Sequence record: PQ671644.1
Source: Escherichia phage DCP80
Strand: one strand, 5' to 3'
Length of the DNA: 64,000 nucleotides
Part shown: one piece after another, positions 1 through 64,000 of the stretch
How the letters are laid out: every line of letters starts with the position of its first letter
Position numbering within the stretch: the first letter of the stretch is position 1
Made by a program: the position numbers and the translations under genes
Notes under the pieces: generated by a model
The model's database searches: none
Told to the model about the DNA's origin: nothing
What the model saw: only the letters and a program-made list of their open reading frames with translations

Positions 1-111
1 TGTTCATAATTTTCTCTTTGTGTTTGGTTGATATGATAATGATACACCCTTTTGATGAGGTTGTAAACCCCTTATTGCAAATACATCTGGCATTGAAACA
101 AATAAATGCCA
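1..111. repeat. Exact direct repeat of 30600-30710 (terminal overlap of block 1)
   Basis: Bases 1-111 match 30600-30710, which are followed directly by an N-run. Confidence 0.8.
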
Positions 112-198
112 AATGACAATTGGTAAAACACCAGATGATGAACTGCAACAAATGGTATCTGATTACAAGTGCTTGATTTATAACAAACAGGAAACACC

Positions 199-232
199 AG
201 GTACATCTGGCATTGAAACAAATAAATGCCAG
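199..232. repeat. Perfect hairpin, 12-bp stem ACATCTGGCATT/AATGCCAGATGT with 10-nt loop; partial copy at 84-112
   Basis: Read directly from sequence; not followed by a T-run. Confidence 0.7.
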
Positions 233-715
233 ATGTATGCCAAATGTAATTTCTGCGGACTGTTGATAGTAATTCTTGTTTAGAAAAAACCCATGCAGAT
301 TAATAGTTTAGAGAGCAAAAACAAGCCTTTCAAAAACAGTCACTCGGCTGCAAAACCCTTACTTAATAAGTCAACACCTGGTTCCGCCTTCGGCGTCACT
401 AATACTGCCACTCAATAAAAATCATAAGCGCAGCGACTAAGACAGGGCGTAGCCCGTGCCGAAGGCCTATTGCATGTACTAAGAACAATCAAAACAATAC
501 TGATTAATAATTGTAATGAGCCTTCGGCCACTCACTTCGTTCGTGATTATGATTTGATTAATTGATTACTAGATACAACTTGTATTGATAACAAATTGCT
601 TGTAGAATTGATTCTAAGAAGGTTTTAGATGAGACTAGTAGATTTTACTAGCATTAGAAGATTAGAAGCCCTACGGGCTCCGCAGGAGCTATATGATACT
701 AGTAAGAATCATCAA

Positions 716-1010
716 TACAATTATCATTCGCTTCGCTCATGAGTTTCACATTTTATCTTCTGTGATTGATTGTTCTTAGTAGTAATGAATCTTGTTAGAA
801 CCATTATAACATGTAAATCTTAAAGCAAATAACAAACGCTTTAAATCTTAGTAGTATTAATGAGAACAATTATCATTCGCTTCGCTCATGAGTTTTACAT
901 TTCTTTTTTGTTGATTTGTTAATGATGATTCTTAGTAACCTTGTAGAACCATTATAACATGTAATTTTTGAAGCAATAAAGATTGGATTGTTCTTAGTAG
1001 TATCAATTAG
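716..1010. repeat. Two diverged tandem copies of a ~150-bp unit (about 716-865 and 871-1010)
   Basis: Both copies share AATTATCATTCGCTTCGCTCATGAGTTT and GAACCATTATAACATGTAA blocks. Confidence 0.65.
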
Positions 1011-1259
1011 CACCTGCGGTGCGCCTTCGGCATAGAATTTTTAAAGTCAATTTTATTAGAAGTTTTTACAAGCTATTGATTTGATTAGTATTAATTAATC
1101 ATCTTGTGTTGAAATTGCTGTTGTAAGTTATTGATTTGATTGATGAATTTAAAAACTGATAAAAATATATCAAAAAGGTAAGACGTGTGTCTTAGTGTAC
1201 CAAAATGTGAAGGCCCGAAGGGACTGAACTGTCATCATGTTGTTGAAATTTGATGCTGT

Positions 1260-1267
1260 TATAAATA
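1260..1267 (+). promoter_or_regulatory. T4-type late promoter TATAAATA
   Basis: GTTATAAATAAATAAAAAGAGG then ATG at 1287. Confidence 0.6.
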
Positions 1268-1286
1268 AATAAAAAGAGGAAACACA

Positions 1287-1469
1287 ATGGATATCAAAAA
1301 ACTTTCTGAAGTTGCATTAGGTAAATGGAATCACCCAGCACCGCGGGTGTCAAAGTACGAAACGGATTTGCTGATAAATTCTGTGATGGATTATCTGTCG
1401 TACAGAGGTATCAAGCATGAAGAAATTCATGTTCAACGTTTGAAGAAATTCTTTGAAGGTAAAAAATGA
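1287..1469 (+). CDS. Hypothetical protein, first gene of late packaging operon
   Basis: 60-aa ORF with SD AGAGGA, late promoter upstream, stop overlaps next start (ATGA). Confidence 0.4.
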   Translation: MDIKKLSEVALGKWNHPAPRVSKYETDLLINSVMDYLSYRGIKHEEIHVQRLKKFFEGKK

Positions 1470-1744
1470 AATTTTATATCTACGATTACAAAAACCAATT
1501 AAGAACCAACCAGATTGTTCGTACTGGTGATTTGAACCATCAGAACCCTAACGTTTATTCAATCAAGATATACGGTACGAAAACACAACTTGAACAAAAT
1601 CCGGACCAGCTAATCAAAGCTGCTCTGCGTCGTATCAGCGAACAATTCGTAGATACAACTTACATCATTCCTGAGGTTGAAATCCAGATAACTGGTGGAT
1701 TGAAATCTTATGCTGAAATTTTTGTGAGGACTTATGAACATTGA
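1466..1744 (+). CDS. Hypothetical protein upstream of terminase
   Basis: 92-aa ORF translationally coupled to flanking genes. Confidence 0.4.
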   Translation: MKFYIYDYKNQLRTNQIVRTGDLNHQNPNVYSIKIYGTKTQLEQNPDQLIKAALRRISEQFVDTTYIIPEVEIQITGGLKSYAEIFVRTYEH

Positions 1745-3716
1745 AGAAAATTTGAGTGTTGAATTCCCTGAAGAAGTTGAACAAGAACAATTCAACCCTG
1801 TAGTTGAACGTATGAAAATTAAAAACATAATCCAGAGAGTATCAAAGTATATCAAAGCTCCTGAAGTGTGTAAGCCATCAGAATGGGTTGAGCGTAATTT
1901 GTATTTCCCTGATGGTCCGATGGCTAACCAACCGATGAAGCTTGATAACTTCCAGAAGGGAATGATTGATTCCATCAACGAAGGCAAGGTTAAAATTATT
2001 TTCATGACCTCCGCACAGATAGGAAAGACAACTGTTCTTAATGGTATGTTGTTCTGGAAATCTGCAATCGAAGGTGGAAACGTTGGTATCGCACAGGCAA
2101 CAGGCAAGGAAGTGTCTAACTGGTTGAACAGTAAGATAAGACCAATGATTGAAGTCTCCCCTGTTATGAAAGACCTGGTTGCGTCAAAAGCTGACCGTGA
2201 TAAATCAAACAACGAATCACGTATCGACCTTATGAACGGTGGTACATGGTTCATGATGTCATTAGGTTCCCCTACGCACCTGCGTGGTAAGACATTACCA
2301 ATGATTCTGATGGACGAAGTTGAAGGCGCAGAAGAATCTGAAGAAGGTTCTCCTATTAACCTGGCTGCCAAACGTGCAACGACTTTCCAGGACGAAGCGA
2401 GATTGATTATTTGCTCAACGCCAAATACGAAGTACGGTCCTATCAATAAAGAATTCGAAGCTTCTGATAAACGATACTTCATGGTTGATTGCCCCCATTG
2501 TGGTCATAATCACAGGATTACGTTTAAAGAGTGTATTAAATTCAATATGATACGTGAACAAGGTAAAGAGATTCCTGATGTTGATTCAGCTGTTCAAATC
2601 TGTCCTTCATGTGAACAGACCATAACAGATATCCAACGTACACGTATGATTCATAACGGTAAATGGGTAGCAACTAATCCAAACTCAAGCTCCATTGGAT
2701 TCCATATCTCTGCTCTTTATTCTCCGCGAAACTCCGTAAAAGGAATCGTGGAAGAGTATAAACAAGCGAGAGCATCGTTTGATGTTAAAAGTTTTTACAA
2801 CACAGTTCTGGGTGAACCATGGTCTGACGGAAACGAAAACATTGAGCTGCATGTTATTGATTCATTAAGAGAACCTATTGGATTGGAAAACATACCTGAT
2901 GATGTGTTGTTCTTAACAGCGGGCGTTGACCAACAGAAAGACCGTTTAGAAATTACAATCTTCGGTCACACAAAACATAAGCTGTACGTATTATCACACA
3001 AATCCATCCACGGACAGAACCTTGAATTGCATAACGACCCGGCATACAAAGGACTATATAATTACATAAGATTACCGTTCACAACTTGTACAGGTCGTAA
3101 GTTGACATTAGCACGAGTTAACATGGACTCCGGTAACGGTCGAGCAACGAAGGTAATTTATTCTTTTGCGCAGAAATGGAACAATATAAAGCCTATCAAA
3201 GGTGCATCAAAAGTTGAAGCTCCGTTTATTCCACCAAAATCTTCAACATCAGGTGGTTATGAATTATGGATGATTGGTGTTAACGAAGGCAAAAACAAAG
3301 TTCGTGAAATTCTTGCATCAAACATAAATGAGGCTGATACTCCTGAACTGGAATTGTCATTGTCTGATGATTTACCTGATGATTATGCTGAACAGTTGTT
3401 ATCAGAAGAAGTTGTCAAATCTGGTACAGCCAGACGCTGGGTAATCAGAAAAGGTGGTGGCCGAAATGAGTGCCTTGATACGTTTGTTTACGGATTAGCT
3501 GCTAGATTTCAAGTACTTAATACAAGTAATTGGGGATTCTGGGAAAAACTGAAAGACAAGAATGAAAAAACTGAGCAAATATCTCAAGAAGAAATTGATG
3601 AATCGGTAGAAACAGGTGTTGTTAACTATGTTGATATTAAACCTGAGAAACCAAAAGTTCAAAGACCACAACGTCCGCAAAGACCAAGGCCAACAACACA
3701 AAGAAGGAGATTCTAA
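1734..3716 (+). CDS. Terminase large subunit, lambda gpA-like
   Basis: 660 aa; CPHCGH...CPSC zinc motif, TAGVDQQKDRLE nuclease region and C-terminal FVYGLAA recalled from lambda gpA. Confidence 0.8.
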   Translation: MNIEENLSVEFPEEVEQEQFNPVVERMKIKNIIQRVSKYIKAPEVCKPSEWVERNLYFPDGPMANQPMKLDNFQKGMIDSINEGKVKIIFMTSAQIGKTTVLNGMLFWKSAIEGGNVGIAQATGKEVSNWLNSKIRPMIEVSPVMKDLVASKADRDKSNNESRIDLMNGGTWFMMSLGSPTHLRGKTLPMILMDEVEGAEESEEGSPINLAAKRATTFQDEARLIICSTPNTKYGPINKEFEASDKRYFMVDCPHCGHNHRITFKECIKFNMIREQGKEIPDVDSAVQICPSCEQTITDIQRTRMIHNGKWVATNPNSSSIGFHISALYSPRNSVKGIVEEYKQARASFDVKSFYNTVLGEPWSDGNENIELHVIDSLREPIGLENIPDDVLFLTAGVDQQKDRLEITIFGHTKHKLYVLSHKSIHGQNLELHNDPAYKGLYNYIRLPFTTCTGRKLTLARVNMDSGNGRATKVIYSFAQKWNNIKPIKGASKVEAPFIPPKSSTSGGYELWMIGVNEGKNKVREILASNINEADTPELELSLSDDLPDDYAEQLLSEEVVKSGTARRWVIRKGGGRNECLDTFVYGLAARFQVLNTSNWGFWEKLKDKNEKTEQISQEEIDESVETGVVNYVDIKPEKPKVQRPQRPQRPRPTTQRRRF

Positions 3717-4201
3717 TGGCTGAAATTACAAATCCCGATGTTACCTTATACATCGGTTCTGAACTAACTGTTACTATCAAGGGCTCCCATGGGGCCTTTG
3801 GACGTAATGACGGTGAAACATATGGTTTAGAAAACGGTATAAATAAAATCAATACAGACAATCTGACACCAGGTGTTTACACGTTAGTTGATTATGCTGA
3901 TACAATTGAATTCACACGTTATGCTGTGAAATCTCCGTTCGGTAAACAATCTCAACTTGAACAAATTAAAGAAATGATTCGCGCAATCAGAGCTTGTTTG
4001 TTAGCACGTGTGAACGGTGATGATGCATATCTTCAAAGCATGGCTTCAGATGGTTATACATTTGCTTATGCTTCTGTCATGGAGCTTGAAGAATTGTTAT
4101 CTGCAAACGAACGCAGATTAGCAAGAGCCAAACAAGCAGATGACATTAAGAAAGGTAAATCACCTATGAGAACAATTAAAGCGAGGTTCCGTCATGCTTA
4201 A
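3716..4201 (+). CDS. Head-module protein of unknown function (at lambda W position)
   Basis: 161-aa ORF between terminase and portal, overlapping both. Confidence 0.35.
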   Translation: MAEITNPDVTLYIGSELTVTIKGSHGAFGRNDGETYGLENGINKINTDNLTPGVYTLVDYADTIEFTRYAVKSPFGKQSQLEQIKEMIRAIRACLLARVNGDDAYLQSMASDGYTFAYASVMELEELLSANERRLARAKQADDIKKGKSPMRTIKARFRHA

Positions 4202-5735
4202 TCCATTTAAAGTCTTCAAAAGAAATGGTATAAATAAAGCTATTAAAAAGAAACAACGTGATGAACAAAAATTACGAATCATCAACGATTCACCACGAAG
4301 TCAAATTCGTGCTCTGGCTGTACAGTCTTCACGTTTAACAGAAACATTTGAACAAGATATGATTCGCGGTTCTATTAACCCTGCGATTCGTCTTGGAAAT
4401 CAGGCTTTAATGGACCAGGCCCAAACAATGGCTGTACAATCTGTTTACGGTAAAAAAGCTGTTCAATACAGTATCGACCAGGTTGTTGGTGCAGAGGGAA
4501 TTCTGCCTATGCCGATTGTTATGAAAAATAAAGAACTTGATGAAGCACTGAACGATGAAATCAGTTATGAATTTGATAAGTGGGCACGTAAAGCTTCTAA
4601 ATTTTCAACCAACGGACAAATGAACTTCCGTCAATTCCAACAGCAAATGGAAGCATCAAGATTTATTTTTGGTGAAGCTTTTGCGATTATCGAAGAAGAT
4701 GATTATGGAATTCGTGTTGAGGTAATTTCTCCGCAACGTTGTCGAATGAATTATTCCGAAAAGACCAAAGAAGGTAACTATATCATCGATTCAATCGAGT
4801 ATACCCCTAGTGGTCGCCCTGTAGCTTATTATTTTGAAATTCTTGACGTAATGGCAAACGATTCCATCACTGGTAATAAATTCCGTGTTGATGCTGATGA
4901 TTGTTTCCACTATTTCAAACCAAACGTTCCAGGACAACGACGTGGGATTTCTGAATTCGCACCTGTTATTAAAGAGTTGAACCAGTTGGATGAATTTACG
5001 TTTTCTACAATCGTTCAAAAACGTATGGCTTCTAACAGCATGGGATTCATTACAACAGATGCAAACGGTCACGATTCAATTGATATTGAAATGGACGATG
5101 AAGCTGATGATGTTTATCAAGAGCCGGATATTATCCAAGAATTTGAAGCTGGTACGATGCACCAGTTAGCCGCTGGTCAAGACATTAAACAAATTACAGC
5201 AACACAAGGAGCTGATGATTATGTCGCGTTTAACTCCGCTATGGAATCAAAAATCGCAATGGGTTTTGGATTCTTTAAACAGGGTTTTCTTGGTGATACC
5301 AGTTCAATTAACTATTCCTCTGCTCGATTTGGTGATGCACAGCAACGTAATATGATTAAATCAACACAATCAACTTTGCGTGAATCTGTTCTGGAACCAT
5401 TATATGAGCGTTGGCTTGAGTGGATGTATATGCAAGGGAAATTGGTCAAATCAGACCGAATGGTTGAGTTTATTGCAGTTAATACAGATTGGATTTATCC
5501 TAAATCTGAGAGCATCGACCCAATGAAAGACCTTGATATCGAGATTAAAGCCGTTGAAGCTGGTATGCGCACCCGTCGTGATGCAATTACAAGACTTGGT
5601 GGTGACGATGTTGATGCAACTTTTGCTGGTATCGAAGCTGAACAAGGTTTACGCGTTCCGAAGAATGAACAACAGTTGGCTGCAGTATCTGCTCCTGCAG
5701 AAATCGCCGCCGGGGTCTCCGAAGAAGGTGTATAA
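4194..5735 (+). CDS. Portal protein, lambda gpB-like
   Basis: 513 aa, position directly after terminase; size and sequence character of lambda-family portals. Confidence 0.75.
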   Translation: MLNPFKVFKRNGINKAIKKKQRDEQKLRIINDSPRSQIRALAVQSSRLTETFEQDMIRGSINPAIRLGNQALMDQAQTMAVQSVYGKKAVQYSIDQVVGAEGILPMPIVMKNKELDEALNDEISYEFDKWARKASKFSTNGQMNFRQFQQQMEASRFIFGEAFAIIEEDDYGIRVEVISPQRCRMNYSEKTKEGNYIIDSIEYTPSGRPVAYYFEILDVMANDSITGNKFRVDADDCFHYFKPNVPGQRRGISEFAPVIKELNQLDEFTFSTIVQKRMASNSMGFITTDANGHDSIDIEMDDEADDVYQEPDIIQEFEAGTMHQLAAGQDIKQITATQGADDYVAFNSAMESKIAMGFGFFKQGFLGDTSSINYSSARFGDAQQRNMIKSTQSTLRESVLEPLYERWLEWMYMQGKLVKSDRMVEFIAVNTDWIYPKSESIDPMKDLDIEIKAVEAGMRTRRDAITRLGGDDVDATFAGIEAEQGLRVPKNEQQLAAVSAPAEIAAGVSEEGV

Positions 5736-5738
5736 ATA
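5731..5738 (+). promoter_or_regulatory. T4-type late promoter TATAAATA
   Basis: GTGTATAAATAAAGG about 50 nt upstream of ATG 5789. Confidence 0.6.
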
Positions 5739-5788
5739 AAGGTATAACGGGACTTCTAACGAGGTCCCAAAAAATAAGGACAAAAACA

Positions 5789-7789
5789 ATGTCGCAAACA
5801 ATCAGATTAAAACGTGAAATTTCTGTAGAGAAAATTCAGGCTGATGAAGACGGGATTTATGAAATTGCATTTTCTTCTGAAACCCCTGTTGAACGTCAGA
5901 TTGATACTCGTCACGGTCCACAAATTGTGAATGAAATTCTCATGCACACAGGTCCGGAAAACGCAGATTTAGAGCGTATAAATAATAATGCAAGCTTGCT
6001 GTTTAACCACAATTTCGACAACCATTTAGGTGTTGTTGTTCCTGGTTCAGTACGTATTGACAATGATAAAGTTGGCCGCGCTAAAGTAAAATTTTCAAGC
6101 GTTGGACAATTAGCACAAGAGATTAAAGCCAAGGTCGATGAAGGCACAATCTCAAAAATTTCGTTTGGATACGACATTAACGAGTATGATGTTGTTGGTG
6201 ATGACATGCTTGTTTCTCGTTGGGCACCATATGAAATTTCTTTCGTCACTGTCCCGGCAGATGATAAGGTTGGCCTCGGCCGCAGTATAAATAATATTGT
6301 AATTAACACAAATAAGGAAAAACGAATGAAACGTTACGAAGATTTTGAAATTGAAGACATCGTTGAACTGTCACGTGAAGAACTCGCTGATATGACAATC
6401 GCTGAAATCGAAGCCCTGGCTGAAGATGTACGTGCTAAGCGTGAAGAATTGCTTGACGAAGTTGAAGACGCTGAGAAAGAAGAAAAAGTTACCGATGAAG
6501 AAGATGCTGACTACGACAAAGCTGAAGGCAAAGATGCAGAAGCTAAAGTTGAAGATAAAAAAGCCGAAGGCATCGAAGACGAACTCACTGCTGAAGAGCG
6601 TGAAGAAGAAATCATCGAAATTGAAGAAATCGCTGAACGATACAAAATCGGTCGCGGAGAAGTTCGCAAAGCCATCGCAAGTGGCATGACTGCTCGTCAG
6701 TTCAAACGTTCTATTAAACCATCTAAAAACAAAAAGGAAATTCGTACTATGACTACCTCTATCGCTAAAGATACCCAGAAAAACCTCGAAGCTCGTTTTG
6801 ACCTGGCTGAAGTAACCCGTTCACTTGCTGCTGGTAAAGACATTAAAGGCGCTGCTGCTGAGTACTCTCAGGAAATGACTCGTAAACGTCAGAACGCAGG
6901 TCGTGACATTAACGGTCGTGCATATATCCCGGTAAGTGCTCTGCAAGGTCAGCGCGCAGTAAACACCGTTCCTACCGTTGCAAATATCGAACAGCACTAC
7001 GTTGATTACAACAGCTTTGTTGAATTGCTGCTCAAACCAACTGTAATTGGTAAACTGGGTGTTAACTTCCAGACCGGTCTGACCACTCCTTACGATGTAC
7101 CGAAACAAACTTCCAGCTCTGTTGATGCGTTTGGTTTCGTTGCTGAAAACGGTGACTCTCCTGAAGGCGAAAGCGGATTTGACATCATCAAATTCATGCC
7201 GCACACCTTTACTGGTGGTAACCCGATTTCTCGTCAGGCTCTTAACACCATGCCTAACCTGGCAAGCTTCATCTCTAACCACATCGTAGAACAATCTCGT
7301 TCTAAGATTCAAGGTCTGATGTTTGGTTCTGCTACTGACCCGGTTGCTTCTGGTGCTAACGCTCCGCAGAGCATCATCGCTCAGTTGGTTGCTAAGCAGA
7401 TTGGTATGACCTACAAAGAATTCGTTACCCTGGCTGCTGAAGCTGAAGGTAAAGGCGTTGCAATGGACCGCTTCAAGTATCTGATTGCTTCTGCACTTGG
7501 TGGTGAACTGAAATCCACTCTGCGTGATGCTGCTGTTGCTGGTTACATCATCGATGATGAAAACCGTATCGGTGGTCATGATGTAGTTACCTCTGGTCTG
7601 GTTAAACCTGGTCAGATTCTGTCTGGTGACTTCTCTGCAATCACTGTTGCTGAATGGGAAGGTCTGGCACTGGATATGGACGACACGACCTATCGTAACA
7701 AAGGCGCTATCGTTCCGCGTGTTTGGTGTGATATCGATTGGAAAGTTACTGCTGACGACCGTCTGTTCTTGTTCGAAAAGACAGCATAA
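5789..7789 (+). CDS. Fused prohead protease (HK97/S78-like) - acidic scaffold - major capsid protein
   Basis: N-terminus has LLFNHNFDNHLG and ISFVTVPADDKV motifs like HK97 gp4; central acidic coiled coil; C-terminal ~330 aa capsid-like. Confidence 0.7.
   Translation: MSQTIRLKREISVEKIQADEDGIYEIAFSSETPVERQIDTRHGPQIVNEILMHTGPENADLERINNNASLLFNHNFDNHLGVVVPGSVRIDNDKVGRAKVKFSSVGQLAQEIKAKVDEGTISKISFGYDINEYDVVGDDMLVSRWAPYEISFVTVPADDKVGLGRSINNIVINTNKEKRMKRYEDFEIEDIVELSREELADMTIAEIEALAEDVRAKREELLDEVEDAEKEEKVTDEEDADYDKAEGKDAEAKVEDKKAEGIEDELTAEEREEEIIEIEEIAERYKIGRGEVRKAIASGMTARQFKRSIKPSKNKKEIRTMTTSIAKDTQKNLEARFDLAEVTRSLAAGKDIKGAAAEYSQEMTRKRQNAGRDINGRAYIPVSALQGQRAVNTVPTVANIEQHYVDYNSFVELLLKPTVIGKLGVNFQTGLTTPYDVPKQTSSSVDAFGFVAENGDSPEGESGFDIIKFMPHTFTGGNPISRQALNTMPNLASFISNHIVEQSRSKIQGLMFGSATDPVASGANAPQSIIAQLVAKQIGMTYKEFVTLAAEAEGKGVAMDRFKYLIASALGGELKSTLRDAAVAGYIIDDENRIGGHDVVTSGLVKPGQILSGDFSAITVAEWEGLALDMDDTTYRNKGAIVPRVWCDIDWKVTADDRLFLFEKTA
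6286..6293 (+). promoter_or_regulatory. Internal TATAAATA late promoter inside the protease-capsid ORF
   Basis: TATAAATA then AAGGAAAAACGA-ATG, in frame, at about 6326. Confidence 0.5.
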
Positions 7790-7904
7790 ACCTAATGGAG
7801 AGAGCAATCTCTCCTATGAGTTTGGGCGCAGAAGCTCTTGATGCCGCTCCGGTTAAAAAAAGCAAGAGCGCGTCGGGTTAAATCTACTGACTAACAAACT
7901 ATAA

Positions 7905-7929
7905 GGGAGCCTTCGGGTTCCCTTTTTTG
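7905..7929 (+). terminator. Rho-independent terminator, UUCG tetraloop
   Basis: GGGAGCCTTCGGGTTCCC followed by TTTTTT. Confidence 0.7.
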
Positions 7930-7930
7930 T

Positions 7931-7938
7931 TATAAATA
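7931..7938 (+). promoter_or_regulatory. T4-type late promoter TATAAATA
   Basis: GTTATAAATAAGGTAAAGGAGAAATT-ATG (7955). Confidence 0.65.
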
Positions 7939-7954
7939 AGGTAAAGGAGAAATT

Positions 7955-8350
7955 ATGGAAATAAAAGATTCATCTACAACCAAATTTGTCCAGGAAGCAG
8001 TATTGATTTCTAATAAATCATATGGTCAACGTCGTTTTAACAGTTTCACTCAGAAAGAACAATCATTGTTCACCAAAAAGATGGGGCTTAAAACACGTGT
8101 TAGAGATAACTTTGCACCTGAAACGATTGAAGAAATAAACGCAATCTGGCGTGAACAACGAGAAGACACCGACCTTTCTGTTGGTAGTATGATTTATATC
8201 TTGATAGACGAAGATGATTTCTTTTTCTGGCGCGAGTATGAATCACCTGAAGGAAAATGGTATAAAGCTGGTAATACCACCAAATCTTATAACGGTATGC
8301 TCCGTGTAGAATTATCAATAGGGGAAGCAGATGGCAAGTTCAATTATTAA
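7955..8350 (+). CDS. Hypothetical head-tail joining module protein
   Basis: 131-aa ORF with late promoter and SD GGAG. Confidence 0.35.
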   Translation: MEIKDSSTTKFVQEAVLISNKSYGQRRFNSFTQKEQSLFTKKMGLKTRVRDNFAPETIEEINAIWREQREDTDLSVGSMIYILIDEDDFFFWREYESPEGKWYKAGNTTKSYNGMLRVELSIGEADGKFNY

Positions 8351-8753
8351 TTATCCACCGTTGAGCGTTAAAAAAGGCCTCGAAACTGTTATGAAACAAA
8401 TTGGTATCAAAGTTAACGTTGATTCTTATAAAGCTGATGTTAATGATGAAATCCAAGGTGTAGTAATGGGAATTCAATCCGAGTATCAAGAGCCAACTCC
8501 TATGCAGAAACACCAATTTGTTGACCTGACAGTTAACGTTGGATTGTTTACCAAACGTGATGCATTGCTGTTAGCCGAAGCCGCTGAAGAAATTAAGAAA
8601 ATCGATTTTGCACAAAAACCTTATAATGATTTGGTTGATTTCAAAGTTAACCGCATGTGGGTGTCTTCTGATACGATTGATTTCAGCGAAACAGATTCCG
8701 ATGGTAACGTACAAGCGATAATCATTTTCAATATCCAATACCTCAAAATTTAA
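8331..8753 (+). CDS. Hypothetical head-tail joining module protein
   Basis: 140-aa ORF, coupled to neighbours. Confidence 0.35.
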   Translation: MASSIINYPPLSVKKGLETVMKQIGIKVNVDSYKADVNDEIQGVVMGIQSEYQEPTPMQKHQFVDLTVNVGLFTKRDALLLAEAAEEIKKIDFAQKPYNDLVDFKVNRMWVSSDTIDFSETDSDGNVQAIIIFNIQYLKI

Positions 8754-8759
8754 GGAGCT

Positions 8760-10859
8760 ATGATGGCTGAAGTTTTTGCAGGAACTAAAGTACGTATGGC
8801 TGTTAACGAAGACCTAACTTCTAACAGCCCTATGTACATTGACGCAGGGTATGTACCCTTAGATAATCTGGTTGCATTTCCAGAGATAACCACACAAACT
8901 GAAACATACAAAATGGAATCATATAACGAGGATTATGAGCGCGTTATATTAGGAGCATATGGTTCCGCCCCAGTTACAATCCAAGTTGCCGAAGTTGCCG
9001 ATGATGAAGCACAAGGTATCCTTGACAAGTATCTTAACTCAATGAAAATGTTACGATTCCGTATCATGTGGGTTGAAAAGGAATTACCTCCGGTTGAAGG
9101 TATGCCTGCTGAAGAACAATACAGTGGTCCAACTGCAATCTTTGATGCTTATGTGACTTCTACTCATCTGTCGGGTGGTGAAAACCAAACTGTTATTCGC
9201 AGTTATACATTATCCCCGTTTGGAAAAGTTACACGTGATGTAACAAACCTTGGTGAGTACGTTCGTCGTGGACAATATGGCGTAGGTGGTGGTACAACTG
9301 ATTATCCGGGCCCTACAGACACCAATAGTTATGAAGGTAACCGTTGGGTCAACCTGTCGGCAGCAAGCTCCCAGAACCCATTTGCGGACTCCACAGGGGC
9401 TATGACAGTACAATCAGGTGAGCAAGGTTGGGCATTAGTCGGTTCTTCAACTGGTAACATGATGCTCCGTGCCAGAAACCGTCAGCTATCACGTGTTGGT
9501 GAGTGGACCAAAATCTATACCTCCGCTGAACCACCTACTGCAGCTGAAATTGGTGCTATCCCAACAGTAGGTGATGCTTATGTACAAGGTAACTTGAAAG
9601 CAAACAGCTTCTACGTAACTGATACTGCTGGAACAACTATCACCACGCAGATTAACAAAGACGGTATCACCACTAACGTGTTGAAAATCACAGGCTCTGT
9701 TAACTCTCCTAACTCTAATATCAGCGGCACATCAACGCTTAATATTGTAACGGCGAATAAGTTAACTGCTCAGGAATTGATTTCTCCATTGGCTCGTATT
9801 GATACTGGTACAGTTACAACGTTGGGTTCAACTGATTTCACAGCTTTCGACGCAGTTGTTAATAACAAGTTGGTTGCGAAAGAAGCAGAGATTGATGATT
9901 TAACGATTAACACAAGATTCCACGTAGGTGCAGGTGCTTCGTTCCAGATTGCTGGTAACGTACAATCAGCAACTGTAACTGCAACGGATAAAGTTACAAC
10001 CAAGAACCTTGAAGTACAAGAGGTTGAAAAGGTTGGACAAGTTAACCCTAACCGTGTTTTTATTCACTCTGTAAATGAGACTCCAGAAGCATACGACTCC
10101 ATGAACACAGGTATATCGCCTAAGTTGTCGTTATCCCAAGCAGCAACATTAGTTGGATATGCAGGTGAATTTAAACCAGACGGCTCAACACTGAAAGCTT
10201 ACGAGTTTACAAACAACTTGCAACAGTTAGAAAATGCCAGAATTACCAACTTAACAGTTGTGAATGGAATTGGTGTTAATAACTTATCATTCAGTGGGGC
10301 AATCACAGCTGGTAATAGCGATGCTAAGATTTTGTTAGAAACTCCGGACCAAGTTATTGTCTCAAATGATGCAACTCCTGGAGTAGCTGCAGCTCACTGG
10401 ACTGAAATTCGAGCAGGTGTTATCTACATCGATGGTAAACCAATTTGGCACGATGGTAATATCCCTAACGTTGTACAAATGGGCGGTGTTCCATTAAATG
10501 GTAACTCAACAATAACTGGTGATGTAACTGTTAAAGGCCGTGTTTCTGCTGATTCAATGCGTGTCGGTCCAAACATTTTGATGACAACGGACCTTATAAA
10601 TATTGGTATCGGAACAATCAAAATCGGTGGACAAGAAATTTTCCATCCAGGTAACCCTCCAACTGCTGCACAATGTAAAGCTGTTCCATTAGCTGGTAAC
10701 TCGAGAATGGACGGTGAATTGACAGCTAACAAACTTTACGAGTACAACACTGTTACTTCTACACAAGAACGTGTTTTTAGCCCGTTAAACAGACCAACTG
10801 CAGCAAATGCCGGTGTTATGGTTCTGCTTGGTGACGTTATCGATTTTGGTTTAGAATAA
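8760..10859 (+). CDS. Tail-tube-like N-domain with long fibre-like repeat extension
   Basis: First ~100 aa paralogous to 13211..13705 (FAG, VP..FPE, Y.DNY motifs); C-terminus has repeated G/P/N-rich fibre motifs. Confidence 0.5.
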   Translation: MMAEVFAGTKVRMAVNEDLTSNSPMYIDAGYVPLDNLVAFPEITTQTETYKMESYNEDYERVILGAYGSAPVTIQVAEVADDEAQGILDKYLNSMKMLRFRIMWVEKELPPVEGMPAEEQYSGPTAIFDAYVTSTHLSGGENQTVIRSYTLSPFGKVTRDVTNLGEYVRRGQYGVGGGTTDYPGPTDTNSYEGNRWVNLSAASSQNPFADSTGAMTVQSGEQGWALVGSSTGNMMLRARNRQLSRVGEWTKIYTSAEPPTAAEIGAIPTVGDAYVQGNLKANSFYVTDTAGTTITTQINKDGITTNVLKITGSVNSPNSNISGTSTLNIVTANKLTAQELISPLARIDTGTVTTLGSTDFTAFDAVVNNKLVAKEAEIDDLTINTRFHVGAGASFQIAGNVQSATVTATDKVTTKNLEVQEVEKVGQVNPNRVFIHSVNETPEAYDSMNTGISPKLSLSQAATLVGYAGEFKPDGSTLKAYEFTNNLQQLENARITNLTVVNGIGVNNLSFSGAITAGNSDAKILLETPDQVIVSNDATPGVAAAHWTEIRAGVIYIDGKPIWHDGNIPNVVQMGGVPLNGNSTITGDVTVKGRVSADSMRVGPNILMTTDLINIGIGTIKIGGQEIFHPGNPPTAAQCKAVPLAGNSRMDGELTANKLYEYNTVTSTQERVFSPLNRPTAANAGVMVLLGDVIDFGLE

Positions 10860-10898
10860 AATTAATCGGGGCTTCGGCCCCCTAAATGAGGAATTAAA

Positions 10899-13136
10899 AT
10901 GGCTGACGTACGCGCAAATTCAAAATTTAAATTTCGTAGGTCTCGTAACCCTGGTTATATCCCTAAAGCAGCAGACCTATTAGAAGGTGAACTGTTTATC
11001 AACGTTGCTGATAAAAAATTGTATACAAAAGATGAAGAAGGTGGCGTAATTATTGCTATTGGCGGTGGTTCAGGCGGCGGCGGTGGTGAATTAGGCGGTG
11101 GCGCAATTATCATTCGTCCGGAAGACGCAGTTAACAGCAGCGGCAACTTGATTCTTTCTACAACTAAAGTTGGTGAAGCTTCTTATGCTCGTGGTTTATC
11201 TGGTCTTAATATGAAAATGCAGCAATATATACCAACTGATTCAGACCCAATAAACGTTGACTCGCTTTATCTGGAGATTGGCTCCAAAACCCAACTCAAC
11301 GATGGAGCAGCCAACCCTTATGTTGAAATTCCCGGTAAATTGGCATTTGTTACATCTCGCGGAAACTCATCAGGCGTAACAACTGCATCACCTGGTGCAA
11401 CAGTAATAACTGCAAAACCTGGTGCAACATGGCACCGTGAATTTGGTACCCCTGTTGATGAATCAACACTAAAACTTGGCGACGGCACGGTCACGATTTC
11501 TTCAAAAGACATTATAATTGGTAAGAGCACATCAGATGTTTTTACAAAATCTATACAAAATAATATGGTTTATATTAACAGCCCAAATCTTATTTTAGGT
11601 GGTTCTGTTGACATTTCTGGATTAAAAACTTTAAACGGCGGCGCAACCTCAACAATTGATGTTGGTGCTTTAACTTCACAAGGTAACACAGTTGTTAAAG
11701 GTGACCTTTATGTTGAAGGTGAAATTATTTCTGGCTCCCCAACTCCAGGTCCAAAGCCTTTAGAAGACTTAGCTGGATTAAGTTTAAAATTAACATATGG
11801 TGCAACAGTTGGTACTAATATTGATGCTGGTGGTTATGTTCGTTTAAAAGACGAATTAACTGTTAAAGGTAAACAAAATACAACTGATTACGAATTTAGT
11901 ATCCAACATCGTAATCGTTCCGGTGAAGACTGGGAAGGTAACACAATTTTTTATTCAGAAACTTTCTTAAAATCAACTAATGATGTTTATTTTGTTTCAG
12001 AAATTAATGAATTTACAACTTCTGACCCAACTTATCAAAACATAAGAGCAGCTAATATCCGTGGTAGCAATGGTACCTTTAGTGGTAATTTAACTGGTTA
12101 TTATGGTGGATTCTTTGATAATAATATCACAATCAACGAAAACGGTATTAATTTAGCAAATGATTCTGGTTATTCACTTGGATTAAACTTCTTCAGTAAT
12201 AAATCTGTTGCAATCAGTCTGAAAACTGAAGCCGATGGTGCTGGTCTGGTAACCGATTATAATGCATCTTATACCAAGTTGAAAGATGATGAATTTGTTA
12301 TCGGTACCTCAATTGGTGATGGTTTTAAAGGTGTTACAATCAATAACGTTAAAGAGACAAACGCGGGCGTAACTGTTACTCCTTCCGTTTCTTCTACAAC
12401 TGTTAAACTGATTGAAGCTAACTATGGTAACTTTTCTCCATATATCAGTTCAACGTCCAACAGCATCACTATTGCACCTGATGAACAATCTAAAGTAACT
12501 TTTAGTAACACTGGTGTAGTATTTGGCCGTGAAGTTACAACTCCTGCTGTTCAATTAGGTCAGGCCAGGGTTGAGCAAACTGGTAACATCCTGGGTGGTA
12601 CATGGGGTGTAGACCTTAAGAGTTATATCAATAACCAGATTGCAAATGGATTTGTTAACGTTACAACCAACACTGTACAACTTCCTGATGCATTAATCAG
12701 TGCAGACGGTAACGTAACTGGTGGTATCTGGGGCACTGATAAGACTTTGAAAGAGTATATCGATGCTAATGCAGGCGGTGGCGGCGGTTCAGGTGGTCGT
12801 AAAGAAGCGGTTAAAGTTTGGACTGGTTCTGTATCCGGCGCGGCGAACACAAGCCCGATGACTATTACTTCTACAGAAGATGGTGACTTCCGTTGCGGTG
12901 GAAAGTTAATGCTTAAAGAATCATCTGGTGCTTGGTTAGAGTATGATTTTGATTGTCCAGATTCAGCATCACCTCCGGCTGGCACTGTTCAGTTTAACAG
13001 ACAAATCTTTTCTCAGAACACAGGCGCATCTGATATGATTCTTGCTCAGAACAGCATGTCCGGTACAAAAACTACATGGTCGCTTTACGGTCACGCTCGT
13101 AAAACATACACCGAAGCTTGGTGGCGTCCATACTGA
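10899..13136 (+). CDS. Tail fibre protein with glycine-rich linkers
   Basis: 745 aa; N-terminal GELFINVADKKLYTKDEEG fibre motif; GGGSGGGGGELGGG and GGGGGSGG linkers. Confidence 0.55.
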   Translation: MADVRANSKFKFRRSRNPGYIPKAADLLEGELFINVADKKLYTKDEEGGVIIAIGGGSGGGGGELGGGAIIIRPEDAVNSSGNLILSTTKVGEASYARGLSGLNMKMQQYIPTDSDPINVDSLYLEIGSKTQLNDGAANPYVEIPGKLAFVTSRGNSSGVTTASPGATVITAKPGATWHREFGTPVDESTLKLGDGTVTISSKDIIIGKSTSDVFTKSIQNNMVYINSPNLILGGSVDISGLKTLNGGATSTIDVGALTSQGNTVVKGDLYVEGEIISGSPTPGPKPLEDLAGLSLKLTYGATVGTNIDAGGYVRLKDELTVKGKQNTTDYEFSIQHRNRSGEDWEGNTIFYSETFLKSTNDVYFVSEINEFTTSDPTYQNIRAANIRGSNGTFSGNLTGYYGGFFDNNITINENGINLANDSGYSLGLNFFSNKSVAISLKTEADGAGLVTDYNASYTKLKDDEFVIGTSIGDGFKGVTINNVKETNAGVTVTPSVSSTTVKLIEANYGNFSPYISSTSNSITIAPDEQSKVTFSNTGVVFGREVTTPAVQLGQARVEQTGNILGGTWGVDLKSYINNQIANGFVNVTTNTVQLPDALISADGNVTGGIWGTDKTLKEYIDANAGGGGGSGGRKEAVKVWTGSVSGAANTSPMTITSTEDGDFRCGGKLMLKESSGAWLEYDFDCPDSASPPAGTVQFNRQIFSQNTGASDMILAQNSMSGTKTTWSLYGHARKTYTEAWWRPY

Positions 13137-13140
13137 TAGA

Positions 13141-13159
13141 AGGCCTTCGGGCCTTTTTC
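13141..13159 (+). terminator. Rho-independent terminator
   Basis: AGGCCTTCGGGCCT plus TTTTT. Confidence 0.7.
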
Positions 13160-13164
13160 AGCGT

Positions 13165-13172
13165 TATAAATA
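13165..13172 (+). promoter_or_regulatory. T4-type late promoter TATAAATA
   Basis: GCGTTATAAATAAT upstream of 13211. Confidence 0.6.
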
Positions 13173-13210
13173 ATATTGTAAATTAACCCCAAATAAAAGG
13201 AAACTAAACA

Positions 13211-13705
13211 ATGTCTACATTTGATATTTTTGCAGGTTCGTATGTATCGGTTTTCATGACTGAAGACATCACTAACAAACTCCCGGCTTTCGCAGGTTAT
13301 AAATTTGTTCCAGAAACGGGTGCTTTCCCTGAATCCGGTTCAGAGCGTCAGGTAATCGATGTTCCTAACTACTCTGATAACTATAACCGTAAACTGGTTG
13401 GTCGTGGTTCTGTTCCGGCTATTGACCTTACTGTTAACTACAAAGCTGGCTCTATCCATGATACTCTTTCTAAATTGTCTGATGACGGTAAACGCTTCCA
13501 GATTAAAATTGTATACTGGATGGACGGTACTTATACTGATGGTATCGCAATCATCTATAATGGCTTCTTGAGTTCAGACCGTACAACTGGTTCTGATAGT
13601 TCTGCTGTTCAGAAAGTGTTTACGTTTGAAGTTGATGGTGGCCCGGTTGCTCGTGCTATCGTTACAGGCAGCGGTGAGAAACCTACCGAAGAGCCTATCG
13701 TTTAA
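13211..13705 (+). CDS. Major tail tube protein
   Basis: 164 aa, own late promoter, directly upstream of chaperone pair and tape measure. Confidence 0.6.
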   Translation: MSTFDIFAGSYVSVFMTEDITNKLPAFAGYKFVPETGAFPESGSERQVIDVPNYSDNYNRKLVGRGSVPAIDLTVNYKAGSIHDTLSKLSDDGKRFQIKIVYWMDGTYTDGIAIIYNGFLSSDRTTGSDSSAVQKVFTFEVDGGPVARAIVTGSGEKPTEEPIV

Positions 13706-13710
13706 TGAAC

Positions 13711-13732
13711 GGGACCTTCGGGTCCCTTTTTT
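13711..13732 (+). terminator. Rho-independent terminator
   Basis: GGGACCTTCGGGTCCC plus TTTTTT. Confidence 0.75.
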
Positions 13733-13735
13733 GTT

Positions 13736-13743
13736 TATAAATA
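13736..13743 (+). promoter_or_regulatory. T4-type late promoter TATAAATA
   Basis: TTTATAAATATTGC upstream of the tail chaperone gene. Confidence 0.6.
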
Positions 13744-13776
13744 TTGCTATATAATAACCTAACCAAAGAGGCTGAT

Positions 13777-14133
13777 ATGAACTTAGATGAATTAATGGAA
13801 GCGGTAACCCCTGAAGGGTTGGAATTCCTGGAAGTAAAATTAAAAGACAAAACTTTTAAATTCTATTGTCAACCAATGGACCTGAAAACTTATCAACTTT
13901 TTACAATGAACAGAGACCTTGCTGCTGTTGCTCCTTACGTTATTATGAAAGGGATTGTTGATGTTGACCGTAACCCTATTTTTAAAACAGCAAAACAAGT
14001 AACAAACCTGCCCACATGGTTGCAGAGTGATTTATTCAACTACGTTTTCGCATTTACAACTCGTTTGCCAGAAGACGTTGAGATTGAACAAAGTTTAAAG
14101 CCGATTGGGTCAAAAGATTCCGCTACCGATTAA
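13777..14133 (+). CDS. Tail assembly chaperone, G-like
   Basis: Start moved to internal ATG with SD AAAGAGG (track ORF 13744); precedes frameshift partner and tape measure. Confidence 0.5.
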   Translation: MNLDELMEAVTPEGLEFLEVKLKDKTFKFYCQPMDLKTYQLFTMNRDLAAVAPYVIMKGIVDVDRNPIFKTAKQVTNLPTWLQSDLFNYVFAFTTRLPEDVEIEQSLKPIGSKDSATD

Positions 14134-14144
14134 TTCTTCGTGGA

Positions 14145-14462
14145 TTGCTTCCAGAGATTATTGATAGCATGTCATTGCATGAATTTAAAGAGCTCTATAT
14201 TATGGATACCTATTTGGAACCGCAAGGACCAAACGCAGACGAAATGAGAGCAGCCAGACAAATTCATGCTCAATATATGACATCTCCAAACATGACCGCA
14301 AAAGCTGCTAAGGAAATTAAAGTTACAAACTTTACAATGCTTGGTAAAAATGTGTTCAAAACTCAGGAAGACATCATTGAAGAGAATAAAATCAAACAGA
14401 AAGAGGCTATGGAGCTTCAATTCGGCGACCTTTTGGCCCAAATGAAAAAAGAGGAAAAATAA
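14145..14462 (+). CDS. Tail assembly chaperone T-like segment (probable -1 frameshift extension of G)
   Basis: ORF in -1 frame with no ATG start; slippery TTTAAAG near end of upstream gene. Confidence 0.45.
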   Translation: MLPEIIDSMSLHEFKELYIMDTYLEPQGPNADEMRAARQIHAQYMTSPNMTAKAAKEIKVTNFTMLGKNVFKTQEDIIEENKIKQKEAMELQFGDLLAQMKKEEK

Positions 14463-16877
14463 ATGGCTGGTTCAAATTATAATTTAGAGATTACAGGTGA
14501 TAATAATAAATTTAAGCGTGTTGTCTCCGATTCCATGAAGCAGCTTGATGATTTATCTAAAAAAACCGGTGGTGCTTTTGCAAGCATCTCCGGTCAAATG
14601 GGTAATATGTCAGGACTGTTAAGCTCTATTAAAGGACTCCCTGCGCCATTGATGGCTGTTGGTGCTGCTGCTTCTGCGGCTTCATTAGCTTTTGATGCTT
14701 TTAACAAATCAAGAGACCAAGTTGCTGACCTTAATAAGTTGTCAACTGCAACAGGATTAACTGTTGAAGAATTACAGAAAATAACAAACGCTTTCAAAGA
14801 AACTGGTATTGAAATGGAACAATTCACGGCTATTAACCAGGACACGCTTGATAAGTTAGCAGACGGTGTTAAAGATGGTTCCGGTATTGTACAAGACCTG
14901 AAAGATTATGGAATCGAAGTACAACAATACTCCGAATTTATTAACCAGGCAAATGGTGGTTTAAAAGCTGTTATTCGTACGTTCTATGAAATGCAAGCAG
15001 CTGGTAAATCTCAAGCAGAAATGATTAACATGATGGAAGCAATGGGTTCAGACGCTTCTAAACTGATTCCTATTCTTAAGAATCTGGGTTCAGAACAATT
15101 AGCTCTCCAACACATCAATGGACAATCTGTTACTGTTACTAATGAAATGGCCGAATCTTACAAAGCATATGAAACAGCATTGTCAAAAATGTCAACAGAA
15201 GTTGATGCTCTGCGTAACGATGCAATGGTACCATTTGTTGAAATCATGACGGATATCCTGGAAGATGGTGGAAAGGTAATTCAAATTATTAACTCCATTC
15301 GTACTGATGATTCACAGGAAAACATCAAACGTTTAACAAAAGAATTTGGTGCATTAGCCGAATCTATTAAATTCGTTGCGGACACGTGGGACATGTTAAC
15401 TGGACTGGAACATTGGCTTGATGATGCAAAAGATAAATCCCAATCATGGATTGCAGATGGATTGGCAAGTGCAAGTAACAATGCGTTTGGTACGAATTTT
15501 AAAACAGATTCGATGATTAAATCTAACGCGCAAATTTCTGCCCGTGATTATGATATATCAGGTCCAGCTCCGCAAGGTGATTGGAAACCGGCAGCTCCCA
15601 AAACTCCTGACCCTAATGTCAATATGTATAACAAGGAAGATAACGATAAGGCTAAAAAGGCTAAATCTGCACAAGATGCGGCTAAGAAAGCAGCAGCGGA
15701 AATGGCTAAGCAGTTGGCTGAACGTAAGGCTATGCTTGCAGAAATTAATACAATTAACCAGAGTCTTTATACACAACAAGCATCAACCTTCGCAGCTGAA
15801 TCACAGCAGGCGGAAGCAAACGTTGCTAAGTTGCAGGAATTGCTCAGTAAAGGTATTATTACACAGCAAGAGTTTGAAACTAAACGTAAAGCTATCATAG
15901 ACCAATCAAGCTTCAACCTTGAACAAACTTTGCTTGGTACAACTGATGGTGACCTGTCAACTATCCTGGCTGGTATCAATCAGGTTTATACAGACACTAA
16001 CAATAACTTGAAATCCCAGTTGGAAGCACGTCTGATTACTCAGGAACAGTATAATCAGAAACTGGAATTAAACGAACAGATGCATACAGCAAGGATGTAT
16101 GAATTCCAAGTTGCAAAGGACAACTCCCTCCAGGCTCTTCGTGAATTAGGATTCACAACTGATGAAGAAAACTTCCAGATGGAAATGGAAAAAATGGACG
16201 AACAATTTGAGAAATTACAAGCTGATAACCAAGCTCGTTATGATGCACAGATTATTTCTTATGAAGAATTTCTGGCTTCTAAAGCTCGATTGGAAGATGT
16301 TTATGCAGCCAAATCAACTCAGTTGGAAAATGACCGAATGAAATCCAACCTGGCCGTTGGTGAATCTCTGGCAACTTCTATGCAGGGAATCTTTGCAGGT
16401 GCTTTTGGTGAACAATCTAAAGCTGCTAAAGCCGCGTTTGTTGTATCAAAATCTTTAGCAATCGCTCAGAGTACAATGGACGCTCACTCTGCTGCAACTA
16501 AAGCTCTGGCAACTTATCCACAACCAATGGGTGGAATCATGGCTGGTGCTGCTTATGCTCAGGTTCTGGCACAGGTTGCATCGATTAAATCCACCAACCT
16601 AACTGGTATGGCTCACGATGGCATTGATACCGTTCCAGAAGAAGGCACATGGTTACTCCAGAAGGGTGAACGTGTGGTTGATAACAGGACTAACCAAGAC
16701 CTGAAAGATTTCCTTCGTGATGGTTCCGGTTCAGGTGGTAATCCGATTGAGATTAATGCCCCATTAAATATCAGTGGGAACGTCGATTCTTCTGACAGAA
16801 TGGTAATGGATGCGATTAACCGTTATCCTGAAGAGGTTGCTCGCATGGTCGAGAAAGCACAATCTAAACGCATGTAA
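14463..16877 (+). CDS. Tail tape measure protein
   Basis: 804 aa, Ala/Gln-rich coiled-coil, standard position after chaperones. Confidence 0.8.
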   Translation: MAGSNYNLEITGDNNKFKRVVSDSMKQLDDLSKKTGGAFASISGQMGNMSGLLSSIKGLPAPLMAVGAAASAASLAFDAFNKSRDQVADLNKLSTATGLTVEELQKITNAFKETGIEMEQFTAINQDTLDKLADGVKDGSGIVQDLKDYGIEVQQYSEFINQANGGLKAVIRTFYEMQAAGKSQAEMINMMEAMGSDASKLIPILKNLGSEQLALQHINGQSVTVTNEMAESYKAYETALSKMSTEVDALRNDAMVPFVEIMTDILEDGGKVIQIINSIRTDDSQENIKRLTKEFGALAESIKFVADTWDMLTGLEHWLDDAKDKSQSWIADGLASASNNAFGTNFKTDSMIKSNAQISARDYDISGPAPQGDWKPAAPKTPDPNVNMYNKEDNDKAKKAKSAQDAAKKAAAEMAKQLAERKAMLAEINTINQSLYTQQASTFAAESQQAEANVAKLQELLSKGIITQQEFETKRKAIIDQSSFNLEQTLLGTTDGDLSTILAGINQVYTDTNNNLKSQLEARLITQEQYNQKLELNEQMHTARMYEFQVAKDNSLQALRELGFTTDEENFQMEMEKMDEQFEKLQADNQARYDAQIISYEEFLASKARLEDVYAAKSTQLENDRMKSNLAVGESLATSMQGIFAGAFGEQSKAAKAAFVVSKSLAIAQSTMDAHSAATKALATYPQPMGGIMAGAAYAQVLAQVASIKSTNLTGMAHDGIDTVPEEGTWLLQKGERVVDNRTNQDLKDFLRDGSGSGGNPIEINAPLNISGNVDSSDRMVMDAINRYPEEVARMVEKAQSKRM

Positions 16878-16904
16878 GGGGCTTCGGCCCCCATAAGGAA
16901 CAAT

Positions 16905-17465
16905 ATGATTAACAGTAAAGAAGTTGTCTTAACAGACATGAAACTAAGCGATAACGCTCAGGTGTTTACCTCCCAAACATTTACAGGGAAGGTACAACGT
17001 CGATTCTCCGGGATTCAATATTACACGCTGAAATTCAGTGCTCAGTATAACAAAAAAGATATTGCAGTTGTTAAAAGATTTTTGACAGAGTATAGATTTG
17101 GTAAACCATTTAACCTGCCGCTTCCTAAGTACTCCGGTTCAACTAGCACGGTAACTGGTAACGTTGCTGCTGCTATTGCTGCTCCAGCTGGTTCACGAAA
17201 GGTTAAACTTTCAGGATTCACGGGTCAGCTTGATGTTGGTACGGTTATTCAATTTGCTAACCATAAAAAATTATACCAAGTTGCATCAGATACAAGAGGT
17301 AACGGTGAACTTTCTATCGTTCCTAATCTGCGAGCTGCTGTACAAGTTGGTGAATTGATTAAGTACAGGAACATCGAAGGTAGCTTTATCCTTACAACTG
17401 ACTCTGTAGAATGGCCACAAACCGAACTGCAAACTATTGAACTAGAGGCGACAGAAAACGTATGA
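16905..17465 (+). CDS. Minor tail protein (distal tail)
   Basis: 186-aa ORF directly after tape measure. Confidence 0.45.
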   Translation: MINSKEVVLTDMKLSDNAQVFTSQTFTGKVQRRFSGIQYYTLKFSAQYNKKDIAVVKRFLTEYRFGKPFNLPLPKYSGSTSTVTGNVAAAIAAPAGSRKVKLSGFTGQLDVGTVIQFANHKKLYQVASDTRGNGELSIVPNLRAAVQVGELIKYRNIEGSFILTTDSVEWPQTELQTIELEATENV

Positions 17466-18124
17466 CAATTAATGAAATCAAAGCAGCGTTTGAAAAGCTT
17501 GGCACCAACCCAGATTTTCTGGAAGTGTACAACCTTTACAATGGTACGAGCAAAACATCACTAACGGTATCAGAAGTGCAATCAATTGGTTACGCGTACA
17601 ACATTGTTAAAATTCAGCTCAAACAAGATACATTATATCTAACTGATTGTGGTTATGACATCCTTTATAACGGAAATCTATATCTGGCATCAGGTGATTT
17701 CATGGGAATGGGAGCAATCTCTGATTCTAAAGAAATCAATAACAAAGGACTGTCTGTAACAATGGCTAACATCAAGCCCGAATTTGCAGACCGTGTTACA
17801 AGTGGACAATTTAAAAATGCTCCAGTTGAGTTAAGTATTTGTTTTATAAACCCTAATACTGGTGTTCCTGAAGTTGTTTATTCAGTTTTCTCTGGTTCAG
17901 TTGATTCTGTCCAGATAACGCTTTCTCCAGATTCTAATGGAACAGCTATCAGCAATAGCATTAAAGCTGAGTTAAATAGCATCTGGGAAATTCTGGCTTC
18001 TAAGCCGAGGGCTCATTGTTCTGATGCTGTACATCGTTCAACACCAGGCAATGAGAATGATATGTTCTTCAGCCGAATCGGTAAATGGAATTCTGAAGAG
18101 GTGTGGAAATCAGGTAAACGATAA
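17462..18124 (+). CDS. Minor tail protein, lambda L position
   Basis: 220 aa, overlaps previous stop; cysteines near C-terminus. Confidence 0.45.
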   Translation: MTINEIKAAFEKLGTNPDFLEVYNLYNGTSKTSLTVSEVQSIGYAYNIVKIQLKQDTLYLTDCGYDILYNGNLYLASGDFMGMGAISDSKEINNKGLSVTMANIKPEFADRVTSGQFKNAPVELSICFINPNTGVPEVVYSVFSGSVDSVQITLSPDSNGTAISNSIKAELNSIWEILASKPRAHCSDAVHRSTPGNENDMFFSRIGKWNSEEVWKSGKR

Positions 18125-18186
18125 GAGACCATATGGATACTGAACAAACTGCTTTAAAATTTAGTAAAATGCAATAGCCTAACCAG

Positions 18187-18208
18187 GGGACCTTCGGGTC
18201 CCTTTTTT
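18187..18208 (+). terminator. Rho-independent terminator
   Basis: GGGACCTTCGGGTCCC plus TTTTTT. Confidence 0.75.
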
Positions 18209-18211
18209 CGT

Positions 18212-18219
18212 TATAAATA
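18212..18219 (+). promoter_or_regulatory. T4-type late promoter TATAAATA
   Basis: CGTTATAAATAAAGT upstream of 18261. Confidence 0.6.
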
Positions 18220-18260
18220 AAGTAACAAAAGTTTAGAAATTAAAATAATTCTTAGGGGGA

Positions 18261-18677
18261 ATGATGTACGAAAGACATATCAAAATCATCAACATCATTG
18301 ATAAGTATCGTGGTGAAGAACATGTGTATGGATTAAATGATTGTAATATCCTTGTAGCAGATGTTATCGACGCACTATGTGGAACGGAGTATGCTGATAA
18401 ATTACGTGGAAGTTACGACAGCATAATCTCAGGGATGATTGTTGCAAAGGAAAAGGTTGGATTCTCCAACGCAAGACAAGCTCTTGTTAAACACGGTGAA
18501 AAAGTTGATTATCCGATGAACGGTGATTTCTGTATCATCAAGCACTTGAATGAAGGGAAAACCTTTTACGCAACAACCATTTATTGGAATGGGAAGGTTC
18601 TTCTAGAGAAAGATAATCATTATCAATGGTGTCTTTTTGAAAAAGACAATTACAAAGAATTCTTTAAGGTGGTATAA
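18261..18677 (+). CDS. Tail-associated protein, possible NlpC/P60-like peptidase (lambda K position)
   Basis: 138 aa with GLNDCN cysteine motif; position before tip protein. Confidence 0.4.
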
Positions 18678-18678
18678 A

Positions 18679-21600
18679 ATGGCAGTAGTAGCTATAGGTG
18701 TAATTGTTGCAGCGGCATCAGCAGGTGCTGCAGCGGCGGCCGCTGGTTTATCAATAGCATTATCTATTGGTATCGCCGTTGCAGTTGGTGCGTTAAACGC
18801 ATTAATGACATACAGCATGATGAATCAACAATCAGCAAGCTTCAACTCTCCTGATACTGGTTCAACATTAGGGACAGCAAGTAACCCAAGCACAGTTCTC
18901 CCGTTAGTTTATGGCGAACAACGTGTTGGTTCTATTGCAGTTTGGAAAGCTCTTGACAACCAAGACAGACGTCGCCTGGTACAAGTGTTTGCTGTTGCTC
19001 AGGGTGAAATTGATGGATTCAAACAGCTCTATATGGACAACAAGAAAATCTTCCGTGATGATTTGTTCTTCCGTAATGGCGTTGTGCAGAATGGACAGAT
19101 TCTTGACATCTATAAAAAAGCTGTTGAAGTTGAATTTGGTTGTGGTGGTCCAGGTCAGAAAGCTTCTGTTCTTGCTCAGAAATATCTGGGTAAAGGCGAA
19201 TGGCCAGATACAATGACCGGTAACAACGTTGCATGGTGTGTTATTGTTATGTACAAATCCAACGACCAGTTACAAGACGGTGTTGACATCCTCCAGCCAC
19301 AATCACAAGTTGCTCTGGATATTGTTGGGAAGAAAATCACAGACCTTACAACAGGTGTAGTTGGTCCATCTCAGAACGGTCCATCTCAGGCATACGATTA
19401 TTTCGTAACCCCAACCGGCCGTGGTGGTCTTGGAATCTCTGGTACTAAACTGGATATTGATTCCTTCCGTGAAGCTGCGTTTAAAGTATCAGGAGCCAAG
19501 CTTTATTCCAATGGTACGTTTGACCCGAACGCAACTGCTAAAGAAAACCTGACACAGCTGTGTGGTAGTTTCCAAGGATTTTGTTTAACTCAATTCGGTT
19601 TAATCTCTCTGGTTATTGATGAACCAGCTCCAGTTGCATGGTCTTTTACAGAGAACGAAGTTGAATTAAAAGATGTTTCCCTGAAAGATGGTGAATCGGA
19701 AAAAGACTGGAACGTATTAAACGTGTCTTATCAGGAACCTCGTCTTGATTACTCCAGCCAGATTCTGCGTTATCCTTCTGTTATTACCCCAGAATGGATT
19801 CAAGCAAACGGTGACCCGAAATCAAAAGACATTGAGTACAAATTTGTTAAAGATAAAGCACAGATTGATAAGTTAGCTTCTATTGAACGAAACAAAATGA
19901 GCCTGACTCGTAGCGTTACTTTCAGAACGTTTGCAACTTATACAGTACAAGTTTGGGACGTTATCGAATTTACTTTCGAAGAATTCAATCTTAACAAATC
20001 TAAATGGCGCGTAACTTCTGTTAACCGTGATGCAATCGGTGGTACCTTCGGTGCTGTAACGATTCAAGCATCAGAGTATAACGAACAAGTATACACCAAT
20101 ATGGATTTTGCTAACAACCCTAACTATAACGAATCAAACATTCCTAACGTTGGAGTTCTTCAGCAGCCAACCAATCTTCGTTGTCGTGCTGTAATGGCTA
20201 CTAACTTTGGTACAAGCTTCCTCGCAACATGGGACGCTATCCAAGATTACAACCGTATCGGATTCCGTGTAGAGTACAAACGCTCCGGTTCAAACAACTG
20301 GATTAACGGTGGTACGACTTCATATAATGAATTCCGTATCGAAGGTCTGGTTATGAATGATGGTGAGCTGATTGATGTACGAGTTTGTGCATACGGTTTG
20401 TTCGGTCGTTCAGAATGGGTAACACTGCAAGCTTCACAAGAGATTCCATATGACCTCCCAGGAGTCACAGGATTGCGTCTGGTGAACAATGCCGGTAATG
20501 CTAACACTACACTAGATAAAGACTTTATCTTCGCATGGGACGACCAGGGCGACCAGATACTGACAATTGATGGTGAGCGTGTGAAGTACAACCAAGTGTT
20601 CAGTCATTATCAGATTTATGTAACAGTTAATAACGTTGTACGTACCTACGTTACCAAAGATGTTGGATTCACGATTTCTTATGAAATCAACCGTGATATT
20701 GCTGGTATTGCTAAACGTGATGTTAAGATTGAAGTGCAACCGATTGGTGTACAACGCCGTTCAGGTCCTAAAGTTGGAATGACAGCAAGGAACAACCAGG
20801 CAACTGCGATTCAGAACTTCAACGCTACTCCAGGTTTTGGTTATATCGTTTGTTCATGGAATGACCCGATATCAATTCCAGATTGGGCAGGTACACAGAT
20901 TCAGTTCAGTAAGACTCCAGGATTTGAGACTCCACTTTATGCAACAACTTCCGACCGCTTCCAACAGTTTGTAGATATTGATGATGGCGATTACTATGTA
21001 AGAGCTGGTTGGTTTGACGTGTTCGGTGTTGATAATGAAATGGTTCTCTCCCAACCGATTTTTGTTTCTCTGAAATCGAAGGTGGACTGGACGCAGCAAG
21101 ACCAAGACCAGATTGATGACCTGTTGAACTTAACAGACCGTCTTGACCAGGCGATTGCTGATGCTCTTCTGTTAGCTGGACAACAAATGACAATCATGGA
21201 AAATCGTATCAACGAAACAACTGATGCGAAGATTTTAAATTCCAAAGCAACAACCCTTACTGAAGCTGGTGAGATGATTGCACAGCAGATTAACATTGTT
21301 AACTCTAACATGGATGAAATGTCTGCAACAATCACCAAACTTGACCAAGCTGTAACGTCTCCGACAGGTTCGGTTGCAACGCAGATTAATCAGGTTAAAG
21401 CTGAAATGGGTTCACAGATTGCATCGGTTGACCAGGAATCTAAAGCAAGTATCGATAAGTTAACAGGGGATATTAACTCCAGTTATTCATTAGCAGTTAA
21501 TGCTAATGGTCGTGTAGCTGGTATGAAGTTAATCGCTTCTAATGACCCAACTAAAGATACTGCAATCTATTTCACCGCAGACAAGTTTGCGATTACTTCT

Positions 21601-22437
21601 CAGACAGCTGGTGGAACAACGATTATTCCGTTTGCAGTACAAAACGGTCAGGTGTTTATGAACAGCGCATTGATTGCTAACGCATCAATCGGTTCAGCTC
21701 AAATCGCCAACGCAGCTATTAACAATGCTAAGATTTCTGATGCGGCTATCAACACAGCCAAAATCCAGGATGGAGCCATCACTAATGCTAAAATTGTTAA
21801 CGGTGCGATTGATAACGCTAAGATTGGTCAGTATATAAGAAGCAACGACTTTGTATCAGGTTCTCGTGGATGGAACATAGATAAAAGTGGTTATGCTGAA
21901 TTCAACAACGTAACAGTTCGTGGTAACATCTACGCGAATAATGGATTATTCAGAGGACGTATCGAAGCTACTGACGGTTATTTTAGTGGTACTGTTTACG
22001 CTAACAAAATCGAAGGTGATATCGTTACACCTGAGCGTGGTACAGTTGGATTGGACTTCCGTTGGGAAGGTGACCTCAGTGGTACAAGAAGAGTAATGCA
22101 ATTCGCCGGTGCTGATTATAAACGATTCCTGGATTCAAACTTAGTGTTAAGGATTTATGCTACATGGGAAAACAACGAATTCCGTGTTTATAGTTGTTCT
22201 TCAGCTGGTCATAGAACCGAATTGTTCTACTATCGTAACCCAGGACCATATGCAGGTGTTAAGGATTTCAGACTACAAGGTGTACCATTAGAACAGGCTG
22301 GTAGAGCTGGGTCTAACTGGATTGAAGTAACAAATACGGCGAATAGAAACGCTAGATACGGTTGGTTTACAACTGATGGAACAAGTACATCTTATGTTTG
22401 CGCATATCGTGCAGGTTCACAACGTTTAGTTATATAG
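18679..22437 (+). CDS. Tail tip assembly / central fibre protein, lambda I-J fusion
   Basis: N-terminus has Ala/Gly-rich segment and [12 protein letters not shown] like gpI (LPVLYGEMRVGS); remaining ~1100 aa J-like; start set to ATG after SD AAGGTGG. Confidence 0.7.
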
Positions 22438-22442
22438 TAAAA

Positions 22443-22458
22443 GGGGACTTCGGTCCCC
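22443..22458 (+). terminator. Terminator-type hairpin
   Basis: GGGGACTTCGGTCCCC. Confidence 0.55.
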
Positions 22459-22471
22459 TTAAGGATAGGAA

Positions 22472-22933
22472 ATGGAAGTAATGAGTTTGGCTGCATTTGT
22501 AAAATTAGTTGGTTGGTTAGTAGGAGCAATTGCTTTTGTTGTCGGTTCAATCTGGAGCGTAGGTAAAGGCATAGGTGCTATCAAGGGAAAGTTTATTGAT
22601 AACCCAATCAAGGAAGTTAAAGACGAAGTTAAAGCTTTACAGGATAATCTTTCTGAAGTTGAAAAGAAGATTGAATCTGTGGATATCAAACAGCAAGCTC
22701 TGATTGATTCTATCAAGACCAATAGTGATATGACAATGTTGCATATCGAAAAGATTTCAACACAGATGGATGGTATGAAGGAGTTAGTATTATCAAAGAA
22801 TGATGAAGTAAACCGCAGGCTGGCCGAGACTGAAAAACGTCAACAAGACCAGATTAATGAATTTCTGAAAGCTGCACTGGCTAAGGGAATTTCCAACAAC
22901 GTAAACTTTTCCGGAGACCAACGTGTACGATGA
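22472..22933 (+). CDS. Membrane-anchored coiled-coil protein, possible i-spanin
   Basis: 153 aa, N-terminal hydrophobic segment then charged coiled coil; same size and layout as lambda Rz. Confidence 0.4.
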   Translation: MEVMSLAAFVKLVGWLVGAIAFVVGSIWSVGKGIGAIKGKFIDNPIKEVKDEVKALQDNLSEVEKKIESVDIKQQALIDSIKTNSDMTMLHIEKISTQMDGMKELVLSKNDEVNRRLAETEKRQQDQINEFLKAALAKGISNNVNFSGDQRVR

Positions 22934-22958
22934 GTTCGATGGATTCTAAGAGGTTATT

Positions 22959-23426
22959 ATGAAAGCAATAGAGTACAAACATATGTTATACGAAAGACAA
23001 CATGGAATTTGTCTGCTATGTAAACTTCCGCTTGAAGATGTTAAAAGTTCCCATCTAGACCACGACCACGCTTTAACAGGTCCTAATGCTGGATTCTGCC
23101 GAGGACTTCTATGTCCTAGTTGTAACGTCTTGGAAGGAACTTTGCTGCATAAATTCAACAGAAGTGGATTAAAAAGTAAAACAACCTTTACAGCTTATCT
23201 TAATAACCTGCTATCTTATTATGCAAATCCACTGCATGAAAAGATACACCCTAATTTTATTAGAGATAAGGTGAAGGCTGTTTCACGGATGAGCAATCAA
23301 AGTATCATAGCTGAAATTGAAAAACTGACCTTTAACCTCCCAGCTGATAAGTCAAAGAAAGGACTTGTCAGTTTCTATCGTAAGGCTCTTAAGAAGTCCC
23401 TGGAGGACGTATGTCTGCAAAGTTAA
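22959..23426 (+). CDS. 49: Endonuclease VII-like Holliday junction resolvase
   Basis: CLLC...HLDHDH...GLLCPSCN...HKFNRSGLK...IHPNF closely follows T4 gp49 as recalled. Confidence 0.8.
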   Translation: MKAIEYKHMLYERQHGICLLCKLPLEDVKSSHLDHDHALTGPNAGFCRGLLCPSCNVLEGTLLHKFNRSGLKSKTTFTAYLNNLLSYYANPLHEKIHPNFIRDKVKAVSRMSNQSIIAEIEKLTFNLPADKSKKGLVSFYRKALKKSLEDVCLQS

Positions 23427-23583
23427 AGGTTAATAAAGATTTACTAAAAAAAGTGCTCATGGCGGCCCTGATAAGCTCCTTGGTATGGAATCATATAGTA
23501 TCACCTATAATTCTAATAACCACAGGTGTAAGTATCACGATTCCGATGCATGAAGTACTTCAACCGTTAATGCTATTACTATA
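23410..23583 (+). CDS. Small membrane protein, possible holin
   Basis: 57-aa ORF below track cutoff, SD GGAGGA, one hydrophobic helix; overlaps end of gene 49. Confidence 0.3.
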
Positions 23584-23592
23584 AGGAATGAT

Positions 23593-24144
23593 ATGAGAGA
23601 CCCTAATAAAGGTAAAGCTCGGAAGGTCAAGGAAGACCTTCAAAAGTGGGCGATTAAGGAAGATGACGTTTTCAGTAAGAAATTAACAAAGGCTTCCAAG
23701 CTGGCATCAGTTCAGTTACAGAGATATATCAACGGTAACATCAAAGGAGGTGCAACACCTTTTACACAGAAAGCAGTGGGATTCCAATTTAGATATGATA
23801 AGTTTGGTTCCTGGAACAGAATCTATATAAGAGATGCACAAGCGGCTTATCTTGGTGACCTGATTGATGATGACAAACGCTTTAAGAAGTTTGTACCAAT
23901 CGCTGGCAGGAACACAAACAAGTTCGGTAACATAATTGGTTTAAGGAATTTCAGAAACCTTATTCCCGTTAAACAGATGCATAACGGACGAATGAGAACA
24001 ATTCTCATCAAGCCATCAGCTAAAGGTATAAAAAGATTCGTTGCTGTACAGAAGGAAATTTCCCCACGGAAAACATTAGGTTCATGGAAAGAAATGGAAA
24101 AGAGAATGATAAATAACATTAACAGAGTCATTCACTCCAAATAA
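23593..24144 (+). CDS. Hypothetical basic protein
   Basis: 183-aa ORF, Lys/Arg-rich. Confidence 0.4.
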   Translation: MRDPNKGKARKVKEDLQKWAIKEDDVFSKKLTKASKLASVQLQRYINGNIKGGATPFTQKAVGFQFRYDKFGSWNRIYIRDAQAAYLGDLIDDDKRFKKFVPIAGRNTNKFGNIIGLRNFRNLIPVKQMHNGRMRTILIKPSAKGIKRFVAVQKEISPRKTLGSWKEMEKRMINNINRVIHSK

Positions 24145-24157
24145 ACTAAGGATTAAC

Positions 24158-24457
24158 ATGTACAAGTACAGATATTATAACGAAGAATCATTACTAACGT
24201 TAAAGATAAACGGTGTGAATCCACCAGGTTGTTCATTACCAGAACCAGCTAAAAGTTTAAAGAAATTCCAGAAGGTAAATGATAACGATTACTTTGCTGT
24301 GTCAACTTTGTTCAAGACACCAAAGGTTTCTTATAAGAAAGGGGAAGTTGTTAAACTAGAAGGATTCCCGTTAAGGAGAGAGGCTGTGTGTATCGGTGAT
24401 TTGTTACACACAGAGAAGGGGTACAGAATTAAAAGTTATATCTTCCAATTCTGTTAA
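24158..24457 (+). CDS. Hypothetical protein
   Basis: 99-aa ORF. Confidence 0.35.
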   Translation: MYKYRYYNEESLLTLKINGVNPPGCSLPEPAKSLKKFQKVNDNDYFAVSTLFKTPKVSYKKGEVVKLEGFPLRREAVCIGDLLHTEKGYRIKSYIFQFC

Positions 24458-24464
24458 TTTTAGT

Positions 24465-24776
24465 TTAGTTGAGTTTTTTACAATTAGTTATCAATAAACC
24501 GTTGACATAGAATTCACGTTCCCCACCACGAATCCATGTACCATACATGATTCCATCTCGTTCACGTTTCAGAGCAGGGATTTTCTTCCCGTCGATTTCA
24601 ACAGAACTAGAGCGCAAAGGTGGTGAACGGAATTCCTCTGAACTGAAAGATTCGATAACTGTAACGAACTCCACTTTAATCTCAGGACTGTAACACTGGA
24701 ACTTTTGTACTTCCATTGCATAACTTGATGCAGAGATAAGAAGCAATGATGCGATGATTGTTTTTAAAGTTTTCAT
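24465..24776 (-). CDS. Secreted protein with signal peptide, opposite strand to late operon
   Basis: MKTLKTIIASLLLISASSYA signal-like N-terminus; SD GGAGA before ATG. Confidence 0.5.
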   Translation of the reverse strand: MKTLKTIIASLLLISASSYAMEVQKFQCYSPEIKVEFVTVIESFSSEEFRSPPLRSSSVEIDGKKIPALKRERDGIMYGTWIRGGEREFYVNGLLITNCKKLN

Positions 24777-24868
24777 ATAGTCTCCAAAGTAATAATCTTA
24801 TTTAGTGTTTCAATAGTATAAGATAAGTATAACACATAAATTCTAAAGCGTAAACCTAAGGAGGTTTT

Positions 24869-25333
24869 ATGTCAGAAGCTTTTAACATGCTGATGAAAGA
24901 TGAAGGCATCGAGTATCATCTTTATAAATGCACGCAAGGATACTGGACAATCGGGATTGGTCATATGATTTCCCGTGATAAACAAACAGCTGAACGATTC
25001 CTTAATGAGAAATTTGGGAAGTGTGTAATAAGTAAGGAGCAGGCTATCCAGTTGTTCAAGCAAGATTATAATCATGCAGTATTAGGTGCACAGAGTATCG
25101 TAAGATTAGACACCTACCGTGAATTAGCATTGTCTAATATGGTTTTCCAGATGGGACTTGGTGGTGTACTGAAGTTCAAGAAAATGATAGCTGCACTGAA
25201 GATACAAGACTGGAACGAAGCTTATAAGCAGGCTTTAGATTCTACATGGTATAAACAAACACCTAATCGTGCCAAACGTGTGGCCGAGGTACTAAGAGAT
25301 GGGAAACAAGCATATGTCAAACATTACTCCTGA
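24869..25333 (+). CDS. e: Lysozyme, T4 e-type (GH24)
   Basis: EG..Y.C..GYWTIGIGH, NMVFQMG and WYKQTPNRAKRV match T4 lysozyme motifs. Confidence 0.85.
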   Translation: MSEAFNMLMKDEGIEYHLYKCTQGYWTIGIGHMISRDKQTAERFLNEKFGKCVISKEQAIQLFKQDYNHAVLGAQSIVRLDTYRELALSNMVFQMGLGGVLKFKKMIAALKIQDWNEAYKQALDSTWYKQTPNRAKRVAEVLRDGKQAYVKHYS

Positions 25334-25526
25334 AATGATTGCTGAACTATACGTTGAGAATCATAACTTAAAGCGTCAATTCAAAGCTGCTAACGATTTC
25401 GTCGGGCAGGTAGCCATGGCTCTCCAGATGGATTCTGAAGACTCTATCGTAACTTATGAAGCATTGTCTAACAAGTTAGCTTCCGCGCTCGCCGGGGCCT
25501 CCCAGGGCGTCCAGGAAAAGCAATAG
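25299..25526 (+). CDS. Hypothetical protein
   Basis: 75-aa ORF overlapping lysozyme end; weak. Confidence 0.25.
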   Translation: MGNKHMSNITPEMIAELYVENHNLKRQFKAANDFVGQVAMALQMDSEDSIVTYEALSNKLASALAGASQGVQEKQ

Positions 25527-25534
25527 TTACTTTC

Positions 25535-25554
25535 CGGGGGCCCCCTCCCCGGGA
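25535..25554. promoter_or_regulatory. GC-rich near-dyad element CCGGGGGCCCCCTCCCCGGG, candidate cos nicking site
   Basis: Isolated GC-rich imperfect twofold symmetry in AT-rich region ~200 bp upstream of Nu1-like gene. Confidence 0.4.
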
Positions 25555-25759
25555 TGTTACGCCCACCCATTCTTCTGTTTACCAGAAATTTTTTTGGGAT
25601 AGCTAACACAACTTTATAATTATAAAATATTTTTTAAAATTAAAAATAGTTTTGAAAATAAATTTTGATTTTAAAATTAATTTTACAATTCATGAACTTA
25701 TAAGTTCTTAATTTCTAAAAGATTTTCAAGAGCTTTTCCAAAACTGATGAGGAATTAAA

Positions 25760-26251
25760 ATGTCAACCAAAGACCCGATTTATCTTAACCAAAAACAAAT
25801 CTCCGAATCCTACGGAGTTACGCGCCAGACGATTGCAGAGTGGCAGAAGCGTGAAAATCCAATTCCGTGGATTGCTGGACGGGGATATCCGATGCCTGAT
25901 GCCGGAGTTTGGATTGCAGAAAATTTTATAAAAACTTTAAGACAGAACAACGAAGCACAGGATTTTAATTATCACAAGACAAGGAAGATGGCAGCAGAAG
26001 CGGACATTGCTGAAAGGGAAAACATGCTCGAGGCGCAATCCGTTATCAGAACAGATTTCGTAGAAGAGGAGTTAAGGAATTTTGTTACAAGAGTTAAGGA
26101 AACCCTCCGCGTCATTCCATTGAAGTATGCAGAAGATATTGCTATAAGAGCAACAAGCACATCAGAAGTTAAGAAGGCATTAAGGGAAGCGATTGATAAA
26201 TCCCTGAACGAGATTGACCTGTTGATGTTGTTTGAAGAGCATGAAGAATAA
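25760..26251 (+). CDS. Terminase small subunit, lambda Nu1-like winged HTH
   Basis: KQISESYGVTRQTIAEWQKRE parallels Nu1 KQLADIFGASIRTIQNWQEQG; downstream coiled region matches Nu1 layout. Confidence 0.55.
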   Translation: MSTKDPIYLNQKQISESYGVTRQTIAEWQKRENPIPWIAGRGYPMPDAGVWIAENFIKTLRQNNEAQDFNYHKTRKMAAEADIAERENMLEAQSVIRTDFVEEELRNFVTRVKETLRVIPLKYAEDIAIRATSTSEVKKALREAIDKSLNEIDLLMLFEEHEE

Positions 26252-26281
26252 TCCATTCCCCCAATAAAAAAGGGACCCGAA

Positions 26282-26298
26282 GGTCCCTTACGTCATTC
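26282..26298. terminator. Bidirectional terminator hairpin between convergent genes
   Basis: AAAAAA-GGGACCCGAAGGTCCC. Confidence 0.65.
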
Positions 26299-26532
26299 CC
26301 ACTTAATCGTTGCTACTCGCTCATACACGAGACGTAAATCAATCTTTCCTTTTACGGTATATGTTCTTTGAACTTCCCCTTGTGCTTCCACTGTGAGGCT
26401 ATCAATTAATTCATCGTTTTGATACAATCGATATAGGTTTTTCTGACGGTTTGAAATTGTTAAAGTACGTTGAACTTCTTCTTTAGTATCTTCCAATTTA
26501 TGGAGAGCTTTTAGACTAGTTGATTCGTACAT
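26293..26532 (-). CDS. Hypothetical protein
   Basis: 79-aa ORF. Confidence 0.4.
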   Translation of the reverse strand: MYESTSLKALHKLEDTKEEVQRTLTISNRQKNLYRLYQNDELIDSLTVEAQGEVQRTYTVKGKIDLRLVYERVATIKWE

Positions 26533-26563
26533 AGTTTTCCTTTTTAAAGGGGACCGAAGTCCC

Positions 26564-26890
26564 TTATGCGTATAAGTGTTTTTCTTTCTTACGAAGACAG
26601 TTTTCAGAAGCTGTCAGGAGCTGCAAGTTACTTGGAGCGTTGTTCTTGCGGTTAAAATCGATATGGTCAATGTGCATACCCTCAGGAACTTCAGAATCGT
26701 TATCAAGCATCCACACGATTCGGTGAGCATACTCGTTATTATGAACCGGGTGGAAAACATGGATATAACCAGAAGGTAATTCGTAACCAGCTTCTTTGCC
26801 AGCGTGCTTACCAGTGGTGTAAATCAGTTTGTCATCAACGATTGCATAGTGAGCTTTAACGATGTCGAGAGTAATTTTAGTACGTGCCAT
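26564..26890 (-). CDS. HNH endonuclease
   Basis: HIDHIDFNRKNNAPSNLQLLTASEN HNH motif. Confidence 0.7.
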   Translation of the reverse strand: MARTKITLDIVKAHYAIVDDKLIYTTGKHAGKEAGYELPSGYIHVFHPVHNNEYAHRIVWMLDNDSEVPEGMHIDHIDFNRKNNAPSNLQLLTASENCLRKKEKHLYA

Positions 26891-26908
26891 TTGATATACC
26901 TTTTAAAA

Positions 26909-26957
26909 ATGAAGCACCGGAATTGATGCTTCGCGTTTTCATACTTTTATTTATAAC
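26909..26957 (-). promoter_or_regulatory. Intergenic cassette: TATAAATA, then hairpin with loop TCAATTCCGG
   Basis: Minus-strand reading TATAAATAAAAGTATGAAAACGC-GAAGCA-TCAATTCCGG-TGCTTC-ATTTTT. Confidence 0.5.
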
Positions 26958-26969
26958 AGCTTTTCGGGC

Positions 26970-27152
26970 TTATTCAGAAGTCAGAATAAATTTTTGATAC
27001 TGTTTACCAGTTATCTTGTATCTGATGAAGTTGAACAAATCGAACAAATATCCAAGAGGAATCAGAGCAATCAGAAGTGGTGCCATGATGAACATCAGGA
27101 TTGCTTGGATAACAAACAGAATTGTTTCACCCAGAAATTTTAAAATAAACAT
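26970..27152 (-). CDS. Small membrane protein
   Basis: 60 aa, two hydrophobic segments. Confidence 0.4.
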   Translation of the reverse strand: MFILKFLGETILFVIQAILMFIMAPLLIALIPLGYLFDLFNFIRYKITGKQYQKFILTSE

Positions 27153-27185
27153 AGTTCTCCCGTTGGGGCCGAAGCCCCAGATAAG

Positions 27186-27401
27186 TTAGCGAATTGATTT
27201 TTGTTCTTTAGCGCGATTCTTAATACCAAGTCCTTGCATCGTGGCTTCGATAACCTCGATTGCTTTAACACGTTTTTCATACTCTGCCAGAGTGATTTGT
27301 TTTTTGGCGAATTGTACATAAAGGGCAGACATAGCTTCGTAACTGTTCATAGGATTTCTCTTTAAAGGGAGACACCGGAATTGATGTCTCGTTGTTTTCA
27401 T
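27186..27401 (-). CDS. Hypothetical small protein (true start probably the internal ATG near 27347)
   Basis: Track start lies inside the TATAAATA motif; internal ATG has SD AAAGAG. Confidence 0.35.
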   Translation of the reverse strand: MKTTRHQFRCLPLKRNPMNSYEAMSALYVQFAKKQITLAEYEKRVKAIEVIEATMQGLGIKNRAKEQKSIR

Positions 27402-27418
27402 ACATTTATTTATAACGG
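27369..27418 (-). promoter_or_regulatory. Intergenic cassette: TATAAATA, then hairpin with same loop and covarying stem
   Basis: Stem GAGACA/TGTCTC versus GAAGCA/TGCTTC in the 26909 copy; loop TCAATTCCGG identical. Confidence 0.5.
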
Positions 27419-27422
27419 TCTT

Positions 27423-27713
27423 TTAACGCTTTTTAAAACCACCGAAGAAGGTGCCAGATAATGATTGAGCGATTTTAGAAGCTTCATAGTTGTTTGATTC
27501 AACTTCACCATACTTCCAACCTTTACCAAGGAGTTTCAACCATTTCAATCTAGCGATTGTCACATCATGACCTGCGCAAAGGAGTTCAAATTCTTCCAGT
27601 TCATCATTAAGTAGATAAGCAAGTTTTTCTTTATCCACAGCGTATGTCCAATTGGTACCTTCGAATTCGAAGAAAACTGAATCACCGTGGGTTTCTACAT
27701 TTTTAATCTTCAT
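27423..27713 (-). CDS. Hypothetical protein
   Basis: 96-aa ORF. Confidence 0.4.
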   Translation of the reverse strand: MKIKNVETHGDSVFFEFEGTNWTYAVDKEKLAYLLNDELEEFELLCAGHDVTIARLKWLKLLGKGWKYGEVESNNYEASKIAQSLSGTFFGGFKKR

Positions 27714-27904
27714 TAGATTTCCTTTACAATAAATTTATAAGTTACTTGGGACTCTTTAAAGACAGCTTCCGTTGCCCATTCTTCAGGTTTTTTCGAAAGC
27801 TCTGTGTGATAAAGCATTGCAGCTTCACCCTCTTGTGCTTCCAAAGCTTCTATGTAGCTTCGGCCTTCTTTAAGTTTAATAACACCGCAATCTATGATTC
27901 TCAT
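27713..27904 (-). CDS. Hypothetical protein
   Basis: 63-aa ORF. Confidence 0.35.
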   Translation of the reverse strand: MRIIDCGVIKLKEGRSYIEALEAQEGEAAMLYHTELSKKPEEWATEAVFKESQVTYKFIVKEI

Positions 27905-28215
27905 TTCTTGTCCAGTAGTTGTTGGTAAAATTCGATATGAGCATAAACATCTTGAATCCCGTGTAGGTAATCATCAAAGGTGATGTCCAGGTCTTCAAAG
28001 AAGTTATGATAAATTTCTTGTAGTTTGGTATAACCGTTTTCGTTAGTCATAAGTACCTCGTTGTTTTCATAATTTTATTTATACTGATTAATACTGGTTT
28101 AAATGGCGCCACAACGTGGTTCTGGATATACTATGTTTCTTCAGAACAGATTTCTTATCTTTACGACGAGCATTTTTATACTCGTCTGCAATTTGATTTA
28201 ACTTCTCGTTGGTCA

Positions 28216-28947
28216 TTAAAATTTTACGCATAACAGGTTGTCCAGTTGGTCTTCATGGGTTTCGATTAAGATTTCAGATTCCAGAGCTTCAGCAGCCTGA
28301 ATCATTGTGGCAGTATCACCACCAGCTTTAGCAACGTGAATCACAGTATCGAATTTACGTTTGTAAAGATTTTTCAGTTTAACTTCTTTAGTTTTCTGTG
28401 CAAAGTGTTTTTCAGATTTACGTTTAACTTCAACCAGTTCTTCTTTAACAACTTCAACTTCTTCTTCAGCTTCCTGGATAGCAACGTTTGCTTTCTTCAG
28501 AGCAGCATGTTGTGCACGAATGATTTCCATCATTTCTTCCACAGATAATTCCTCAAGATTGTTGATGTCAAATTTGACAACTTCTTTCTTTTCAACATGG
28601 TGATTAGAATTAACGGTATCGATTTCGTAAATCCAAGTTTTGTCACCGCGACGAGTCATTTCCAGGTTCTGCTGGATATAACCTTTACCTACTTTGTGAA
28701 TCACACGAGCTGAATTCCAATCAGTATGAACTACACAGATTGAATTTTCAAATTCTGCAACAAAGTAATCTCCCTCACCAAAATCAACTGCTTTAGCTTT
28801 AACTGCACGATACAGAGAACGATTAGCTGAACCAATTTCTTGTAACAAAGATTTAACAGAACTAGCATGAATTACTTTGGTTGCATTTTGTACAGACATG
28901 TTGCTTTCAGCTTGGTTTTCGCATTTTTTAAAAAGTTTGATAATCAT
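28216..28947 (-). CDS. Hypothetical protein with C-terminal charged coiled coil
   Basis: 243-aa ORF, no family recognised. Confidence 0.45.
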   Translation of the reverse strand: MIIKLFKKCENQAESNMSVQNATKVIHASSVKSLLQEIGSANRSLYRAVKAKAVDFGEGDYFVAEFENSICVVHTDWNSARVIHKVGKGYIQQNLEMTRRGDKTWIYEIDTVNSNHHVEKKEVVKFDINNLEELSVEEMMEIIRAQHAALKKANVAIQEAEEEVEVVKEELVEVKRKSEKHFAQKTKEVKLKNLYKRKFDTVIHVAKAGGDTATMIQAAEALESEILIETHEDQLDNLLCVKF

Positions 28948-29772
28948 GTGTTTTCCTTTATTTGTTAATCGTGTTATTATTTAGAATTAAAAAGTGATGT
29001 GTAATTCTTTGTTGATTTCAAAGATGACAGTTGCTAATGTCAAGTTGTGTTCTTTACACCAATCAGCACGTTTAGCCGGTGGCAATTTGTTTAACGCACA
29101 GAAGATTTTCATTAATTTAATCTGATAAGAATTCATGGTGACCTCAAGTGTTTCGATGTTTGTTAGGGTTTAAAAAAGAGGTTGTTCACCTCGTCGCTTT
29201 CATACATTTATTTATACACTAATTTTCGGCTCATTAGACAATCAGAAAAGTTCAATCCGGATTCAATCGCGTCAGGAGAATTTCCATGATAATATTTATC
29301 TCTTTATACTCACAAAAAACATTGAAACACATTTTGCAGTTTTTGGACTTTTAATCAAAAAAGGCTGTTTTTGATATTTCCGGGGGGTGCCTATGCCTTC
29401 CGGAGCACTTTTTGAGGCAAAAGTTATAAGAAACCTATTTTAATATATCAAAAGGTAATAACAAAGGCCTTTTTTCCCTCAAAAAACGTCAGAAAAAGGC
29501 TGTTTTTTCAGCTTATTTTGAGCCTTTTTTGAAGGTTCATTTTTGGGACTTTTAATCAAAAAACAAGGGAATTTTTCGGGAGCAGTACAGGGGTACTATC
29601 AGATGATAGGAGCTATCATTTAGAAGGGAGAATTGTGATTACTTATGACCGTTATACGATTGTATCGCGATTATTTGGTCAAATAACGACGAAATAATCA
29701 AAATAAATCATCGAAACACTTAGAAAACAGGCTGTTTTAGGTATAAAAATGGCCCCTTTCGGAGCCTAAAAT

Positions 29773-29979
29773 TTATTTCATACGCAGGTATTTTTCATAA
29801 CTAACTTTTGACAGAGCCAAATAGTAAGCTGCATCTTTTTCTCCCGATAATTTACCTTCAGCAACTGTTGCACAATCTTCTTTGAAAGTTGCTTCCCAGG
29901 AAAATCCATCAAGCCAATCGGAAAATTGTTGTTCGTTCATATTAACCTCTGTAATGTCTGTTGTAATGGTGTACTGCAA
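29773..29979 (-). CDS. Hypothetical protein
   Basis: 68-aa ORF. Confidence 0.35.
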   Translation of the reverse strand: MQYTITTDITEVNMNEQQFSDWLDGFSWEATFKEDCATVAEGKLSGEKDAAYYLALSKVSYEKYLRMK

Positions 29980-30288
29980 TTTCTGTGCAAAGGTCTTCGA
30001 AGACCAATGGGATTATGTTTTCTCGGTAGACAACATAACTGTACTGTCTGTAGGTGTAGACCTCTTTATATTTCTCGAAGAACATAAACAGGTCTTGATT
30101 AGCTGTAACTTCTAACGGGGTGATTTTCCCGGCTGCATCAACTATCATACTTCCTCCTTATTAACTTAATAATAGGCTCCCGCTCAGAAACCTATGATAA
30201 GGTACCACACATGAATTTAATCAAAGGTCTTCACATCACTAAAGACCTTTTGTTAAACACATGAATCAGGTCATCACTCCTGATACTT

Positions 30289-30609
30289 TTATTTATAACG
30301 GGATTTATTCATCCATTCAAATATGCCAGGGTTCCATTCGATGTTACCCATCGCTACATAATGATTGATTGCTTCTCGCAGAGACACCTGGAAGAATTCG
30401 GATTCGTCAAGTAATGAAACAATGATTTCCCCTTGTGCCTGTAAATCATCAACTGTCATCATGGAAAGAATTTCATATGCTGATTGAATTTCGTCTTCTG
30501 TGAAATCTGTGTCGAACCAATCATTAAGGTTATCATCAGATTTGTAATTATTGTAATAAGCCATACCTTCGATAACCAGATTGATAATTTCATTTACGTT
30601 GTTCATAAT
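30289..30609 (-). CDS. Hypothetical acidic protein
   Basis: ~106 aa from ATG near 30609; track ORF 30289..30768 reads through the N-run. Confidence 0.4.
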   Translation of the reverse strand: MMNNVNEIINLVIEGMAYYNNYKSDDNLNDWFDTDFTEDEIQSAYEILSMMTVDDLQAQGEIIVSLLDESEFFQVSLREAINHYVAMGNIEWNPGIFEWMNKSRYK

Positions 30610-30710
30610 TTTCTCTTTGTGTTTGGTTGATATGATAATGATACACCCTTTTGATGAGGTTGTAAACCCCTTATTGCAAATACATCTGGCATTGAAACAA
30701 ATAAATGCCA

Positions 30711-30720
30711 NNNNNNNNNN
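30711..30720. other. Assembly gap (N10), scaffold joint
   Basis: Run of N after the repeated terminal 111 bp. Confidence 0.9.
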
Positions 30721-30839
30721 CTTTGACCTTGACAATAGTTCCAAGGTAAGCGCCATGATACCAAACATCCCAACCCTCTTGAGTAGGTTCTACACAAGCG
30801 CGCAATTCATTAACAATATTCAGCTTATTCATAATTTCC

Positions 30840-31448
30840 TCACTTTAAGATGTTAATAACATGTTGAATGTTTTCAGTTGACATAACGTTGTCAATGTAG
30901 GTATTCAATCCACCCACTTTAACGCTAAATCCCACGTCTGTAAACTGTTTTACTATCTTTTGTTCAGTATTATACGCATGTACGCGAATCTGACCATCAC
31001 GACGAACATCAATCTGTTTTAATGTCTTGACGCGCTTGAACTTCACAATCAGATTGCTGCGGTCTTCTGAAATGCTCTTAAAGTCAATACCAATAGACAA
31101 CAATTGCTCTTTGATATATTCTGCAGTCGCTTCCATTTCATCAGTCACACCGCGTTTTGTTCTTGTCTTCTTCACTTCCAGAAGGTCAGGATTATTTTCA
31201 TTCGCCCAAAGTTCAGCTGCATCCAGAATAAGGTCAACACCCTTTTCTGTAATCATCAAACCATCACCAGAAGCTTCAACATAGTTGTTATTCAACAAGG
31301 TCTGCACACTATCAATTGATGTGTTCTGCTGGTCTAAAACAACCTCTGGACTCACGAAGTTGTTTTTGTATACAAACACCAGAGCATTGACATCAGTCTC
31401 ATGCAGCGCGTTCTGGGAGCATTTAACGATATAATTTAACTTGTTCAC
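30840..31448 (-). CDS. motA: Middle transcription activator MotA-like
   Basis: 202 aa; SGDGLMITEKG and overall layout resemble T4 MotA; next to gene 52 as in T4. Confidence 0.65.
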   Translation of the reverse strand: MNKLNYIVKCSQNALHETDVNALVFVYKNNFVSPEVVLDQQNTSIDSVQTLLNNNYVEASGDGLMITEKGVDLILDAAELWANENNPDLLEVKKTRTKRGVTDEMEATAEYIKEQLLSIGIDFKSISEDRSNLIVKFKRVKTLKQIDVRRDGQIRVHAYNTEQKIVKQFTDVGFSVKVGGLNTYIDNVMSTENIQHVINILK

Positions 31449-31450
31449 AA

Positions 31451-31678
31451 TTATCCCTTAATAGATTTCATATAATTTGATGCATATGATTGTACCACAG
31501 TACGTTTCATATGGGAAGTAGAAACAATCACATCAATCGCTTGTTTGCGTTCTTCTTTAGAATTCGCCAGTTTGAACATATCAAAGTAGTAGTAACAAGC
31601 TTCTTTGTTAGATTTGAATTTAGCGTTGATGTATTCTTGACCTTCATTCTGTTGTGCAGTAAACATTTTATTCTCCAA
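31451..31678 (-). CDS. Hypothetical protein
   Basis: 75-aa ORF; probable ATG start a few codons in, with SD GGAG. Confidence 0.4.
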   Translation of the reverse strand: MENKMFTAQQNEGQEYINAKFKSNKEACYYYFDMFKLANSKEERKQAIDVIVSTSHMKRTVVQSYASNYMKSIKG

Positions 31679-31765
31679 AGTTTTTATGATTCATTGTGTA
31701 ACTCAGTATGGAATCATTATGCCTCATGACCATCTGGTTGTACACTACTTTTTTAAAATAAAAAA

Positions 31766-31783
31766 GGACCCCGAAGGGTCCTA
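31766..31783 (-). terminator. Rho-independent terminator on minus strand
   Basis: GGACCCTTCGGGGTCC then T-run on minus strand. Confidence 0.65.
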
Positions 31784-31875
31784 GTCTTTATCTATCTTAT
31801 TACCAATAAACATACCAACAATCACACCTGCGATTGCCGCAAAAATACAAAGCAATGCAAACTCAACTCCAAAAC

Positions 31876-33255
31876 TCATAGAGCCTCCAAATCATTAAGG
31901 TATTCAGTTTTAACATCAGTTGTCTTCCAGTACTCATGCTCAGCTTTCTTAGCCTTTGCTTCGTCTGCAAGCTTCTTGGCTTCATCAGAGGTCATATGGT
32001 AGATGTTCATTGCCACTAACTTCTCTGCATAATCGCCATATATTTCACTCGCCTGGAGTTCCTCAATCAACTTCTTACGAGGTTTCCCCTGGATAACAAC
32101 CTTACCGTCAATCACTTCTTTAATAAAGAAGACTTTTGCCCGGGCCAGTTTAAATGCTGCTTCAGTTTCTTTAATCTTACTGTCAATTCGCACTTGAACA
32201 TAAGTCTTACGGACATCAACGAAATCGCGAATCAGGTCAAGCGTGTTGGTGTATTCAGCCAGCTTGCCTTTGTGATTAAGCACTGTTAAGTTTTGGGAGA
32301 GCTTCTCAATCAGACCAAAGTCTTTCATGATTTTCTCATGATTTTCTTCTTCAGTACCATCCAGCTTGTATTCTTTGCGGAATTTAATCTTAAACCCAAA
32401 ACCATGCTCGCCGCAGTTATCTTTCCAGGTGATAAAACCTTTCTCTTCCAGCGGGTCCAGGATTTTACTTGTATACTTTTCTAGGTTCCATTGGACCGGG
32501 ATTTCAGTAATTTCCATTTGGGTCCTGGAAGTCATTTTGTACGTGCCATGAAGCTCATACTTACCAGGCTCTTCCAGCTCAACCACTTCACCACGGAATT
32601 CTGGATATTTTACTTTCGGCGCAACCGGCTCACGACCTTCCACGATAGCTTTAACAGCTTCCTTGACGTCCTGGAACGAATGAGGAAGAATATCAGTAGC
32701 GAAGCCAACAGCAATCCCAGAAGTGGCGTTAAGTAATACAGTAGGAATAACAGGAAGATAAAAAGCAGGAGGCTTATGTTCTTCATCAGGATGGACCGGA
32801 GCATATTCTGTATCCTTAAACAAGTTATAAAAGTTCTTTGAAACCCGTGCGAATACATAACGAGCTGATGATGCTTCTGGCACCATTCTGGAACCAAAGT
32901 TGCCTTGTCCATCAAACATGGGGTATTCATTTTTATATGTTGCGACCAGACCAGAAGTTGCTTCTTCCGCTGATGCTTCACCATGGTGATAACCATAATC
33001 AGCTACGCCGCCGGCGATGGATGCAACTTTATGGAATTTATTCTTATCACCGCGCGCCAGGTCTAATGCTCTCGCCATAACAAATCTGTGAACTGGTTTA
33101 AAACCATCAATCATGTTTGGGATTGCGCGACCTTCCACAGTGTAGATAGCATATGATAATGCTTCCACATCAATAATGTCTTTTAGACTGCGTGGGTTAA
33201 GGGTCCCCATTGAATCACTGAACTGTTTGGACATCATACTTAAAACGTCAGACAT
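31876..33255 (-). CDS. 52: DNA topoisomerase II medium subunit (GyrA-like), gp52
   Basis: 459 aa; AIPNMIDGFKPVHRFV and catalytic Tyr region typical of type II topo A subunit. Confidence 0.85.
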   Translation of the reverse strand: MSDVLSMMSKQFSDSMGTLNPRSLKDIIDVEALSYAIYTVEGRAIPNMIDGFKPVHRFVMARALDLARGDKNKFHKVASIAGGVADYGYHHGEASAEEATSGLVATYKNEYPMFDGQGNFGSRMVPEASSARYVFARVSKNFYNLFKDTEYAPVHPDEEHKPPAFYLPVIPTVLLNATSGIAVGFATDILPHSFQDVKEAVKAIVEGREPVAPKVKYPEFRGEVVELEEPGKYELHGTYKMTSRTQMEITEIPVQWNLEKYTSKILDPLEEKGFITWKDNCGEHGFGFKIKFRKEYKLDGTEEENHEKIMKDFGLIEKLSQNLTVLNHKGKLAEYTNTLDLIRDFVDVRKTYVQVRIDSKIKETEAAFKLARAKVFFIKEVIDGKVVIQGKPRKKLIEELQASEIYGDYAEKLVAMNIYHMTSDEAKKLADEAKAKKAEHEYWKTTDVKTEYLNDLEAL

Positions 33256-33396
33256 ATATCACCTTACCAGATTAACGAATGTACTGCCATTATAGCATCA
33301 GAAATAAAAAGCACAACCTGCACTAATGCAAATACAACTCCATAATATAGCGCTACCAATAAGGCAGCAAGGGCTAACGAGTAGCCCAGGATTTTC

Positions 33397-33579
33397 TTAA
33401 TCATTTTTAATCATCTTAAGTAAACCGACAAAAGTAGAAAGAATCCAGCCAATAAACAGAAAACTTAAGAATAGCGGACCAGGGGTCCAGACTCCTAAAA
33501 AGAAGCAGACTGAACAAACCACGGCAATAATAAGTTCGATAAAAGCCAGAATAATCATATTTTCCTCAAGGGCGTCCAA
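33397..33579 (-). CDS. Small membrane protein
   Basis: 60 aa, two hydrophobic helices. Confidence 0.35.
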
Positions 33580-33647
33580 AGACGCCAGTTAATTTAAGAT
33601 TATGGCGATGCCATTGCATCACATGTTCATTATGGAAATTACTCATA

Positions 33648-34097
33648 TTAATAACTCTGCAGAATGAATTTAAAGTTATCAGCAAGCATGCGATTCATTT
33701 CTGAAAGGGTCTGGCAATCAGAACTATGTGAGCGAGTGAACGCCATCGCAATTTGACCTTTACCATAACCAGTTGTCAGGGGTTTCATTTTAGAAACTGG
33801 AACAAACAGGACTTCATAGATAACACCATTGTTCGCCATTGTGCGCGACAGTTGCGAACGCTGTTTGCGGATGTGACTTAATACAGTGTCAAACCCTTGT
33901 TGTGAACGTTGGTTACCAACGTAAAAACGTGCAGCAACAATACGTGATTCGCCTTCACCCTTAACTACAAAATAAAAACCTGGTTGAGTGATAGCTTCTT
34001 TAGTTGGACGCCCTGCAACATAATTACCATTATGGATATAAGCAACAGTGGTAGCGCCAGCATTCAGTACGTCACGACGGGTCATGTAAGTATTCAT
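33648..34097 (-). CDS. ndd: Nucleoid disruption protein Ndd-like
   Basis: [26 protein letters not shown] and MLADNFKF match T4 Ndd as recalled. Confidence 0.7.
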
Positions 34098-34170
34098 ATT
34101 AATTTCCTCAGTAAGTTAAAGTTTTGTGCTCCAGTGGGGTCATTATACTCTGACCCCAAGAGTATGTACA

Positions 34171-34515
34171 CTATTTTTGAAGTTGTTCTAAAATAAATCC
34201 GCTGGTGTAAAGGCTTGCATTATACAGGCGGTCAAGAGACAACGAATCCAATCCATAAGCTTCGCGAATTGCATTGATAGCACTCTCATAACTTGTATAA
34301 TAAACATCGCGATAATCGCGGTCCATAGTCATGCGGAACTTAATAAATTTGTAGAAACCAGTTTCAGGGTCCTGATAGAATGCAAATTCTGCAGACATCA
34401 AATTTTTAAGGTTAACAGCTTTTGTACCACCTGAATAACTTAAATCAAATGCTTCTGATACGCTAATCTGTTTAAAGAACATAATGTTGCGATTACCAAA
34501 AAATACTTTAGACAT
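34171..34515 (-). CDS. Hypothetical protein
   Basis: 114-aa ORF. Confidence 0.4.
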   Translation of the reverse strand: MSKVFFGNRNIMFFKQISVSEAFDLSYSGGTKAVNLKNLMSAEFAFYQDPETGFYKFIKFRMTMDRDYRDVYYTSYESAINAIREAYGLDSLSLDRLYNASLYTSGFILEQLQK

Positions 34516-34530
34516 AATATTTTCCTCAGC

Positions 34531-34776
34531 TTATTCAGGGTCTACTGCGCCATCCCACAAGTCAACTTCTTCTGATGATTCCATCAGTTCATCAACTGTG
34601 AAGCACTCAGTATTATTTTCAATTGCAAAACGCTTCTGATAAAAAGGATAATCCAAACAGTTTTCAGTGCGCACTGGACGCTCGCTGTTATCCATTAAAG
34701 GCGAAATGCGAATCAGTTGTTGACCATTACCCAGGACAAATTTTTCACCAACTGCAACGTCTTTAAAAAGTTTCAT
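34531..34776 (-). CDS. Hypothetical protein
   Basis: 81-aa ORF. Confidence 0.4.
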   Translation of the reverse strand: MKLFKDVAVGEKFVLGNGQQLIRISPLMDNSERPVRTENCLDYPFYQKRFAIENNTECFTVDELMESSEEVDLWDGAVDPE

Positions 34777-34979
34777 TGCTTAGCTCCATTCCAAATTACA
34801 TCAACAACAGACTTCAAACCATTATCCTGGATTTGTGTGAATACTTCAGCAGCAATCCAGACCTGGAAACCAATCATTGCAATGGCACCAATGAAAATCA
34901 GGATAATCATTGCCACAATAAACTTGAACATAAAGTCAAAGCGACGATTGGATTTCTGAAAGTGTGAATTGTAATTCAT
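34773..34979 (-). CDS. Small membrane protein
   Basis: Start moved to internal Met MNYNSHF; homolog truncated by gap at 49790. Confidence 0.4.
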   Translation of the reverse strand: MNYNSHFQKSNRRFDFMFKFIVAMIILIFIGAIAMIGFQVWIAAEVFTQIQDNGLKSVVDVIWNGAKQ

Positions 34980-35132
34980 AATATTATCCTCAAAAGAAAT
35001 AGTTAAAGTAAACACGTACATGGTCAATCATAAAAATAATTGGGAAAATGCTCAGGACAACAAACAATACAAACATGTTCCAAATGGCTTTAAGTAACTT
35101 TTTCATAATCATCTCCAGTAGTTGATAGGTTC

Positions 35133-35161
35133 ATTATACTACAACCACCGGAGATGTACAC
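35133..35161 (-). promoter_or_regulatory. Sigma70-type early promoter (-35 GTGTACA, -10 TATAAT) with conserved leader CTATCAACTACTGGAG
   Basis: Minus-strand AAAAGAGTGTACA-16 nt-TATAAT; same cassette recurs at many minus-strand genes. Confidence 0.55.
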
Positions 35162-35251
35162 TCTTTTATGCAAGTTTCATTAATAATAAACTAAAACAAA
35201 CGCAAATTACTGGAATACACAACATCCAGATAAGACACCAGGTTTTGCTGC

Positions 35252-35518
35252 TCAAAATATCACCTCTTTTATTTCAATCAGACCCCTGTGCAATGCGGTG
35301 CGAAGGTCATAAAGAATATCTATGCCATCAACATTATCCAGTTTTCCATCAATAAGCTTTTTTAAATCATGCTTTGATGCAACTAGCGGGCGAAGAAATT
35401 TACATTCAGAAAGAGACAATTCTGTAGTAATATCATCACCATCACCTGACGCATCATACATGGCAGCAACAACCATACCTGTAACTTTGTGCTTGGCGTA
35501 ATATAATTTAATATCCAT
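35252..35518 (-). CDS. Hypothetical protein, member of small paralog family
   Basis: MDIKLYYAKHKVTG; paralogs at 48689 and 48949. Confidence 0.4.
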   Translation of the reverse strand: MDIKLYYAKHKVTGMVVAAMYDASGDGDDITTELSLSECKFLRPLVASKHDLKKLIDGKLDNVDGIDILYDLRTALHRGLIEIKEVIF

Positions 35519-35762
35519 TCTGTTTTCCTCACGCATAACGATTGTATGTATTTTTACGACAAGCGTAAAATTGACGCTCAGTAACTGCAAAACTTTTTCC
35601 GCGTTGTTGCATTAATTTAAAAAATTCAGTAATATCGCCATTAACTTCAAGGTATAAAGTCATTGCATATTGAGCAGGTTTCATTTTATTCTCCAGTCTG
35701 TTTGGTAACTCAGTATGGAATCATTATGCACTGACTCCATACTGATGTACACTACTTTTTAA

Positions 35763-36038
35763 TTAATTGTGCATTTGTTCTTTAACTTCTTTATATGCGC
35801 CAACTGCATTCACGACCCCAGTAAAATCTGCAGTCCCACGATAGAGATAGAAAGCAATTTCAGTCAGGTGGTAGACTTCAAATTCTGAAAGATAAACGAT
35901 AACGTCATAATATGCAACTTGACCCTGGACTTCGTTGAATGCCACATCAAAAATTTCATGGGTTGGAAAATTGATGTTGTTGTTTTTGAGTGCTTGGATA
36001 AGAATTTGTTTGATGTTGTGAGTAGTAACGTGTTCCAT
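35763..36038 (-). CDS. Hypothetical protein
   Basis: Start set at MEHVTTH after promoter cassette. Confidence 0.4.
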   Translation of the reverse strand: MEHVTTHNIKQILIQALKNNNINFPTHEIFDVAFNEVQGQVAYYDVIVYLSEFEVYHLTEIAFYLYRGTADFTGVVNAVGAYKEVKEQMHN

Positions 36039-36085
36039 GATAATGTCCTCATTTGTTGGTATGAGGACATTATTACACGGTTGGT

Positions 36086-36679
36086 TCAGCTTGTAAACCG
36101 GTGATAGGGAAATTTTTCTTCTGAACAAGAACGGAGGTACCAGCCATCCCCTTGTGACTTCTGCACAAGACCAGACTCAGGAACGAAAGCACCAGGCCCA
36201 GCAAGGAATTTTGGTTTAAATCTATAACCTTTGAGAGTCTCTTTTACATCGAGCATAATCATAAGGTCAGCAAGCTTGTGCTGCATAAAAGGACCAAGAT
36301 TAATCCCGTAACCATGCGGATAATCGCCCTGGTGGCCAGTGTGTACGGATATCCATTTGGAACCAGACTGGTGGGTCTTGACTTCGATTCTTACCCCTTC
36401 CTTCGAAACTACATCAAATGCAAAGGAATAAGGATTATCGTAATCTTCGTCGCCGCCACATAAAAAACCAGAAGTCCATTTAGCAATAGCTTGTTCAGCC
36501 ATTGTAGCAACCATGCATCTTTGCATGACTTGCTCACGGTCCTGACCTGGGTCTTTACGCAATGAATACCGGGTAGTGTCTACAATCTTCTGCAGGGATT
36601 CGGGGTTTAAGTCTTCCTTTGTATAAAGAAAGGAGGGCATCTTTTTCAGATGCTCCCAGGTTTTACTCTTCTGAATCAT
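36086..36679 (-). CDS. denB: Endonuclease IV DenB-like
   Basis: AIAKW, YDNPY, FAFDV.SKEG.RIEVK.HQSGSKWI and GLVQKS.G.GWYLR resemble T4 DenB; sits between rIIB and ndd as in T4. Confidence 0.6.
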   Translation of the reverse strand: MIQKSKTWEHLKKMPSFLYTKEDLNPESLQKIVDTTRYSLRKDPGQDREQVMQRCMVATMAEQAIAKWTSGFLCGGDEDYDNPYSFAFDVVSKEGVRIEVKTHQSGSKWISVHTGHQGDYPHGYGINLGPFMQHKLADLMIMLDVKETLKGYRFKPKFLAGPGAFVPESGLVQKSQGDGWYLRSCSEEKFPYHRFTS

Positions 36680-36932
36680 TTACGACCTCATCGATACCGA
36701 CGATTCCACGGATGTGAAGCTCACCATAATACAAACGGTCATTAGCATCAAATGTATCAGAATCCGGGTCAGGGAATTCCCCAACAACTACTTCATCACA
36801 TTCCAACCAACCATAGTGAACATCACCTTCATGCTTGATGAGCTTACCGCAGTAAACTATTCCTGCATAATGATGACCCCGGAGATTTGAAACTTTGATG
36901 TCACGGTCTGACACATTGAAATGCTTAATCAT
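36663..36932 (-). CDS. Hypothetical protein
   Basis: 89-aa ORF. Confidence 0.4.
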   Translation of the reverse strand: MIKHFNVSDRDIKVSNLRGHHYAGIVYCGKLIKHEGDVHYGWLECDEVVVGEFPDPDSDTFDANDRLYYGELHIRGIVGIDEVVNDSEE

Positions 36933-36935
36933 AAT

Positions 36936-37133
36936 TTATTCACCAAAATAAGAGATACGAGTTGCCAGTACATGAGCATAAGCGCCCATCGCGTCTAACT
37001 GTGCAATCAAAAGACCTTGTTGACGAGCATCGAGAGTTTCAAAAACACCGCCCTTAATAAATTCTTCAAGAGCATTGATTTTCAAAACCAGCTGGTCATG
37101 TTCTTCAACTACACGTGCTTGGAAACCTAACAT
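36936..37133 (-). CDS. Hypothetical protein
   Basis: 65-aa ORF. Confidence 0.4.
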   Translation of the reverse strand: MLGFQARVVEEHDQLVLKINALEEFIKGGVFETLDARQQGLLIAQLDAMGAYAHVLATRISYFGE

Positions 37134-37146
37134 AAAGCCTCATTAG

Positions 37147-37160
37147 GGGCCGAAGCCCCG
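37147..37160. terminator. Terminator-type hairpin GGGGCCGAAGCCCC
   Basis: In the rIIB-downstream intergenic gap where arm 2 carries an HNH gene. Confidence 0.5.
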
Positions 37161-37166
37161 ATTAAT

Positions 37167-38141
37167 TTAGAATTGTTCAGTTACATCATCAAGGACCAGG
37201 TAACCACAGACCCTCATCTTACTATCACCATAATCCACCGGGATACTTACAACATCACGCGGGTGAACTTTACAGGATACGATGCGTCCATCACCATGAC
37301 CAAAACCACTTCCAATATAACCTTTAGAGCAAACATGCAACCCAGTTGAACAAGTTTGTTCGTCATTATCGTTCACACGAGAGCGCGGCATTTTAACATA
37401 TTGACCAGGGCTGTTGTCGAATGTATTTGAGTGACAATCTTTGTAAGTTGCACGAACCATTTTCCATGCGATGAAATGACCGTCTTCGGTGATTTCGATA
37501 TCGTTCGCAACCAGGAAGTCAAACAAACGCTGTACGGCTTTCTCACTCGGGTTCTCAAGGAGATTCTCAAGGAACGGCAGATAGAATTCAAAGTCTTCGC
37601 CATTTTGCATTGAATCAATGATACGAGTAACCAGGCCAGAGCGTAGTTCAATTCCCTGATAGAACAGACTACCACCTTCAATACGCACATCGCCTTTCAC
37701 ATATTTTTGTACTGCAGCTTTGATTGAGATAAACTCGATAGCATCATCAAAACGAGATTCAATCAATGCCTGAATAATATCATTAAAGTGTTTATGGTCT
37801 TTTGTGGCGTTCCAGACTGTGCGACCTTCAGTGATGGAAACGAATTTGCTTGATGCGTTCCATACGATTTCTGGGCGGCTACCGCCGATTGTATCTTCAA
37901 CGACCGGAACTTCAACCATTACTGTCACCGGAGCATTAATCGCCACACCAACAGCTGCTTTCAGTGATGCAGAAATGGTTTTAGATAATTTTGATTCTTT
38001 ATCATTTTTCAAAACACGGCGAATGGTGTCAACCGATACACCGAAATTATCTGCTAGTTCCTGTTGGGTATAATTACCAGTTTTATAAAGAGAAACTACC
38101 TGGTTTTGGTCAAATTTGGATAAAGCTTTAATATTAAACAT
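37167..38141 (-). CDS. rIIB: rIIB protein
   Basis: MFNIK...GNYTQQELA..GVSVDTIRRVLKN and C-terminal HVCSKGYI...VHPRDVVSIP match T4 rIIB. Confidence 0.85.
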   Translation of the reverse strand: MFNIKALSKFDQNQVVSLYKTGNYTQQELADNFGVSVDTIRRVLKNDKESKLSKTISASLKAAVGVAINAPVTVMVEVPVVEDTIGGSRPEIVWNASSKFVSITEGRTVWNATKDHKHFNDIIQALIESRFDDAIEFISIKAAVQKYVKGDVRIEGGSLFYQGIELRSGLVTRIIDSMQNGEDFEFYLPFLENLLENPSEKAVQRLFDFLVANDIEITEDGHFIAWKMVRATYKDCHSNTFDNSPGQYVKMPRSRVNDNDEQTCSTGLHVCSKGYIGSGFGHGDGRIVSCKVHPRDVVSIPVDYGDSKMRVCGYLVLDDVTEQF

Positions 38142-38142
38142 A

Positions 38143-40377
38143 TTATTCCTTATTGGCCGCTTCCACGGCCTTCATGATTTGAGCAACGTTCTGTACTTGT
38201 TCAGTTGACATAGCGTTACGGTTATATAAAAAGTGTGAAACAATCGGGTGATTCTTTTCAAATTCAAAAACCATTTTATCGCTTGTTACCGAAGCGTTTT
38301 TGGTCAGGTCGTCATAAATCTTATTACAAAGGACCAGCGTTTCCTGCATGGTCTTATCAACCGTTCCACTGTTATATGCGTTATAAGCAAAGAACTTATT
38401 GAACTGCATTAGTTCGGCATAGTCAGTATTCACATCTTTCTGAACATCTTTTGCATAAAAATACTTGAACATAAAATTCAGTTCTGCATATTCAGACAGG
38501 ATAGGAATATAATAACGCGAACGGCTTGAAGCGGCAATGTACTGGTCTGCATCAACCGCATCAATCAATTCCACATAACGATTGACTGCAGCTTCAATCA
38601 GACAATCGCACTGCGCCAGCTTGGTAACCTTTTTCTGAAGCTGTGGACGAATAACACAGAATTCATTGATTTCCAACAGATTCGCCAGTTTGCACAATGT
38701 CTGGGTCCCGAAGGTCGTGGTGCCATATTCTTGATTCAACGGGGAAATGCTACTGCGGTTAATGAATACAGCATAACCATCGATTTCCTCTGCATCAGCT
38801 GCACATGTAAATTCTTCAACAGACTGCCAGCGACCATTGGTTTTAGTCCAACGAATCAATGATGGAGTCTTTGACTTAATGCGCGCTTTCGGGTCAGCAA
38901 CCGGAATCCAGTCTTTTACAAGGGCAGTCAGTTCAGACGTACGATAGATATTAACCGTATCGCCTTCAAATCGTTCCTGGAGTTGAACCATCAACCGTGT
39001 CTGAATTTCGCTGGTCGGGTCAACAAACAGTAAACTACTACCCTGACGAGTCGGGACTTTACCAGATGCAATAAGCTTTTTAGCTTTTGCGCTGGTATCA
39101 TACAACATTGAACTGATACCACGAATCATCGCAATTCGCCCTTTAACATCGTCAATAACAATGTTCAAGGTATCATTCTGAATACCAAACATGCTCGTCA
39201 GACTTGCCGTGTTCGAGCTTGAGCTTGAGTTGCGCAGACGTTTCAGACGAGTGTCACGATAGATATCATAGACAACCCCGGCATTAATAAGGTCTTTGTC
39301 CAGCTCGAACATTTCGTACATCTGGTTAAAGGTCAATTGTGATTTCGTAAATTTCGTTTCAGCATTACGAGCTTTCAGAAAATTACGAGCTTCATAATTC
39401 AGATTCTGCAATTCGCGATATGTATGGCGAAGACATTCTGATTCCTGCCATTTCTTACAATCGTCTTCCATGACTTTCTTATCAAGGGCTTCAATACGTT
39501 CAACGATATTTGCGACCGTACGTTTGTCCAGTGATAACGCTTCGCGAGAAGGTGCAATATCCAACGAACCCATCGGGAACTTAATAAAGACAACATCATT
39601 TTTGGCAGTCATCCAGGTTTTCTTGGTGTAACCATCACCAATCGGATAAACAATTCCGCCATAAATTGCATAAAGTCCATAACGTTCTGGACTGCTATAA
39701 TTAATACGCGCTGGAGCATAGTAATCATCAAATTCCGGGAAGTATTCAATTTCGCCAGCGCCTTGCACTTCAGCCAGCCCAGCAAATGGACGCATGATAT
39801 ACGCAATCTCGTAGCGGAACTTACCAAAATCATTACTATCAACCGGGACAACAACTTCAATCCCTGTGCGGTCACCAGGTTTCATTGGTTCACTAAAGGT
39901 TGGCTTAATCTGTGGACCATCGCCGTCCATATAAGCGACATATCCATTAACTTGACCATCATGATATGAAATCAGGCTAAACGTCTCGGTATAACTGAAC
40001 GGAGATTTAGAACCCAGACCAAAGCCACCAATAAAATCGTTGGATTCGGCCTTGGATGATGCAAAGAAACTGTTATACAGACCTGGAGTATTTTCATCAC
40101 CACGAATCTGGAAATCACTCATACCCGGACCAAAGTCACGACATACAAAACGTGGGTCCAGTTCACCAGGAGCTTGCACAATGAATTTATCCTGACATCC
40201 ATTGAGCATATGAGCATCAATCATATTGGTAATCAGCTCACGAACAACCGCGCGCACCTTGTTTGTATAAAGGTCGCTGGTCAGAATCTTAAACACCTTT
40301 GGAGATGCCTGGATTGTGAATGCTGATGCCTTGGCACCATTACCAAGGATTGTTTCCTTTTCAGTTTCTAAAATCAT
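38143..40377 (-). CDS. rIIA: rIIA protein
   Basis: MILETEKETILGNGAKASAFTIQASPKVFKIL...VVRELITNMIDAH matches T4 rIIA N-terminus. Confidence 0.9.
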   Translation of the reverse strand: MILETEKETILGNGAKASAFTIQASPKVFKILTSDLYTNKVRAVVRELITNMIDAHMLNGCQDKFIVQAPGELDPRFVCRDFGPGMSDFQIRGDENTPGLYNSFFASSKAESNDFIGGFGLGSKSPFSYTETFSLISYHDGQVNGYVAYMDGDGPQIKPTFSEPMKPGDRTGIEVVVPVDSNDFGKFRYEIAYIMRPFAGLAEVQGAGEIEYFPEFDDYYAPARINYSSPERYGLYAIYGGIVYPIGDGYTKKTWMTAKNDVVFIKFPMGSLDIAPSREALSLDKRTVANIVERIEALDKKVMEDDCKKWQESECLRHTYRELQNLNYEARNFLKARNAETKFTKSQLTFNQMYEMFELDKDLINAGVVYDIYRDTRLKRLRNSSSSSNTASLTSMFGIQNDTLNIVIDDVKGRIAMIRGISSMLYDTSAKAKKLIASGKVPTRQGSSLLFVDPTSEIQTRLMVQLQERFEGDTVNIYRTSELTALVKDWIPVADPKARIKSKTPSLIRWTKTNGRWQSVEEFTCAADAEEIDGYAVFINRSSISPLNQEYGTTTFGTQTLCKLANLLEINEFCVIRPQLQKKVTKLAQCDCLIEAAVNRYVELIDAVDADQYIAASSRSRYYIPILSEYAELNFMFKYFYAKDVQKDVNTDYAELMQFNKFFAYNAYNSGTVDKTMQETLVLCNKIYDDLTKNASVTSDKMVFEFEKNHPIVSHFLYNRNAMSTEQVQNVAQIMKAVEAANKE

Positions 40378-40384
40378 GTTTTTC

Positions 40385-40594
40385 TCACTTTATGTTACGT
40401 TTGATTAATTCTGCAACTTCAAGAAGTTCATCCTTTGTTGCGGTGTCTGAAGCTATTTTAATACGGATTTCTTTGAAGCGTTCTTTAAACTCTTCAGCTT
40501 CTCTTATATCAAAAAAACGTTGGATAACACGGTATTCTTTATGGATAGCCTTATCAAACAGTTCCATATTAACTTTGAAGTTCGTCATTTCCAA
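40385..40594 (-). CDS. Hypothetical protein upstream of rIIA
   Basis: 69-aa ORF, same in both arms. Confidence 0.4.
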   Translation of the reverse strand: MEMTNFKVNMELFDKAIHKEYRVIQRFFDIREAEEFKERFKEIRIKIASDTATKDELLEVAELIKRNIK

Positions 40595-40853
40595 TCTCCT
40601 GTAATATTTTTCTCATACTACGCATGGTAGCTTTATGTTCTTGGTCATGGTATATCAATGCAAGGAGTGCTTCAATTCGCTCCTCAGGGACCTTCTGGCC
40701 AGCCTTAATTCTCATGGCTGATGTTCTTACAGCTAACAAGTAACTTCGCTTCCTGTCGTTATCTGGGAGCCCCTGCACTTTCCTCAGACCTGCTTCCATA
40801 ATACACCGTGCGACATTTTGCAGATTAACTAAACTTCCGTCAGACATAATCAT
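40569..40853 (-). CDS. Hypothetical protein
   Basis: 94-aa ORF, same in both arms. Confidence 0.4.
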   Translation of the reverse strand: MIMSDGSLVNLQNVARCIMEAGLRKVQGLPDNDRKRSYLLAVRTSAMRIKAGQKVPEERIEALLALIYHDQEHKATMRSMRKILQEIGNDELQS

Positions 40854-40910
40854 ATTTTCACCTCAAAGACATCTTAACACACTTTTTGTGGCTTGTACAT
40901 AATAAAAAGG

Positions 40911-40928
40911 TCTCCCGAAGGAGACCAA
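40911..40928. terminator. Terminator hairpin GGTCTCCCGAAGGAGACC
   Basis: Inverted copy at 42992. Confidence 0.6.
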
Positions 40929-40983
40929 ATTTTATTCTACTTTATAGACTTGACCATACGCCATGAAAGTTTCACCTTCCCAG

Positions 40984-41040
40984 GTTTCGCACGNNNNNNN
41001 NNNNNNNNNNNNNNNNNNNNNNNNNNNNNNNNNNNNNNNN
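40984..41040. other. Assembly gap (N57), scaffold joint
   Basis: N-run; removes 5' end of gene 39. Confidence 0.9.
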
Positions 41041-41044
41041 ATTC

Positions 41045-42793
41045 TTGTTTGGTGAATATAAGTCCGTAAGCTATGTTCCTGGTATTGTAAAACTGATTGA
41101 TGAAATTATCGATAACTCTGTTGATGAAGCAATTCGCACCAGTTTTAAATTCGCCAATAAAATTGATGTTCAAATTAAAGGCAATAAGGTTATCGTTGAA
41201 GATAACGGACGCGGTATTCCACAAGCAATGGTTGTCGACCAGACCGGTGAACAAATACCTGGCCCTGTCGCGGCATGGACTATTCCAAAGGCCGGTGGCA
41301 ACTTCGGTGATGATGCTGAGCGTAAAACTGGCGGGATGAATGGCGTTGGTAGTAGTTTAACCAACATCTTCTCTGTAACATTTGCGGGTGCAACTTGTGA
41401 TGGTGAGAATGAAATTGTCGTACGTTGTTCTAACGGAATGGAAAATAAGAGCTGGAATAAAGTTCCCGCTTCGAAGAAAGAACATGTGAAGGCTAAGACT
41501 GGTACGGTTGTTTCCTTTATTCCCGAATTCAGCCATTTTGAAACTAATGGACTCGACGAGACTTATGACGCCATCACATTGGACCGTCTACAGACTCTTG
41601 CGGTTGTTTATCCGGATATTCAGTTTACCTTTAATGGCAAAAAGGTTGATGGTAACTTCAAGAAGTTCGCCAAGCAATTTGGAACCGAAGTTGTTATCCA
41701 GGAAACTGATACGGTATCGATGGCCTTTACGACTAGCCCGGATGGTTTCCGTCAGTTGACTTATGTCAACAACATTCATACAAAGAATGGCGGACACCAC
41801 GTTGAATGTGTTATGGATGATATCTGTGAACATCTTCAACCAGCCATTAAACGCAAATATAAAGGCATCGAGGTGACCAAGGCACGAGTTAAAGAATGTC
41901 TCACCATGCTTATGTTCATCCGCGATATGAGCAACATGCGATTTGATTCCCAGACCAAAGAGCGATTGACTTCTCCGGCTGGTGAAATTCGAAATCACAT
42001 TAAGATTGATGCTAAGAAAATCGCGCAAGCTATTCTGAAAAATGAACCGCTGATTATGCCGATTGTTGAAGCTGCATTAGCCCGTAAATTGGCTGCAGAA
42101 AAAGCAGCAGAGACTAAAGCGAATAAGAAAGCTTCGAAGGCTAAGGTACAAAAGCATATCAAAGCCAACGAATGGGGTAACGACAAACTTGAAACGACTC
42201 TATTCCTGACCGAAGGGGATTCTGCAACGGGTCCATTTATCAAGGTTCGCGACCGTGAATTGCAAGGTGCTTATCCATTACGTGGTAAGTTTAAAAACAC
42301 ATGGGGTCTGAAAGCTGTTGACGTTATGAAGAACGCTGAAGCCTTTGATGTGTGTGCAATTACTGGGTTAACGATTGGACAACCGGCCAAGAATATGAAT
42401 TACCGAAACATTGCTATCATGACAGATGCGGATGTGGATGGTGTCGGTAGTATCTATCCATCGTTATTGGCGTTTTTCAGTAACTGGCCAGAGCTGTTCC
42501 ATGAAGGACGAATTCGCTTTGTGAAAACTCCTGTTATTATTGCGCAGCTCAAAGACAAACAAGAATGGTTCTATTCTCTTCCTGACTATGAAGAAGCTAA
42601 GGATAAACTTCCGAAGCACACCATCCGATATATCAAGGGGCTTGGTTCTCTGGAAGATTCCGAGTATAAACGCGTATTGCTCGAACCAGTATTCGAAGTT
42701 GTCCAATTGCCTGATAACTGGAAAGAACTGTTCGAAATGTTATTCGGTAAAGATTCACAACAGCGTAAAGATTGGATGAATGCGACGCTATAA
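41045..42793 (+). CDS. 39: DNA topoisomerase II large subunit (GyrB-like), gene 39 with gene 60 region fused; 5' end missing
   Basis: VPGIVKLIDEIIDNSVDEAIRT, EDNGRGIP and GGMNGVGSS ATPase motifs; TOPRIM MTDADVDG; C-terminus continuous. Confidence 0.85.
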   Translation: MFGEYKSVSYVPGIVKLIDEIIDNSVDEAIRTSFKFANKIDVQIKGNKVIVEDNGRGIPQAMVVDQTGEQIPGPVAAWTIPKAGGNFGDDAERKTGGMNGVGSSLTNIFSVTFAGATCDGENEIVVRCSNGMENKSWNKVPASKKEHVKAKTGTVVSFIPEFSHFETNGLDETYDAITLDRLQTLAVVYPDIQFTFNGKKVDGNFKKFAKQFGTEVVIQETDTVSMAFTTSPDGFRQLTYVNNIHTKNGGHHVECVMDDICEHLQPAIKRKYKGIEVTKARVKECLTMLMFIRDMSNMRFDSQTKERLTSPAGEIRNHIKIDAKKIAQAILKNEPLIMPIVEAALARKLAAEKAAETKANKKASKAKVQKHIKANEWGNDKLETTLFLTEGDSATGPFIKVRDRELQGAYPLRGKFKNTWGLKAVDVMKNAEAFDVCAITGLTIGQPAKNMNYRNIAIMTDADVDGVGSIYPSLLAFFSNWPELFHEGRIRFVKTPVIIAQLKDKQEWFYSLPDYEEAKDKLPKHTIRYIKGLGSLEDSEYKRVLLEPVFEVVQLPDNWKELFEMLFGKDSQQRKDWMNATL

Positions 42794-42796
42794 ATA
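42789..42796 (+). promoter_or_regulatory. TATAAATA late-type promoter
   Basis: GCTATAAATAG after gene 39 stop, before SD AGGAGA. Confidence 0.4.
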
Positions 42797-42991
42797 GATG
42801 TGGGAGAATATTCTCCCGCTACTAGGAGACAATATGACTAAATACTGGATTACACTCGCTACCGGTGAATATGGTTTTCTCTGGGCAGAGAAAAAGCCTT
42901 TGTTTGCAGAATTTGTAACAATCACGTGCGAAACCTGGGAAGGTGAAACTTTCATGGCGTATGGTCAAGTCTATAAAGTAGAATAAAATTT

Positions 42992-43014
42992 GGTCTCCTT
43001 CGGGAGACCTTTTT
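42992..43014 (+). terminator. Rho-independent terminator
   Basis: GGTCTCCTTCGGGAGACC plus TTTTTATT. Confidence 0.7.
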
Positions 43015-43064
43015 ATTATGTACAAGCCACAAAAATTGTGTTAAGATGTCTTTGAGGTGAAAAT

Positions 43065-43349
43065 ATGATTATGTCTGACGGAAGTTTAGTTAATCTGCAG
43101 AATGTCGCACGGTGTATTATGGAAGCAGGCCTGAGGAAGGTACAGGAGCTCCCAGATAGCGACAGGAAGCGAAGTTACTTGTTAGCTGTAAGAACAGCAG
43201 CCATGAGCATTAAGGCTGGCCAGAAGGTCCCTGAGGAGCGAATTGAAGCACTTCTTGCATTGATATACCATGACCAAGAACATAAAGCTACCATGCGTAG
43301 TATGAGAAAAATATTACAGGAGATTGGAAATGACGAACTTCAAAGTTAA
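43065..43349 (+). CDS. Hypothetical protein (homolog of 40569..40853)
   Basis: 94 aa, 4 substitutions versus arm 1. Confidence 0.4.
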   Translation: MIMSDGSLVNLQNVARCIMEAGLRKVQELPDSDRKRSYLLAVRTAAMSIKAGQKVPEERIEALLALIYHDQEHKATMRSMRKILQEIGNDELQS

Positions 43350-43533
43350 TATGGAGCTGTTTGATAAAGCTGTTCATAAAGAATACCGCGTTATCCAACG
43401 ATTTTTTGATATAAGAGAAGCTGAAGAGTTTAAAGAACGCTTCAAAGAAATCCGTATTAAAATAGCTTCAGACACCGCAACAAAGGATGAACTTCTTGAA
43501 GTTGCAGAATTAATCAAACGTAACATAAAGTGA
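43324..43533 (+). CDS. Hypothetical protein (homolog of 40385..40594)
   Basis: 69 aa. Confidence 0.4.
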   Translation: MEMTNFKVNMELFDKAVHKEYRVIQRFFDIREAEEFKERFKEIRIKIASDTATKDELLEVAELIKRNIK

Positions 43534-43540
43534 GAAAAAC

Positions 43541-45775
43541 ATGATTTTAGAAACTGAAAAGGAAACAATCCTTGGTAATGGTGCCAAGGCATCAGCATTC
43601 ACAATCCAGGCATCTCCAAAGGTGTTTAAGATTCTGACCAGCGACCTTTATACAAACAAGGTGCGCGCGGTTGTTCGTGAGCTGATTACCAATATGATTG
43701 ATGCTCATATGCTCAATGGCTGTCAGGATAAATTCATTGTTCAAGCTCCTGGTGAACTGGACCCACGTTTTGTGTGTCGTGACTTTGGTCCAGGTATGAG
43801 TGATTTCCAGATTCGTGGTGATGAAAATACGCCAGGTCTGTATAACAGTTTCTTTGCATCATCCAAGGCTGAATCCAATGATTTTATTGGTGGCTTCGGC
43901 TTGGGTTCTAAATCTCCGTTTAGTTATACAGAGACGTTTAGCCTGATTTCATATCATGATGGACAAGTTAATGGTTATGTCGCTTATATGGACGGTGATG
44001 GTCCACAGATTAAGCCAACCTTTAGCGAACCAATGAAACCTGGTGACCGCACAGGGATTGAAGTTGTTGTCCCGGTTGATAGTAATGATTTCGGTAAGTT
44101 CCGTTATGAGATTGCATATATCATGCGTCCATTTGCTGGACTGGCTGAAGTGCAAGGCGTAGGCGAAATTAATTACTTCCCAGAATTTGATGATTATTAT
44201 GCTCCAGCGCGTATTAATTATAGCAGTCCAGAACGTTATGGACTTTATGCAATTTATGGTGGAATTGTTTATCCGATTGGTGATGGTTACACCAAGAAAA
44301 CCTGGATGACTGCCAAAAATGATGTTGTCTTTATTAAGTTCCCAATGGGTTCGCTGGATATTGCACCTTCTCGCGAAGCGTTATCACTGGACAAACGTAC
44401 GGTCGCAAATATCGTTGAACGTATTGAAGCCCTTGATAAGAAAGTCATGGAAGATGATTGTAAGAAATGGCAGGAATCAGAATGTCTCCGCCATACATAT
44501 CGCGAATTGCAGAATCTGAATTATGAAGCTCGTAATTTTCTGAAAGCTCGTAATGTTGAAACGAAATTTACGAAATCACAATTGACCTTTAACCAGATGT
44601 ACGAAATGTTCGAGCTGGACAAAGACCTTATTAATGCCGGGGTTGTCTATGATATCTATCGCGATACTCGTCTGAAACGTCTGCGTAACGCAAGCTCAAG
44701 CTCGAACACGGCAAGTCTGACGCGCATGTTTGGTATTCAGACTGATACCTTGAACATTGTTATTGATGATGCTAAAGGGCGAATTGCGATGATTCGTGGT
44801 ATCAGTTCAATGTTGTATGATACCAGCGCGAAAGCTAAAAAGCTTATTGCATCTGGTAAAGTCCCGACTCGTCAGGGTAGTAGTTTACTGTTTGTTGACC
44901 CAACCAGCGAAATTCAAACACGGTTGATGGTTCAACTCCAGGAACGATTTAAAGGCGATACGGTTAATATCTATCGTACGTCTGAACTGACTGCCCTTGT
45001 AAAAGACTGGATTCCGGTTGCTGACCCGAAAGCGCGCGTTAAGTCAAAGACTCCATCATTGATTCGTTGGACTAAAACTAATGGTCGCTGGCAGTCTGTT
45101 GAAGAATTTACATGTGCAGCTGATGCAGAGGAAATCGATGGTTATGCTGTATTCATTAACCGCAGTAGCATTTCCCCGTTGAATCAAGAATACGGCACCA
45201 CGACCTTCGGGACCCAGACATTGTGTAAACTGGCAAACCTGTTGGAAATCAATGAATTCTGTGTTATTCGTCCACAGCTTCAGAAAAAGGTTACCAAGCT
45301 GGCGCAGTGCGATTGTCTGATTGAAGCTGCAGTCAATCGTTATGTGGAATTGATTGATGCGGTTGATGCGGACCAGTACATTGCCGCTTCAAGCCGTTCG
45401 CGTTATTATATTCCTATCCTGTCTGAATATGCAGAACTGAATTTTATGTTCAAGTATTTTTATGCAAAAGATGTTCAGAAAGATGTGAATACTGACTATG
45501 CCGAACTAATGCAGTTCAATAAGTTCTTTGCTTATAACGCATATAACAGTGGAACAGTTGATAAGACCATGCAGGAAACATTGGTCCTTTGTAATAAGAT
45601 TTATGACGACCTGACCAAAAACGCTTCGGTAACAAGCGATAAAATGGTTTTTGAATTTGAAAAGAATCACCCGATTGTTTCACACTTTTTATATAACCGT
45701 AACGCTATGTCAACTGAACAAGTACAGAACGTTGCTCAAATCATGAAGGCCGTGGAAGCGGCCAATAAGGAATAA
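43541..45775 (+). CDS. rIIA: rIIA protein (second copy)
   Basis: 744 aa, about 8 substitutions versus 38143..40377. Confidence 0.9.
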   Translation: MILETEKETILGNGAKASAFTIQASPKVFKILTSDLYTNKVRAVVRELITNMIDAHMLNGCQDKFIVQAPGELDPRFVCRDFGPGMSDFQIRGDENTPGLYNSFFASSKAESNDFIGGFGLGSKSPFSYTETFSLISYHDGQVNGYVAYMDGDGPQIKPTFSEPMKPGDRTGIEVVVPVDSNDFGKFRYEIAYIMRPFAGLAEVQGVGEINYFPEFDDYYAPARINYSSPERYGLYAIYGGIVYPIGDGYTKKTWMTAKNDVVFIKFPMGSLDIAPSREALSLDKRTVANIVERIEALDKKVMEDDCKKWQESECLRHTYRELQNLNYEARNFLKARNVETKFTKSQLTFNQMYEMFELDKDLINAGVVYDIYRDTRLKRLRNASSSSNTASLTRMFGIQTDTLNIVIDDAKGRIAMIRGISSMLYDTSAKAKKLIASGKVPTRQGSSLLFVDPTSEIQTRLMVQLQERFKGDTVNIYRTSELTALVKDWIPVADPKARVKSKTPSLIRWTKTNGRWQSVEEFTCAADAEEIDGYAVFINRSSISPLNQEYGTTTFGTQTLCKLANLLEINEFCVIRPQLQKKVTKLAQCDCLIEAAVNRYVELIDAVDADQYIAASSRSRYYIPILSEYAELNFMFKYFYAKDVQKDVNTDYAELMQFNKFFAYNAYNSGTVDKTMQETLVLCNKIYDDLTKNASVTSDKMVFEFEKNHPIVSHFLYNRNAMSTEQVQNVAQIMKAVEAANKE

Positions 45776-45776
45776 T

Positions 45777-46754
45777 ATGTTTAATATCAAATGTATGTCT
45801 AAAGCCGAACAAGAACGAGTTGTCTCTCTTTATGAATCTGGTAACTATACGCAAGACGAACTTGCACTCGGTTTCGGCGTTTCGGTTGACACCATTCGTC
45901 GCGTTTTGAAAAATGACAAAGAATCAAAATTAGCTAAAACCATTTCTGCATCACTGAAAGCCGCTGTCGGGGTGGCGATTAATGCTCCAGTGACAGTAAC
46001 AGTTGAAGCCCCGGTTGAAGCCACAATCGGTGGAAGCCGCCCGGAAATCGTATGGAATGCATCAAGTAAATTCGTTTCCATTACTGAAGGTCGTACAGTC
46101 TGGAATGCAACAAAAGACCATAAACACTTTGATGATATTATTCAGGCACTCAAAGAATCTCGTTTTGATGATGCTATTGAGTATATCTCAATCAAAGCTG
46201 CAGTACAAAAATATGTGAAAGGCGATGTGCGTATTGAAGGTGGTAGTCTGTTCTATCAGGGAATTGAACTGCGCTCTGGCCTGGTTACTCGTATCATTGA
46301 TTCAATGCAAAATGGCGAAGACTTTGAATTCTATCTGCCATTCCTTGAGAATCTCCTTGAGAACCCGAGTGAGAAAGCCGTACAGCGTTTGTTTGACTTC
46401 CTGGTTGCGAACGATATCGAAATCACCGAAGACGGCCATTTCATCGCATGGAAAATGGTTCGTGCAACCTACAAAGATTGTCACTCAAACACATTCGACA
46501 ACAGCCCTGGCCAATATGTTAAAATGCCACGCTCTCGTGTGAATGACAATGACGAACAAACTTGTTCGACTGGTCTGCACGTTTGCTCTAAAGGCTATAT
46601 CGGAAGTGGTTTTGGTCATGGTGATGGACGCATCGTATCCTGTAAAGTTCACCCGCGTGATGTTGTAAGTATCCCGGTGGATTATTCCGATAGTAAGATG
46701 AGGGTTTGCGGTTACCTGGTTCTTGAAGATGTGACCGAACGTTTCAATGATTAA
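45777..46754 (+). CDS. rIIB: rIIB protein (second copy)
   Basis: 325 aa; N-terminal ~90 aa diverged from arm 1, remainder near identical. Confidence 0.85.
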   Translation: MFNIKCMSKAEQERVVSLYESGNYTQDELALGFGVSVDTIRRVLKNDKESKLAKTISASLKAAVGVAINAPVTVTVEAPVEATIGGSRPEIVWNASSKFVSITEGRTVWNATKDHKHFDDIIQALKESRFDDAIEYISIKAAVQKYVKGDVRIEGGSLFYQGIELRSGLVTRIIDSMQNGEDFEFYLPFLENLLENPSEKAVQRLFDFLVANDIEITEDGHFIAWKMVRATYKDCHSNTFDNSPGQYVKMPRSRVNDNDEQTCSTGLHVCSKGYIGSGFGHGDGRIVSCKVHPRDVVSIPVDYSDSKMRVCGYLVLEDVTERFND

Positions 46755-47238
46755 ACAAACAATTGCTAAAGATGGCTCGGCTCGTGGTATTGTCCACGGG
46801 CTAGGTCACACGCCTGAATACATTGTATGGATTGGCATGAAAGCTCGGTGTTGCAATCCAACACATATTAGTTATTCTCGATATGGCGGTCGGGGTATCA
46901 CTGTTTGCGATGAATGGCTGCATGATTTTGAAAGATTTTATACAGATATGGGGCCACGACCCACTGACAAACATCAACTTGACCGAACAGATAACGATAA
47001 AGGGTACTCTCCCGATAACTGCAGATGGGTTAGTCCAGGCGAGAATGCTTTAAATAAGCGCCCGTATAATAACAACAAGTCTGGATTTAAAGGAGTCTCG
47101 TTTGATAAACGAGCTTTGAATAAACCATGGCGAGCCACTATTATGCGAAATAAAAAACAAATTCAAGTCGGAGCTTTTGCAACTCCAGAAGAAGCAAATG
47201 AAGCTCGATTAAAATATATGGAAGAACACAATGTCTAA
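46747..47238 (+). CDS. HNH homing endonuclease with AP2-like DNA-binding domain
   Basis: GGRGITVCDEW...LDRTDNDKGYSPDNCRWV then KSGFKGVSF...WRA; absent from equivalent site in arm 1. Confidence 0.7.
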   Translation: MIKQTIAKDGSARGIVHGLGHTPEYIVWIGMKARCCNPTHISYSRYGGRGITVCDEWLHDFERFYTDMGPRPTDKHQLDRTDNDKGYSPDNCRWVSPGENALNKRPYNNNKSGFKGVSFDKRALNKPWRATIMRNKKQIQVGAFATPEEANEARLKYMEEHNV

Positions 47239-47440
47239 AGAAATGTTAGGTTTCCAAGCACGTGTAGTTGAAGAACATGACCAGCTGGTTTTGAAAATTA
47301 ATGCTCTTGAAGAATTTATTAAGGGCGGAGTTTTTGAAACTCTCGATGCTCGTCAACAAGGTCTTTTGATTGCCCAGTTAGATGCAATGGGTGCATATGC
47401 TCATATACTGGCAACTCGTATCTCTTATTTTGGTGAATAA
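47231..47440 (+). CDS. Hypothetical protein (homolog of 36936..37133)
   Basis: 69 aa. Confidence 0.4.
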   Translation: MSKEMLGFQARVVEEHDQLVLKINALEEFIKGGVFETLDARQQGLLIAQLDAMGAYAHILATRISYFGE

Positions 47441-47443
47441 ATT

Positions 47444-47713
47444 ATGATTAAGCATTTCAATGTGTCAGACCGTGACATCAAAGTTTCAAATCTCCGGGGT
47501 CATCATTATGCGGGAATAGTTTACTGCGGTAAGCTCATCAAGCATGAAGGTGATGTTCACTATGGTTGGTTGGAATGTGATGAAGTAGTTGTTGGGGAAT
47601 TCCCTGACCCGAATTCTGATACATTTGATGCTAATGACCGTTTGTATTATGGCGAGCTTCACATCCGTGGAATCGTCGGTATCGATGAGGTCGTAAATGA
47701 TTCAGAAGAGTAA
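47444..47713 (+). CDS. Hypothetical protein (homolog of 36663..36932)
   Basis: 89 aa. Confidence 0.4.
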   Translation: MIKHFNVSDRDIKVSNLRGHHYAGIVYCGKLIKHEGDVHYGWLECDEVVVGEFPDPNSDTFDANDRLYYGELHIRGIVGIDEVVNDSEE

Positions 47714-48290
47714 AACCTGGGAGCATTTGAAAAAGATGCCCTCCTTTCTTTATACGAAGGAAGACTTAACCCCCGAATCCCTACAAAAGATTGTAGACAC
47801 TGCCAGATATTCATTGCGTAAAGACCCAGGTCAGGACCGTGAGCAAGTCATGCAAAGATGTATGGTGGCCACAATGGCTGAACAAGCTATTGCTAAATGG
47901 ACCTCCGGTTTTTTATGTGGCGGTGATGAAGATTACGATAATCCTTATTCCTTTGCATTTGATGTAGTTTCGAAGGAAGGGGTGAGAATCGAAGTCAAGA
48001 CCCACCAGTCTGGGTCCAAATGGATATCCGTGCATACTGGCCACCAGGGCGATTATCCACATGGTTACGGGATTAATCTTGGTCCTTTTATGCAACACAA
48101 GCTTGCTGACCTTATGATTATGCTCGATGTAAAAGAGACTCTCAAAGGTTATAGATTTAAACCAAAATTCCTTGCTGGACCCGGTGCTTTCGTTCCTGAG
48201 TCTGGTCTTGTGCAGAAGTCACAAGGGGATGGCTGGTACCTCCGTTCTTGTTCAGAAGAAAAATTTCCCTATCACCGGTTTACAAGCTGA
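47697..48290 (+). CDS. denB: Endonuclease IV DenB-like (second copy)
   Basis: 197 aa, near identical to 36086..36679. Confidence 0.6.
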   Translation: MIQKSKTWEHLKKMPSFLYTKEDLTPESLQKIVDTARYSLRKDPGQDREQVMQRCMVATMAEQAIAKWTSGFLCGGDEDYDNPYSFAFDVVSKEGVRIEVKTHQSGSKWISVHTGHQGDYPHGYGINLGPFMQHKLADLMIMLDVKETLKGYRFKPKFLAGPGAFVPESGLVQKSQGDGWYLRSCSEEKFPYHRFTS

Positions 48291-48337
48291 ACCAACTGTG
48301 TAATAATGTCCTCATACCAACAAATAAGGACATTATC

Positions 48338-48613
48338 ATGGAACACGTTACTACTCACAACATCAAACAAATTCTTATCCAAGCACTCAAAAACAACAAC
48401 ATCAATTTTCCAACCCATGAAATTTTTGATGTGGTATTCAACGAAGTCCAGGGTCAAGTTGCATATTATGACGTTATCGTTTATCTTTCAGAATTTGAAG
48501 TCTACCATCTGACTGAAATTGCTTTCTATCTCTATCGTGGGACTGCAGATTTTACTGGGGTCGTGAATGCAGTTGGCGCATATAAAGAAGTTAAAGAGCA
48601 AATGCACAATTAA
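48338..48613 (+). CDS. Hypothetical protein (homolog of 35763..36038)
   Basis: Start at MEHVTTH. Confidence 0.4.
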   Translation: MEHVTTHNIKQILIQALKNNNINFPTHEIFDVVFNEVQGQVAYYDVIVYLSEFEVYHLTEIAFYLYRGTADFTGVVNAVGAYKEVKEQMHN

Positions 48614-48688
48614 TTAAAAAGTAGTGTACATCAGTATGGAGTCAGTGCATAATGATTCCATACTGAGTTACCAACCTGGAGAAACAAA

Positions 48689-48952
48689 ATGAAATTTAAA
48701 TTTTATTATATTAAGCATAAAGTTACTGGGGAGTTTATTGCATTTACAACTTCATCCAATAATCAAGGTGATACTTTTACTTCATTGTTCTTATCTAGAT
48801 GGGATTCAGACCAGCCTTATTTGTCCACAAAAGAGCATCTTCAACGTATGGCGAAGGGCGAGCTAAACGATTCTTGGGATAATATTGTGAATAATTGTAT
48901 CAAGAAAGCTATCCAAGAAAATCAACTTGAAATCATTGAGGTGGAATTGTGA
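48689..48952 (+). CDS. Hypothetical protein, paralog family member present only in arm 2
   Basis: MKFKFYYIKHKVTG; arm 1 has an unrelated 51-aa ORF here. Confidence 0.4.
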   Translation: MKFKFYYIKHKVTGEFIAFTTSSNNQGDTFTSLFLSRWDSDQPYLSTKEHLQRMAKGELNDSWDNIVNNCIKKAIQENQLEIIEVEL

Positions 48953-49215
48953 ATATTAAATTATATTACGCCAAGCACAAAGTTACAGGTATGGTTGTTG
49001 CTGCTATGTATGACGCGTCAGGCGATGGTGATGATGTTATTACAGAGTTATCTCTTTCTGATTGTAAATTTCTTCGCCCGTTGGTTGCATCAAAGCGTGA
49101 TTTAAAAAAGCTTATTGATGGTAAGCTGGACAATATTGATGGTATAGATATTTTTTATGACCTCCGCGTCGCATTGTCTGATGGATTGATTGAAATCAAA
49201 GAGGTGATATTTTGA
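48949..49215 (+). CDS. Hypothetical protein (homolog of 35252..35518)
   Basis: 88 aa. Confidence 0.4.
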   Translation: MNIKLYYAKHKVTGMVVAAMYDASGDGDDVITELSLSDCKFLRPLVASKRDLKKLIDGKLDNIDGIDIFYDLRVALSDGLIEIKEVIF

Positions 49216-49486
49216 GCAGCAAAACCTGGTGTCTTATCTGGATGTTGTGTATCCCAGTAATTTGCGTTTGTTTTAGTTTATTATTAATGAAACTTGCATA
49301 AAGAGTGTACATCTCCGGTGGTTGTAGTATAATGAACCTATCAACTACTGGAGATGATTATGAAAAAGTTACTTAAAGCCATTTGGAACATGTTTATACT
49401 GTTTGTTGTCCTGAGCATTTTCCCAATTGTTTTTATGATTGACCATGTACGTGTTTACTTTAACTATTTCTTTTGAGGATAATACT

Positions 49487-49633
49487 ATGATAGTTATGAA
49501 AAAGTTTAAAGAATATCATTGCTATGAATGTGGCAAAAAGATTGATTCTATTCATTCATTAAACGTCTTTTCTTTTGATAATTTAAACTATGCACACATT
49601 TGGTGCCTTCGTGGAATGACTAAATTTAACTGA
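49487..49633 (+). CDS. Small Cys/His-containing protein, possible zinc ribbon, arm 2 only
   Basis: HCYECGKK...HIWC spacing; absent from arm 1. Confidence 0.3.
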   Translation: MIVMKKFKEYHCYECGKKIDSIHSLNVFSFDNLNYAHIWCLRGMTKFN

Positions 49634-49790
49634 GGATAATATTATGAATTACAATTCACACTTTCAGAAATCCAATCGCCGCTTTGACTTTATGTTCAAG
49701 TTTATTGTGGCAATGATTATCCTGATTTTCATTGGTGCCATTGCAATGATTGGTTTCCAGGTCTGGATTGCTGCTGAAGTATTCACACAA

Positions 49791-49800
49791 NNNNNNNNNN
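49791..49800. other. Assembly gap (N10), scaffold joint
   Basis: N-run; truncates arm 2. Confidence 0.9.
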
Positions 49801-49831
49801 TTTACAATTGAGTTAACTCCCAAGGATTAAT

Positions 49832-50143
49832 ATGCAAGCTCCAGATATTTCTCAACTGACCGATAAGCAGATTGAAGAAGCACAGGAACGTCTCGAAGAA
49901 GCGAACGCACTTGAAGCACGCAGTCAAGCAGCGAAGATTCTGAAAAAGAATGCTCGTGAAATTGCACGACTGAATAAGCATGCTCAAGGGGCAGTGCTGG
50001 AAAACAATTTTGAAGCATACAAATATGCTTTAGTTAAACTGCGTGGAATTTACCGCCAACCAGTTACGGAAGACCTGATTAAGTTGATGTGGGAAACTAC
50101 TCGCAAACAAATTTGGGAAATCGTAAATGGCATTAGTAAATAA
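49832..50143 (+). CDS. Hypothetical coiled-coil protein
   Basis: 103-aa ORF. Confidence 0.4.
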   Translation: MQAPDISQLTDKQIEEAQERLEEANALEARSQAAKILKKNAREIARLNKHAQGAVLENNFEAYKYALVKLRGIYRQPVTEDLIKLMWETTRKQIWEIVNGISK

Positions 50144-50554
50144 ACCGTTTAAGCGGCTTCGTGTAGGGGCCGCTTTCAGATTTCGCTCATATGGTGATAT
50201 CTGTATCAAGCAGACCGAAACCGAATGTAAGCTCCTTGGCCCTTATGGTGTTCCAAAAGGTATTGTTAAAATTGAGCCGACATCCAAAGTTTGGGTGGAT
50301 TCACACCAACTTAAGAAATGGTGGCAACGATGATAACATGGACAGCAGGCTAATGAAAGACGAATACGAAAAAGTTTAAGAGGTTGTATGAATGACGAAT
50401 TCGATGGATTTTGATAAGATTAAATCTGACAAAAATGAGATGTTGCTTAAATTTGAAGCCGCTCGTATTAAAGCAGAAAATGAAGGTACTATTACCTATA
50501 AGCCTATCAAGTTCAGGTCTTCTCATGAACCTCTGTATGGTGTATTAATTGGAA

Positions 50555-50577
50555 AGGAAGCCTAGTGCTTCCTTTTT
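50555..50577 (+). terminator. Rho-independent terminator
   Basis: GGAAGCCTAGTGCTTCC plus TTTTTT. Confidence 0.65.
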
Positions 50578-50762
50578 TGCTTTATATTCGGGATGATAAA
50601 ATGAACCAACTGAGGAGAACATATGGAATTATTTTTAGGATATGTCGTGCTATTCATGGCATTCTATACATTCACACGAGCTTGTTGGATAGGATTCTTT
50701 TCCACTCCTGACGGGTTCATTTCAATAATTTTATTTTGCATTGCGATAACGGTGCTTGGCTT

Positions 50763-51782
50763 ATGAAAATTTTAAATTTAGGTGATTGGCACTTGGGTGT
50801 CAAAGCTGACGACCCATGGGCTCAAAACATTCAACGCGATGGTATTTTACAGGCGATTGCGTATTCCAAAGCGAATGGGATTAAAGTCTGGATTCAATAT
50901 GGCGATATTTTTGACGTCCGTAAGGCCGTAACGCATAAGACGATGGAATTCAGCCGTGAGATTATGGAACTCCTTCGTGAAGCAGGAATTACTATGCACA
51001 CGATAGTCGGGAACCATGACATGAATCTGAAGAATAAGATTCATCCTAATGCTATCACTGAACTCCTGAATAAGTATGACCATGTTAAAATCTACGACAA
51101 GCCAACGACTGTTGATTTTGACGGTTGTCAGATTGATATGATTCCATGGATGTGTGACGAGAACGCAACTGACATTCACCAACATATCAAAACTTCTGGT
51201 GCTGAATATTGCATCGGTCACTGGGAATTAACCGGGTTTTATTTCTATAAAGGATTGAAATCCCACGGACTTGAGCCTGATTTCCTTAAGAAGTACAAGC
51301 AAGTTTGGTCTGGTCACTTCCACACAATTTCAGAAGCTGCGAACGTTAAGTACATAGGAACACCATGGACATTAACAGCAGGTGATGAGAACGACCCACG
51401 CGGGTTCTGGGAATTTGATACCGAAACCGAAGAGATGAAATTTATTCCGAATGAAACCACCTGGCATCGGAAGATTTTTTATCCAAACGAAACTATTAAC
51501 TACGACGACTTCAAAGACTTATCAGTCCGTGTTATTGTAGAAAAAGTCGATAAAGACCTGACCAAGTTCGAATCCGAATTAGAAAAGCGTGTGCATGAAT
51601 TGCGTGTTGTCAATAAGGTTGATAACAGTGTTGATACGACTGACTCCGAAGAAGAGTTAGACATAAAACGCTTAACTGATATGATGGCAGAATATATTGA
51701 TGCATTACCTGACACCAATGAGAAAGAATCAAAAGCTCTTAAAGCATTGGCCAACAAATTATATCTTGAGGTGCAACCGTGA
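50763..51782 (+). CDS. 47: Recombination endonuclease subunit gp47 (Mre11-like)
   Basis: MKILNLGDWHLGVKADD, YGDIFDVRKA, GNHD and GHFH phosphoesterase motifs match T4 gp47; start moved to MKIL. Confidence 0.85.
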   Translation: MKILNLGDWHLGVKADDPWAQNIQRDGILQAIAYSKANGIKVWIQYGDIFDVRKAVTHKTMEFSREIMELLREAGITMHTIVGNHDMNLKNKIHPNAITELLNKYDHVKIYDKPTTVDFDGCQIDMIPWMCDENATDIHQHIKTSGAEYCIGHWELTGFYFYKGLKSHGLEPDFLKKYKQVWSGHFHTISEAANVKYIGTPWTLTAGDENDPRGFWEFDTETEEMKFIPNETTWHRKIFYPNETINYDDFKDLSVRVIVEKVDKDLTKFESELEKRVHELRVVNKVDNSVDTTDSEEELDIKRLTDMMAEYIDALPDTNEKESKALKALANKLYLEVQP

Positions 51783-52042
51783 AACTTTATGATTTTAATG
51801 AAGCGGGGCTTGAACATATCCGCGAATGTGATGTGGTTGACGACGATAATCAACCGAATACTATTAAGTATTGGTTTGAAGCTATCACTGACCGGGAAAC
51901 CGGTCAACTTATCAAAGTCTATGTAGTCACCGATTGGGCCGTAGAATTTAGTTTTAATGTAATGGAAGATGATACTCCAGAAACATTAATTCATATGGCT
52001 GAATCATGCATCAAGGATGCTTATAATGATGAAAATGTATAA
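51779..52042 (+). CDS. Hypothetical protein
   Basis: 87-aa ORF. Confidence 0.4.
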   Translation: MKLYDFNEAGLEHIRECDVVDDDNQPNTIKYWFEAITDRETGQLIKVYVVTDWAVEFSFNVMEDDTPETLIHMAESCIKDAYNDENV

Positions 52043-52241
52043 ACATGATTTTCATATTGGCGATGGCTGGTTCGGTAATGTAGAATGGGACGTGGATGGT
52101 TCTTGGTATACCGGAACTATGTATGTCACTTCTGAATATTCTGAAGGTGTTTCATGGGCCATGGAACTTGACGACGTGTTTGCTTCTTCCGAAGAAATGC
52201 TAGAATATGCTGAACAAACAATTCGTGAGAACAATACATGA
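52017..52241 (+). CDS. Hypothetical protein
   Basis: 74-aa ORF. Confidence 0.35.
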   Translation: MLIMMKMYKHDFHIGDGWFGNVEWDVDGSWYTGTMYVTSEYSEGVSWAMELDDVFASSEEMLEYAEQTIRENNT

Positions 52242-53920
52242 AAACGTTTAAGCTAAAGAAAGTAACGTATAAAAATATTATGTCTGTAGGCCAGCAGCCT
52301 ATTACAATCCAACTTGATAAGGTCCAAAAGACCTTAGTCACTGGTAAAAATGGCGCTGGTAAATCGACATTCCTTGAAGCTGTTACTTTTGCTTTATTTG
52401 GTAAGCCTTTTCGTGATGTTAAGAAAGGGCAATTAATTAACTCAAGTAACAAGAAAGACCTTTTGGTCGAACTGTGGATGGAATATGATGGAAAAGAATA
52501 CTATATCAAGCGCGGGCAAAAACCCAACGTTTTTGAAATCTCTTGTGGCGGTGAACGTCTTGATGAATCTGCCAGCAGTAAAGACTTCCAAGCGGAATTT
52601 GAACAGCTCATCGGAATGTCCTATGCGAGCTTCAAACAGATTGTCGTACTCGGCACAGCTGGATATACCCCTTTTATGGGCCTATCCACTCCTGCAAGAA
52701 GAAAACTTGTCGAAGACCTTTTAGAGGTTTCTGTACTGGCCGATATGGATAAGCTGAACAAATCTCTTATCCGTGAAGTCAATAGTCAAATCCAGGTGAT
52801 GGATGTGCAGCATGACGGGATTGTTCAACAGATTAAAATCTATCAGGACAACGAAGACCGTCAAAGAAAATTATCAGGCGATAATCTGTTGCGACTGCAA
52901 ACGATGTATGATGAACTTGCCACAGAAGCACGTGGAATCAAGGCAACTATCGAAGAAGCAACGACAAGACTGACCGAGATAATCTTGGGAGAAGACCCTG
53001 AGCACGAACTCACAAAGTTAAAGCAGGAATCATTCCTGATTAAATCGAAGATTGACGATTATCGAAAGGTTGTTGGTCTGTACGAGAAAGGTGGTTGTTG
53101 TCAGACCTGTGCTAGTCAGTTGCATCCAGGAGACCCTATTGTCGCCAGGATTGAGTCAAAGATTGAAGAATGTAATGCATCGGCTGATAAGCATAAAGCT
53201 CGCCAGAATGCTGTTCAGGAGCAATTTGATGCGTATACCAAGGCAAGACAAAACCAGCGTACAATAGCTCAAGACATTCAAACCAAGAAACAAACCTTAG
53301 TCCAGACTGTCGAAAAAGCTAAAAAGGTTAAAGCATTAATCGAGCAAGCCAAGTCAGAATTCATCGACCATGCAGCAGACATTAAAATGCTTCAAGACCA
53401 GCTTGATAAAATAGTCAAACAGAAATCTGACCTTGTGATGGAAAAATATCAACGTGGCATCCTAACGGATATGTTGAAAGATTCCGGTATCAAAGGTGCG
53501 ATTATTAAGAAATATATTCCTATCTTTAATAAGCAGATAAACGCTTACCTTAAAGTTATGGAAGCTGATTATAGTTTTACGTTAGATGAAGAGTTCAACG
53601 AAACGATTAAATCTCGTGGACGTGAAGACTTCAGCTATGCATCATTTAGCCAGGGTGAAAAAGCTCGTATCGATATTGCATTGCTGTTTACATGGCGTGA
53701 TATTGCTGCGAAAGTATCTGGTGTTAATATTAACACCTTGATTCTGGATGAAGTTTTTGACTCGGCCACCGATGTAGAGGGTGTTAAAGCAATTGCTACC
53801 ATCCTGAACAAATTGGAAGACACCAACATCTTTATTATCAGTCACCGAGACCATGACCCGGAAGCATACGGGCAACATCTCCAGATGAAAAAAGTTGGTC
53901 GATTCACTGTTATGGAATAA
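52238..53920 (+). CDS. 46: Recombination ATPase gp46 (Rad50/SbcC-like)
   Basis: Walker A TGKNGAGKST, central coiled coil with CxxC hook (CCQTC), signature SQGEKARIDIA and Walker B LILDEVFD. Confidence 0.85.
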   Translation: MKTFKLKKVTYKNIMSVGQQPITIQLDKVQKTLVTGKNGAGKSTFLEAVTFALFGKPFRDVKKGQLINSSNKKDLLVELWMEYDGKEYYIKRGQKPNVFEISCGGERLDESASSKDFQAEFEQLIGMSYASFKQIVVLGTAGYTPFMGLSTPARRKLVEDLLEVSVLADMDKLNKSLIREVNSQIQVMDVQHDGIVQQIKIYQDNEDRQRKLSGDNLLRLQTMYDELATEARGIKATIEEATTRLTEIILGEDPEHELTKLKQESFLIKSKIDDYRKVVGLYEKGGCCQTCASQLHPGDPIVARIESKIEECNASADKHKARQNAVQEQFDAYTKARQNQRTIAQDIQTKKQTLVQTVEKAKKVKALIEQAKSEFIDHAADIKMLQDQLDKIVKQKSDLVMEKYQRGILTDMLKDSGIKGAIIKKYIPIFNKQINAYLKVMEADYSFTLDEEFNETIKSRGREDFSYASFSQGEKARIDIALLFTWRDIAAKVSGVNINTLILDEVFDSATDVEGVKAIATILNKLEDTNIFIISHRDHDPEAYGQHLQMKKVGRFTVME

Positions 53921-53954
53921 TGCTTTAAACAAGGATGTTATAATAGAGGCTATT

Positions 53955-54146
53955 ATGGCTGACTTCTTAACCGGGCAGCATTTACTGGCTGTCCCTGAAA
54001 TTAAACGGTATGTGTTAGTTAATACCTTTTCGAAAGATGAACACCTTGTTACTGAACGTGACTTACAAAACGCTTTCGGTGAAGAATATGTTAAAATAAT
54101 CGCGAACAGACACAATGCCTGGTTCGCATATGAATACTTTGATTAA
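53955..54146 (+). CDS. Hypothetical protein
   Basis: Start at MADFLTGQ. Confidence 0.35.
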   Translation: MADFLTGQHLLAVPEIKRYVLVNTFSKDEHLVTERDLQNAFGEEYVKIIANRHNAWFAYEYFD

Positions 54147-54578
54147 TTGATAATGAATAGAGAGAATATTATGAACAACGTAACTGCTAAAGATATCCAA
54201 GTTAAAACCATCCGCACCGACGCTAACCCACATAACCAAAACCGCATCCGCAAATCCTGGGTCCTGGCGTGTGATGAAGTATCTGCCACCCGTCTGCAGT
54301 CTCTGCCGCAAGAAGTTAAATTCATGTTGTATGGTGTTATCGATACTGATGTATCTGATAAGTGGATTGAACTGATGCAACGTCATTACAACGATTCACT
54401 GGCTGCTGGTGCTAAACTGGTTATCGACCGTGACGGTTCCGAACGTCTTGAAGATGATTACTGTGTTAACTCTGACGACCATCTGGTGCAAGCTGGTTCT
54501 ATTATTGCTGCGCAACTTCCAGAGTATATTGAATCTCTTCCGGAAGCTATCCACAAACAAATGGCAGTTGTTGCTTAA
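54147..54578 (+). CDS. Hypothetical protein at T4 rpbA position
   Basis: 143 aa between 46 and 45; assignment positional only. Confidence 0.35.
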   Translation: MIMNRENIMNNVTAKDIQVKTIRTDANPHNQNRIRKSWVLACDEVSATRLQSLPQEVKFMLYGVIDTDVSDKWIELMQRHYNDSLAAGAKLVIDRDGSERLEDDYCVNSDDHLVQAGSIIAAQLPEYIESLPEAIHKQMAVVA

Positions 54579-54608
54579 TTAATTTTGATTTGAATAAAAG
54601 GTAATTAA

Positions 54609-55304
54609 ATGAAATTCTCTAAAGACACTATCGCAGTTTTGAAAAACTTCACCTCCATCTACTCTGGCATTATGCTTAAACCAGGCAATACCATCCTGAC
54701 TCGTTCTGTAACTGGAGCGTCATATGGCGAATCCGAAATCAATGATACAATTGACTTTGAAGCTGCGATTTATGACCTGAACGGCTTCTTAAGTATCCTG
54801 GGCCTGGTAACTGACCAAGCTGAAGTATCTCTGGCTGAAGACGCATCAAATATCATTATCAAAGACCAACGTTCAACGATTCACTGGCCTGCGGCTGACC
54901 CGAGCACTATCGTGTTCCCTGCTAAGAAGATTCCTTTCCCGGTAGCTAAGGTTATCTTCGACCTGAAAGGCAGTGACCTGCAGCAGCTTCTGCGTGTGGC
55001 TGGTGGTTTGTCTCTGGACACTTTTGCAATCACCAACAAAGACGGTAAGATTGTTATCCATGGTTATAACCAGCTCGAAGATAAAGAATTAGCGCGTCCA
55101 TTGTATTCCCTGGTGTGTGGTGATTACGAAGGCGATGCAGCGTTTAAATTTATCATTAACAAACTGAACATGAAAATGATTCCGGCTGATTACCGTGTTA
55201 TGCTTTGGGCAAAAGATGATAAATTTGCTACGAAGTTTGAAGGCACACAAGCAAGCTATGTGATTGCAATGGAACAAGGCTCTAGCCACGAATTCCAAGA
55301 TTAA
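54609..55304 (+). CDS. 45: Sliding clamp gp45
   Basis: MKFSKDT.AVLKNF....SGIMLK, AIYDLNGFL, WPAADPST and QQLLRV match T4 gp45. Confidence 0.85.
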   Translation: MKFSKDTIAVLKNFTSIYSGIMLKPGNTILTRSVTGASYGESEINDTIDFEAAIYDLNGFLSILGLVTDQAEVSLAEDASNIIIKDQRSTIHWPAADPSTIVFPAKKIPFPVAKVIFDLKGSDLQQLLRVAGGLSLDTFAITNKDGKIVIHGYNQLEDKELARPLYSLVCGDYEGDAAFKFIINKLNMKMIPADYRVMLWAKDDKFATKFEGTQASYVIAMEQGSSHEFQD

Positions 55305-55309
55305 TAAAT

Positions 55310-55323
55310 GGGGCTTCGGCCCC
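55310..55323 (+). terminator. Terminator-type hairpin GGGGCTTCGGCCCC
   Basis: Directly after gene 45 stop. Confidence 0.55.
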
Positions 55324-55360
55324 ATGGAGTACAAAGTAGAAACTAATATGAGGAAAATAT

Positions 55361-56320
55361 ATGTTAACGGTTAATGACAAAGAATTCATGTGGGAACAAA
55401 AATACCGCCCAGGTACATTATCAGAGTGTATTCTCCCGGCTCATGATAAAGAAACATTAGAGGCGATTGTTAAAAAAGGTTTGATTCCTAACTTGATTCT
55501 GGTCAGTAGTTCCCCTGGTACTGGTAAGACAACAGTTGCAAAAGCTATGTGCGCAGATACGAATTCTGATATGCTGTTTGTTAACGGCTCCGATTGCCGA
55601 ATTGACTTTGTGCGTAATGAATTGACTCGCTTTGCATCATCCAAATCAATCGAAGGTCGCCGTAAGGTAATTGTTATCGATGAGTTCGACCGTGCAGGTC
55701 TGGCAGAATCACAACGGCATCTTCGTAGCTTTATGGAAGCTTATTCAAGCAACTGTTCAATCATTATGACCGCGAACAATATTGATGGCATCATCACTCC
55801 GTTGCAGTCTCGTTGTCGCGTCATTAAGTTTGGTGAAGCAACTCCGGCTGACCAGACTACCATGATGAAAGAGATGATTCATCGTGCAGTCGCGATATGT
55901 AAAAACGAAGGCGTTGAAATCGAAGACCTGAAAGTTGTTGCTGCTTTGGTTAAGCATAACTTCCCGGACCTGCGTAAGACAATTAATGAGCTTGACCGTT
56001 ACTCTGCAAAGGGTGTTATCGATTCCGGTATTCTAAGCATCGTGACAAACAATCGCACGCCAATTGATGATGTGATTGATGCCCTTAAGGACCGTAACTT
56101 TAAAGTTCTCCGTGGTCTGGCTCCTAAGCATGCAAATGATTATTCAAGCTTCATTGCAAAGCTGGCTGATGAAATGTATGGCAAACTGACTGGTGCAAGT
56201 ATTATCCGCATGTATGAGATTGTAGGTGAGAATAATCAGTATCATGGCATTGCAGCCAATACCGAAGTTCACTTGACTTATCTGTTTGCTCAACTGGCTG
56301 GGGAAATGAAATGGCTGTAA
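55361..56320 (+). CDS. 44: Clamp loader large subunit gp44 (AAA+)
   Basis: EQKYRP, Walker A SPGTGKTT, DEFDR and SRC motifs. Confidence 0.85.
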   Translation: MLTVNDKEFMWEQKYRPGTLSECILPAHDKETLEAIVKKGLIPNLILVSSSPGTGKTTVAKAMCADTNSDMLFVNGSDCRIDFVRNELTRFASSKSIEGRRKVIVIDEFDRAGLAESQRHLRSFMEAYSSNCSIIMTANNIDGIITPLQSRCRVIKFGEATPADQTTMMKEMIHRAVAICKNEGVEIEDLKVVAALVKHNFPDLRKTINELDRYSAKGVIDSGILSIVTNNRTPIDDVIDALKDRNFKVLRGLAPKHANDYSSFIAKLADEMYGKLTGASIIRMYEIVGENNQYHGIAANTEVHLTYLFAQLAGEMKWL

Positions 56321-56742
56321 GTCTCTTTGATGATGACGTTCAATTAAACGAACATGAGGTTGCGTGGAAATCACGCGACTTTAACAAAATTCAGGAATTG
56401 TCCGATTCATACAAAGAGAAAGCAGAAAATGAATTGTTCGCGATTCTTAACGACATAACCGTTAGCAAAAAACCACGGAACCTGATTCAATCGGAAAACT
56501 ACAATAAATTCTGGCTGGACAATGCCTTGAGTCAACATGTCGATTGCATCATGCAGGTGAACGTGATGAACTTAATCGGTTCTGGATTAACAGACCAACA
56601 GCATTATAATTATTTGCTGCATGCGGTTCCACAAGGCAAGCGTTATGGCAAATGGGCGAAGGCTGAACCGGATGTAGTCAGCGTCCAGCTTGTGTTAAAG
56701 CTTTTGATGAAATATTATACAATTAATGCAGATGATGCTTTG
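56311..56742 (+). CDS. 62: Clamp loader small subunit gp62, 3' end lost at gap
   Basis: LFDDDVQLNEHEVAW...KEKAENE...NLIGSGL...VPQGKRYGKWAK matches T4 gp62; downstream of N-run is unrelated. Confidence 0.7.
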
Positions 56743-56760
56743 NNNNNNNNNNNNNNNNNN
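56743..56760. other. Assembly gap (N18), scaffold joint
   Basis: N-run; T4 synteny and strand break here. Confidence 0.9.
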
Positions 56761-56911
56761 ACGAATCTGACGTTTAGTCGGTCGCGCAACGTAAGCTTGT
56801 GTAGTTACTCGTCCAAAAACACCATACTTAGGCGAAGGAGTATCAATAAAGACTTCCCACTGGCAAGAGTAGCTATATATTGCTTTAGAGAATTGGGTCA
56901 AAACAAACATA

Positions 56912-57271
56912 TTAACCTCGCTTCATGAAGGCATTAAAAATCTGGTCATCAATATCAGTAGGCGGTTCTTGAGCTTTGACCCAAGCCCCTTCCAGAATGT
57001 CATTCGCTTCAGTAGATAACATGACCCCAATTTCGGGGTTTCCCGTTATCCAGGCGGCGCAATCACGTACATTCTTTTTATCAAATGGATAGCCACGAGT
57101 ATCTTCATAAGGTCCATTCATTACCAGGAATGAGCGAGCCTTTATGATAATATCATCTTTAACGATAATATAACCAATCGCTTGATTAAACTGAGGGTCG
57201 CGGAATTCATAATGAGCATTACCATCATTATTGCTCGCCAGTTCAAAATTCAGAAAATTGTAATCATTCAT
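56912..57271 (-). CDS. Hypothetical protein
   Basis: 119 aa; C-terminal DDQIFNAFMKR shared with next gene. Confidence 0.4.
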   Translation of the reverse strand: MNDYNFLNFELASNNDGNAHYEFRDPQFNQAIGYIIVKDDIIIKARSFLVMNGPYEDTRGYPFDKKNVRDCAAWITGNPEIGVMLSTEANDILEGAWVKAQEPPTDIDDQIFNAFMKRG

Positions 57272-57272
57272 A

Positions 57273-57706
57273 TTAATCTCGCTTCATGAAGGCATTAAAA
57301 ATCTGGTCGTCAACTGAATATACAGGGGTTTCCAGAAGTTTCAAAAGACTGTTTTTGATGTACTTACCCGGGATACCCTTAACAATACTGTCATTCAACT
57401 CATTATCAGGGTTGATGTCTTTAAATTCAAACCCGTCAAACTCAACCTTGTCAGGAATACCGTCAGCGAAAAAATAAACCAATTGGTGCATTGTATTGCG
57501 CGAAAATAATTTAGACTTGACCGCAATAAGTTCTTGCCAATGGTTTAATTCTTTGTTAAGAAGTTTATGAGCAAACGTAATTCTATTATCACTATCAACA
57601 AGAAAATAACCCAGGTATTGAATCTCGTCGCTCCAAAACACCCTGTATGCCTGCGCATTTGGATTTTTACAACGAAGTTTTTTGATAACCAAATTTCTGT
57701 TAATCA
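57273..57706 (-). CDS. Hypothetical protein
   Basis: Start moved to MINRNL after SD AGGTGA (track ORF extends to 57842). Confidence 0.4.
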
Positions 57707-57708
57707 TT

Positions 57709-58002
57709 TTATTCACCTGTAACCCATTGAACAATTTTGCTATTGTCAAATGAAGCATCGCAATACAGAATATAGTTATACTGCATAACGTCACCAGAAG
57801 ACAATTGGTCAGATACTTCTTTAACCATATCAGGGCGGTCACGTTTGGTTATGTTCATGATATCAGCACGAATCTGGGTTTCAACTTCAGATTGCTCTGC
57901 TGTCATAGACCATTCACAAAGGTTTTTATCAAGCCCAGCAGTAACTGGAGCTGTACCACATGATGCTACGGTAAGAATTGCTGCAATAATTAACTTTTTC
58001 AT
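57709..58002 (-). CDS. Putative lipoprotein
   Basis: MKKLIIAAILTVASC signal and lipobox. Confidence 0.5.
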   Translation of the reverse strand: MKKLIIAAILTVASCGTAPVTAGLDKNLCEWSMTAEQSEVETQIRADIMNITKRDRPDMVKEVSDQLSSGDVMQYNYILYCDASFDNSKIVQWVTGE

Positions 58003-58266
58003 AATGTTCTCCTCAGTAGTTGATATGGATAATATACTGCATTATCCCTTTGATGTAAACTGTTATTTTTCGTTAGAACGATAATCACATTCAAAAACTT
58101 TATTGCCATTAACAAAGGCTTTAACCAGCGCATTATTCACTTCTGCATACTGCACTGTAACCCATTCAATCATATTTTTGTCACTGACATCCAGGGCGGT
58201 TTCTTTGGTAAACATATTACCATTTTCAAACCAACCAATAAACACTACGTTCTCTAATTTATACAT

Positions 58267-58584
58267 TTAGATTTCCTCACAAAACGCCCAAGCGGCGTGA
58301 TAAACTGTTGCGCCTTTAGTATCATTTAAACAAACCACGTCAACAGGTGCAATCACACGATAAAGACGGGGTTCTCCTCCATATGAGCGAGCTGCTCTTC
58401 CTGCATAGATACGCGCCAAACCAATATCTTCAGTAAAAAACACACGCCCTAAATTTTTCTTACGTCCAACTTCTGACAGAACACCAGTTGCATCAGGAGG
58501 ACAAAGCATATTTTGGATTCCAGCATTAGAGCTTGACCCATGATAATAAACTTTGTATTCTGCCTTGCAATCAATGGTTTTCAT
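58267..58584 (-). CDS. Hypothetical protein
   Basis: 105-aa ORF with early promoter cassette upstream. Confidence 0.35.
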   Translation of the reverse strand: MKTIDCKAEYKVYYHGSSSNAGIQNMLCPPDATGVLSEVGRKKNLGRVFFTEDIGLARIYAGRAARSYGGEPRLYRVIAPVDVVCLNDTKGATVYHAAWAFCEEI

Positions 58585-58627
58585 TTTATTCTCCAGTAGT
58601 TGATAGAGTCATTATAACATAAGAAAA

Positions 58628-58642
58628 AGGGGCTGTAAGCCC
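58628..58642 (-). terminator. Minus-strand terminator
   Basis: GGGGCTTACAGCCCC then T-run on minus strand. Confidence 0.6.
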
Positions 58643-58652
58643 CTTTGTTCAC

Positions 58653-58955
58653 TTACGCCAACTCATAGTTGTGCATAGTCAGACAACGAATTTTCCCAGT
58701 AGTTGGGTGCATAACAGTCACACTAATTGTGTAATCATCACACACGTTAACAAAAGGTTCAGCGATAACATATACTGCCCCACCCGCCAACAGGTATTCA
58801 CGAAGAGAGCTGCGAACAGATGAAGGTTGAACATCGCTTTTGAGCTTTATTAATTTACCAGTTTGAATGCCTGATGCGATAAGAGCAGCACAGTTTTCAT
58901 CACGGCGAGCGAATTGTCCAAAATAGTAACGATTCATGTCGGTTTGATTAAACAT
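58653..58955 (-). CDS. Hypothetical protein
   Basis: 100-aa ORF. Confidence 0.35.
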   Translation of the reverse strand: MFNQTDMNRYYFGQFARRDENCAALIASGIQTGKLIKLKSDVQPSSVRSSLREYLLAGGAVYVIAEPFVNVCDDYTISVTVMHPTTGKIRCLTMHNYELA

Positions 58956-59033
58956 ATGGTTTTCCTTTTAACAGTTGGTTTATTGTGTAACTCAGTATGA
59001 AATCATTATGTCCTAAGACAAGGGGCTTGTACA

Positions 59034-59282
59034 CTATTTTAATTCATTAATTAAATGAAAATCTTGTGCATTGAAAGTAATGAAAAAATAATCATTCCCT
59101 TCAACTGAAGCATGACAGGCAACACTACACCAGCGCCTTGCTCTGTTCAAGGAGCAATCCAAAATTTTAAAAGGCTTCAGACCAACAATGGCAGCTGTTC
59201 TTTTATTATGCTCACAAATATCAGCATACTTTTGGAGAGCTTCTTCAGATTTGAACTGGTAATGCACATTAACTAATAACAT
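59034..59282 (-). CDS. Hypothetical protein
   Basis: 82-aa ORF. Confidence 0.35.
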   Translation of the reverse strand: MLLVNVHYQFKSEEALQKYADICEHNKRTAAIVGLKPFKILDCSLNRARRWCSVACHASVEGNDYFFITFNAQDFHLINELK

Positions 59283-59372
59283 TTTATTATCCTCATCAGT
59301 AGTTGATGGGATAATAGTACACCCTTTTTATGGTGATGTAAACCTCTAAAATGAAAAAGACCCGAAGGGTCT

Positions 59373-60812
59373 TTAGAATTTCATTTGAGCAGCAAGGTCG
59401 TCCAGGTCGCTCCTGTTGACCCTGGTTTGTCTATTCATTTCAGCCTGGCGATTCATCTCACCGGTGGCTTCTTTAACCGTAGGGCCTTGTTTAGGAGCTG
59501 AATCATCATCAACCTCGTACCAGCGCTGATTACCTTTCTTAACACCCATCTTGAATTTATTATAGTAGTTCTTATCGCCATAACGAGACTTAAGCTGTTT
59601 GATTAACTGCAGACCCATTTGAGCGAATTCTTCAGTCTCAACAACACCCAACATAAAGTCGGCCGTGTGAGCAATACCAAAGGATTCTGCGATGTCAGCC
59701 ATATCAATCTCAGCTGCAACGTTCGCGCCCCTGGTTGTCTGTGCTGCAGTCCACAGGACCACATTTTTCTCAACAGCCAGACCACGAAGTTCTTCTGCAA
59801 CCATCTTAATCAGGCCGTAACTGTTTTCGGTAAACGTTTTCAGTCTTGAGCTTGCACAGATTGCCAGGTAGTCAACAATAATCACATCCGGCACAAACCC
59901 TTGCTTCAGTTTGTATTCATTCAATAATGCACGGAAGGTATCTGCATGAGCACCGCCAGTTGGATATTGTTTTATCTTCAGAGTCCCAAGAGTCCCTGAT
60001 GCCCGCCATTTTTCCATCTTAGCTTTGTATTCTGCCCATGATATATGACCTTCATCAATATCATCCAGAGACACATCCAGCAAGTTGGCATCAATACGTT
60101 TGGCACATACTTCTTCAGCCATTTCCATGCTTATATAAAGCACGTTATGACCAGTCTGAAGATAGTCGGCCGCTAACGAACAAAGTCCCAGAGATTTCCC
60201 GACGTTTGTCCCGGCCAGTAAAACGTTCTCTGTGCCGTACTCAACTCCACCCTTCGTAATTTTATTCAGGATGTTAATACGGAACGGAACCTTCTTCGAT
60301 TTGTTCAGATAAGTCTGGAATCGAGCTTCGTAATCGTTTAACCAGTCATGGCCCAGTGCAGAGTCAAAACAGATAGACAATGCATCGCGCATGATATCAG
60401 GGATAGCACCAATATCTGGGATTCGTTTATCACGTTTATCTTTCGGAAGTTCGGCATTACTCTGGATTTCGATAATCCTGGATGTGGCATTGAACATCGC
60501 AGACTTCTGTACATACTTCTCGGTTTCTCTAACCAACCATTCCTGGTCTTCTGGAGTATCAGCCAGAACTCCTAAGAGTTTCTTTGTGCCTTCATATTCG
60601 ACTTCAGAAAGGTCAGAACTGTCAAGCGCAATATCAAGTGCAGTCTTAGTTGGTACCGCTTGATATTCTTTTACGTGTTCGTTAATCGTATTAAAAAGGG
60701 TCTTTGCAGGACCCTTTTCAAAATATGTGTTATTCAGATATGGCCAGACTTTAACAAAATATTCCTTGTTAAAGAGTAGCTGGGATAAAATAGTTTCTAC
60801 CACTTCCACCAC
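59373..60812 (-). CDS. 41: Replicative DNA helicase gp41 (DnaB-like)
   Basis: Walker A GTNVGKSLG, VLYISMEMAEEVCAKRIDAN, IVDYL and LWTAAQ motifs match T4 gp41. Confidence 0.9.
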   Translation of the reverse strand: MVEVVETILSQLLFNKEYFVKVWPYLNNTYFEKGPAKTLFNTINEHVKEYQAVPTKTALDIALDSSDLSEVEYEGTKKLLGVLADTPEDQEWLVRETEKYVQKSAMFNATSRIIEIQSNAELPKDKRDKRIPDIGAIPDIMRDALSICFDSALGHDWLNDYEARFQTYLNKSKKVPFRINILNKITKGGVEYGTENVLLAGTNVGKSLGLCSLAADYLQTGHNVLYISMEMAEEVCAKRIDANLLDVSLDDIDEGHISWAEYKAKMEKWRASGTLGTLKIKQYPTGGAHADTFRALLNEYKLKQGFVPDVIIVDYLAICASSRLKTFTENSYGLIKMVAEELRGLAVEKNVVLWTAAQTTRGANVAAEIDMADIAESFGIAHTADFMLGVVETEEFAQMGLQLIKQLKSRYGDKNYYNKFKMGVKKGNQRWYEVDDDSAPKQGPTVKEATGEMNRQAEMNRQTRVNRSDLDDLAAQMKF

Positions 60813-61141
60813 CTCTTTTTCATTTTAATTTTATCAATTTCATCTTGTATTTGCATTGTAACACACTTTTCTACATGCACTGCAAGCTCCGCTTTGCGGT
60901 CTTCAGAAGGGGTGCCGAAATCAACTGAAACTTTTCCAGATGGTTCAATTTTAATTCCGGTTACGTACACAATGTGACTGGACCCATCAGGGAGTGATAA
61001 CAGAATTTCCTGCCGTACAGTTCCCATGGATTGCCGGATAATCTCCAAACTTTTTTCGTAGTAAGGTACAGAAGGAGCCTTAGCTCCCTCCGCATCTTTC
61101 TCGAAATTATCTAAATCAGATAAATCGATATCATTCATCAA
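60797..61141 (-). CDS. 40: Gene 40-position protein
   Basis: 114 aa between uvsX and 41 as in T4; positional call. Confidence 0.45.
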   Translation of the reverse strand: MMNDIDLSDLDNFEKDAEGAKAPSVPYYEKSLEIIRQSMGTVRQEILLSLPDGSSHIVYVTGIKIEPSGKVSVDFGTPSEDRKAELAVHVEKCVTMQIQDEIDKIKMKKRWWKW

Positions 61142-62309
61142 GGTCTTCCATCATATCTAAATCGTTTTCGATATCTGCCGCAGACGGTTTTGTCTTACCT
61201 TCAGGAGCAGTGTATTTTTCAACCTTGGAGGCAATAAGCGCATCAACTTCGGCATCAACAACAGCATTGCTATCGATTGCACCCAGTTGGTAATGGCGTT
61301 TGATTGCATCACGGAAAGGTTCGTGCTTGAACAGCGGGCCCCAGAATTCGGTGCAGTTAGTATCTTTTGCGCGCCATGATTTTTCTTCGCGGACCATTTC
61401 ACCGGTCTCAACATCAAGATATTCACGGTTATACCAACCAACTTTTGGTTTCACCACAAATCCGATTTCCATTGCCATATCAAGCAGGCCAGAATACGGG
61501 TCAATCCCACCATCGAATTTTACATCAATGAAGAATTTACTTTTCTCTTTGACCATACGAGATTTTTCGGCGTTCAGAACAAATTGGAAGCCTTCAAGTT
61601 CTTTACCAGTTTCTTTAATCTGGCGTTTGCCGATAATGAATACGGTGTCCGCAGAATACATAACACCTGTACCGCCGGTCATAACGGTTTTACTGTACAT
61701 CTCAATCGTCTCGATTGTATGGTTAACCGCGACACAAGGAATATCCTTGATGCTAAAATACGGGGTAACAATACGGAACAGAGATTTCAGGGATTTGGCA
61801 CGAGTCATATCACCAACGACTTTTTCGTTCATCGCATCTTCTGTTTCTTTTTTCGACGCCATGTTACCGATTGAGTCAATAAAAATAATGACTTTTTCAC
61901 CACGCTCAATTGCTTCAAGCTGGTTAACCATATCAACTTTCAATTGTTCAACCGACTGGATTGGTGTATGGATAACACGTTCCGGGTCAACTTTCATTGC
62001 ACGAAGATATGCTTCTGTGATACCAAATTCTGAATCATAGAACAAACAGATTGCATCGGGGTATTTGTTCATATATGCAGAGACCATCGTTAAACCCATA
62101 TTGGATTTAAAGTGTTTTGACGGACCAGCAAAAATAGTCAAACCTGACTGCATACCACCATCTAGTGCACCGCTGATTGCAATGTTCAGCATCGGGATTT
62201 TTGTACGAACTACATCTTTACCATTAAAGAACTTGGACTTGGTAAGAGTCGCGGTCATTTTGGATGTAGAAGCTTTAATCAAACGGGATTTCAAATCTGC
62301 AATAGACAT
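61131..62309 (-). CDS. uvsX: Recombinase UvsX (RecA-like)
   Basis: SIADLKSRLIKASTSK, Walker A AGPSKHFKS and PYFSIKDIPCVAVNH are near identical to T4 UvsX as recalled. Confidence 0.9.
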   Translation of the reverse strand: MSIADLKSRLIKASTSKMTATLTKSKFFNGKDVVRTKIPMLNIAISGALDGGMQSGLTIFAGPSKHFKSNMGLTMVSAYMNKYPDAICLFYDSEFGITEAYLRAMKVDPERVIHTPIQSVEQLKVDMVNQLEAIERGEKVIIFIDSIGNMASKKETEDAMNEKVVGDMTRAKSLKSLFRIVTPYFSIKDIPCVAVNHTIETIEMYSKTVMTGGTGVMYSADTVFIIGKRQIKETGKELEGFQFVLNAEKSRMVKEKSKFFIDVKFDGGIDPYSGLLDMAMEIGFVVKPKVGWYNREYLDVETGEMVREEKSWRAKDTNCTEFWGPLFKHEPFRDAIKRHYQLGAIDSNAVVDAEVDALIASKVEKYTAPEGKTKPSAADIENDLDMMEDLDE

Positions 62310-62886
62310 TCATTTTTTCCATAGGCACCATCATATTTTTCTCACAGGTTTAAGATAGGATAATTATATCACTGTATTTTTAGAGCAATTAACGATTGAA
62401 TCCACGATTAATTGCACGTTCAACAATCTTCCGGGTCTGACGTTTGTCCCACCAGTACATAAACCCAATACCAAATGCAGACAACAGCCATAAGCTAATC
62501 AATAACATACCAATCATAATATTCTTCTCACAGTTCAGGGAAATTTAGTAAACGTTACCACGTTTCCAGTTTTCTTCAGCCAAATGCTTATTACGCTTTT
62601 CTAATAGCAACAAACCAATTACTGTTACAACAATCAGAAGTAATAATAACATCAGTTAATACCTTGGCGTGCTTTCTCTTTAGCTACACATTTATTAATA
62701 TAGCTCAGACGGTTTTGAGCAGAACGCTGATACATATCACGATACTCATTAGCTTTTGGAGAACCCGTCTCCGCTGCCTGATAAGCTTCCGCGCGCATGA
62801 TGTTTATCTGCATATTGATGTATGACATGCAGACCTGCGAAATCTGGTTAACAGTATCCAGGTCATTTTGTCGCTTGGTTTCTGCT

Positions 62887-62940
62887 NNNNNNNNNNNNNN
62901 NNNNNNNNNNNNNNNNNNNNNNNNNNNNNNNNNNNNNNNN
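62887..62940. other. Assembly gap (N54)
   Basis: N-run inside ORF 62652..63104; frame-preserving length. Confidence 0.9.
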
Positions 62941-63093
62941 AGATTGGTTGCAAGACTGTGCTCACCAACAAGCCATAATGAGTATGTTTGAACATCCAGA
63001 CCATAATTTCTGTCTTTATGAACTCGTACACCCATTACTTCAAATTGTTCACTCGCCTTTTCTACTGCATCCAGGAAATCATCTTTAGTCATG

Positions 63094-63531
63094 TTAGACC
63101 CCAAAAGTTGCTTTAATCAGTGCAATGACTTCTGCTGCATTTTTGTGATTGACTTGCACATGAATGGTTTGAGTATCAACATCAGGAGCATCACCATCAA
63201 CTTCCAGGAAGTGACAGAATTCCCATTCAGCGAGTTCAAAGTACTCATCAACATCACCCATACTATTCAGGATGGTGCCATCTTTCATTTCAACTTTTTC
63301 AACAAAATAATCACCTTCAATATAACACATATCCAGGACTTTGAAGGAATTGCCATGTTGTTCCATCAACTTGACCATGCACGAATTATCATCAGGACTA
63401 CCAGCGATGAATTGTTTTTTAGCAGCAGGGTCTAATACGTAAAATTTACCAGTTTCCATCATTTTAATTTCCTCATTTTTGTTGAGGGAACATATTATCA
63501 TGTTCCCGTTGGTTTGTATATTAAGCTTCAA
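63094..63531 (-). CDS. Hypothetical acidic protein
   Basis: 145-aa ORF; C-terminus related to partial ORF at window end. Confidence 0.35.
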
Positions 63532-63748
63532 TCAAATTCATATAAAATTTAGCGTCTTCCGGGTGCATCCCTTCGCAATATTCATTTTGCATAAAGCGGG
63601 TAAGGTCTTCAAGAGGACCTTGAACTTCAATTTGAATACTAAAGAATTGGGTATCTTTAATGTAAGTCATACACAAAGAAGGATACCGATTACGAATAAC
63701 TTCGTAAGTGTATTCAAAATCAACGATATCAATATTAACCTTAGCCAT
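63521..63748 (-). CDS. Hypothetical protein
   Basis: 75-aa ORF with early promoter cassette upstream. Confidence 0.35.
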
Positions 63749-64000
63749 TTTATTTTCCTCATGTAGTTGATAGGTCTATAATAACATAATCATAGACCCG
63801 TTGTAAACTGCTATTTGAAAGCTTTTTGCAGAAGTTCAATGATTTGGTCGACGTTATTAGCATCTACAACACAATTAATAGAAACCGCCCCCGAAGGTGT
63901 TTTTGTATAATTGGAGTATTCACGGAAGCAATAAAACTCTTCTTCACTAAGTTCAAAATAATCATCACCCATACCATCATCATTATAGATTGCACCATTA

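Follow-up and report, generated by a model that had tools for sequence, protein, structure and literature searches.

Block 1, the first of the six blocks of the window (the whole stretch of 64,000 nucleotides analysed from the record PQ671644.1, Escherichia phage DCP80), starts and ends with the same sequence and has virion genes but no detectable replication genes. This raises the question whether it is a genome of its own and, if so, whose machinery replicates and transcribes it. The identity of positions 1-111 and 30600-30710, pointed out in a sequence-only reading of this DNA together with the N run behind the second copy, was confirmed (111 of 111 bases; 10 Ns at 30711-30720) and results in a unit length of 30,599 bp. 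This overlap is the sole long repeat in block 1 (family D1), which is the only one of the six blocks with matching ends. Judged by the sequence, an exact match of 111 bases cannot be due to chance, and its odd length would fit a k-mer overlap of a de Bruijn assembly. The junction is crossed by Logan contigs from five other runs (SRR30884460, SRR10874826, DRR848646, SRR27732222, and SRR10828603), each of which runs unbroken from window position 746 back via 1/30599 to 25554-29657 with 98.8-99.3% identity, so that about 740 bp to one side of the junction and up to about 5 kb to the other are included. A false join is ruled out by these contigs, and with it the alternative of the sequence-only reading, a false circularisation via a repeated regulatory cassette. 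Furthermore, a second lineage, represented by a contig of 31,592 bp with 66% capsid identity and the gene order of block 1 (ENA ERZ14207148, k141_48483), has an exact 141-bp terminal repeat inside the tail-tube gene and closes to a 31.45-kb circle at a different breakpoint. The proposed discrete, circular or redundant element of 30.6 kb is thus borne out: block 1 is either a separate circle or a genome of unit length in permuted or concatemeric form.

Table 1. Features of block 1 in window coordinates.
Feature	Position	Strand	Evidence or remark
Single unit of the genome that closes to a circle, 39-40% G+C	1..30599		repeat analysis and five independent contigs
111-bp overlap, copy 1	1..111		carries early promoter and start of first minus-strand gene
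30-bp palindromic element TGGCATT-N10-AATGCCA	82..111		upstream of early promoter; families D11, I1
Palindromic element, second copy	202..231		
ORF-free, repeat-rich region	284..1286		repeats D4, D12, I2
Perfect T4 middle-type promoter, ATTTGCTTTA, 12 nt, TGT-TATAAT	803..830	-	MotA box 821-827, -10 element 803-808
Second perfect middle-type promoter, TATTGCTTCA, 12 nt, TGT-TATAAT	951..978	-	MotA box 969-975, -10 element 951-956
Eleven TATAAATA motifs, all sense	1260..18219	+	starts 1260, 3838, 4229, 5731, 5977, 6286, 7931, 10595, 13165, 13736, 18212
Large terminase subunit, lambda GpA type	1734..3716	+	phrog_15 E 1.5e-129; GpA_ATPase and GpA_nuclease domains in 98% relative
Portal protein (Phage_portal_2)	4194..5735	+	
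Prohead protease (S78) fused to HK97-type major capsid protein	5789..7789	+	
Two fibre genes, 699 and 745 aa	8760..13136	+	
Tail module: tube, two chaperone-sized genes, tape measure, distal tail, hub, DUF6950, tip fibre	13211..22437	+	
Tape measure	14463-16877	+	within tail module
Central tail-tip fibre	18637-22437	+	within tail module
Lysis region, including small orphan genes	22472..25333	+	
Spanin-like 153-aa protein	22472-22933	+	lysis region
Recombination endonuclease VII, T4-type, with T4 dimerisation domain	22959..23426	+	PF02945 and PF09124 above cut-offs; phrog_423 E 6e-38
T4 e-type lysozyme	24869-25333	+	lysis region
Small terminase subunit, weakly Nu1-like	25760..26251	+	phrog_57 E 9e-20; PF07471 E 4e-4, below cut-off
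Twelve small genes, 47-243 aa	26293..30148	-	
HNH endonuclease	26564-26890	-	
Five TATAAATA motifs, sense for minus-strand genes	26948..30297	-	upper ends 26955, 27414, 28083, 29216, 30297
Beta-domain and coiled-coil protein, 243 aa	28216-28947	-	largest orphan
First minus-strand gene: acidic 105-aa orphan protein	30289..30606	-	predicted early
T4-early-type sigma-70 promoter, GTTTACA-17-TATCAT then CATATCAAC	30638..30666 (same site 39-67)	-	
111-bp overlap, copy 2	30600..30710		abuts N run

The profile matches agree with the earlier claim of complete virion, packaging and lysis genes (Table 1) and reveal a virion of the lambda/HK97 siphovirus type with a Nu1/GpA-type terminase. The likeness to these phages is confined to the virion module (GpA-type large and weakly Nu1-like small terminase, Phage_portal_2, fusion of S78 protease and HK97-fold capsid protein, tape measure, distal tail, and J-like tip), whereas their replication, recombination, immunity and integration module is missing in block 1. 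In a BLASTP search against the whole proteome of a T4-like phage, only endonuclease VII, which is 43% identical to the T4-like gp49, the lysozyme and 51 residues of gp37 were matched. The latter match concerns residues 1-51 of the 745-aa fibre protein, which resemble the N-terminus of T4 gp37 (43% identity); a phage match for the fibre protein could not be found.

Neither a polymerase, helicase, primase or late sigma factor, whose absence had been claimed before, nor any other sigma factor, an initiator or an integrase was detected using PHROGs for all listed genes and Pfam (E ≤ 1) for 20 orphans. MotA, AsiA, gp33 and gp45 were likewise not detected in block 1, and phmmer --max searches with gp55, gp33, gp45 and RpbA of a T4-like phage and of CBA120 as queries returned nothing (E > 0.2). 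None of the twelve small minus-strand genes is similar to a replication or transcription protein. Among these, the largest orphan has fold matches to coiled coils only. The 105-aa orphan protein is present as an identical copy in five other runs and had no match in the PHROG and Pfam searches. In total, block 1 contains about 13 small orphan genes, whose products could conceal a novel initiator or promoter-specificity factor.

The T4 late-type motif TATAAATA occurs 16 times compared to 2.5 times in shuffled sequences (about 6.5-fold enriched), and all 16 copies are sense-oriented, six of them being located inside genes. Overall, TAAATA is found 23 times, fewer than the mean of 29.6 in the shuffles, and this depletion is clearer in a T4-like genome (100 vs. 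184.8). Four of the plus-strand motifs are located directly 3′ of GC hairpin terminators, too close for a −35 element to fit in between, and neither a −35 element nor TGn is present at most of the sites. On the minus strand, a 5′ hairpin follows four of the five copies, the copy at 28083 having no evident hairpin; two of these hairpins have the loop TCAATTCCGG in common and compensatory stems. A few late-type motifs double as extended −10 promoters (TGnTATAAA), which the host polymerase might use. Sigma-70-like sites are not enriched in block 1. The best-placed of them is the early promoter in the overlap, a near-copy of a T4-like early promoter in block 5 (window positions ~59300-59350; 37 of 46 bases identical) and also of the P896 early promoters, and the palindromic element upstream of it is a candidate operator.

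The repeat-rich region near the start of block 1 contains no ORF of at least 50 aa within 284-1286 on either strand and has folding z-scores of −5.0 (plus strand) and −6.1 (minus strand); a search against Rfam gave no match. All five foreign contigs break within its repeat D4, at position 746. Both middle-type promoters of this region match the consensus of MotA box, 12 nt and TGnTATAAT (PMC2988021) and represent one duplication. The promoter at 803-830 is matched by a conserved counterpart at the homologous place of the second lineage (66% capsid identity), where the flanking DNA is unalignable. The MotA boxes were found post hoc, with an estimated chance expectation of about 0.02 per genome. 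In the T4 origins oriF and oriG, a middle promoter that depends on MotA lies ahead of A+T-rich DNA without coding requirement, and about 100 bp of this kind lead to plasmid replication in T4-infected cells (PMC3016281). The two promoters of block 1 are exactly of this type, whereas the sequence homology to oriF and oriG is limited to the promoter consensus. The region is a candidate for a helper-fired replication origin and/or a packaging site. The cos-like site of the sequence-only reading was not located in block 1.

In view of the three promoter classes, the endonuclease VII and the codon usage (r = 0.91 with T4-like genes, 0.26 with E. coli genes), which support the earlier suggestion of a T4-like helper for replication and late transcription, block 1 is probably a non-integrating satellite virus of T4-like (Straboviridae) phages, with its own siphovirus-type particle and lysis genes and with transcription and replication provided by the helper. 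In the literature searched, no satellite of T4-like phages was found to be described. After entry, the host RNA polymerase would read the single T4-early-type promoter at the junction, presumably at an early time, yielding the acidic 105-aa protein and perhaps also the next two small proteins. MotA and AsiA of the helper would then activate the two MotA-box promoters, and the transcripts would form R-loops in the downstream A+T-rich DNA, which might prime the helper replisome as in oriF and oriG. The 16 TATAAATA promoters, located at the head of almost every operon on both strands, would be driven by gp55, gp33 and gp45 of the helper, with gp55 as the presumed recognition factor. Finally, the endonuclease VII of the element may resolve branched T4-style replication products, and its Nu1/GpA-type terminase would cut and package the DNA into its own HK97-type heads. 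The T4-like contigs co-binned with block 1 in this one mixed record encode MotA and gp45. Due to the absence of an integrase, block 1 would persist by co-infection only. Since T4 destroys DNA with cytosine and prevents it from being transcribed, block 1 would need hydroxymethylcytosine DNA.

Block 1 might instead be an autonomous small virulent siphovirus, in which an orphan protein recruits the host replisome and either the host polymerase with sigma-70 or an unrecognised factor encoded by block 1 itself reads TATAAATA; its promoters would then resemble those of T4 through convergence or ancient common ancestry. The complete set of virion, packaging and lysis genes, the orphan genes of no assigned function and the few late-type sites with TGn in front, which resemble extended −10 promoters, would be in line with this, and co-binning with T4-like contigs may reflect a similar G + C content alone. 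We regard this explanation as unlikely, albeit worth considering. To our knowledge, every characterised autonomous tailed phage has at least an initiator or a polymerase, but neither was detected in the lineage of block 1, the second lineage or the integrated relatives, and no ORF of block 1 is large enough for a clamp and a clamp loader. Most TATAAATA sites have neither −35 nor TGn and sit directly on terminators, all three classes of T4 promoters occur in block 1, and MotA boxes are known to be used only by the MotA/AsiA-modified polymerase. In addition, megablast of block 1 against 50,697 isolated phage records gave no match, and the proteins of isolated phages reach at most about 30% identity; no isolated phage is related to block 1.

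Less probable still, block 1 would derive from integrating elements of Enterobacteriaceae (a temperate phage family) by degeneration or recent escape; it would have lost its recombinase, would be visible only when its DNA is induced or packaged, and would be replicated by the host from an unrecognised, prophage-like origin. Distant relatives with 62-66% capsid identity are indeed found in chromosomes of Kluyvera, Klebsiella, Enterobacter, E. coli, and Serratia, among them an element with a serine recombinase between ybiT and ldtB of E. coli PSS-15. However, the lineage of block 1 (relatives with 94-98%) was found only in metagenome or SRA contigs and never in a bacterial genome, and there are two separate integrase-less lineages with intact genes in the same order. 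The integrated relatives (38-40% G + C) also lack replication genes, their codon usage is unlike that of their hosts (r = 0.10), and a CTAAATA motif is found in them, similar to the one that precedes Ackermannviridae late genes and to the variant reported for phage Aeh1; by these traits they look helper-dependent, too. With their serine recombinase and this promoter variant, they may represent the integrating form of the same lifestyle as that proposed for block 1.

Blocks 2-6 stem from T4-like coliphages of at least two genotypes, so that block order and N gaps are silent on linkage; blocks 2 and 3 are redundant, covering one T4-like region in two different genotypes, the record is hence no ordered scaffold, and the adjacency of block 1 and the motA block is uninformative. 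That an assembly artefact circularised part of a larger genome, perhaps the T4-like one of the record, through a repeated regulatory cassette is scarcely credible and refuted as far as sequence data allow: block 1 adjoins T4-like contigs, and bases 82-111, the last 30 of the overlap, recur at 202-231, but this repeat is too short to have made a 111-bp overlap, five independent assemblies pass through the junction, the second lineage circularises elsewhere, block 1 has no DNA in common with blocks 2-6 and no DNA similarity to a complete T4-like genome, and T4-like DNA carries on from block 2 in every reference.

Among known systems, cfPICI and P4-like satellites are also helper-dependent mobile elements of Enterobacteriaceae, and cfPICIs make their own capsids and terminase. 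They differ by their integrase, primase/replicase and regulators, which block 1 lacks, and obtain tails from temperate helpers, whereas block 1 has tail and lysis genes. PLE of Vibrio cholerae is likewise a parasite of a virulent myovirus (ICP1) that uses the helper replication machinery, and the integrated relatives of block 1 would similarly sit in the chromosome until infection. PLE has its own replication initiator and no virion, hijacking capsids and tails of ICP1, the reverse of block 1 with its own virion and no replication genes. The Streptomyces satellite viruses MulchRoom and MiniFlayer have genomes resembling those of tailed phages, encode particles and lack key replication genes (deCarvalho et al., 2023; PMC10690885). 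Their own encapsidation machinery, their helper-tuned codon usage and the occurrence of one integrating and one non-integrating form are paralleled in block 1 and its chromosomal relatives. The comparison is one of traits; their helpers are siphoviruses of Actinomycetota, and the host is another. The dependence of block 1 would reach further, into transcription, with three helper promoter classes mimicked and an origin-like module; a neck-attachment adaptation is not evident in block 1, which has a full tail and lysis set.

N runs of 10, 47, 10, 18 and 54 bases divide the record into six blocks. All blocks were mapped to the complete genome of the T4-like reference phage P896. Block 2, which shares 95-97% identity with E. 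coli T4-like phages, corresponds to P896 76630-87009 and block 3 to P896 88872-80802 on the opposite strand, while blocks 4, 5 and 6 map to other parts of P896, block 4 including gene 45. The co-binned T4-like contig starts with motA, both Pfam domains of which score above their cut-offs. Blocks 2 and 3 (window 30721-49790) both contain the rIIA-rIIB-denB region in opposite orientation, with an overlap of about 6 kb that is 94-97% identical. Given this redundancy, two or more T4-like genotypes are mixed in the record, which therefore is no ordered scaffold, and neither block order nor N gaps carry linkage information; adjacency across an N gap was accordingly rejected as evidence of linkage. 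A megablast of block 1 (window 1-30710) against 50,697 phage records gave no match, and the stretches that block 1 shares with the other blocks are all shorter than 50 nt. An assignment of block 1 to a T4-like (Straboviridae) genome was rejected, as there is no DNA similarity, just three distant T4-like protein matches were obtained and the virion genes are of the lambda/HK97 type.

The first and last 111 bp of block 1 (1-111 and 30600-30710) match at all 111 positions, as had been noted from the sequence alone, and the identity stops at the N run, which results in a unit of 30,599 bp. This overlap (repeat family D1) is the sole long repeat of block 1, whose ends form the only matching pair among the ends of all six blocks. 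Genes are continuous across the join, which is straddled by the promoter and start codon of the gene at 30289-30606, and an identical copy of the encoded 105-aa protein is present on contigs of five other sequencing runs. These five Logan contigs (SRR30884460, SRR10874826, DRR848646, SRR27732222 and SRR10828603) run unbroken at 98.8-99.3% identity from window 746 via 1|30599 to 25554-29657; they are short because all of them end at 746, within a 68-nt internal repeat. A second lineage (ENA ERZ14207148 k141_48483; capsid identity 66%, tail-tip identity 62%), whose genome was reassembled from two loci, comprises 31,592 bp with the gene order of block 1 and an exact 141-bp terminal repeat within its tail-tube gene. 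From the contigs across the join and the closure of the second lineage at a different place, it follows that the element of block 1 is a discrete genome that closes on itself, about 30-31.5 kb in size. This bears out the circular element proposed in the sequence-only reading and refutes the alternative considered there, a false circularisation through a repeated cassette. The overlaps of 111 and 141 bp, the latter in a contig named k141, are presumably assembler k-mers rather than physical terminal repeats.

The features of block 1 are compiled in the table. No ORF resembling a polymerase, helicase, primase, initiator, integrase or sigma factor was detected in block 1 with PHROGs, Pfam, BLAST or phmmer. 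The lack of replication genes reported earlier was thereby reproduced as an absence of detectable genes, with orphan proteins remaining. Apart from the HNH endonuclease, the minus-strand genes had no PHROG match and no Pfam match even at E<=1. In a BLASTP search against the entire P896 proteome, matches were limited to endonuclease VII (43%), the lysozyme (43%) and 51 N-terminal residues of gp37. The gp37-like N-terminus of the fibre was set aside as a sign of helper attachment; in the family, side fibres with gp36/gp37/gp38 homology are commonplace. For the largest orphan, a protein of 243 aa, just seven homologues were found among 1.84 billion representative proteins. Its predicted structure combines a beta-rich N-terminal domain with a coiled-coil hairpin, and the fold search returned generic coiled coils and nothing else; the model of the 105-aa early protein was unusable (pLDDT 49.5). 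An Rfam search of the whole of block 1 yielded no credible match, the one sub-threshold hit being ZNRD1-AS1_2 (E 0.14, score 22.7 against a gathering score of 60).

Positions of features of block 1 in the window
Feature	Position	Strand	Remarks
Palindrome TGGCATT-N10-AATGCCA	82-111 and 202-231		two direct copies, 120 bp apart
Called 56-aa ORF	113-283		spans both palindromes; doubtful
ORF-free region	284-1286		repeat-rich
Middle-type promoters	803-830 and 951-978	-	ATTTGCTTTA-12 nt-TGTTATAAT and TATTGCTTCA-12 nt-TGTTATAAT; both TGn
Plus-strand gene block	1287-26251	+	virion, packaging, lysis
Large terminase		+	lambda GpA-type
Portal		+	Phage_portal_2
S78 protease fused to HK97-type capsid protein	5789-7789	+
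Connector-sized genes		+
Two fibre genes		+
Tail tube, tape measure, distal tail protein, hub, DUF6950 protein, J-like tip fibre		+
Spanin-like protein		+
Lysozyme		+	T4 e-type
Endonuclease VII		+	catalytic and T4 dimerisation domains, each above Pfam cut-off
Small terminase		+	weakly Nu1-like
About 13 small genes	30606 to 26293	-	47-243 aa; one HNH endonuclease
Post-promoter hairpins	26911-26955, 27370-27414, 29178-29216, 30265-30297	-
Post-promoter copy	28083	-	no evident hairpin

The T4 late promoter consists of the 8-bp sequence TATAAATA at -10, the -35 region not being conserved (PMC2988020; PMC3184105). Block 1 contains 16 copies of this motif, whereas dinucleotide shuffles give 2.5. The plus-strand gene block has eleven of them and the minus-strand block five, in each case on the strand of the genes, with no antisense copy. 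For the hexamer TAAATA, block 1 has fewer copies than the shuffle mean (23 versus 29.6 expected), a depletion that is much clearer in the T4-like genome (100 versus 184.8 expected). Ten of the 16 copies are located at most 141 nt upstream of a gene start, and four directly follow a GC hairpin with a T run (repeat family D3), which leaves no space for a -35 element at these four. In motif, orientation, enrichment and missing -35 element, the sites match the published T4 late promoter, and nine sense-oriented TATAAATA motifs were found in the second lineage. A gp55, gp33 or sliding clamp of its own was not found in block 1 by phmmer --max with gp55, gp33, gp45 and RpbA of P896 and gp55 and gp45 of phage CBA120 (Ackermannviridae) as queries (E>0.2 for all). 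The factors would thus need an outside source, and the helper hypothesis is built on this.

Both middle-type promoters of the ORF-free region are perfect and agree with the MotA-box consensus (a/t)(a/t)(a/t)TGCTT(t/c)A, 12 +/- 1 bp from TAtaaT and often accompanied by TGn (PMC2988021); by our own estimate about 0.02 such perfect promoters are expected per genome. Downstream of them the region is A+T-rich and contains no ORF of at least 50 aa, and the first called ORF on their strand, the 105-aa gene, follows about 800 nt further on. The T4 origins oriF and oriG are composed of a promoter of the middle mode together with an A+T-rich unwinding element, and about 100 bp of this type suffice for plasmid replication in infected cells (PMC3016281). 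In the ORF-free region of the second lineage, TATTTGCTTTAAG-N9-TGTTATAAT is present on the same strand, although the flanking DNA could not be aligned. That the middle promoter is kept amid otherwise diverged non-coding DNA argues for a function.

Sigma-70-like sites are not enriched in block 1 (36 versus 41.1 and 37 versus 40.8 expected). The only well-placed one, GTTTACA-17-TATCAT followed by CATATCAAC, is located in the 111-bp overlap before the first minus-strand gene. This early promoter is identical to a T4-like promoter of block 5 at 37 of 46 positions and is also a near-copy of the GTTTAC...TAxxAT...CATCAAC class of P896, of which 11 copies are found on the P896 early strand. Just upstream of it, the paired palindromes look like operator sites for a dimeric regulator.

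Considering the observed discreteness and gene content as well as the motifs with their enrichment, orientation and conservation, block 1 is probably a satellite virus with its own particle, packaging and lysis functions, for which a T4-like helper would supply transcription and replication. The T4-type signals support the helper postulated in the sequence-only reading, while the dependence itself is what we infer. The helper proteins gp55, MotA and AsiA would read the promoter motifs of block 1, and the ORF-free region would act as origin, with a candidate R-loop in the downstream unwinding element priming replication. Endonuclease VII of block 1 would resolve helper-style branched DNA, and its DNA may carry helper-type modification. 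The relative synonymous codon usage correlates with that of T4-like genes at r=0.91 and with that of E. coli at r=0.26, partly owing to shared A+T richness.

The main rival explanation is an autonomous small phage, whose replication and transcription would depend on unrecognised factors among its 13 orphan genes. Such a phage would have to account for three T4 promoter classes without any T4 factor and for the absence of an initiator in three independent lineages. A temperate prophage is not indicated, with no recombinase ORF in block 1 and no close lineage member in bacterial genomes; recombinase and chromosomal occurrence were found for relatives at 62-66% capsid identity only (E. coli PSS-15). 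PLE, P4 and (cf)PICIs have their own replication and integration genes and obtain structural parts from the helper, whereas in block 1 neither an integrase nor a primase/replicase nor a regulatory module was found and a full tail module, foreign to PICI/cfPICI/P4-like elements, is present.

In the satellite virus reading, block 1 comes closest to MulchRoom and MiniFlayer, two Streptomyces satellite viruses which carry encapsidation genes, miss key replication genes, occur in integrating and virulent forms and show helper-matched codon usage (PMC10690885). Block 1 resembles them in encoding capsid, packaging and tail proteins of its own and in lacking key replication genes, as far as these are detectable. 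In contrast to both, it has another host and helper and a full tail and lysis set, and it would have taken over the whole transcription programme and origin logic of its helper. No description of a satellite of T4 or other Straboviridae was found in the literature searched.

Capsid relatives at 94-98% identity were found only in SRA-derived or metagenome contigs and not in bacterial genomes. IMG/VR and JGI metagenomes contained no close relatives when queried with the terminase large subunit and the hairpin motif, and an exact look-up of the terminase large subunit was likewise without result. Relatives at 62-66% identity are located on contigs 30-41 kb long and in the chromosomes of Kluyvera (including K. 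intermedia CP162029), Klebsiella, Enterobacter, E. coli, Citrobacter and Serratia. Such a relative is present in only 7 of 5,426 complete E. coli genomes. In PSS-15 (NZ_AP027709; comparison locus L015, 3248-37457) it covers about 34 kb and is flanked by ybiT and ldtB; one of its ends carries a large serine recombinase, and none of its annotated genes is a replication gene. The integrated relatives have a G + C content of 38-40% and a codon usage unrelated to the host (r=0.10), and encode endonuclease VII and fibres of the gp36/gp37/gp38 type. Behind their terminators they carry CTAAATA instead of TATAAATA, with 13 sense and 2 antisense copies where about 6.7 would be expected for the two strands together. 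PSS-15 and further comparison loci (L005, L008-L012) share a conserved non-coding region of about 1.2 kb, which is 72-79% identical between genera and holds a conserved GTTTATC-N17-TATAAT promoter. Between this region and the ORF-free region of block 1 no homology was found; the sole match in the comparison was a chance one of 16 nt (E 0.006) to the Logan contig L022.

Aeromonas phage Aeh1 is reported to use a close variant of CTAAATA, with a/gC for TA at -13/-12 (PMC2988020). In CBA120 (L016, JN593240 60001-110000), the late genes gp22 and gp18 are preceded by CACTAAATA and orf192 by AACTAAATA; CTAAATA occurs six times in the 50 kb, each time in gene sense. The late promoter of Ackermannviridae was stated as unidentified in a 2011 paper, and PMC3184105 gave no confirmation of a CTAAATA late promoter for ViI-like phages. 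The family to which block 1 belongs thus appears to comprise integrating as well as non-integrating forms and to use two promoter dialects, which is a lead and not a result. Jointly, the data tentatively suggest an obligate T-even satellite that might combine early, middle and late promoter mimicry and a MotA-dependent R-loop origin with an unrelated lambda/HK97-type virion. It would belong to an Enterobacteriaceae family with promoter dialects matched to different gp55-using helper families (TATAAATA T4-like, CTAAATA Ackermannviridae-like) and with integrating and non-integrating members.

T4 and related phages rank among the most thoroughly studied and most abundant viruses, and phage therapy makes wide use of them. 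The satellite reading is directly testable because helper genetics exist (motA, asiA, 55, 33 and 45 mutants; origin-plasmid assays). If true, block 1 would offer a naturally occurring reporter of sigma appropriation, of clamp-activated late transcription and of the firing of R-loop origins, and transcriptional mimicry could stand in for a whole replication and regulation module. Helper yield could drop in therapy cocktails or in the environment, and low-G+C phage-like islands without replication genes in clinical Enterobacteriaceae would be accounted for.

L022 (Logan SRR23924977_4018, 23.8 kb, 36% G + C) encodes weakly T4 baseplate-hub-like proteins, Seg-like endonucleases and homologues of the 49-aa and 243-aa gene pair of block 1. 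Sense-oriented TATAAATA motifs occur in it as well, and its non-coding region holds the same MotA-box promoter (TATTTGCTTTAAGAAAAGTGTGTTATAAT). It might represent either a small helper related to T4 or a second dependent element of the myovirus type. In the variable region of L005 (Logan ERR3797165_219, 30,484 bp), one of the relatives, an AAA_15/AAA_21 ATPase gene adjoins an HNH gene (1-1753), and the pair looks like a defence system.

Within block 1, the TATAAATA copies at 5977 and 6286 are inside the fused protease-capsid gene and could yield internal scaffold/capsid transcripts. Downstream of all five minus-strand late-type promoters a AAAGTATGAAAAC-like sequence was found, with a hairpin at four of them. 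The loop TCAATTCCGG is kept in two hairpin copies with compensatory stems (GAAGCA/TGCTTC versus GAGACA/TGTCTC), and some of the hairpins are followed by T runs. They may represent a 5' RNA element or an attenuator.

Follow-up and report, generated by a model that had tools for sequence, protein, structure and literature searches.

A gene-free control region and candidate replication origin in a lambda-like element scaffolded with T4-like phage DNA

The phage T4 origins oriF and oriG (the latter at gene 34) consist of a middle promoter and an A+T-rich region downstream of it, with no specific downstream sequence required. They are located where transcription diverges or switches strand, and the displaced non-template strand of their R-loops is the proposed entry point of the primosome (PMC3016281). 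Middle promoters have the consensus (a/t)3TGCTTtA-N11-13-TataAT (PMC1524935). In the plasmid RSF1010, oriV combines repeats and an AT-rich segment with GC-rich hairpins capped by a GNA mini-hairpin of the CCGAAGG type (PMC13037366). Such GNA mini-hairpins are known at the primase site of phage G4, at RSF1010 ssiA (CCGAAGG) and at N4 promoters, and very stable ones of the form GCGNAGC or GCGNNAGC occur at the single-stranded priming site of the G4 type (PMC13037366).

We analyzed a gene-free region at the left end of a 64,000-nt stretch of DNA from Escherichia phage DCP80 (PQ671644.1), hereafter the window. Like T4 oriF and oriG, the region carries a MotA-type middle promoter with A+T-rich DNA downstream at a site where transcription switches strand. 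Unlike them, it has the promoter unit in tandem duplication, a GCGAAGC mini-hairpin ending each unit on the strand that would be displaced, and, adjoining the units, a hairpin/AT-spacer/hairpin core and a repeat cluster; it lies in a lambda-like element without T4 replication genes, where the R-loop is a prediction, and its sequence similarity to T4-type phages is confined to positions 27-81. With ssiA and ssiB of the RSF1010 (IncQ) oriV it shares inverted hairpins on opposite strands, repeats and an AT-rich segment, and in both cases each hairpin stands 5' of a single-stranded stretch in which outward synthesis would start. Here, however, each arm has several hairpins with variable stems, and the repeats form inverted pairs rather than direct iterons. 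We found no homologue of the RepA helicase, RepB' primase or RepC initiator (20 proteins of the element against PHROGs, 10 of them also against Pfam) and no sequence similarity of the region to plasmids. The primase-dependent sites of G4, St-1 and alpha3 have mini-hairpins of the same GCGNAGC/GCGNNAGC kind, but those are single-stranded DNA phages with three defined hairpins, whereas here the genome is double-stranded, triloop hairpins occur on both strands and priming is predicted.

A fourth likeness concerns the left 115 nt of the region only: at 27-115 a stem-loop adjoins a strong T4 early-type promoter, as in the "promoter-early stem-loop" cassettes of T4-type phages reportedly described by Arbiol et al. 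in 2010. In contrast to those cassettes, the stem-loop here consists of copies of an 11-bp motif that is absent from the T4-like segments of the window.

The element and its gene-free stretch

The window is a scaffold with runs of N at 30711, 40994, 49791, 56743 and 62887. Its first segment (1-30710) is a circular lambda-like element of about 30.6 kb, with 30600-30710 duplicated exactly at 1-111, and the remaining segments are T4-like (Dhakavirus) fragments. A complete set of lambda-like head, tail and packaging genes is present in segment 1, and T4 early, middle and late promoters occur throughout it. All promoters of the element being of T4 type, we take this to suggest that it depends on a T4-like phage. 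No T4 transcription factor or replication gene was detectable in segment 1 (20 proteins against PHROGs, 10 of them also against Pfam), and motA and asiA are absent from the window; the co-scaffolded Dhakavirus-like segments carry promoters of the same MotA-type class. A look-up of the gp45 protein, comparing the samples of the element with those of the T4-like phage, gave no overlap among the ten places listed, on the 24 longest contigs out of 98 index blocks. No satellite or parasite of T-even phages was described in the literature searched.

When the region was searched by megablast and blastn in phages, plasmids and complete E. coli genomes, 27-81 was the only part with a match; it has 85% identity with intergenic DNA of VR7-type phages. 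Close relatives of the window clade were not found in IMG/VR or JGI metagenomes. They exist only as short Logan/ENA contigs, which break in a 31-nt exact repeat.

Positions 8-1286 contain no ORF that reaches 60 aa, as the preliminary description had stated with slightly shifted coordinates; the longest has 56 aa. That description also rightly placed the region between divergent promoters, a T4 early-type one directed leftward (68-39) and a T4 late-type one directed rightward. The flanking and left-hand features, with the IHF-consensus matches, are the following:

39-68, minus: T4 early-type (strong sigma-70) promoter pattern, GTTTACA-N17-TATCAT
82-248: cluster of five copies of ACATYTGGCAT, at 83-93 (plus), 106-116 (minus), 203-213 (plus), 226-236 (minus) and 237-247 (minus)
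113-283, plus: Cys-rich 56-codon ORF from the ORF list
166-178: IHF-consensus match, the third in the region
1032-1210: most AT-rich part of the region, in which 1049-1098 and 1124-1173 are the 5th and 7th least stable windows of the 30.6-kb element
1069-1081 and 1124-1136, minus: IHF-consensus matches coinciding with the ATTGATTTGATT motifs
1260-1267, plus: T4 late-type promoter TATAAATA, kept in the related contigs L002 and L003
1274-1282, plus: ribosome-binding site AAGAGGAAA upstream of ATG 1287, the start of the first rightward gene

By eye, the early promoter shares about 81% identity with another early promoter, at 59343 (minus) in the T4-like segment. It drives a leftward gene with its ATG at position 7, the full gene running across the circular junction (30292-30606). 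The TATAAATA promoter was considered as a trait of the whole family and rejected, its enrichment being limited to the window clade and the prophage relatives lacking it. Scans for sigma-70 promoters and terminators in the region and in two prophage stretches did no better than shuffles. The 56-codon ORF exists as reported and is probably not coding: among six sampled variants its 12 substitutions show no third-position bias (2, 6 and 4 at codon positions 1, 2 and 3), and no ribosome-binding site is visible upstream.

A perfect hairpin with a 12-bp stem had been noted at 199-232. The hairpin is real, with a stem of 13 bp (202-214/225-237) and a loop of 10 nt, and its partial copy, formerly placed at 84-112, is a 34-nt sequence at 82-115 with 97% identity. 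These large hairpins (82-115 and 202-237) are two inverted pairs of ACATYTGGCAT. Their two imperfect stem pairs favor opposite strands (C.A on plus in copy 1; T.G on plus in copy 2 of five other samples), which favors double-stranded sites over a strand-specific hairpin; on the same ground we rejected the large hairpins as strand-specific terminators. From their sequence the copies are probably protein-binding sites, operator or iteron, and they probably bind a lineage-specific regulator or initiator. In place of this cluster the relative L001 has five direct GGTAYAGTYT repeats.

The ATTGATTTGATT motif, AAG(C/T)TATTGATTTGATT, was thought to occur three times; two copies are strong (1070-1086 and 1125-1141, 94%) and the third, at 550-567, is weaker. 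The motif matches the IHF-site consensus and is kept in L002 and L003. Three of the nine IHF-consensus matches of the window fall in the 1.2 kb of the region. IHF-consensus sites are typical of lambda cosB, and the region lies directly upstream of the operon containing TerL, as would suit a recognition site (cos or pac) of a lambda-type terminase in which the hairpins and IHF sites took the part of cosB. A lambda-type cos stands beside Nu1 with a GC-rich nicking site and an AT-rich binding region, and the region has no such arrangement: the Nu1-like small terminase gene (25760-26251) is 5 kb away around the circle, and it is just upstream of that gene that a very GC-rich block (25480-25570) is followed by the AT-richest DNA of the element (25600-25720). 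ATAGTTACTTT and GATGTTACGCCCAC, which flank this 25480-25720 block, are kept in L001, and 3.4-4.5 kb separate the gene-free stretch from TerL in prophage relatives. The contigs L002, L003 and L103-107 end inside the 31-nt exact repeat of the tandem units described below, and these ends are explained by repeat-induced assembly breaks rather than by packaging. With a better cos candidate at 25480-25720, the packaging function proposed earlier is very unlikely for this region.

Tandem middle-promoter units

Two diverged tandem units of about 150 bp, previously assigned to 716-1010, are indeed present, shifted to the left:

700-848, minus: unit 1, with TGCTTTA-N12-TATAAT at 827-803 and a predicted start at about 796
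849-997, minus: unit 2, with TGCTTCA-N12-TATAAT at 975-951 and a predicted start at about 944

They have a period of 148-149 nt and an overall identity of 71% with blocks of 79% and 91%, and were not called by Tandem Repeats Finder. They are not simple iterons; what each carries is a MotA-type middle promoter. The conserved box is a perfect T4 promoter of this type, TGCTTYA-N12-TATAAT, on the minus strand, a pattern found seven times in the window where 0.41 occurrences are expected (two of them in the region and the other five in T4-like segments). The MotA boxes, tattTGCTTTA (827) and ttatTGCTTCA (975), both on minus, agree with (a/t)(a/t)(a/t)TGCTT(t/c)A centered near -30. In both units, as in L001, L002 and L003, a gap of 12 bp separates the MotA box from a perfect TATAAT, within the 11-13 bp and TAnnnT of middle promoters; both boxes are kept in these three relatives while the spacer varies. 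MotA-type promoters are confined to the window clade and L015, and we therefore rejected them as a family-wide trait.

Downstream of the unit 1 promoter lie 45-50 nt of A-rich DNA (50% A, 28% G+C), and after them, still on the minus strand, GTGAAAC and the hairpin TCAT-GA-GCGAAGC-GA-ATGA at 750-724. Unit 2 repeats this arrangement, with 56% A and 24% G+C downstream of the promoter and the same hairpin at 899-873. Both thus join a middle promoter to a directly downstream A+T-rich element (first 50 nt 24-28% G+C), as oriF and oriG do; the duplex stability after the promoters (z = +1.5 to +2.2) is not the genome minimum. GTTTCAC beside the unit hairpin was considered as a DnaA box or primase site and by eye fitted neither consensus. 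A short ORF within the unit hairpin (MSEANDNC...) was likewise rejected, having no ribosome-binding site and being missing from L001. From their sequence the promoters might need a T4-type phage to provide MotA and AsiA. With their extended -10 (TGtTATAAT), host sigma-70 might fire them without MotA, and some activity in the host alone is thus possible.

Both promoters face the leftward genes, and it is common for middle promoters to precede genes, as the oriF promoter of T4 is also that of uvsY (PMC3016281). The region might therefore have a purely transcriptional role without any origin, expressing the leftward genes, beginning with the 105-aa gene, via a long structured leader in which hairpins serve RNA stability, processing or anti-termination and the 11-bp repeats serve as operators. 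Against this, the promoters are 790-940 nt from the first gene, two inverted repeats with 13-bp stems intervene, an early promoter (68-39) serves the first leftward gene and each leftward gene has a TATAAATA promoter of its own.

No plausible ORF was found downstream of either middle promoter, which would also suit one or more non-coding RNAs running from these promoters to the large hairpins and acting in trans, with the helper phage or the host as possible targets. Folding of 650-944 is better on minus (z = -4.1) than on plus (z = -2.8), and the outer stems of the unit hairpin vary among relatives (TCAT/ATGA, CCT/AGG, TTCGT/ACGAA, ACACAT/ATGTGT) while its internal loop is kept. Yet no intrinsic terminator follows the units, and outside promoter boxes and hairpins little of the primary sequence is kept, even in relatives whose TerL is 72-89% identical. 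The cluster of small structured RNAs once suggested here matched no known family: Rfam 15 gave no match at gathering score in the whole window, with only chance-level snoRNA and miRNA hits (E above 1) in 1-1500, and ARAGORN found no tRNA or tmRNA.

In 650-944 (z = -2.8 to -4.1) and in 370-660 (z about -2.9) both strands fold better than shuffled sequences, so that folding energy does not tell a function as DNA from one as RNA; we accordingly rejected RNA folding z-scores as a discriminating test, the strands not being clearly separated.

GNA mini-hairpins and the opposite-strand core

At least seven short GC stems without T-runs had been reported. All five that were named were found and others added, and no GC mini-hairpin is followed by a T-run. 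They are the following, with the core that several of them form:

381-399, minus: GTGA-CGCC-GAA-GGCG-GAAC, a GAA triloop hairpin with tandem G.A mismatches flanking the stem, containing the CGCCTTCGGCG mini-hairpin at 385-395
428-466, plus: left arm of the core, with three GNA-loop mini-hairpins, GCGCAGC (428-434), GGGCGTAGCCC (445-455) and GCCGAAGGC (458-466)
467-519: AT-rich spacer of the core, 53 bp with 75% A+T, at the dyad center; candidate unwinding element
520-528, minus: right arm of the core, GCCTTCGGC, which is GCCGAAGGC on minus and with its flanks forms a 25-nt inverted repeat to 458-482
667-679: AGCCCTACGGGCT, AGCCC-TAC-GGGCT, with a GTA loop on minus, overlapping the next hairpin
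677-689: GCTCCGCAGGAGC, GCTCC-GCA-GGAGC, with a GCA loop on plus
724-742 and 873-891: GCTTCGC within each, GCGAAGC on minus
1010-1022: GCACCTGCGGTGC, GCACC-TGC-GGTGC, with a GCA loop on minus, adjoining the next hairpin
1023-1031: second copy of GCCTTCGGC, GCC-TTC-GGC, with a GAA loop on minus
1212-1224, plus: GGCCCGAAGGGAC, mini-hairpin GGCCC-GAA-GGGAC

The region has 7.7 all-GC triloop hairpins per kb and the remainder of segment 1 has 0.55 per kb, a 14-fold difference, and GNA/TNC loops make up 7 of the 9 in the region against 1 of 16 elsewhere in the segment. In relatives, 72 of the 117 hairpins within the gene-free stretch have such loops, compared with 33 of the 278 beyond it. Examples with at least two G-C pairs closing a G-N-A loop and C-G as closing pair are GCGCAGC, GGGCGTAGCCC, GCCGAAGGC and, on minus, GCGAAGC twice. 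When hairpins are read on the GNA strand, tandem GA/GA appears in 10 of the 13 distinct ones with a 2x2 internal loop in the stem, so folding would be favored on one strand only. On these strand-specific sequence rules, the GNA mini-hairpins would fold as single-stranded DNA in the cell.

The core polarity, with GNA on plus at the left and on minus at the right, is seen in 20 of 22 sequences of related phages and reversed in none, the hairpin starts lying 62-120 bp apart. GGGCGTAGCCC is identical in the prophage relatives L004 and L025. Both hairpins at 1010-1031 are kept in L003, the 1212-1224 hairpin is replaced in L002 by GGGC-TGC-GCCC, and a plus-strand GNA hairpin also closes the gene-free stretch in several prophage relatives. 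The core is present in temperate relatives that have no T4-type promoters and in the T4-like contig L118, where the MotA-type promoter is directed away from it; the link between promoter and core is thus not universal.

These hairpins bear on both RNA readings. Those of the right half fall within the predicted RNA, and tandem G.A pairs are stable in RNA as well, so that they may have an RNA role. For the left-arm hairpins, with GNA on plus, no rightward promoter was found, and the dyad polarity is kept in relatives without middle promoters. The loops obey C-GNA-G, the rule for DNA mini-hairpins, and are not the stable RNA tetraloops; the real terminators of the element are UUCG tetraloops followed by T-runs. 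We regard the purely transcriptional role as unlikely. The trans-acting RNA has the left-arm hairpins on its opposite strand, and the rule of GNA on one strand with a switch of polarity fits a two-strand DNA element better than a single RNA; we judge it rather improbable.

Stems of 3-5 bp bearing 3-nt GNA loops also recall the single-stranded DNA hairpin promoters of N4, which have GGA or GAA loops (PMC13037366), and the GNA strand would be the template for outward transcription on both sides, so that an unrecognized polymerase might read it divergently from the core. The shape is similar to that of an N4 promoter (5-7 bp stem, 3-nt loop, phage virion RNA polymerase), but no gene for an N4-type virion RNA polymerase or another polymerase was seen in the element, whose largest ORF (1266 aa) lies among tail genes; stem sequences vary freely and a conserved start motif after the hairpins is missing. 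This explanation is extremely unlikely.

A candidate origin and its implications

As the genome is circular, an origin must exist somewhere in it. The best-supported reading of the architecture described above is the candidate origin already suggested by the preliminary description: the region would be a control region and replication origin acting through R-loop priming and single-strand hairpin signals, to which we give an even chance. During infection by a T4-like phage, RNA polymerase modified by MotA and AsiA would fire both middle promoters, and the A-rich transcripts would stay on the template as R-loops, as at oriF and oriG of T4, their RNA priming DNA synthesis leftward. The displaced minus strand would fold into highly stable GNA mini-hairpins, in which tandem G.A pairs flank GCGAAGC, and these may hold the bubble open and mark helicase or primase loading sites for the second fork. 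The hairpin/AT-spacer/hairpin core, presumed ancestral, would probably correspond to paired single-strand initiation signals on opposite strands, like ssiA and ssiB of RSF1010. In favor of this reading, no replication gene was recognized among the 20 proteins of the element. Against an origin here, by blast the region resembles no phage or plasmid origin, and the AT-rich maximum of the element lies elsewhere, at 25613-25717.

A core of GNA hairpin, AT spacer and GNA hairpin is common to temperate phages of Enterobacteriaceae and at least one T4-like phage.

More tentatively, and with somewhat more doubt than confidence, segment 1 may represent a novel type of hyperparasite that exploits T-even phages, the region an origin that borrows the MotA/AsiA-modified RNA polymerase and the replisome of its helper, and the core an undescribed, widespread origin module. 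If the origin reading is right, it would give a first sequence-level picture of a lambda-like element that replicates and times its genes with the machinery of a T4-like phage. It would also define a simple, searchable DNA module, opposite-strand GNA mini-hairpins around an AT-rich spacer, which would mark the large gene-free stretch in a family of Enterobacteriaceae prophages of about 30 kb in which no replication gene was recognized. The long-discussed idea that very stable GNA mini-hairpins have a role at replication starts would then become testable in a natural double-stranded phage genome.

The circular element and its gene-free stretch

Six pieces, separated by N-runs (30711-30720, 40994-41040, 49791-49800, 56743-56760 and 62887-62940), are scaffolded together in the window. 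Segments 2-6 are T4-like myovirus fragments encoding rIIA/B, topoisomerase II, gp46/47, gp45, gp44, gp41 and UvsX. They share 96-97% identity with Dhakavirus phages, SP18 and UPEC01 among them. Pieces 2 and 3 hold mutually inverted copies of rIIA, rIIB and their neighbours (34833-40993 and 42925-49790, 91-99% identity), which are probably two mis-scaffolded strain variants of the T4-like phage. The lambda-like segment 1 (1-30710) has an identical 111 nt at both ends (1-111 = 30600-30710), which suggested a circular sequence. Gene order across this junction is the same in L001, a relative on one 31.6-kb contig (TerL 72% identical), and in five contigs from five other samples the small terminase gene is followed by the 105-aa gene and by 739 nt matching window 8-746 at 98.0-98.7%. 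These two findings confirm the junction and make segment 1 a circle of about 30.6 kb, with the following recognised genes:

1734-3716: large terminase, lambda-type
Portal, protease-capsid fusion and tail genes
22959-23426: endonuclease VII
24869-25333: lysozyme
25760-26251: small terminase, Nu1-like
26293-30606: small leftward genes, including an HNH endonuclease (26564-26890)

Homing-endonuclease genes vary among relatives: the HNH gene of the window sits among the leftward genes, and in L001 a probable GIY-YIG gene (8797-9516, from its N-terminal sequence) separates the gene-free stretch from the small genes that precede TerL.

The gene-free stretch of the window separates the 105-aa gene, read leftward from an ATG at 7, from the first of the rightward genes, which has its ATG at 1287. 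All the repeats, hairpins and motifs that the preliminary description listed at 112-1286 were found, at slightly shifted coordinates. All-GC triloop hairpins reach 7.7 per kb here versus 0.55 per kb in the remainder of the element, and the 56-codon ORF lacks third-position bias among six variants. Collections of phage, plasmid and E. coli sequences gave no match to the region, and neither did Rfam. That it serves as a packaging site, one of the functions first proposed, is very improbable, since a separate conserved block (25480-25720), GC-rich then extremely AT-rich, goes with the Nu1-like gene. This candidate cos site (25480-25759) lies just 5' of that gene, where a block of very high G+C (ccgggggccccctccccggg) gives way to the part of the element richest in A+T; its flanks, ATAGTTACTTT and GATGTTACGCCCAC, are kept in L001 (3020-3227).

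T4-type promoters

Segment 1 carries all three T4 promoter classes, early, middle and late (defined in PMC6024815 and PMC1524935):

68-39, minus: early-type promoter GTTTACA-N17-TATCAT, closely like early promoter 59343(-) of the T4-like segment
827-803, minus: middle-type promoter of tandem unit 1, TGCTTTA-N12-TATAAT
975-951, minus: middle-type promoter of tandem unit 2, TGCTTCA-N12-TATAAT
1260-1267, plus: late-type promoter TATAAATA, 20 nt upstream of the first rightward gene
7931, 13165, 13736, 18212, plus, and 26955, 27414, 28083, 29216, 30297, minus: further examples of TATAAATA

Intergenic DNA of VR7-type phages matches window 27-81 at 85% identity. The late-type sequence occurs 17 times in the window versus 3.8 expected. 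Of these, 16 are in segment 1, where eleven plus-strand copies are spread among the rightward genes and five minus-strand copies among the leftward ones. Intergenic copies lie upstream of same-strand genes, and several directly adjoin UUCG-tetraloop terminators, leaving no space for a -35 element. The middle-type pattern is matched 7 times in the window versus 0.41 expected, the five outside the two units being in T4-like segments. The middle-promoter box common to both units is also kept in the relatives L001, L002 and L003, where both promoter boxes are conserved and the 12-nt spacer differs. The T4-type wiring is restricted to this clade; in prophage relatives (TerL ~50% identical) TATAAATA is not in excess, and a MotA-type match was seen in L015 alone. 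Searches of 20 proteins of the element against PHROGs, and of ten of these against Pfam, gave no match to MotA, AsiA, gp55, gp33 or any replication protein.

Several other elements of segment 1 were observed. At 26900-26955 and 27360-27414 (minus), ATGAAAAC begins no more than 5 nt after the late promoter, so that these small genes look leaderless; next comes a hairpin whose loop, TCAATTCCGG, is conserved and whose stems covary (GAAGCA/TGCTTC versus GAGACA/TGTCTC). A second ORF-poor stretch spans 28948-30288. There, on the minus strand at 29170-29216, GAGGT-gaaca-ACCTC plus a T-run lies about 20 nt beyond the late-type sequence at 29216, and could specify a very short RNA or attenuator. A 42-nt element with hairpin GGGGCCGAAGCCCC (27148-27189, lambda-like, versus 37129-37170, T4-like, 71% identity) is, after the early promoter, the second short sequence common to both. 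Inside the late gene block, an early-type promoter (GTTTAC-N17-TATACT, 24825-24855, minus) lies upstream of its sole leftward ORF (24465-24776, 103 aa), which has no family match.

Mini-hairpins, conserved core and repeats

Nearly all mini-hairpin loops in the region read GNA, or TNC as its complement, and are closed by a C-G pair, which is the rule of the very stable GCGNAGC DNA mini-hairpins (PMC13037366). Among 27 relatives, 72 of 117 hairpins inside gene-free stretches follow it versus 33 of 278 outside, the latter being the chance rate. In 13 distinct hairpins the stem is interrupted by a 2x2 internal loop; with each hairpin read on its GNA strand, 10 of these loops are GA/GA. Because GNA loops and tandem GA/GA stabilise the folding of one strand only, the GNA strand appears to be the functional one. 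N4-type hairpin promoters would be another use for such structures, but the element showed no gene for a matching polymerase and we regard this as exceedingly improbable. In the window, the hairpins are part of a conserved core:

428-466, GNA on plus: left arm, GCGCAGC, GGGCGTAGCCC and GCCGAAGGC
53 bp: spacer, 75% A+T
520-528, GNA on minus, as in most later hairpins: right arm, GCCTTCGGC

Plus-strand GNA hairpins lie left of minus-strand ones in 20 of 22 sequences and the order is reversed in none, the switch taking 62-120 bp. Almost all relatives with TerL identity of at least 42% have a 1.1-1.7-kb ORF-free stretch holding this core. As the hairpins are 5' of the spacer on each strand, DNA synthesis that copied the melted spacer would go outward through them, the geometry of the G4 primase site and RSF1010 ssiA. 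The same core (TGGCGAAGCCA, ~70 nt, CGGGCTTCGCCCG) is present in L118, a divergent T4-like contig, in a 1.26-kb gene-free stretch (8235-9497) that is ACTAG-rich, has a perfect MotA-type promoter at 9389 and is followed (9498-10759) by homologues of the 49-aa and 243-aa genes of the element. L118 also has distant baseplate-hub genes.

Prophages of ~30 kb in E. coli, Enterobacter and Citrobacter (TerL ~52% identical) have gene-free hairpin stretches of the same kind (L004 1485-2594, L006 1581-2891, L007 19981-21161); L007, the sole annotated example, adjoins a serine recombinase gene next to ybiT. Each has its own family of left-end repeats, such as AGACCTTAAT-like in L006 and GCATCGCAAA in L004, and no replication gene was recognised in such prophages.

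Each large hairpin of the window consists of two inverted copies of ACATYTGGCAT, a motif present five times in 83-247. Since the strand favoured by one imperfect pair is not the one favoured by the other, these hairpins look like candidate double-stranded protein-binding sites. L001 has five direct GGTAYAGTYT repeats at the same place instead, and its neighbouring genes differ. The ATTGATTTGATT motifs fit the IHF consensus; three of the nine IHF matches in the window fall in the 1.2-kb region, two of them in its least stable DNA.

Tandem units and a candidate replication origin

Both middle promoters point left into non-coding DNA, with predicted starts at ~796 and ~944, followed by 45-50 nt of 50-56% A and 24-28% G+C, GTGAAAC and the hairpin TCAT-GA-GCGAAGC-GA-ATGA, whose internal loop is tandem G.A on the minus strand and TC/TC on the plus. 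This design is kept in relatives with different outer stems:

CCT/AGG: L001
TTCGT/ACGAA: L002
ACACAT/ATGTGT: prophages L022 and L025

T4 oriF and oriG, of ~100 bp each, consist of a MotA-dependent promoter and an A+T-rich downstream element; an R-loop of the transcript primes the leading strand, the displaced strand gives access to the primosome, and infected cells replicate plasmids that carry a segment of this kind (PMC3016281). Both tandem units have the same parts and, unlike oriF and oriG, add GNA mini-hairpins on the would-be displaced strand. For these reasons we interpret the stretch as both an origin of replication and a control region, a reading to which we give an even chance; the promoters, the hairpin rules and their conservation are seen in the sequence itself, and from them R-loop formation, priming and origin activity are inferred. 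Five components would make up such an origin: the hairpin/spacer/hairpin core, which is ancestral; the cluster of repeats, serving a regulator or initiator; the IHF sites; two R-loop units of T4 type, which the clade of the window has added; and, on the flanks, divergent early and late promoters. The stretch might instead be a long structured leader of the leftward genes, which is unlikely, or encode trans-acting non-coding RNAs, which is more doubtful still. Either could apply to the right half, but both leave unexplained the left-arm hairpins on the other strand and the polarity rule in relatives without these promoters.

Read as an origin, the region is a newly described variant of known designs. 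On sequence statistics only, what is more surprising than this design is that a lambda-like element appears to be wired entirely with T4-type promoters and co-scaffolded with Dhakavirus fragments. We found no description of a parasite of T-even phages in the literature; segment 1 may depend on a T-even helper phage.

Follow-up and report, generated by a model that had tools for sequence, protein, structure and literature searches.

A siphovirus-type element carrying T4-type promoters, probably a satellite dependent on a T4-like phage

The window considered here, a 64-kb stretch of DNA from Escherichia phage DCP80 (PQ671644.1), consists of several contigs joined through N runs (30711-30720, 40994-41040, 49791-49800, 56743-56760 and 62887-62940), and the length of the pieces between these runs falls strictly from first to last. 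The first piece, contig 1 (1-30710; AT-rich, 39% GC), begins and ends with the same sequence and therefore closes as a 30,599-bp unit. Contig 1 itself encodes capsid, tail, cos-type packaging enzymes, a junction resolvase and a lysozyme; a complete siphovirus-type virion and packaging set lies at 1287-26251, and no sheath gene was found in the whole contig. The terminal overlap and the genes, with the evidence for each in brackets, are as follows.

1..111: terminal overlap, exact match to 30600-30710 (111/111 in self-BLAST)
1287..1744, plus: two small genes (60 aa and 92 aa) ahead of the terminase gene (ORFs)
1734..3716, plus: large terminase, lambda gpA family (PF05876, 8e-52; PF20454, 4e-50)
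3716..4201, plus: head-tail joining protein (phrog_5774, weak)
4194..5735, plus: portal protein, lambda family (PF05136, 9e-59)
5789..7789, plus: nested gene for S78 protease, acidic scaffold and HK97-type major capsid protein (Pfam)
7955..8753, plus: two head-completion or neck genes, 131 aa and 140 aa (position, conservation)
8760..13136, plus: two fibre genes, 699 aa and 745 aa (phrog_23676, phrog_1699, phrog_19966)
13211..13705, plus: tail tube protein, late promoter at 13165 (phrog_158, 2e-12; PF08813, weak)
13780..14462, plus: two genes at the tail-assembly-chaperone position (position; conserved in relatives)
14463..16877, plus: tape measure protein, 804 aa (size, position; homologues so named by their sources)
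16905..22437, plus: tail-tip block (jointly phrog_1302, phrog_2048, PF09931, PF22262, PF09327, PF13550), made up of the next four genes
16905-17465, plus: distal tail protein
17462-18124, plus: hub protein
18261-18677, plus: DUF6950 protein, late promoter at 18212
18637-22437, plus: J-like tip protein
22472..22933, plus: 153-aa gene between tip protein and endonuclease VII (ORF)
22959..23426, plus: endonuclease VII (Holliday-junction resolvase) with T4-type dimerisation domain (PF02945, PF09124)
23411..24457, plus: three genes, 57 aa, 183 aa and 99 aa (the latter two conserved in the temperate relative L006)
24465..24776, minus: lone gene for a 103-aa protein with a hydrophobic N-terminal stretch (own sigma-70-type promoter)
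24869-25333, plus: GH24 (T4 e-type) lysozyme (PF00959, 3e-11)
within 24869..25526, plus: 75-aa gene after the lysozyme (ORF)
25760..26251, plus: small terminase, Nu1 type (phrog_57, 9e-20)
26293..29136, minus: block of an HNH endonuclease, nine small ORFs and a 243-aa coiled-coil protein (28216-28947)
26564-26890, minus: the HNH endonuclease of that block (PF13392)
29773..30606, minus: early operon of 30289-30606 (105 aa), 29942-30148 (68 aa) and 29773-29940 (55 aa) (read from sequence)

Pfam and PHROG assignments bear out the siphovirus (lambda-like) virion genes described in a first-pass annotation, except that the tail tip is of Dit, hub and J-like type and not a literal lambda L/K/I set. 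The large terminase reaches at most 30% identity to any sequence in 50,697 phage records, and the head-tail joining protein is present in 83 of the 85 related loci clustered. The protease-capsid gene contains an in-frame internal start (6326) equipped with a ribosome-binding site and a late promoter (6286) of its own; this internal promoter recurs in the relatives L002 and L014, and the leader of the internal start is ~90% identical to the tail-tube leader. The true start of the first chaperone-position gene is the ATG at 13780, 36 nt beyond a late promoter at 13736, and the neck genes follow a UUCG hairpin and a further such promoter (7931). The N-terminus of the 745-aa fibre protein resembles T4-type distal long-tail-fibre proteins, tblastn of this protein against phage records gave no match, and relatives carry Peptidase_S74 or T4_gp36 domains at the fibre position. 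Family searches (PHROG, NCBIfam) found no matches for the products of 1287..1744, of which the 92-aa one has a 47% identical counterpart in L002; genes of 60 aa and 91-92 aa stand at the matching place in L009-L011. The 153-aa gene is conserved only in L002 and L014 and drew weak noise from NCBIfam, homologues of the HNH endonuclease are confined to L002, L014 and three IMG/VR loci (they are absent from L006-L008), and the rest of the minus-strand block at 26293..29136 has no family match in Pfam, PHROG or NCBIfam. Searches of Pfam, PHROG, NCBIfam and PDB with the three early-operon proteins likewise gave no match.

In the window as presented, these virion genes adjoin T4-type genes, and T4-type promoters, endonuclease VII and an e-type lysozyme lie inside the virion block, all of which would suit a single hybrid genome physically linking T4-type replication and transcription genes to a lambda-like virion module, the architecture originally proposed. 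Endonuclease VII (43% full-length identity to Gaprivervirus gp49), the lysozyme and the HNH gene are indeed all present; however, endonuclease VII occurs also in temperate relatives of contig 1, and because it and the lysozyme are found in relatives lacking T4-type wiring, neither is evidence for a T4 backbone. The embedding among T4-type genes is itself an artefact of N-separated contigs ordered by length, the first of which is self-closing. Pieces 2 and 3 are inverted copies of one T4-like locus at 96% identity, and on reference Gaprivervirus genomes pieces 2 and 4 align ~25 kb from each other and point in opposite directions. Given the N runs, the self-closure and these duplicated, out-of-order pieces, the T4-type genes beyond 30720 belong to other contigs and other genomes, and as far as sequence goes the virion block thus comes from a different genome than its neighbours. 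The T4-like contigs are 95-97% identical to ordinary (VR7-like) Gapriverviruses, which encode their own gp23, gp18, gp20 and gp17, and they represent at least two Gaprivervirus strains. Moreover, a ~170-kb genome enlarged by 30.6 kb would exceed the capacity of a T4-type head, and L002, a 72%-related metagenomic element of matching gene content and order, is a closed 31,451-bp circle without T4-type replication genes, closing through a 141-bp overlap at another point than contig 1, inside its tail-tube gene. We consider a hybrid genome highly improbable. Contig 1 is a separate replicon, and 1-30710 is best explained as the complete genome of a small non-integrating siphovirus-type element.

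It is unusual for a lambda/HK97-type virion module to be preceded by T4-type late promoters. The motif TATAAATA occurs at 17 sites in the window against 3.84 +/- 1.8 expected, a count reached in 0 of 100 shuffles; 16 of the 17 lie within 1-30710 (~2 expected in 30.6 kb). Every one of these 16 reads in the direction of the surrounding genes: the plus-strand gene block contains 11 plus-strand sites and the minus-strand block 5 minus-strand sites. Their density in contig 1, 0.52 per kb, compares with 0.37 per kb in the VR7 late region. Twelve of the 16 precede a start codon, mostly within ~75 nt, as promoters would, and seven plus sites (1260, 5731, 6286, 7931, 13165, 13736 and 18212) stand 16-50 nt before a start codon with a ribosome-binding site, in agreement with the earlier count of at least seven virion genes so preceded at T4-style spacing. 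The control elements and non-coding regions read from the sequence are listed here.

717..979, minus: imperfect tandem repeat, ~120-bp unit (self-comparison)
1260..1267, plus: late promoter TATAAATA, 19 nt before the gene at 1287-1469 and hence before the terminase operon
3838, 4229, 5977, 10595, plus: intragenic TATAAATA sites (motif scan)
24854 (start of first hexamer), minus: sigma-70-type promoter of the 103-aa gene, TTTACG-17-TATACT
26270..26289, minus: UUCG-loop hairpin terminator separating the convergent gene blocks, with the GGGACCTTCGGGTCCC core found also at 13711 and 18187
26955, 27414, 28083, 29216, minus: late promoters of the minus-strand block, with a conserved leader in common
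29220..29750: non-coding DNA in which TTTTGATTAAAAGTCC(C)AAAAA and AAAACAGCCTTTTT motifs recur
29751-29766, minus: hairpin terminator after the early operon
30297, minus: fifth minus-strand TATAAATA site (motif scan)
30638..30666, minus: T4-type early (sigma-70) promoter, TTTACA-17-TATCAT, within GGGGTTTACA (best sigma-70-like site of the region, 10/12)

The plus-strand sites are kept at equivalent places in L014, L009, L010, L011 and L002, across relatives whose proteins are 42 to 100% identical. At 13711 and 18187 the cassette GGGACCTTCGGGTCCC-TTTTTT-nnn-TATAAATA is near-identical to the one preceding gene 9 of VR7, and a 33-bp stop-hairpin-RBS cassette of contig 1 is 94% identical to one on one of the window's T4-like contigs. 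In an AT-rich genome such boxes might be ordinary -10 elements or chance occurrences in an ordinary phage with no functional T4-type link, the more so as TATAAA resembles the sigma-70 -10 hexamer and a TGn extension is present at 3 of 11 sites. This seems to us quite unlikely in view of the eight-fold enrichment, the count unreached in shuffles and the perfect strand bias: the invariant 8-mer includes two last bases that sigma-70 does not require, hairpins occupy the would-be -35 place, the positions are conserved in relatives, and sigma-70-type promoters show no enrichment.

Early and middle promoter types are represented as well. The early promoter sequence appears also at 39-67 because of the terminal overlap, and positions 27-81 share 85% identity over 55 bp with the DNA preceding mobD.5 in VR7 and related Gapriverviruses. 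Each copy of the repeat at 717..979 opens with a T4-type middle promoter, MotA box TGCTT(T/C)A-12 nt-TATAAT (975-951 and 827-803), with no ORF downstream; a scan for this motif found 3 sites in contig 1, where 0.8 would be expected. The same format appears in the corresponding non-coding DNA of L002 (8578, 6764) and L009 (135), where the flanks are unalignable, and in L015, a divergent T4-like contig. T4 oriF and oriG both combine a middle promoter with a downstream unwinding element, and plasmids with a T4 middle-promoter origin replicate inside T4-infected cells (PMC3016281). The repeat may be an R-loop-primed origin or a set of non-coding RNA genes, while the stretch at 29220..29750, with no ORFs and no Rfam match, is a candidate cos or origin region. 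The extended -10 of the MotA-box promoters is perfect as well (TGTTATAAT), and host polymerase could suffice to use them.

The factors that would read these signals are not detectable in contig 1: tblastn with gp55 (E up to 10) found none, and Pfam, PHROGs and NCBIfam yielded no sigma factor, MotA, AsiA or gp33, nor any polymerase, primase, helicase, initiator or integrase. The T4-type apparatus that had been placed in cis with the non-contractile virion is accordingly absent from the element.

Close relatives (terminase identity at least 72%) are known only from metagenome assemblies, with no isolate genomes or plasmids among them, and the metagenomic relatives share the T4-style promoter features. 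Relatives at 38-55% are integrated, have a serine recombinase and show no TATAAATA enrichment; distant relatives are enterobacterial prophage-like elements with CTAAATA or ATAAATA at positions matching the TATAAATA sites. A strand-biased TAAATA-core motif (CTAAATA, AATAAATA or GATAAATA) marks similar places throughout the wider family, integrated members included, in >80 related loci that are mostly prophage-like, which may mean that the family has an unrecognised factor of its own for such promoters, perhaps encoded among the ~15 unannotated small ORFs of the contig 1 clade. This opens a possible but doubtful alternative, in which contig 1 is an autonomous small virulent siphovirus whose own late factor reads a -10-only TAAATA-type promoter, host enzymes replicate it, the T4-like contigs are bystanders, and the likeness to T4 signals stems in part from family ancestry and in part from borrowed cassettes. 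The many small ORFs, a family-wide unannotated coiled-coil protein (of similar architecture, at an equivalent position in many lineages) and the full extended -10 of the MotA-box promoters are in keeping with it. By contrast, no non-structural protein common to the contig 1 clade and the temperate clades is detectable, and four libraries and tblastn detected neither gp55-like nor sigma-like nor replication proteins in the element. The contig 1 clade has the exact T4 8-mer at 16 sites with CTAAATA depleted; TAAATA-type boxes match the sigma-70 -10 poorly and lack an accompanying -35 element; MotA boxes are correctly spaced in each of the three closest relatives covered by the non-coding comparison, and in L015; and the early promoter and the hairpin-promoter cassettes are directly homologous to those of Gaprivervirus.

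Because all three T4-type promoter classes are present without transcription factors or replication proteins, contig 1 is most likely a satellite of a T4-like phage. We put at roughly 0.6 the probability that it is a virulent satellite that encodes its own virion and relies for transcription, and probably also for replication, on co-infection by a T4-like phage. Its link to T4 would most likely be in trans, through a helper, not in cis, and the most likely helper is a Gaprivervirus co-sequenced with it; the co-occurrence could also be incidental, arising from a sewage or gut sample or from a bin. Host sigma-70 polymerase would read only the early-type promoter of the three small genes and the promoter of the 103-aa gene. 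In a co-infected cell, polymerase modified by the helper's MotA and AsiA would fire the tandem MotA-box promoters of the non-coding repeat, whose transcripts may prime replication by the helper replisome, as at T4 oriF and oriG. Helper gp55, gp33 and gp45 clamp would then drive the TATAAATA promoters ahead of the virion, packaging and lysis genes, the internal one at 6286 yielding extra scaffold-capsid protein; the element's endonuclease VII would debranch the replicated DNA, and its gpA/Nu1/HNH terminase would pack unit genomes into its own heads.

The literature searched contained no comparable element, and known systems resemble the proposal in part. Virophages such as Sputnik and mavirus are small viruses that have their own capsid and use the late-promoter motif of a giant helper, without transcription machinery of their own; the logic of regulatory mimicry is alike, but eukaryotic hosts, an unrelated lineage, another capsid fold and a cytoplasmic virus factory make this an analogy only and not membership. 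P4, PICI, cfPICI, PLE and PICMI are, like the element proposed here, parasites of a helper phage, and PLE and PICMI exploit virulent helpers, PLE using the helper's replication machinery. These classical satellites are integrated islands of 5-20 kb that encode an integrase and, in most cases, a replication initiator of their own, and they take over the helper virion wholly or in part, whereas contig 1 is the reverse, having a full virion, no integrase and no replication genes. The Streptomyces satellite viruses have virion genes of their own without replication genes (PMC10690885). MulchRoom and MiniFlayer (deCarvalho et al. 2023, PMC10690885) are, like contig 1, small tailed-virus genomes sequenced beside a larger lytic phage, with their own encapsidation genes and key replication genes missing, and MiniFlayer, being without an integrase, is a virulent satellite too (PMC10690885). 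Their helpers are siphoviruses of Actinomycetota, unlike the enterobacterial T4-like myovirus proposed for contig 1 in an unrelated host; the dependence of contig 1 is proposed from cis signals, copies of helper early, middle and late promoters, that are not reported for the Streptomyces systems; and no sign of physical attachment to a helper was seen for contig 1.

With lambda/HK97-type siphoviruses contig 1 has in common a gpA-type large terminase, a Nu1-type small terminase, a lambda-family portal, an S78 protease with an HK97-fold capsid protein, a tape measure protein, a J-like tip protein and an HNH endonuclease close to the terminase; unlike them it has no repressor, integrase, replication module or Q-type late control, and its late genes form many units, each under a T4-type promoter. 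Contig 1 encodes none of the proteins that read such signals in T4, yet it shares with T4 the TATAAATA at -10 without a -35, the MotA box with a -10, the GTTTAC-type early promoter, the UUCG hairpins and, as at oriF and oriG, a middle promoter within non-coding DNA (PMC2988020, PMC1524935, PMC3016281).

Three minus-strand genes (243 aa, 49 aa and 47 aa) have homologues on L015, and these non-structural genes suggest gene exchange between the contig 1 lineage and T4-type phages. The break of contig 1 falls at its sole T4-like 55-bp segment, possibly a repeat shared in the assembly graph.

The window joins several contigs and is more than one molecule. Five runs of N (30711-30720, 40994-41040, 49791-49800, 56743-56760 and 62887-62940) divide it into pieces of 30710, 10273, 8750, 6942, 6126 and at least 1060 bases, in strictly descending order of length, the pattern of concatenated assembler output. 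The N runs themselves differ in length (10, 47, 10, 18 and 54), as might spacers, masked bases or the gap estimates of a scaffold. The first three pieces are:

1-30710, both strands: contig 1, with the lambda-like virion genes (hereafter the element)
30721-40993, all minus: piece 2, with motA, gene 52, ndd, denB, rIIB, rIIA and rIIA.1
41041-49790: piece 3, the reverse complement of the piece 2 locus, putatively from a second strain

Over approximately 6.1 kb, pieces 2 and 3 are 94-99% identical in DNA and 93-99% in protein, and piece 3 begins within gene 39, on the strand opposite to the one expected if it adjoined piece 2 in nature. The best explanation for this duplication is that two Gaprivervirus strains were assembled together, rather than that the DNA has a genuine inverted repeat. 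Pieces 2 and 4 share 95-97% identity with Gapriverviruses and related coliphages (VR7, TH44, UPEC01, P896), in whose genomes they map ~25 kb apart and in opposite orientation; those Gaprivervirus reference genomes contain the full T4 virion gene set. Together, the N runs, the inverted second-strain copy and the mapping to reference genomes indicate that the T4-type genes of the window come in fragments from two or more T4-like phages of the ordinary kind, and gp45, gp44, gp62, MotA, rIIA and similar T4-type genes are confined to contigs other than contig 1. The first-pass annotation had described a single T4-like hybrid genome in which a lambda-like virion module was embedded, a continuity broken by the N runs, by the self-closure of contig 1 and by the duplicated, inverted T4-like locus. 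Its observation was real and its topology wrong, and the case illustrates how joined contigs may be misread as one hybrid genome. The duplicated segment (denB region, rIIB, rIIA, rIIA.1) occupies 34833-40993 (minus) and 42925-49790 (plus), with an N run ending each copy; the gene 39 ORF (topoisomerase II large subunit, 41045-42793, plus) abuts an N run and has a truncated N-terminus, which fits a contig end.

By its sequence, contig 1 is a self-contained genome of 30.6 kb. Positions 1-111 are identical to 30600-30710, so that the unit measures 30,599 bp. One relative (ENA ERZ14207148 k141_48483, reassembled from our loci L002 and L013), whose terminase is 72% identical, has the same gene order and closes elsewhere than contig 1, through a 141-bp overlap within the tail-tube gene, to yield 31,451 bp. 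We rejected integration of the element in a T4-like genome on the grounds of packaging capacity and of this independent circular closure. The break in contig 1 coincides with the only 55-bp T4-like segment of the element, which could be due to a repeat that a T4-like genome of the same sample has in common with it. The element was co-assembled with Gaprivervirus contigs, a co-occurrence that could be incidental.

Close relatives were found on metagenome contigs, with terminases 98% (L010), 94% (L011) and 89% (L009) identical to that of the element; a further metagenome contig of 29,973 bp (L014) has a 99% identical portal and a tape measure of 69-73% identity. Among 50,697 phage records there was no megablast DNA match to the element and no tblastn match to its 745-aa fibre protein, and the best terminase identity was 30%. 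No close relatives of the terminase were found in IMG/VR or JGI metagenomes, and an alignment-based IMG/VR scan together with a capsid scan returned only relatives of 65% identity or less. The exact terminase and rIIA protein sequences of the window matched no record. A phage-plasmid origin was rejected, as no plasmid match exceeded 28% identity.

The lambda/HK97-type virion gene calls of the first-pass annotation were essentially right, as Pfam and PHROG matches show. Packaging and head proteins match PF05876, PF20454, PF05136, PF04586 and PF05065 (Pfam), all above curated cut-offs, and the tube, chaperones, tape measure and tip complex of a non-contractile tail are present (phrog_158, phrog_1302, phrog_2048, PF09327), with no match to a sheath or baseplate-wedge family in contig 1. 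The gene content is as follows:

Packaging: gpA-family large terminase, Nu1-type small terminase, lambda-family portal
Head: S78 prohead protease, acidic scaffold and HK97-fold capsid protein in one ORF; two head-completion genes
Tail: tube, two genes in the chaperone position, 804-aa tape measure protein
Tail tip: distal tail protein, hub protein, DUF6950 protein, 1266-aa J-like tip protein
Fibre: two genes
Also: GH24 lysozyme; endonuclease VII with a T4-type dimerisation domain, 43% identical to Gaprivervirus gp49
Minus strand: HNH endonuclease, 243-aa coiled-coil protein, a dozen small ORFs without family match

We infer cos genome ends from the terminase type (gpA, Nu1, HNH). The T4-type apparatus that had been placed in the same genome as the virion block was not found in 1-30710: searches of contig 1 against Pfam, PHROGs and NCBIfam gave no gp23-type capsid protein, gp18 sheath, gp20 portal, gp17 terminase or gp43 polymerase, and no match to a sigma factor, gp55, gp33, gp45, MotA or AsiA; Gaprivervirus gp55 had no tblastn match to contig 1 at E values up to 10. 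The same three databases gave no polymerase, primase, helicase, replication initiator, integrase or repressor in contig 1, where about 15 small ORFs are without assigned function. Rfam and tRNA scans of contig 1 found nothing, PDB sequence searches with three element proteins lacking annotation returned only noise, and the predicted structure of the 243-aa coiled-coil protein (pLDDT 55) was too poor for use. A coiled-coil protein of this kind is present across the wider family and, like the small ORFs, is without assigned function.

A T4 late promoter consists of TATAAATA at -13 to -6 without a -35 element, and is read by gp55 with gp33 and the gp45 clamp (PMC1524935, PMC2988020). The earlier observation of such promoters before virion genes was borne out: contig 1 contains 16 copies of this 8-mer where a Markov model predicts approximately 2, and the whole window 17 (3.84 expected), a number attained in no shuffle. 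All 11 plus-strand copies lie within the plus-strand gene block and all five minus-strand copies within the minus-strand block. Twelve sites stand upstream of a start codon, most of them at 16-72 nt and often directly after a C(UUCG)G hairpin; by comparison, VR7 has leaders of 17-52 nt for most late genes and 18 boxes in its 49-kb late region. Hairpins or unrelated sequence occupy the -35 position of the element's sites, and a scan of contig 1 for sigma-70-like promoters showed no enrichment. In sequence, in the lack of a -35 element and in placement before virion and lysis genes with short leaders, the boxes of the element thus agree with T4 late promoters. Only one TATAAATA (42789-42796, plus) lies outside contig 1; it is on a T4-like contig, where the gene 39 fragment ends, and precedes rIIA.1.

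One site, at 6286, falls within the protease-capsid ORF; 32 nt downstream there is a ribosome-binding site, followed by an in-frame ATG at 6326, and its leader and the tail-tube leader share 90% identity. The arrangement looks like a nested gene producing an additional scaffold-capsid protein, which argues for functional TATAAATA boxes. The VR7 cassette gggaccttcgggtcccttttttatttTATAAATA is almost identical to element cassettes at 13711 and 18187; an exact search of IMG/VR for the hairpin-promoter cassette gave 0 matches. A 33-bp cassette of stop codon, GGGGC-TTCG-GCCCC hairpin and RBS between the fibre genes (10859-10891) is 94% identical to one after rIIB on a T4-like contig of the window (37138-37168). 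The minus-strand late promoters at 26915-26964, 27373-27424, 28057-28083 and 29190-29216 have a common leader, TATAAATA-AA(A/T)(G/T)TATGAAA(A/G)C..., followed by a hairpin, and the VR7 late promoters of genes 22 and 24 begin similarly (TATAAATAaatgtata and TATAAATAaagtata).

The element appears to carry T4-type promoters of all three classes, two of them directly homologous to Gaprivervirus DNA. Its top sigma-70-type site is an early promoter, GGGGTTTACA-17-TATCAT (30666-30638, minus), which precedes three small genes that stop at a terminator; its 55-bp core shares 85% identity with the DNA preceding mobD.5 in VR7 and ~20 related phages. Middle promoters occur in the non-coding region 1-1286, within a tandem repeat of approximately 120 bp:

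717-832: repeat copy, opening with a middle promoter at 827-803, minus
866-979: repeat copy, opening with a middle promoter at 975-951, minus

Each copy opens with TGCTT(T/C)A-12 nt-TATAAT, in agreement with the definition of a middle promoter as a MotA box (TGCTTtA) centred around -30, with 11-13 nt between it and a sigma-70 -10 element; contig 1 has three such sites where 0.8 are expected. The format TGCTTTAA...GTTATAAT recurs in the equivalent non-coding DNA of two relatives (L002, L009) and on a divergent T4-like contig (L015), although the flanking DNA cannot be aligned. No ORF lies downstream of the two repeat promoters, and the surrounding non-coding DNA is 25-30% GC. Downstream of the MotA-box promoters both copies also contain GAGCGAAGC (740-760 and 885-905, minus), which includes GCGAAGC, a heptamer that folds into a DNA mini-hairpin of exceptional stability at certain phage origins. 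In T4, oriF and oriG each combine a MotA-dependent middle promoter with an A+T-rich unwinding element, in which the transcript forms an R-loop that serves as the replication primer, and ~100 bp of a T4 origin suffices for plasmid replication in infected cells (PMC3016281). Because these T4 origins are built on MotA-dependent middle promoters, we propose, with modest confidence, that the repeat at 717-979 is the candidate origin of the element.

Taken together, the complete virion gene set, the lack of transcription and replication genes and of an integrase, the three classes of T4-type promoter, the co-assembly with Gaprivervirus contigs and the presence of close relatives in metagenomes only suggest that the element is a virulent satellite virus depending on a T4-like helper. 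This is the most economical account of the findings, and on evidence that is computational throughout we assign it a probability of about 0.6. A co-infecting T4-like phage would supply gene expression, and probably DNA synthesis too, while the element would build its own particles. On textbook T4 biology, element DNA synthesised from the nucleotide pool of the helper would have modified cytosine and would thereby be shielded against the helper's nucleases and Alc; recombination-dependent replication yields branched DNA, for which the element's own endonuclease VII would be of use.

The closest described systems are MulchRoom and MiniFlayer, satellite viruses of Streptomyces (PMC10690885), a kind of virus that occurs with a helper phage and cannot propagate in its absence. 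As in satellite viruses of that kind, the element has its own capsid, tail and packaging genes and is missing key replication genes, its ~15 small ORFs being without assigned function. P4, PICI, cfPICI and PLE, by contrast, have an integrase, their own initiator or primase, and use the capsid and/or tail of the helper, whereas the element has neither integrase nor replication gene and its virion set is complete. In mechanism it comes nearest to virophages, whose genes bear the late-promoter motif of the giant virus that helps them. Few viruses have been studied as intensively as T4 and its relatives, yet our literature search found no paper on a satellite of T4-like phages or on a satellite carrying TATAAATA. 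If the satellite interpretation is correct, a T4-like phage is parasitised by an element that builds a siphovirus virion of its own and, through cis-acting mimicry, takes over the helper's whole programme of early, middle and late transcription and probably its replisome as well. Bacteria would then have their equivalent of the virophages, the satellite-virus lifestyle lately described in Streptomyces would extend to enterobacteria, and E. coli with T4 would make a tractable system for the study of hyperparasitism; the presence of such passengers in T4-like lysates would be relevant to phage therapy preparations as well.

The element belongs to a wider family. Terminases 38-55% identical to its own are encoded by hundreds of Enterobacteriaceae genomes and by prophages of 30-38 kb predicted in IMG/VR; hosts of the family include E. 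coli, Salmonella, Enterobacter, Citrobacter, Serratia and Yersinia. The family takes in L003, L006-L008 and L018-L111, and the members whose context was read are integrated and have a large serine recombinase. One of ~34 kb (L006, E. coli PSS-15, NZ_AP027709.1 3347069-3381278) lies between ybiT and ldtB. Integrated relatives and the element have only the virion genes, endonuclease VII, lysozyme and two genes without assigned function in common, and no replication genes were recognisable among the L006 proteins scanned or the precomputed Pfam matches of L003-L008. GC content was discarded as an indicator of T4 adaptation, as the integrated relatives are equally AT-rich (37-39% GC vs 51% in the flanking chromosome).

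In these integrated relatives TATAAATA is not enriched. They have instead CTAAATA at the same intergenic positions (15 vs 6.7, 15 vs 4.2, 10 vs 3.4 and 9 vs 2.5 expected), nearly always on the gene strand, and further lineages of the family carry AATAAATA or GATAAATA. Across the family, a strand-biased CTAAATA or (A/G)ATAAATA motif follows hairpins and precedes virion genes. For late promoters of the T4-like phage Aeh1 the published consensus is CTAAATA starting at -12, and other T4-like phages commonly have A or T at -13 (PMC1524935). The motifs can be read in two ways, which is the main reason why our confidence in helper dependence is no higher. The whole family may be read by gp55-type factors from T4-like helpers; equally, it may possess a factor of its own, so far unrecognised. 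A broader, and in our view rather improbable, extension of the satellite interpretation is that all these 30-38-kb serine-recombinase elements are satellite viruses of T4-like phages, the element described here being a lineage in which integration was lost and the promoters became tuned to the T-even consensus. Family members would then reside in the chromosome or move as virions until a T4-like phage infects, whereupon their virion genes would be activated through -10-only promoters of the gp55 type, CTAAATA or (A/G/T)ATAAATA. Satellite dependence could explain why a large family of small 'prophages' lacks replication genes and, if it held for the whole family, would mean that the virulent phages studied best of all bear a widespread layer of parasitism that had gone unrecognised.

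Gene exchange between the element and T4-type phages is suggested by the minus-strand genes for 243-aa, 49-aa and 47-aa proteins, which have homologues on L015 (Logan SRR23924977 contig 4018). This contig of 23.8 kb and 36% GC is a fragment of a divergent T4-like myovirus. It encodes baseplate-hub and clamp-loader proteins of T4 type, carries eight co-oriented TATAAATA boxes as well as a MotA-box promoter in the element's format, and has no megablast match among phage records.

Genes of 186 and 217 aa beside the recombinase of the temperate relatives were candidates for a lost gp55-like factor and were rejected, since they are the distal-tail and hub genes in inverted orientation. In the integrated relatives these two genes (8089-9302, minus, in L006) are inverted with respect to the other tail genes and directly adjoin the serine recombinase (6248-7747 in L006), and the opposite end of the prophage holds the tape-measure-like gene. 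The arrangement could be due to recombinase-mediated inversion or to an unusual position of attP.
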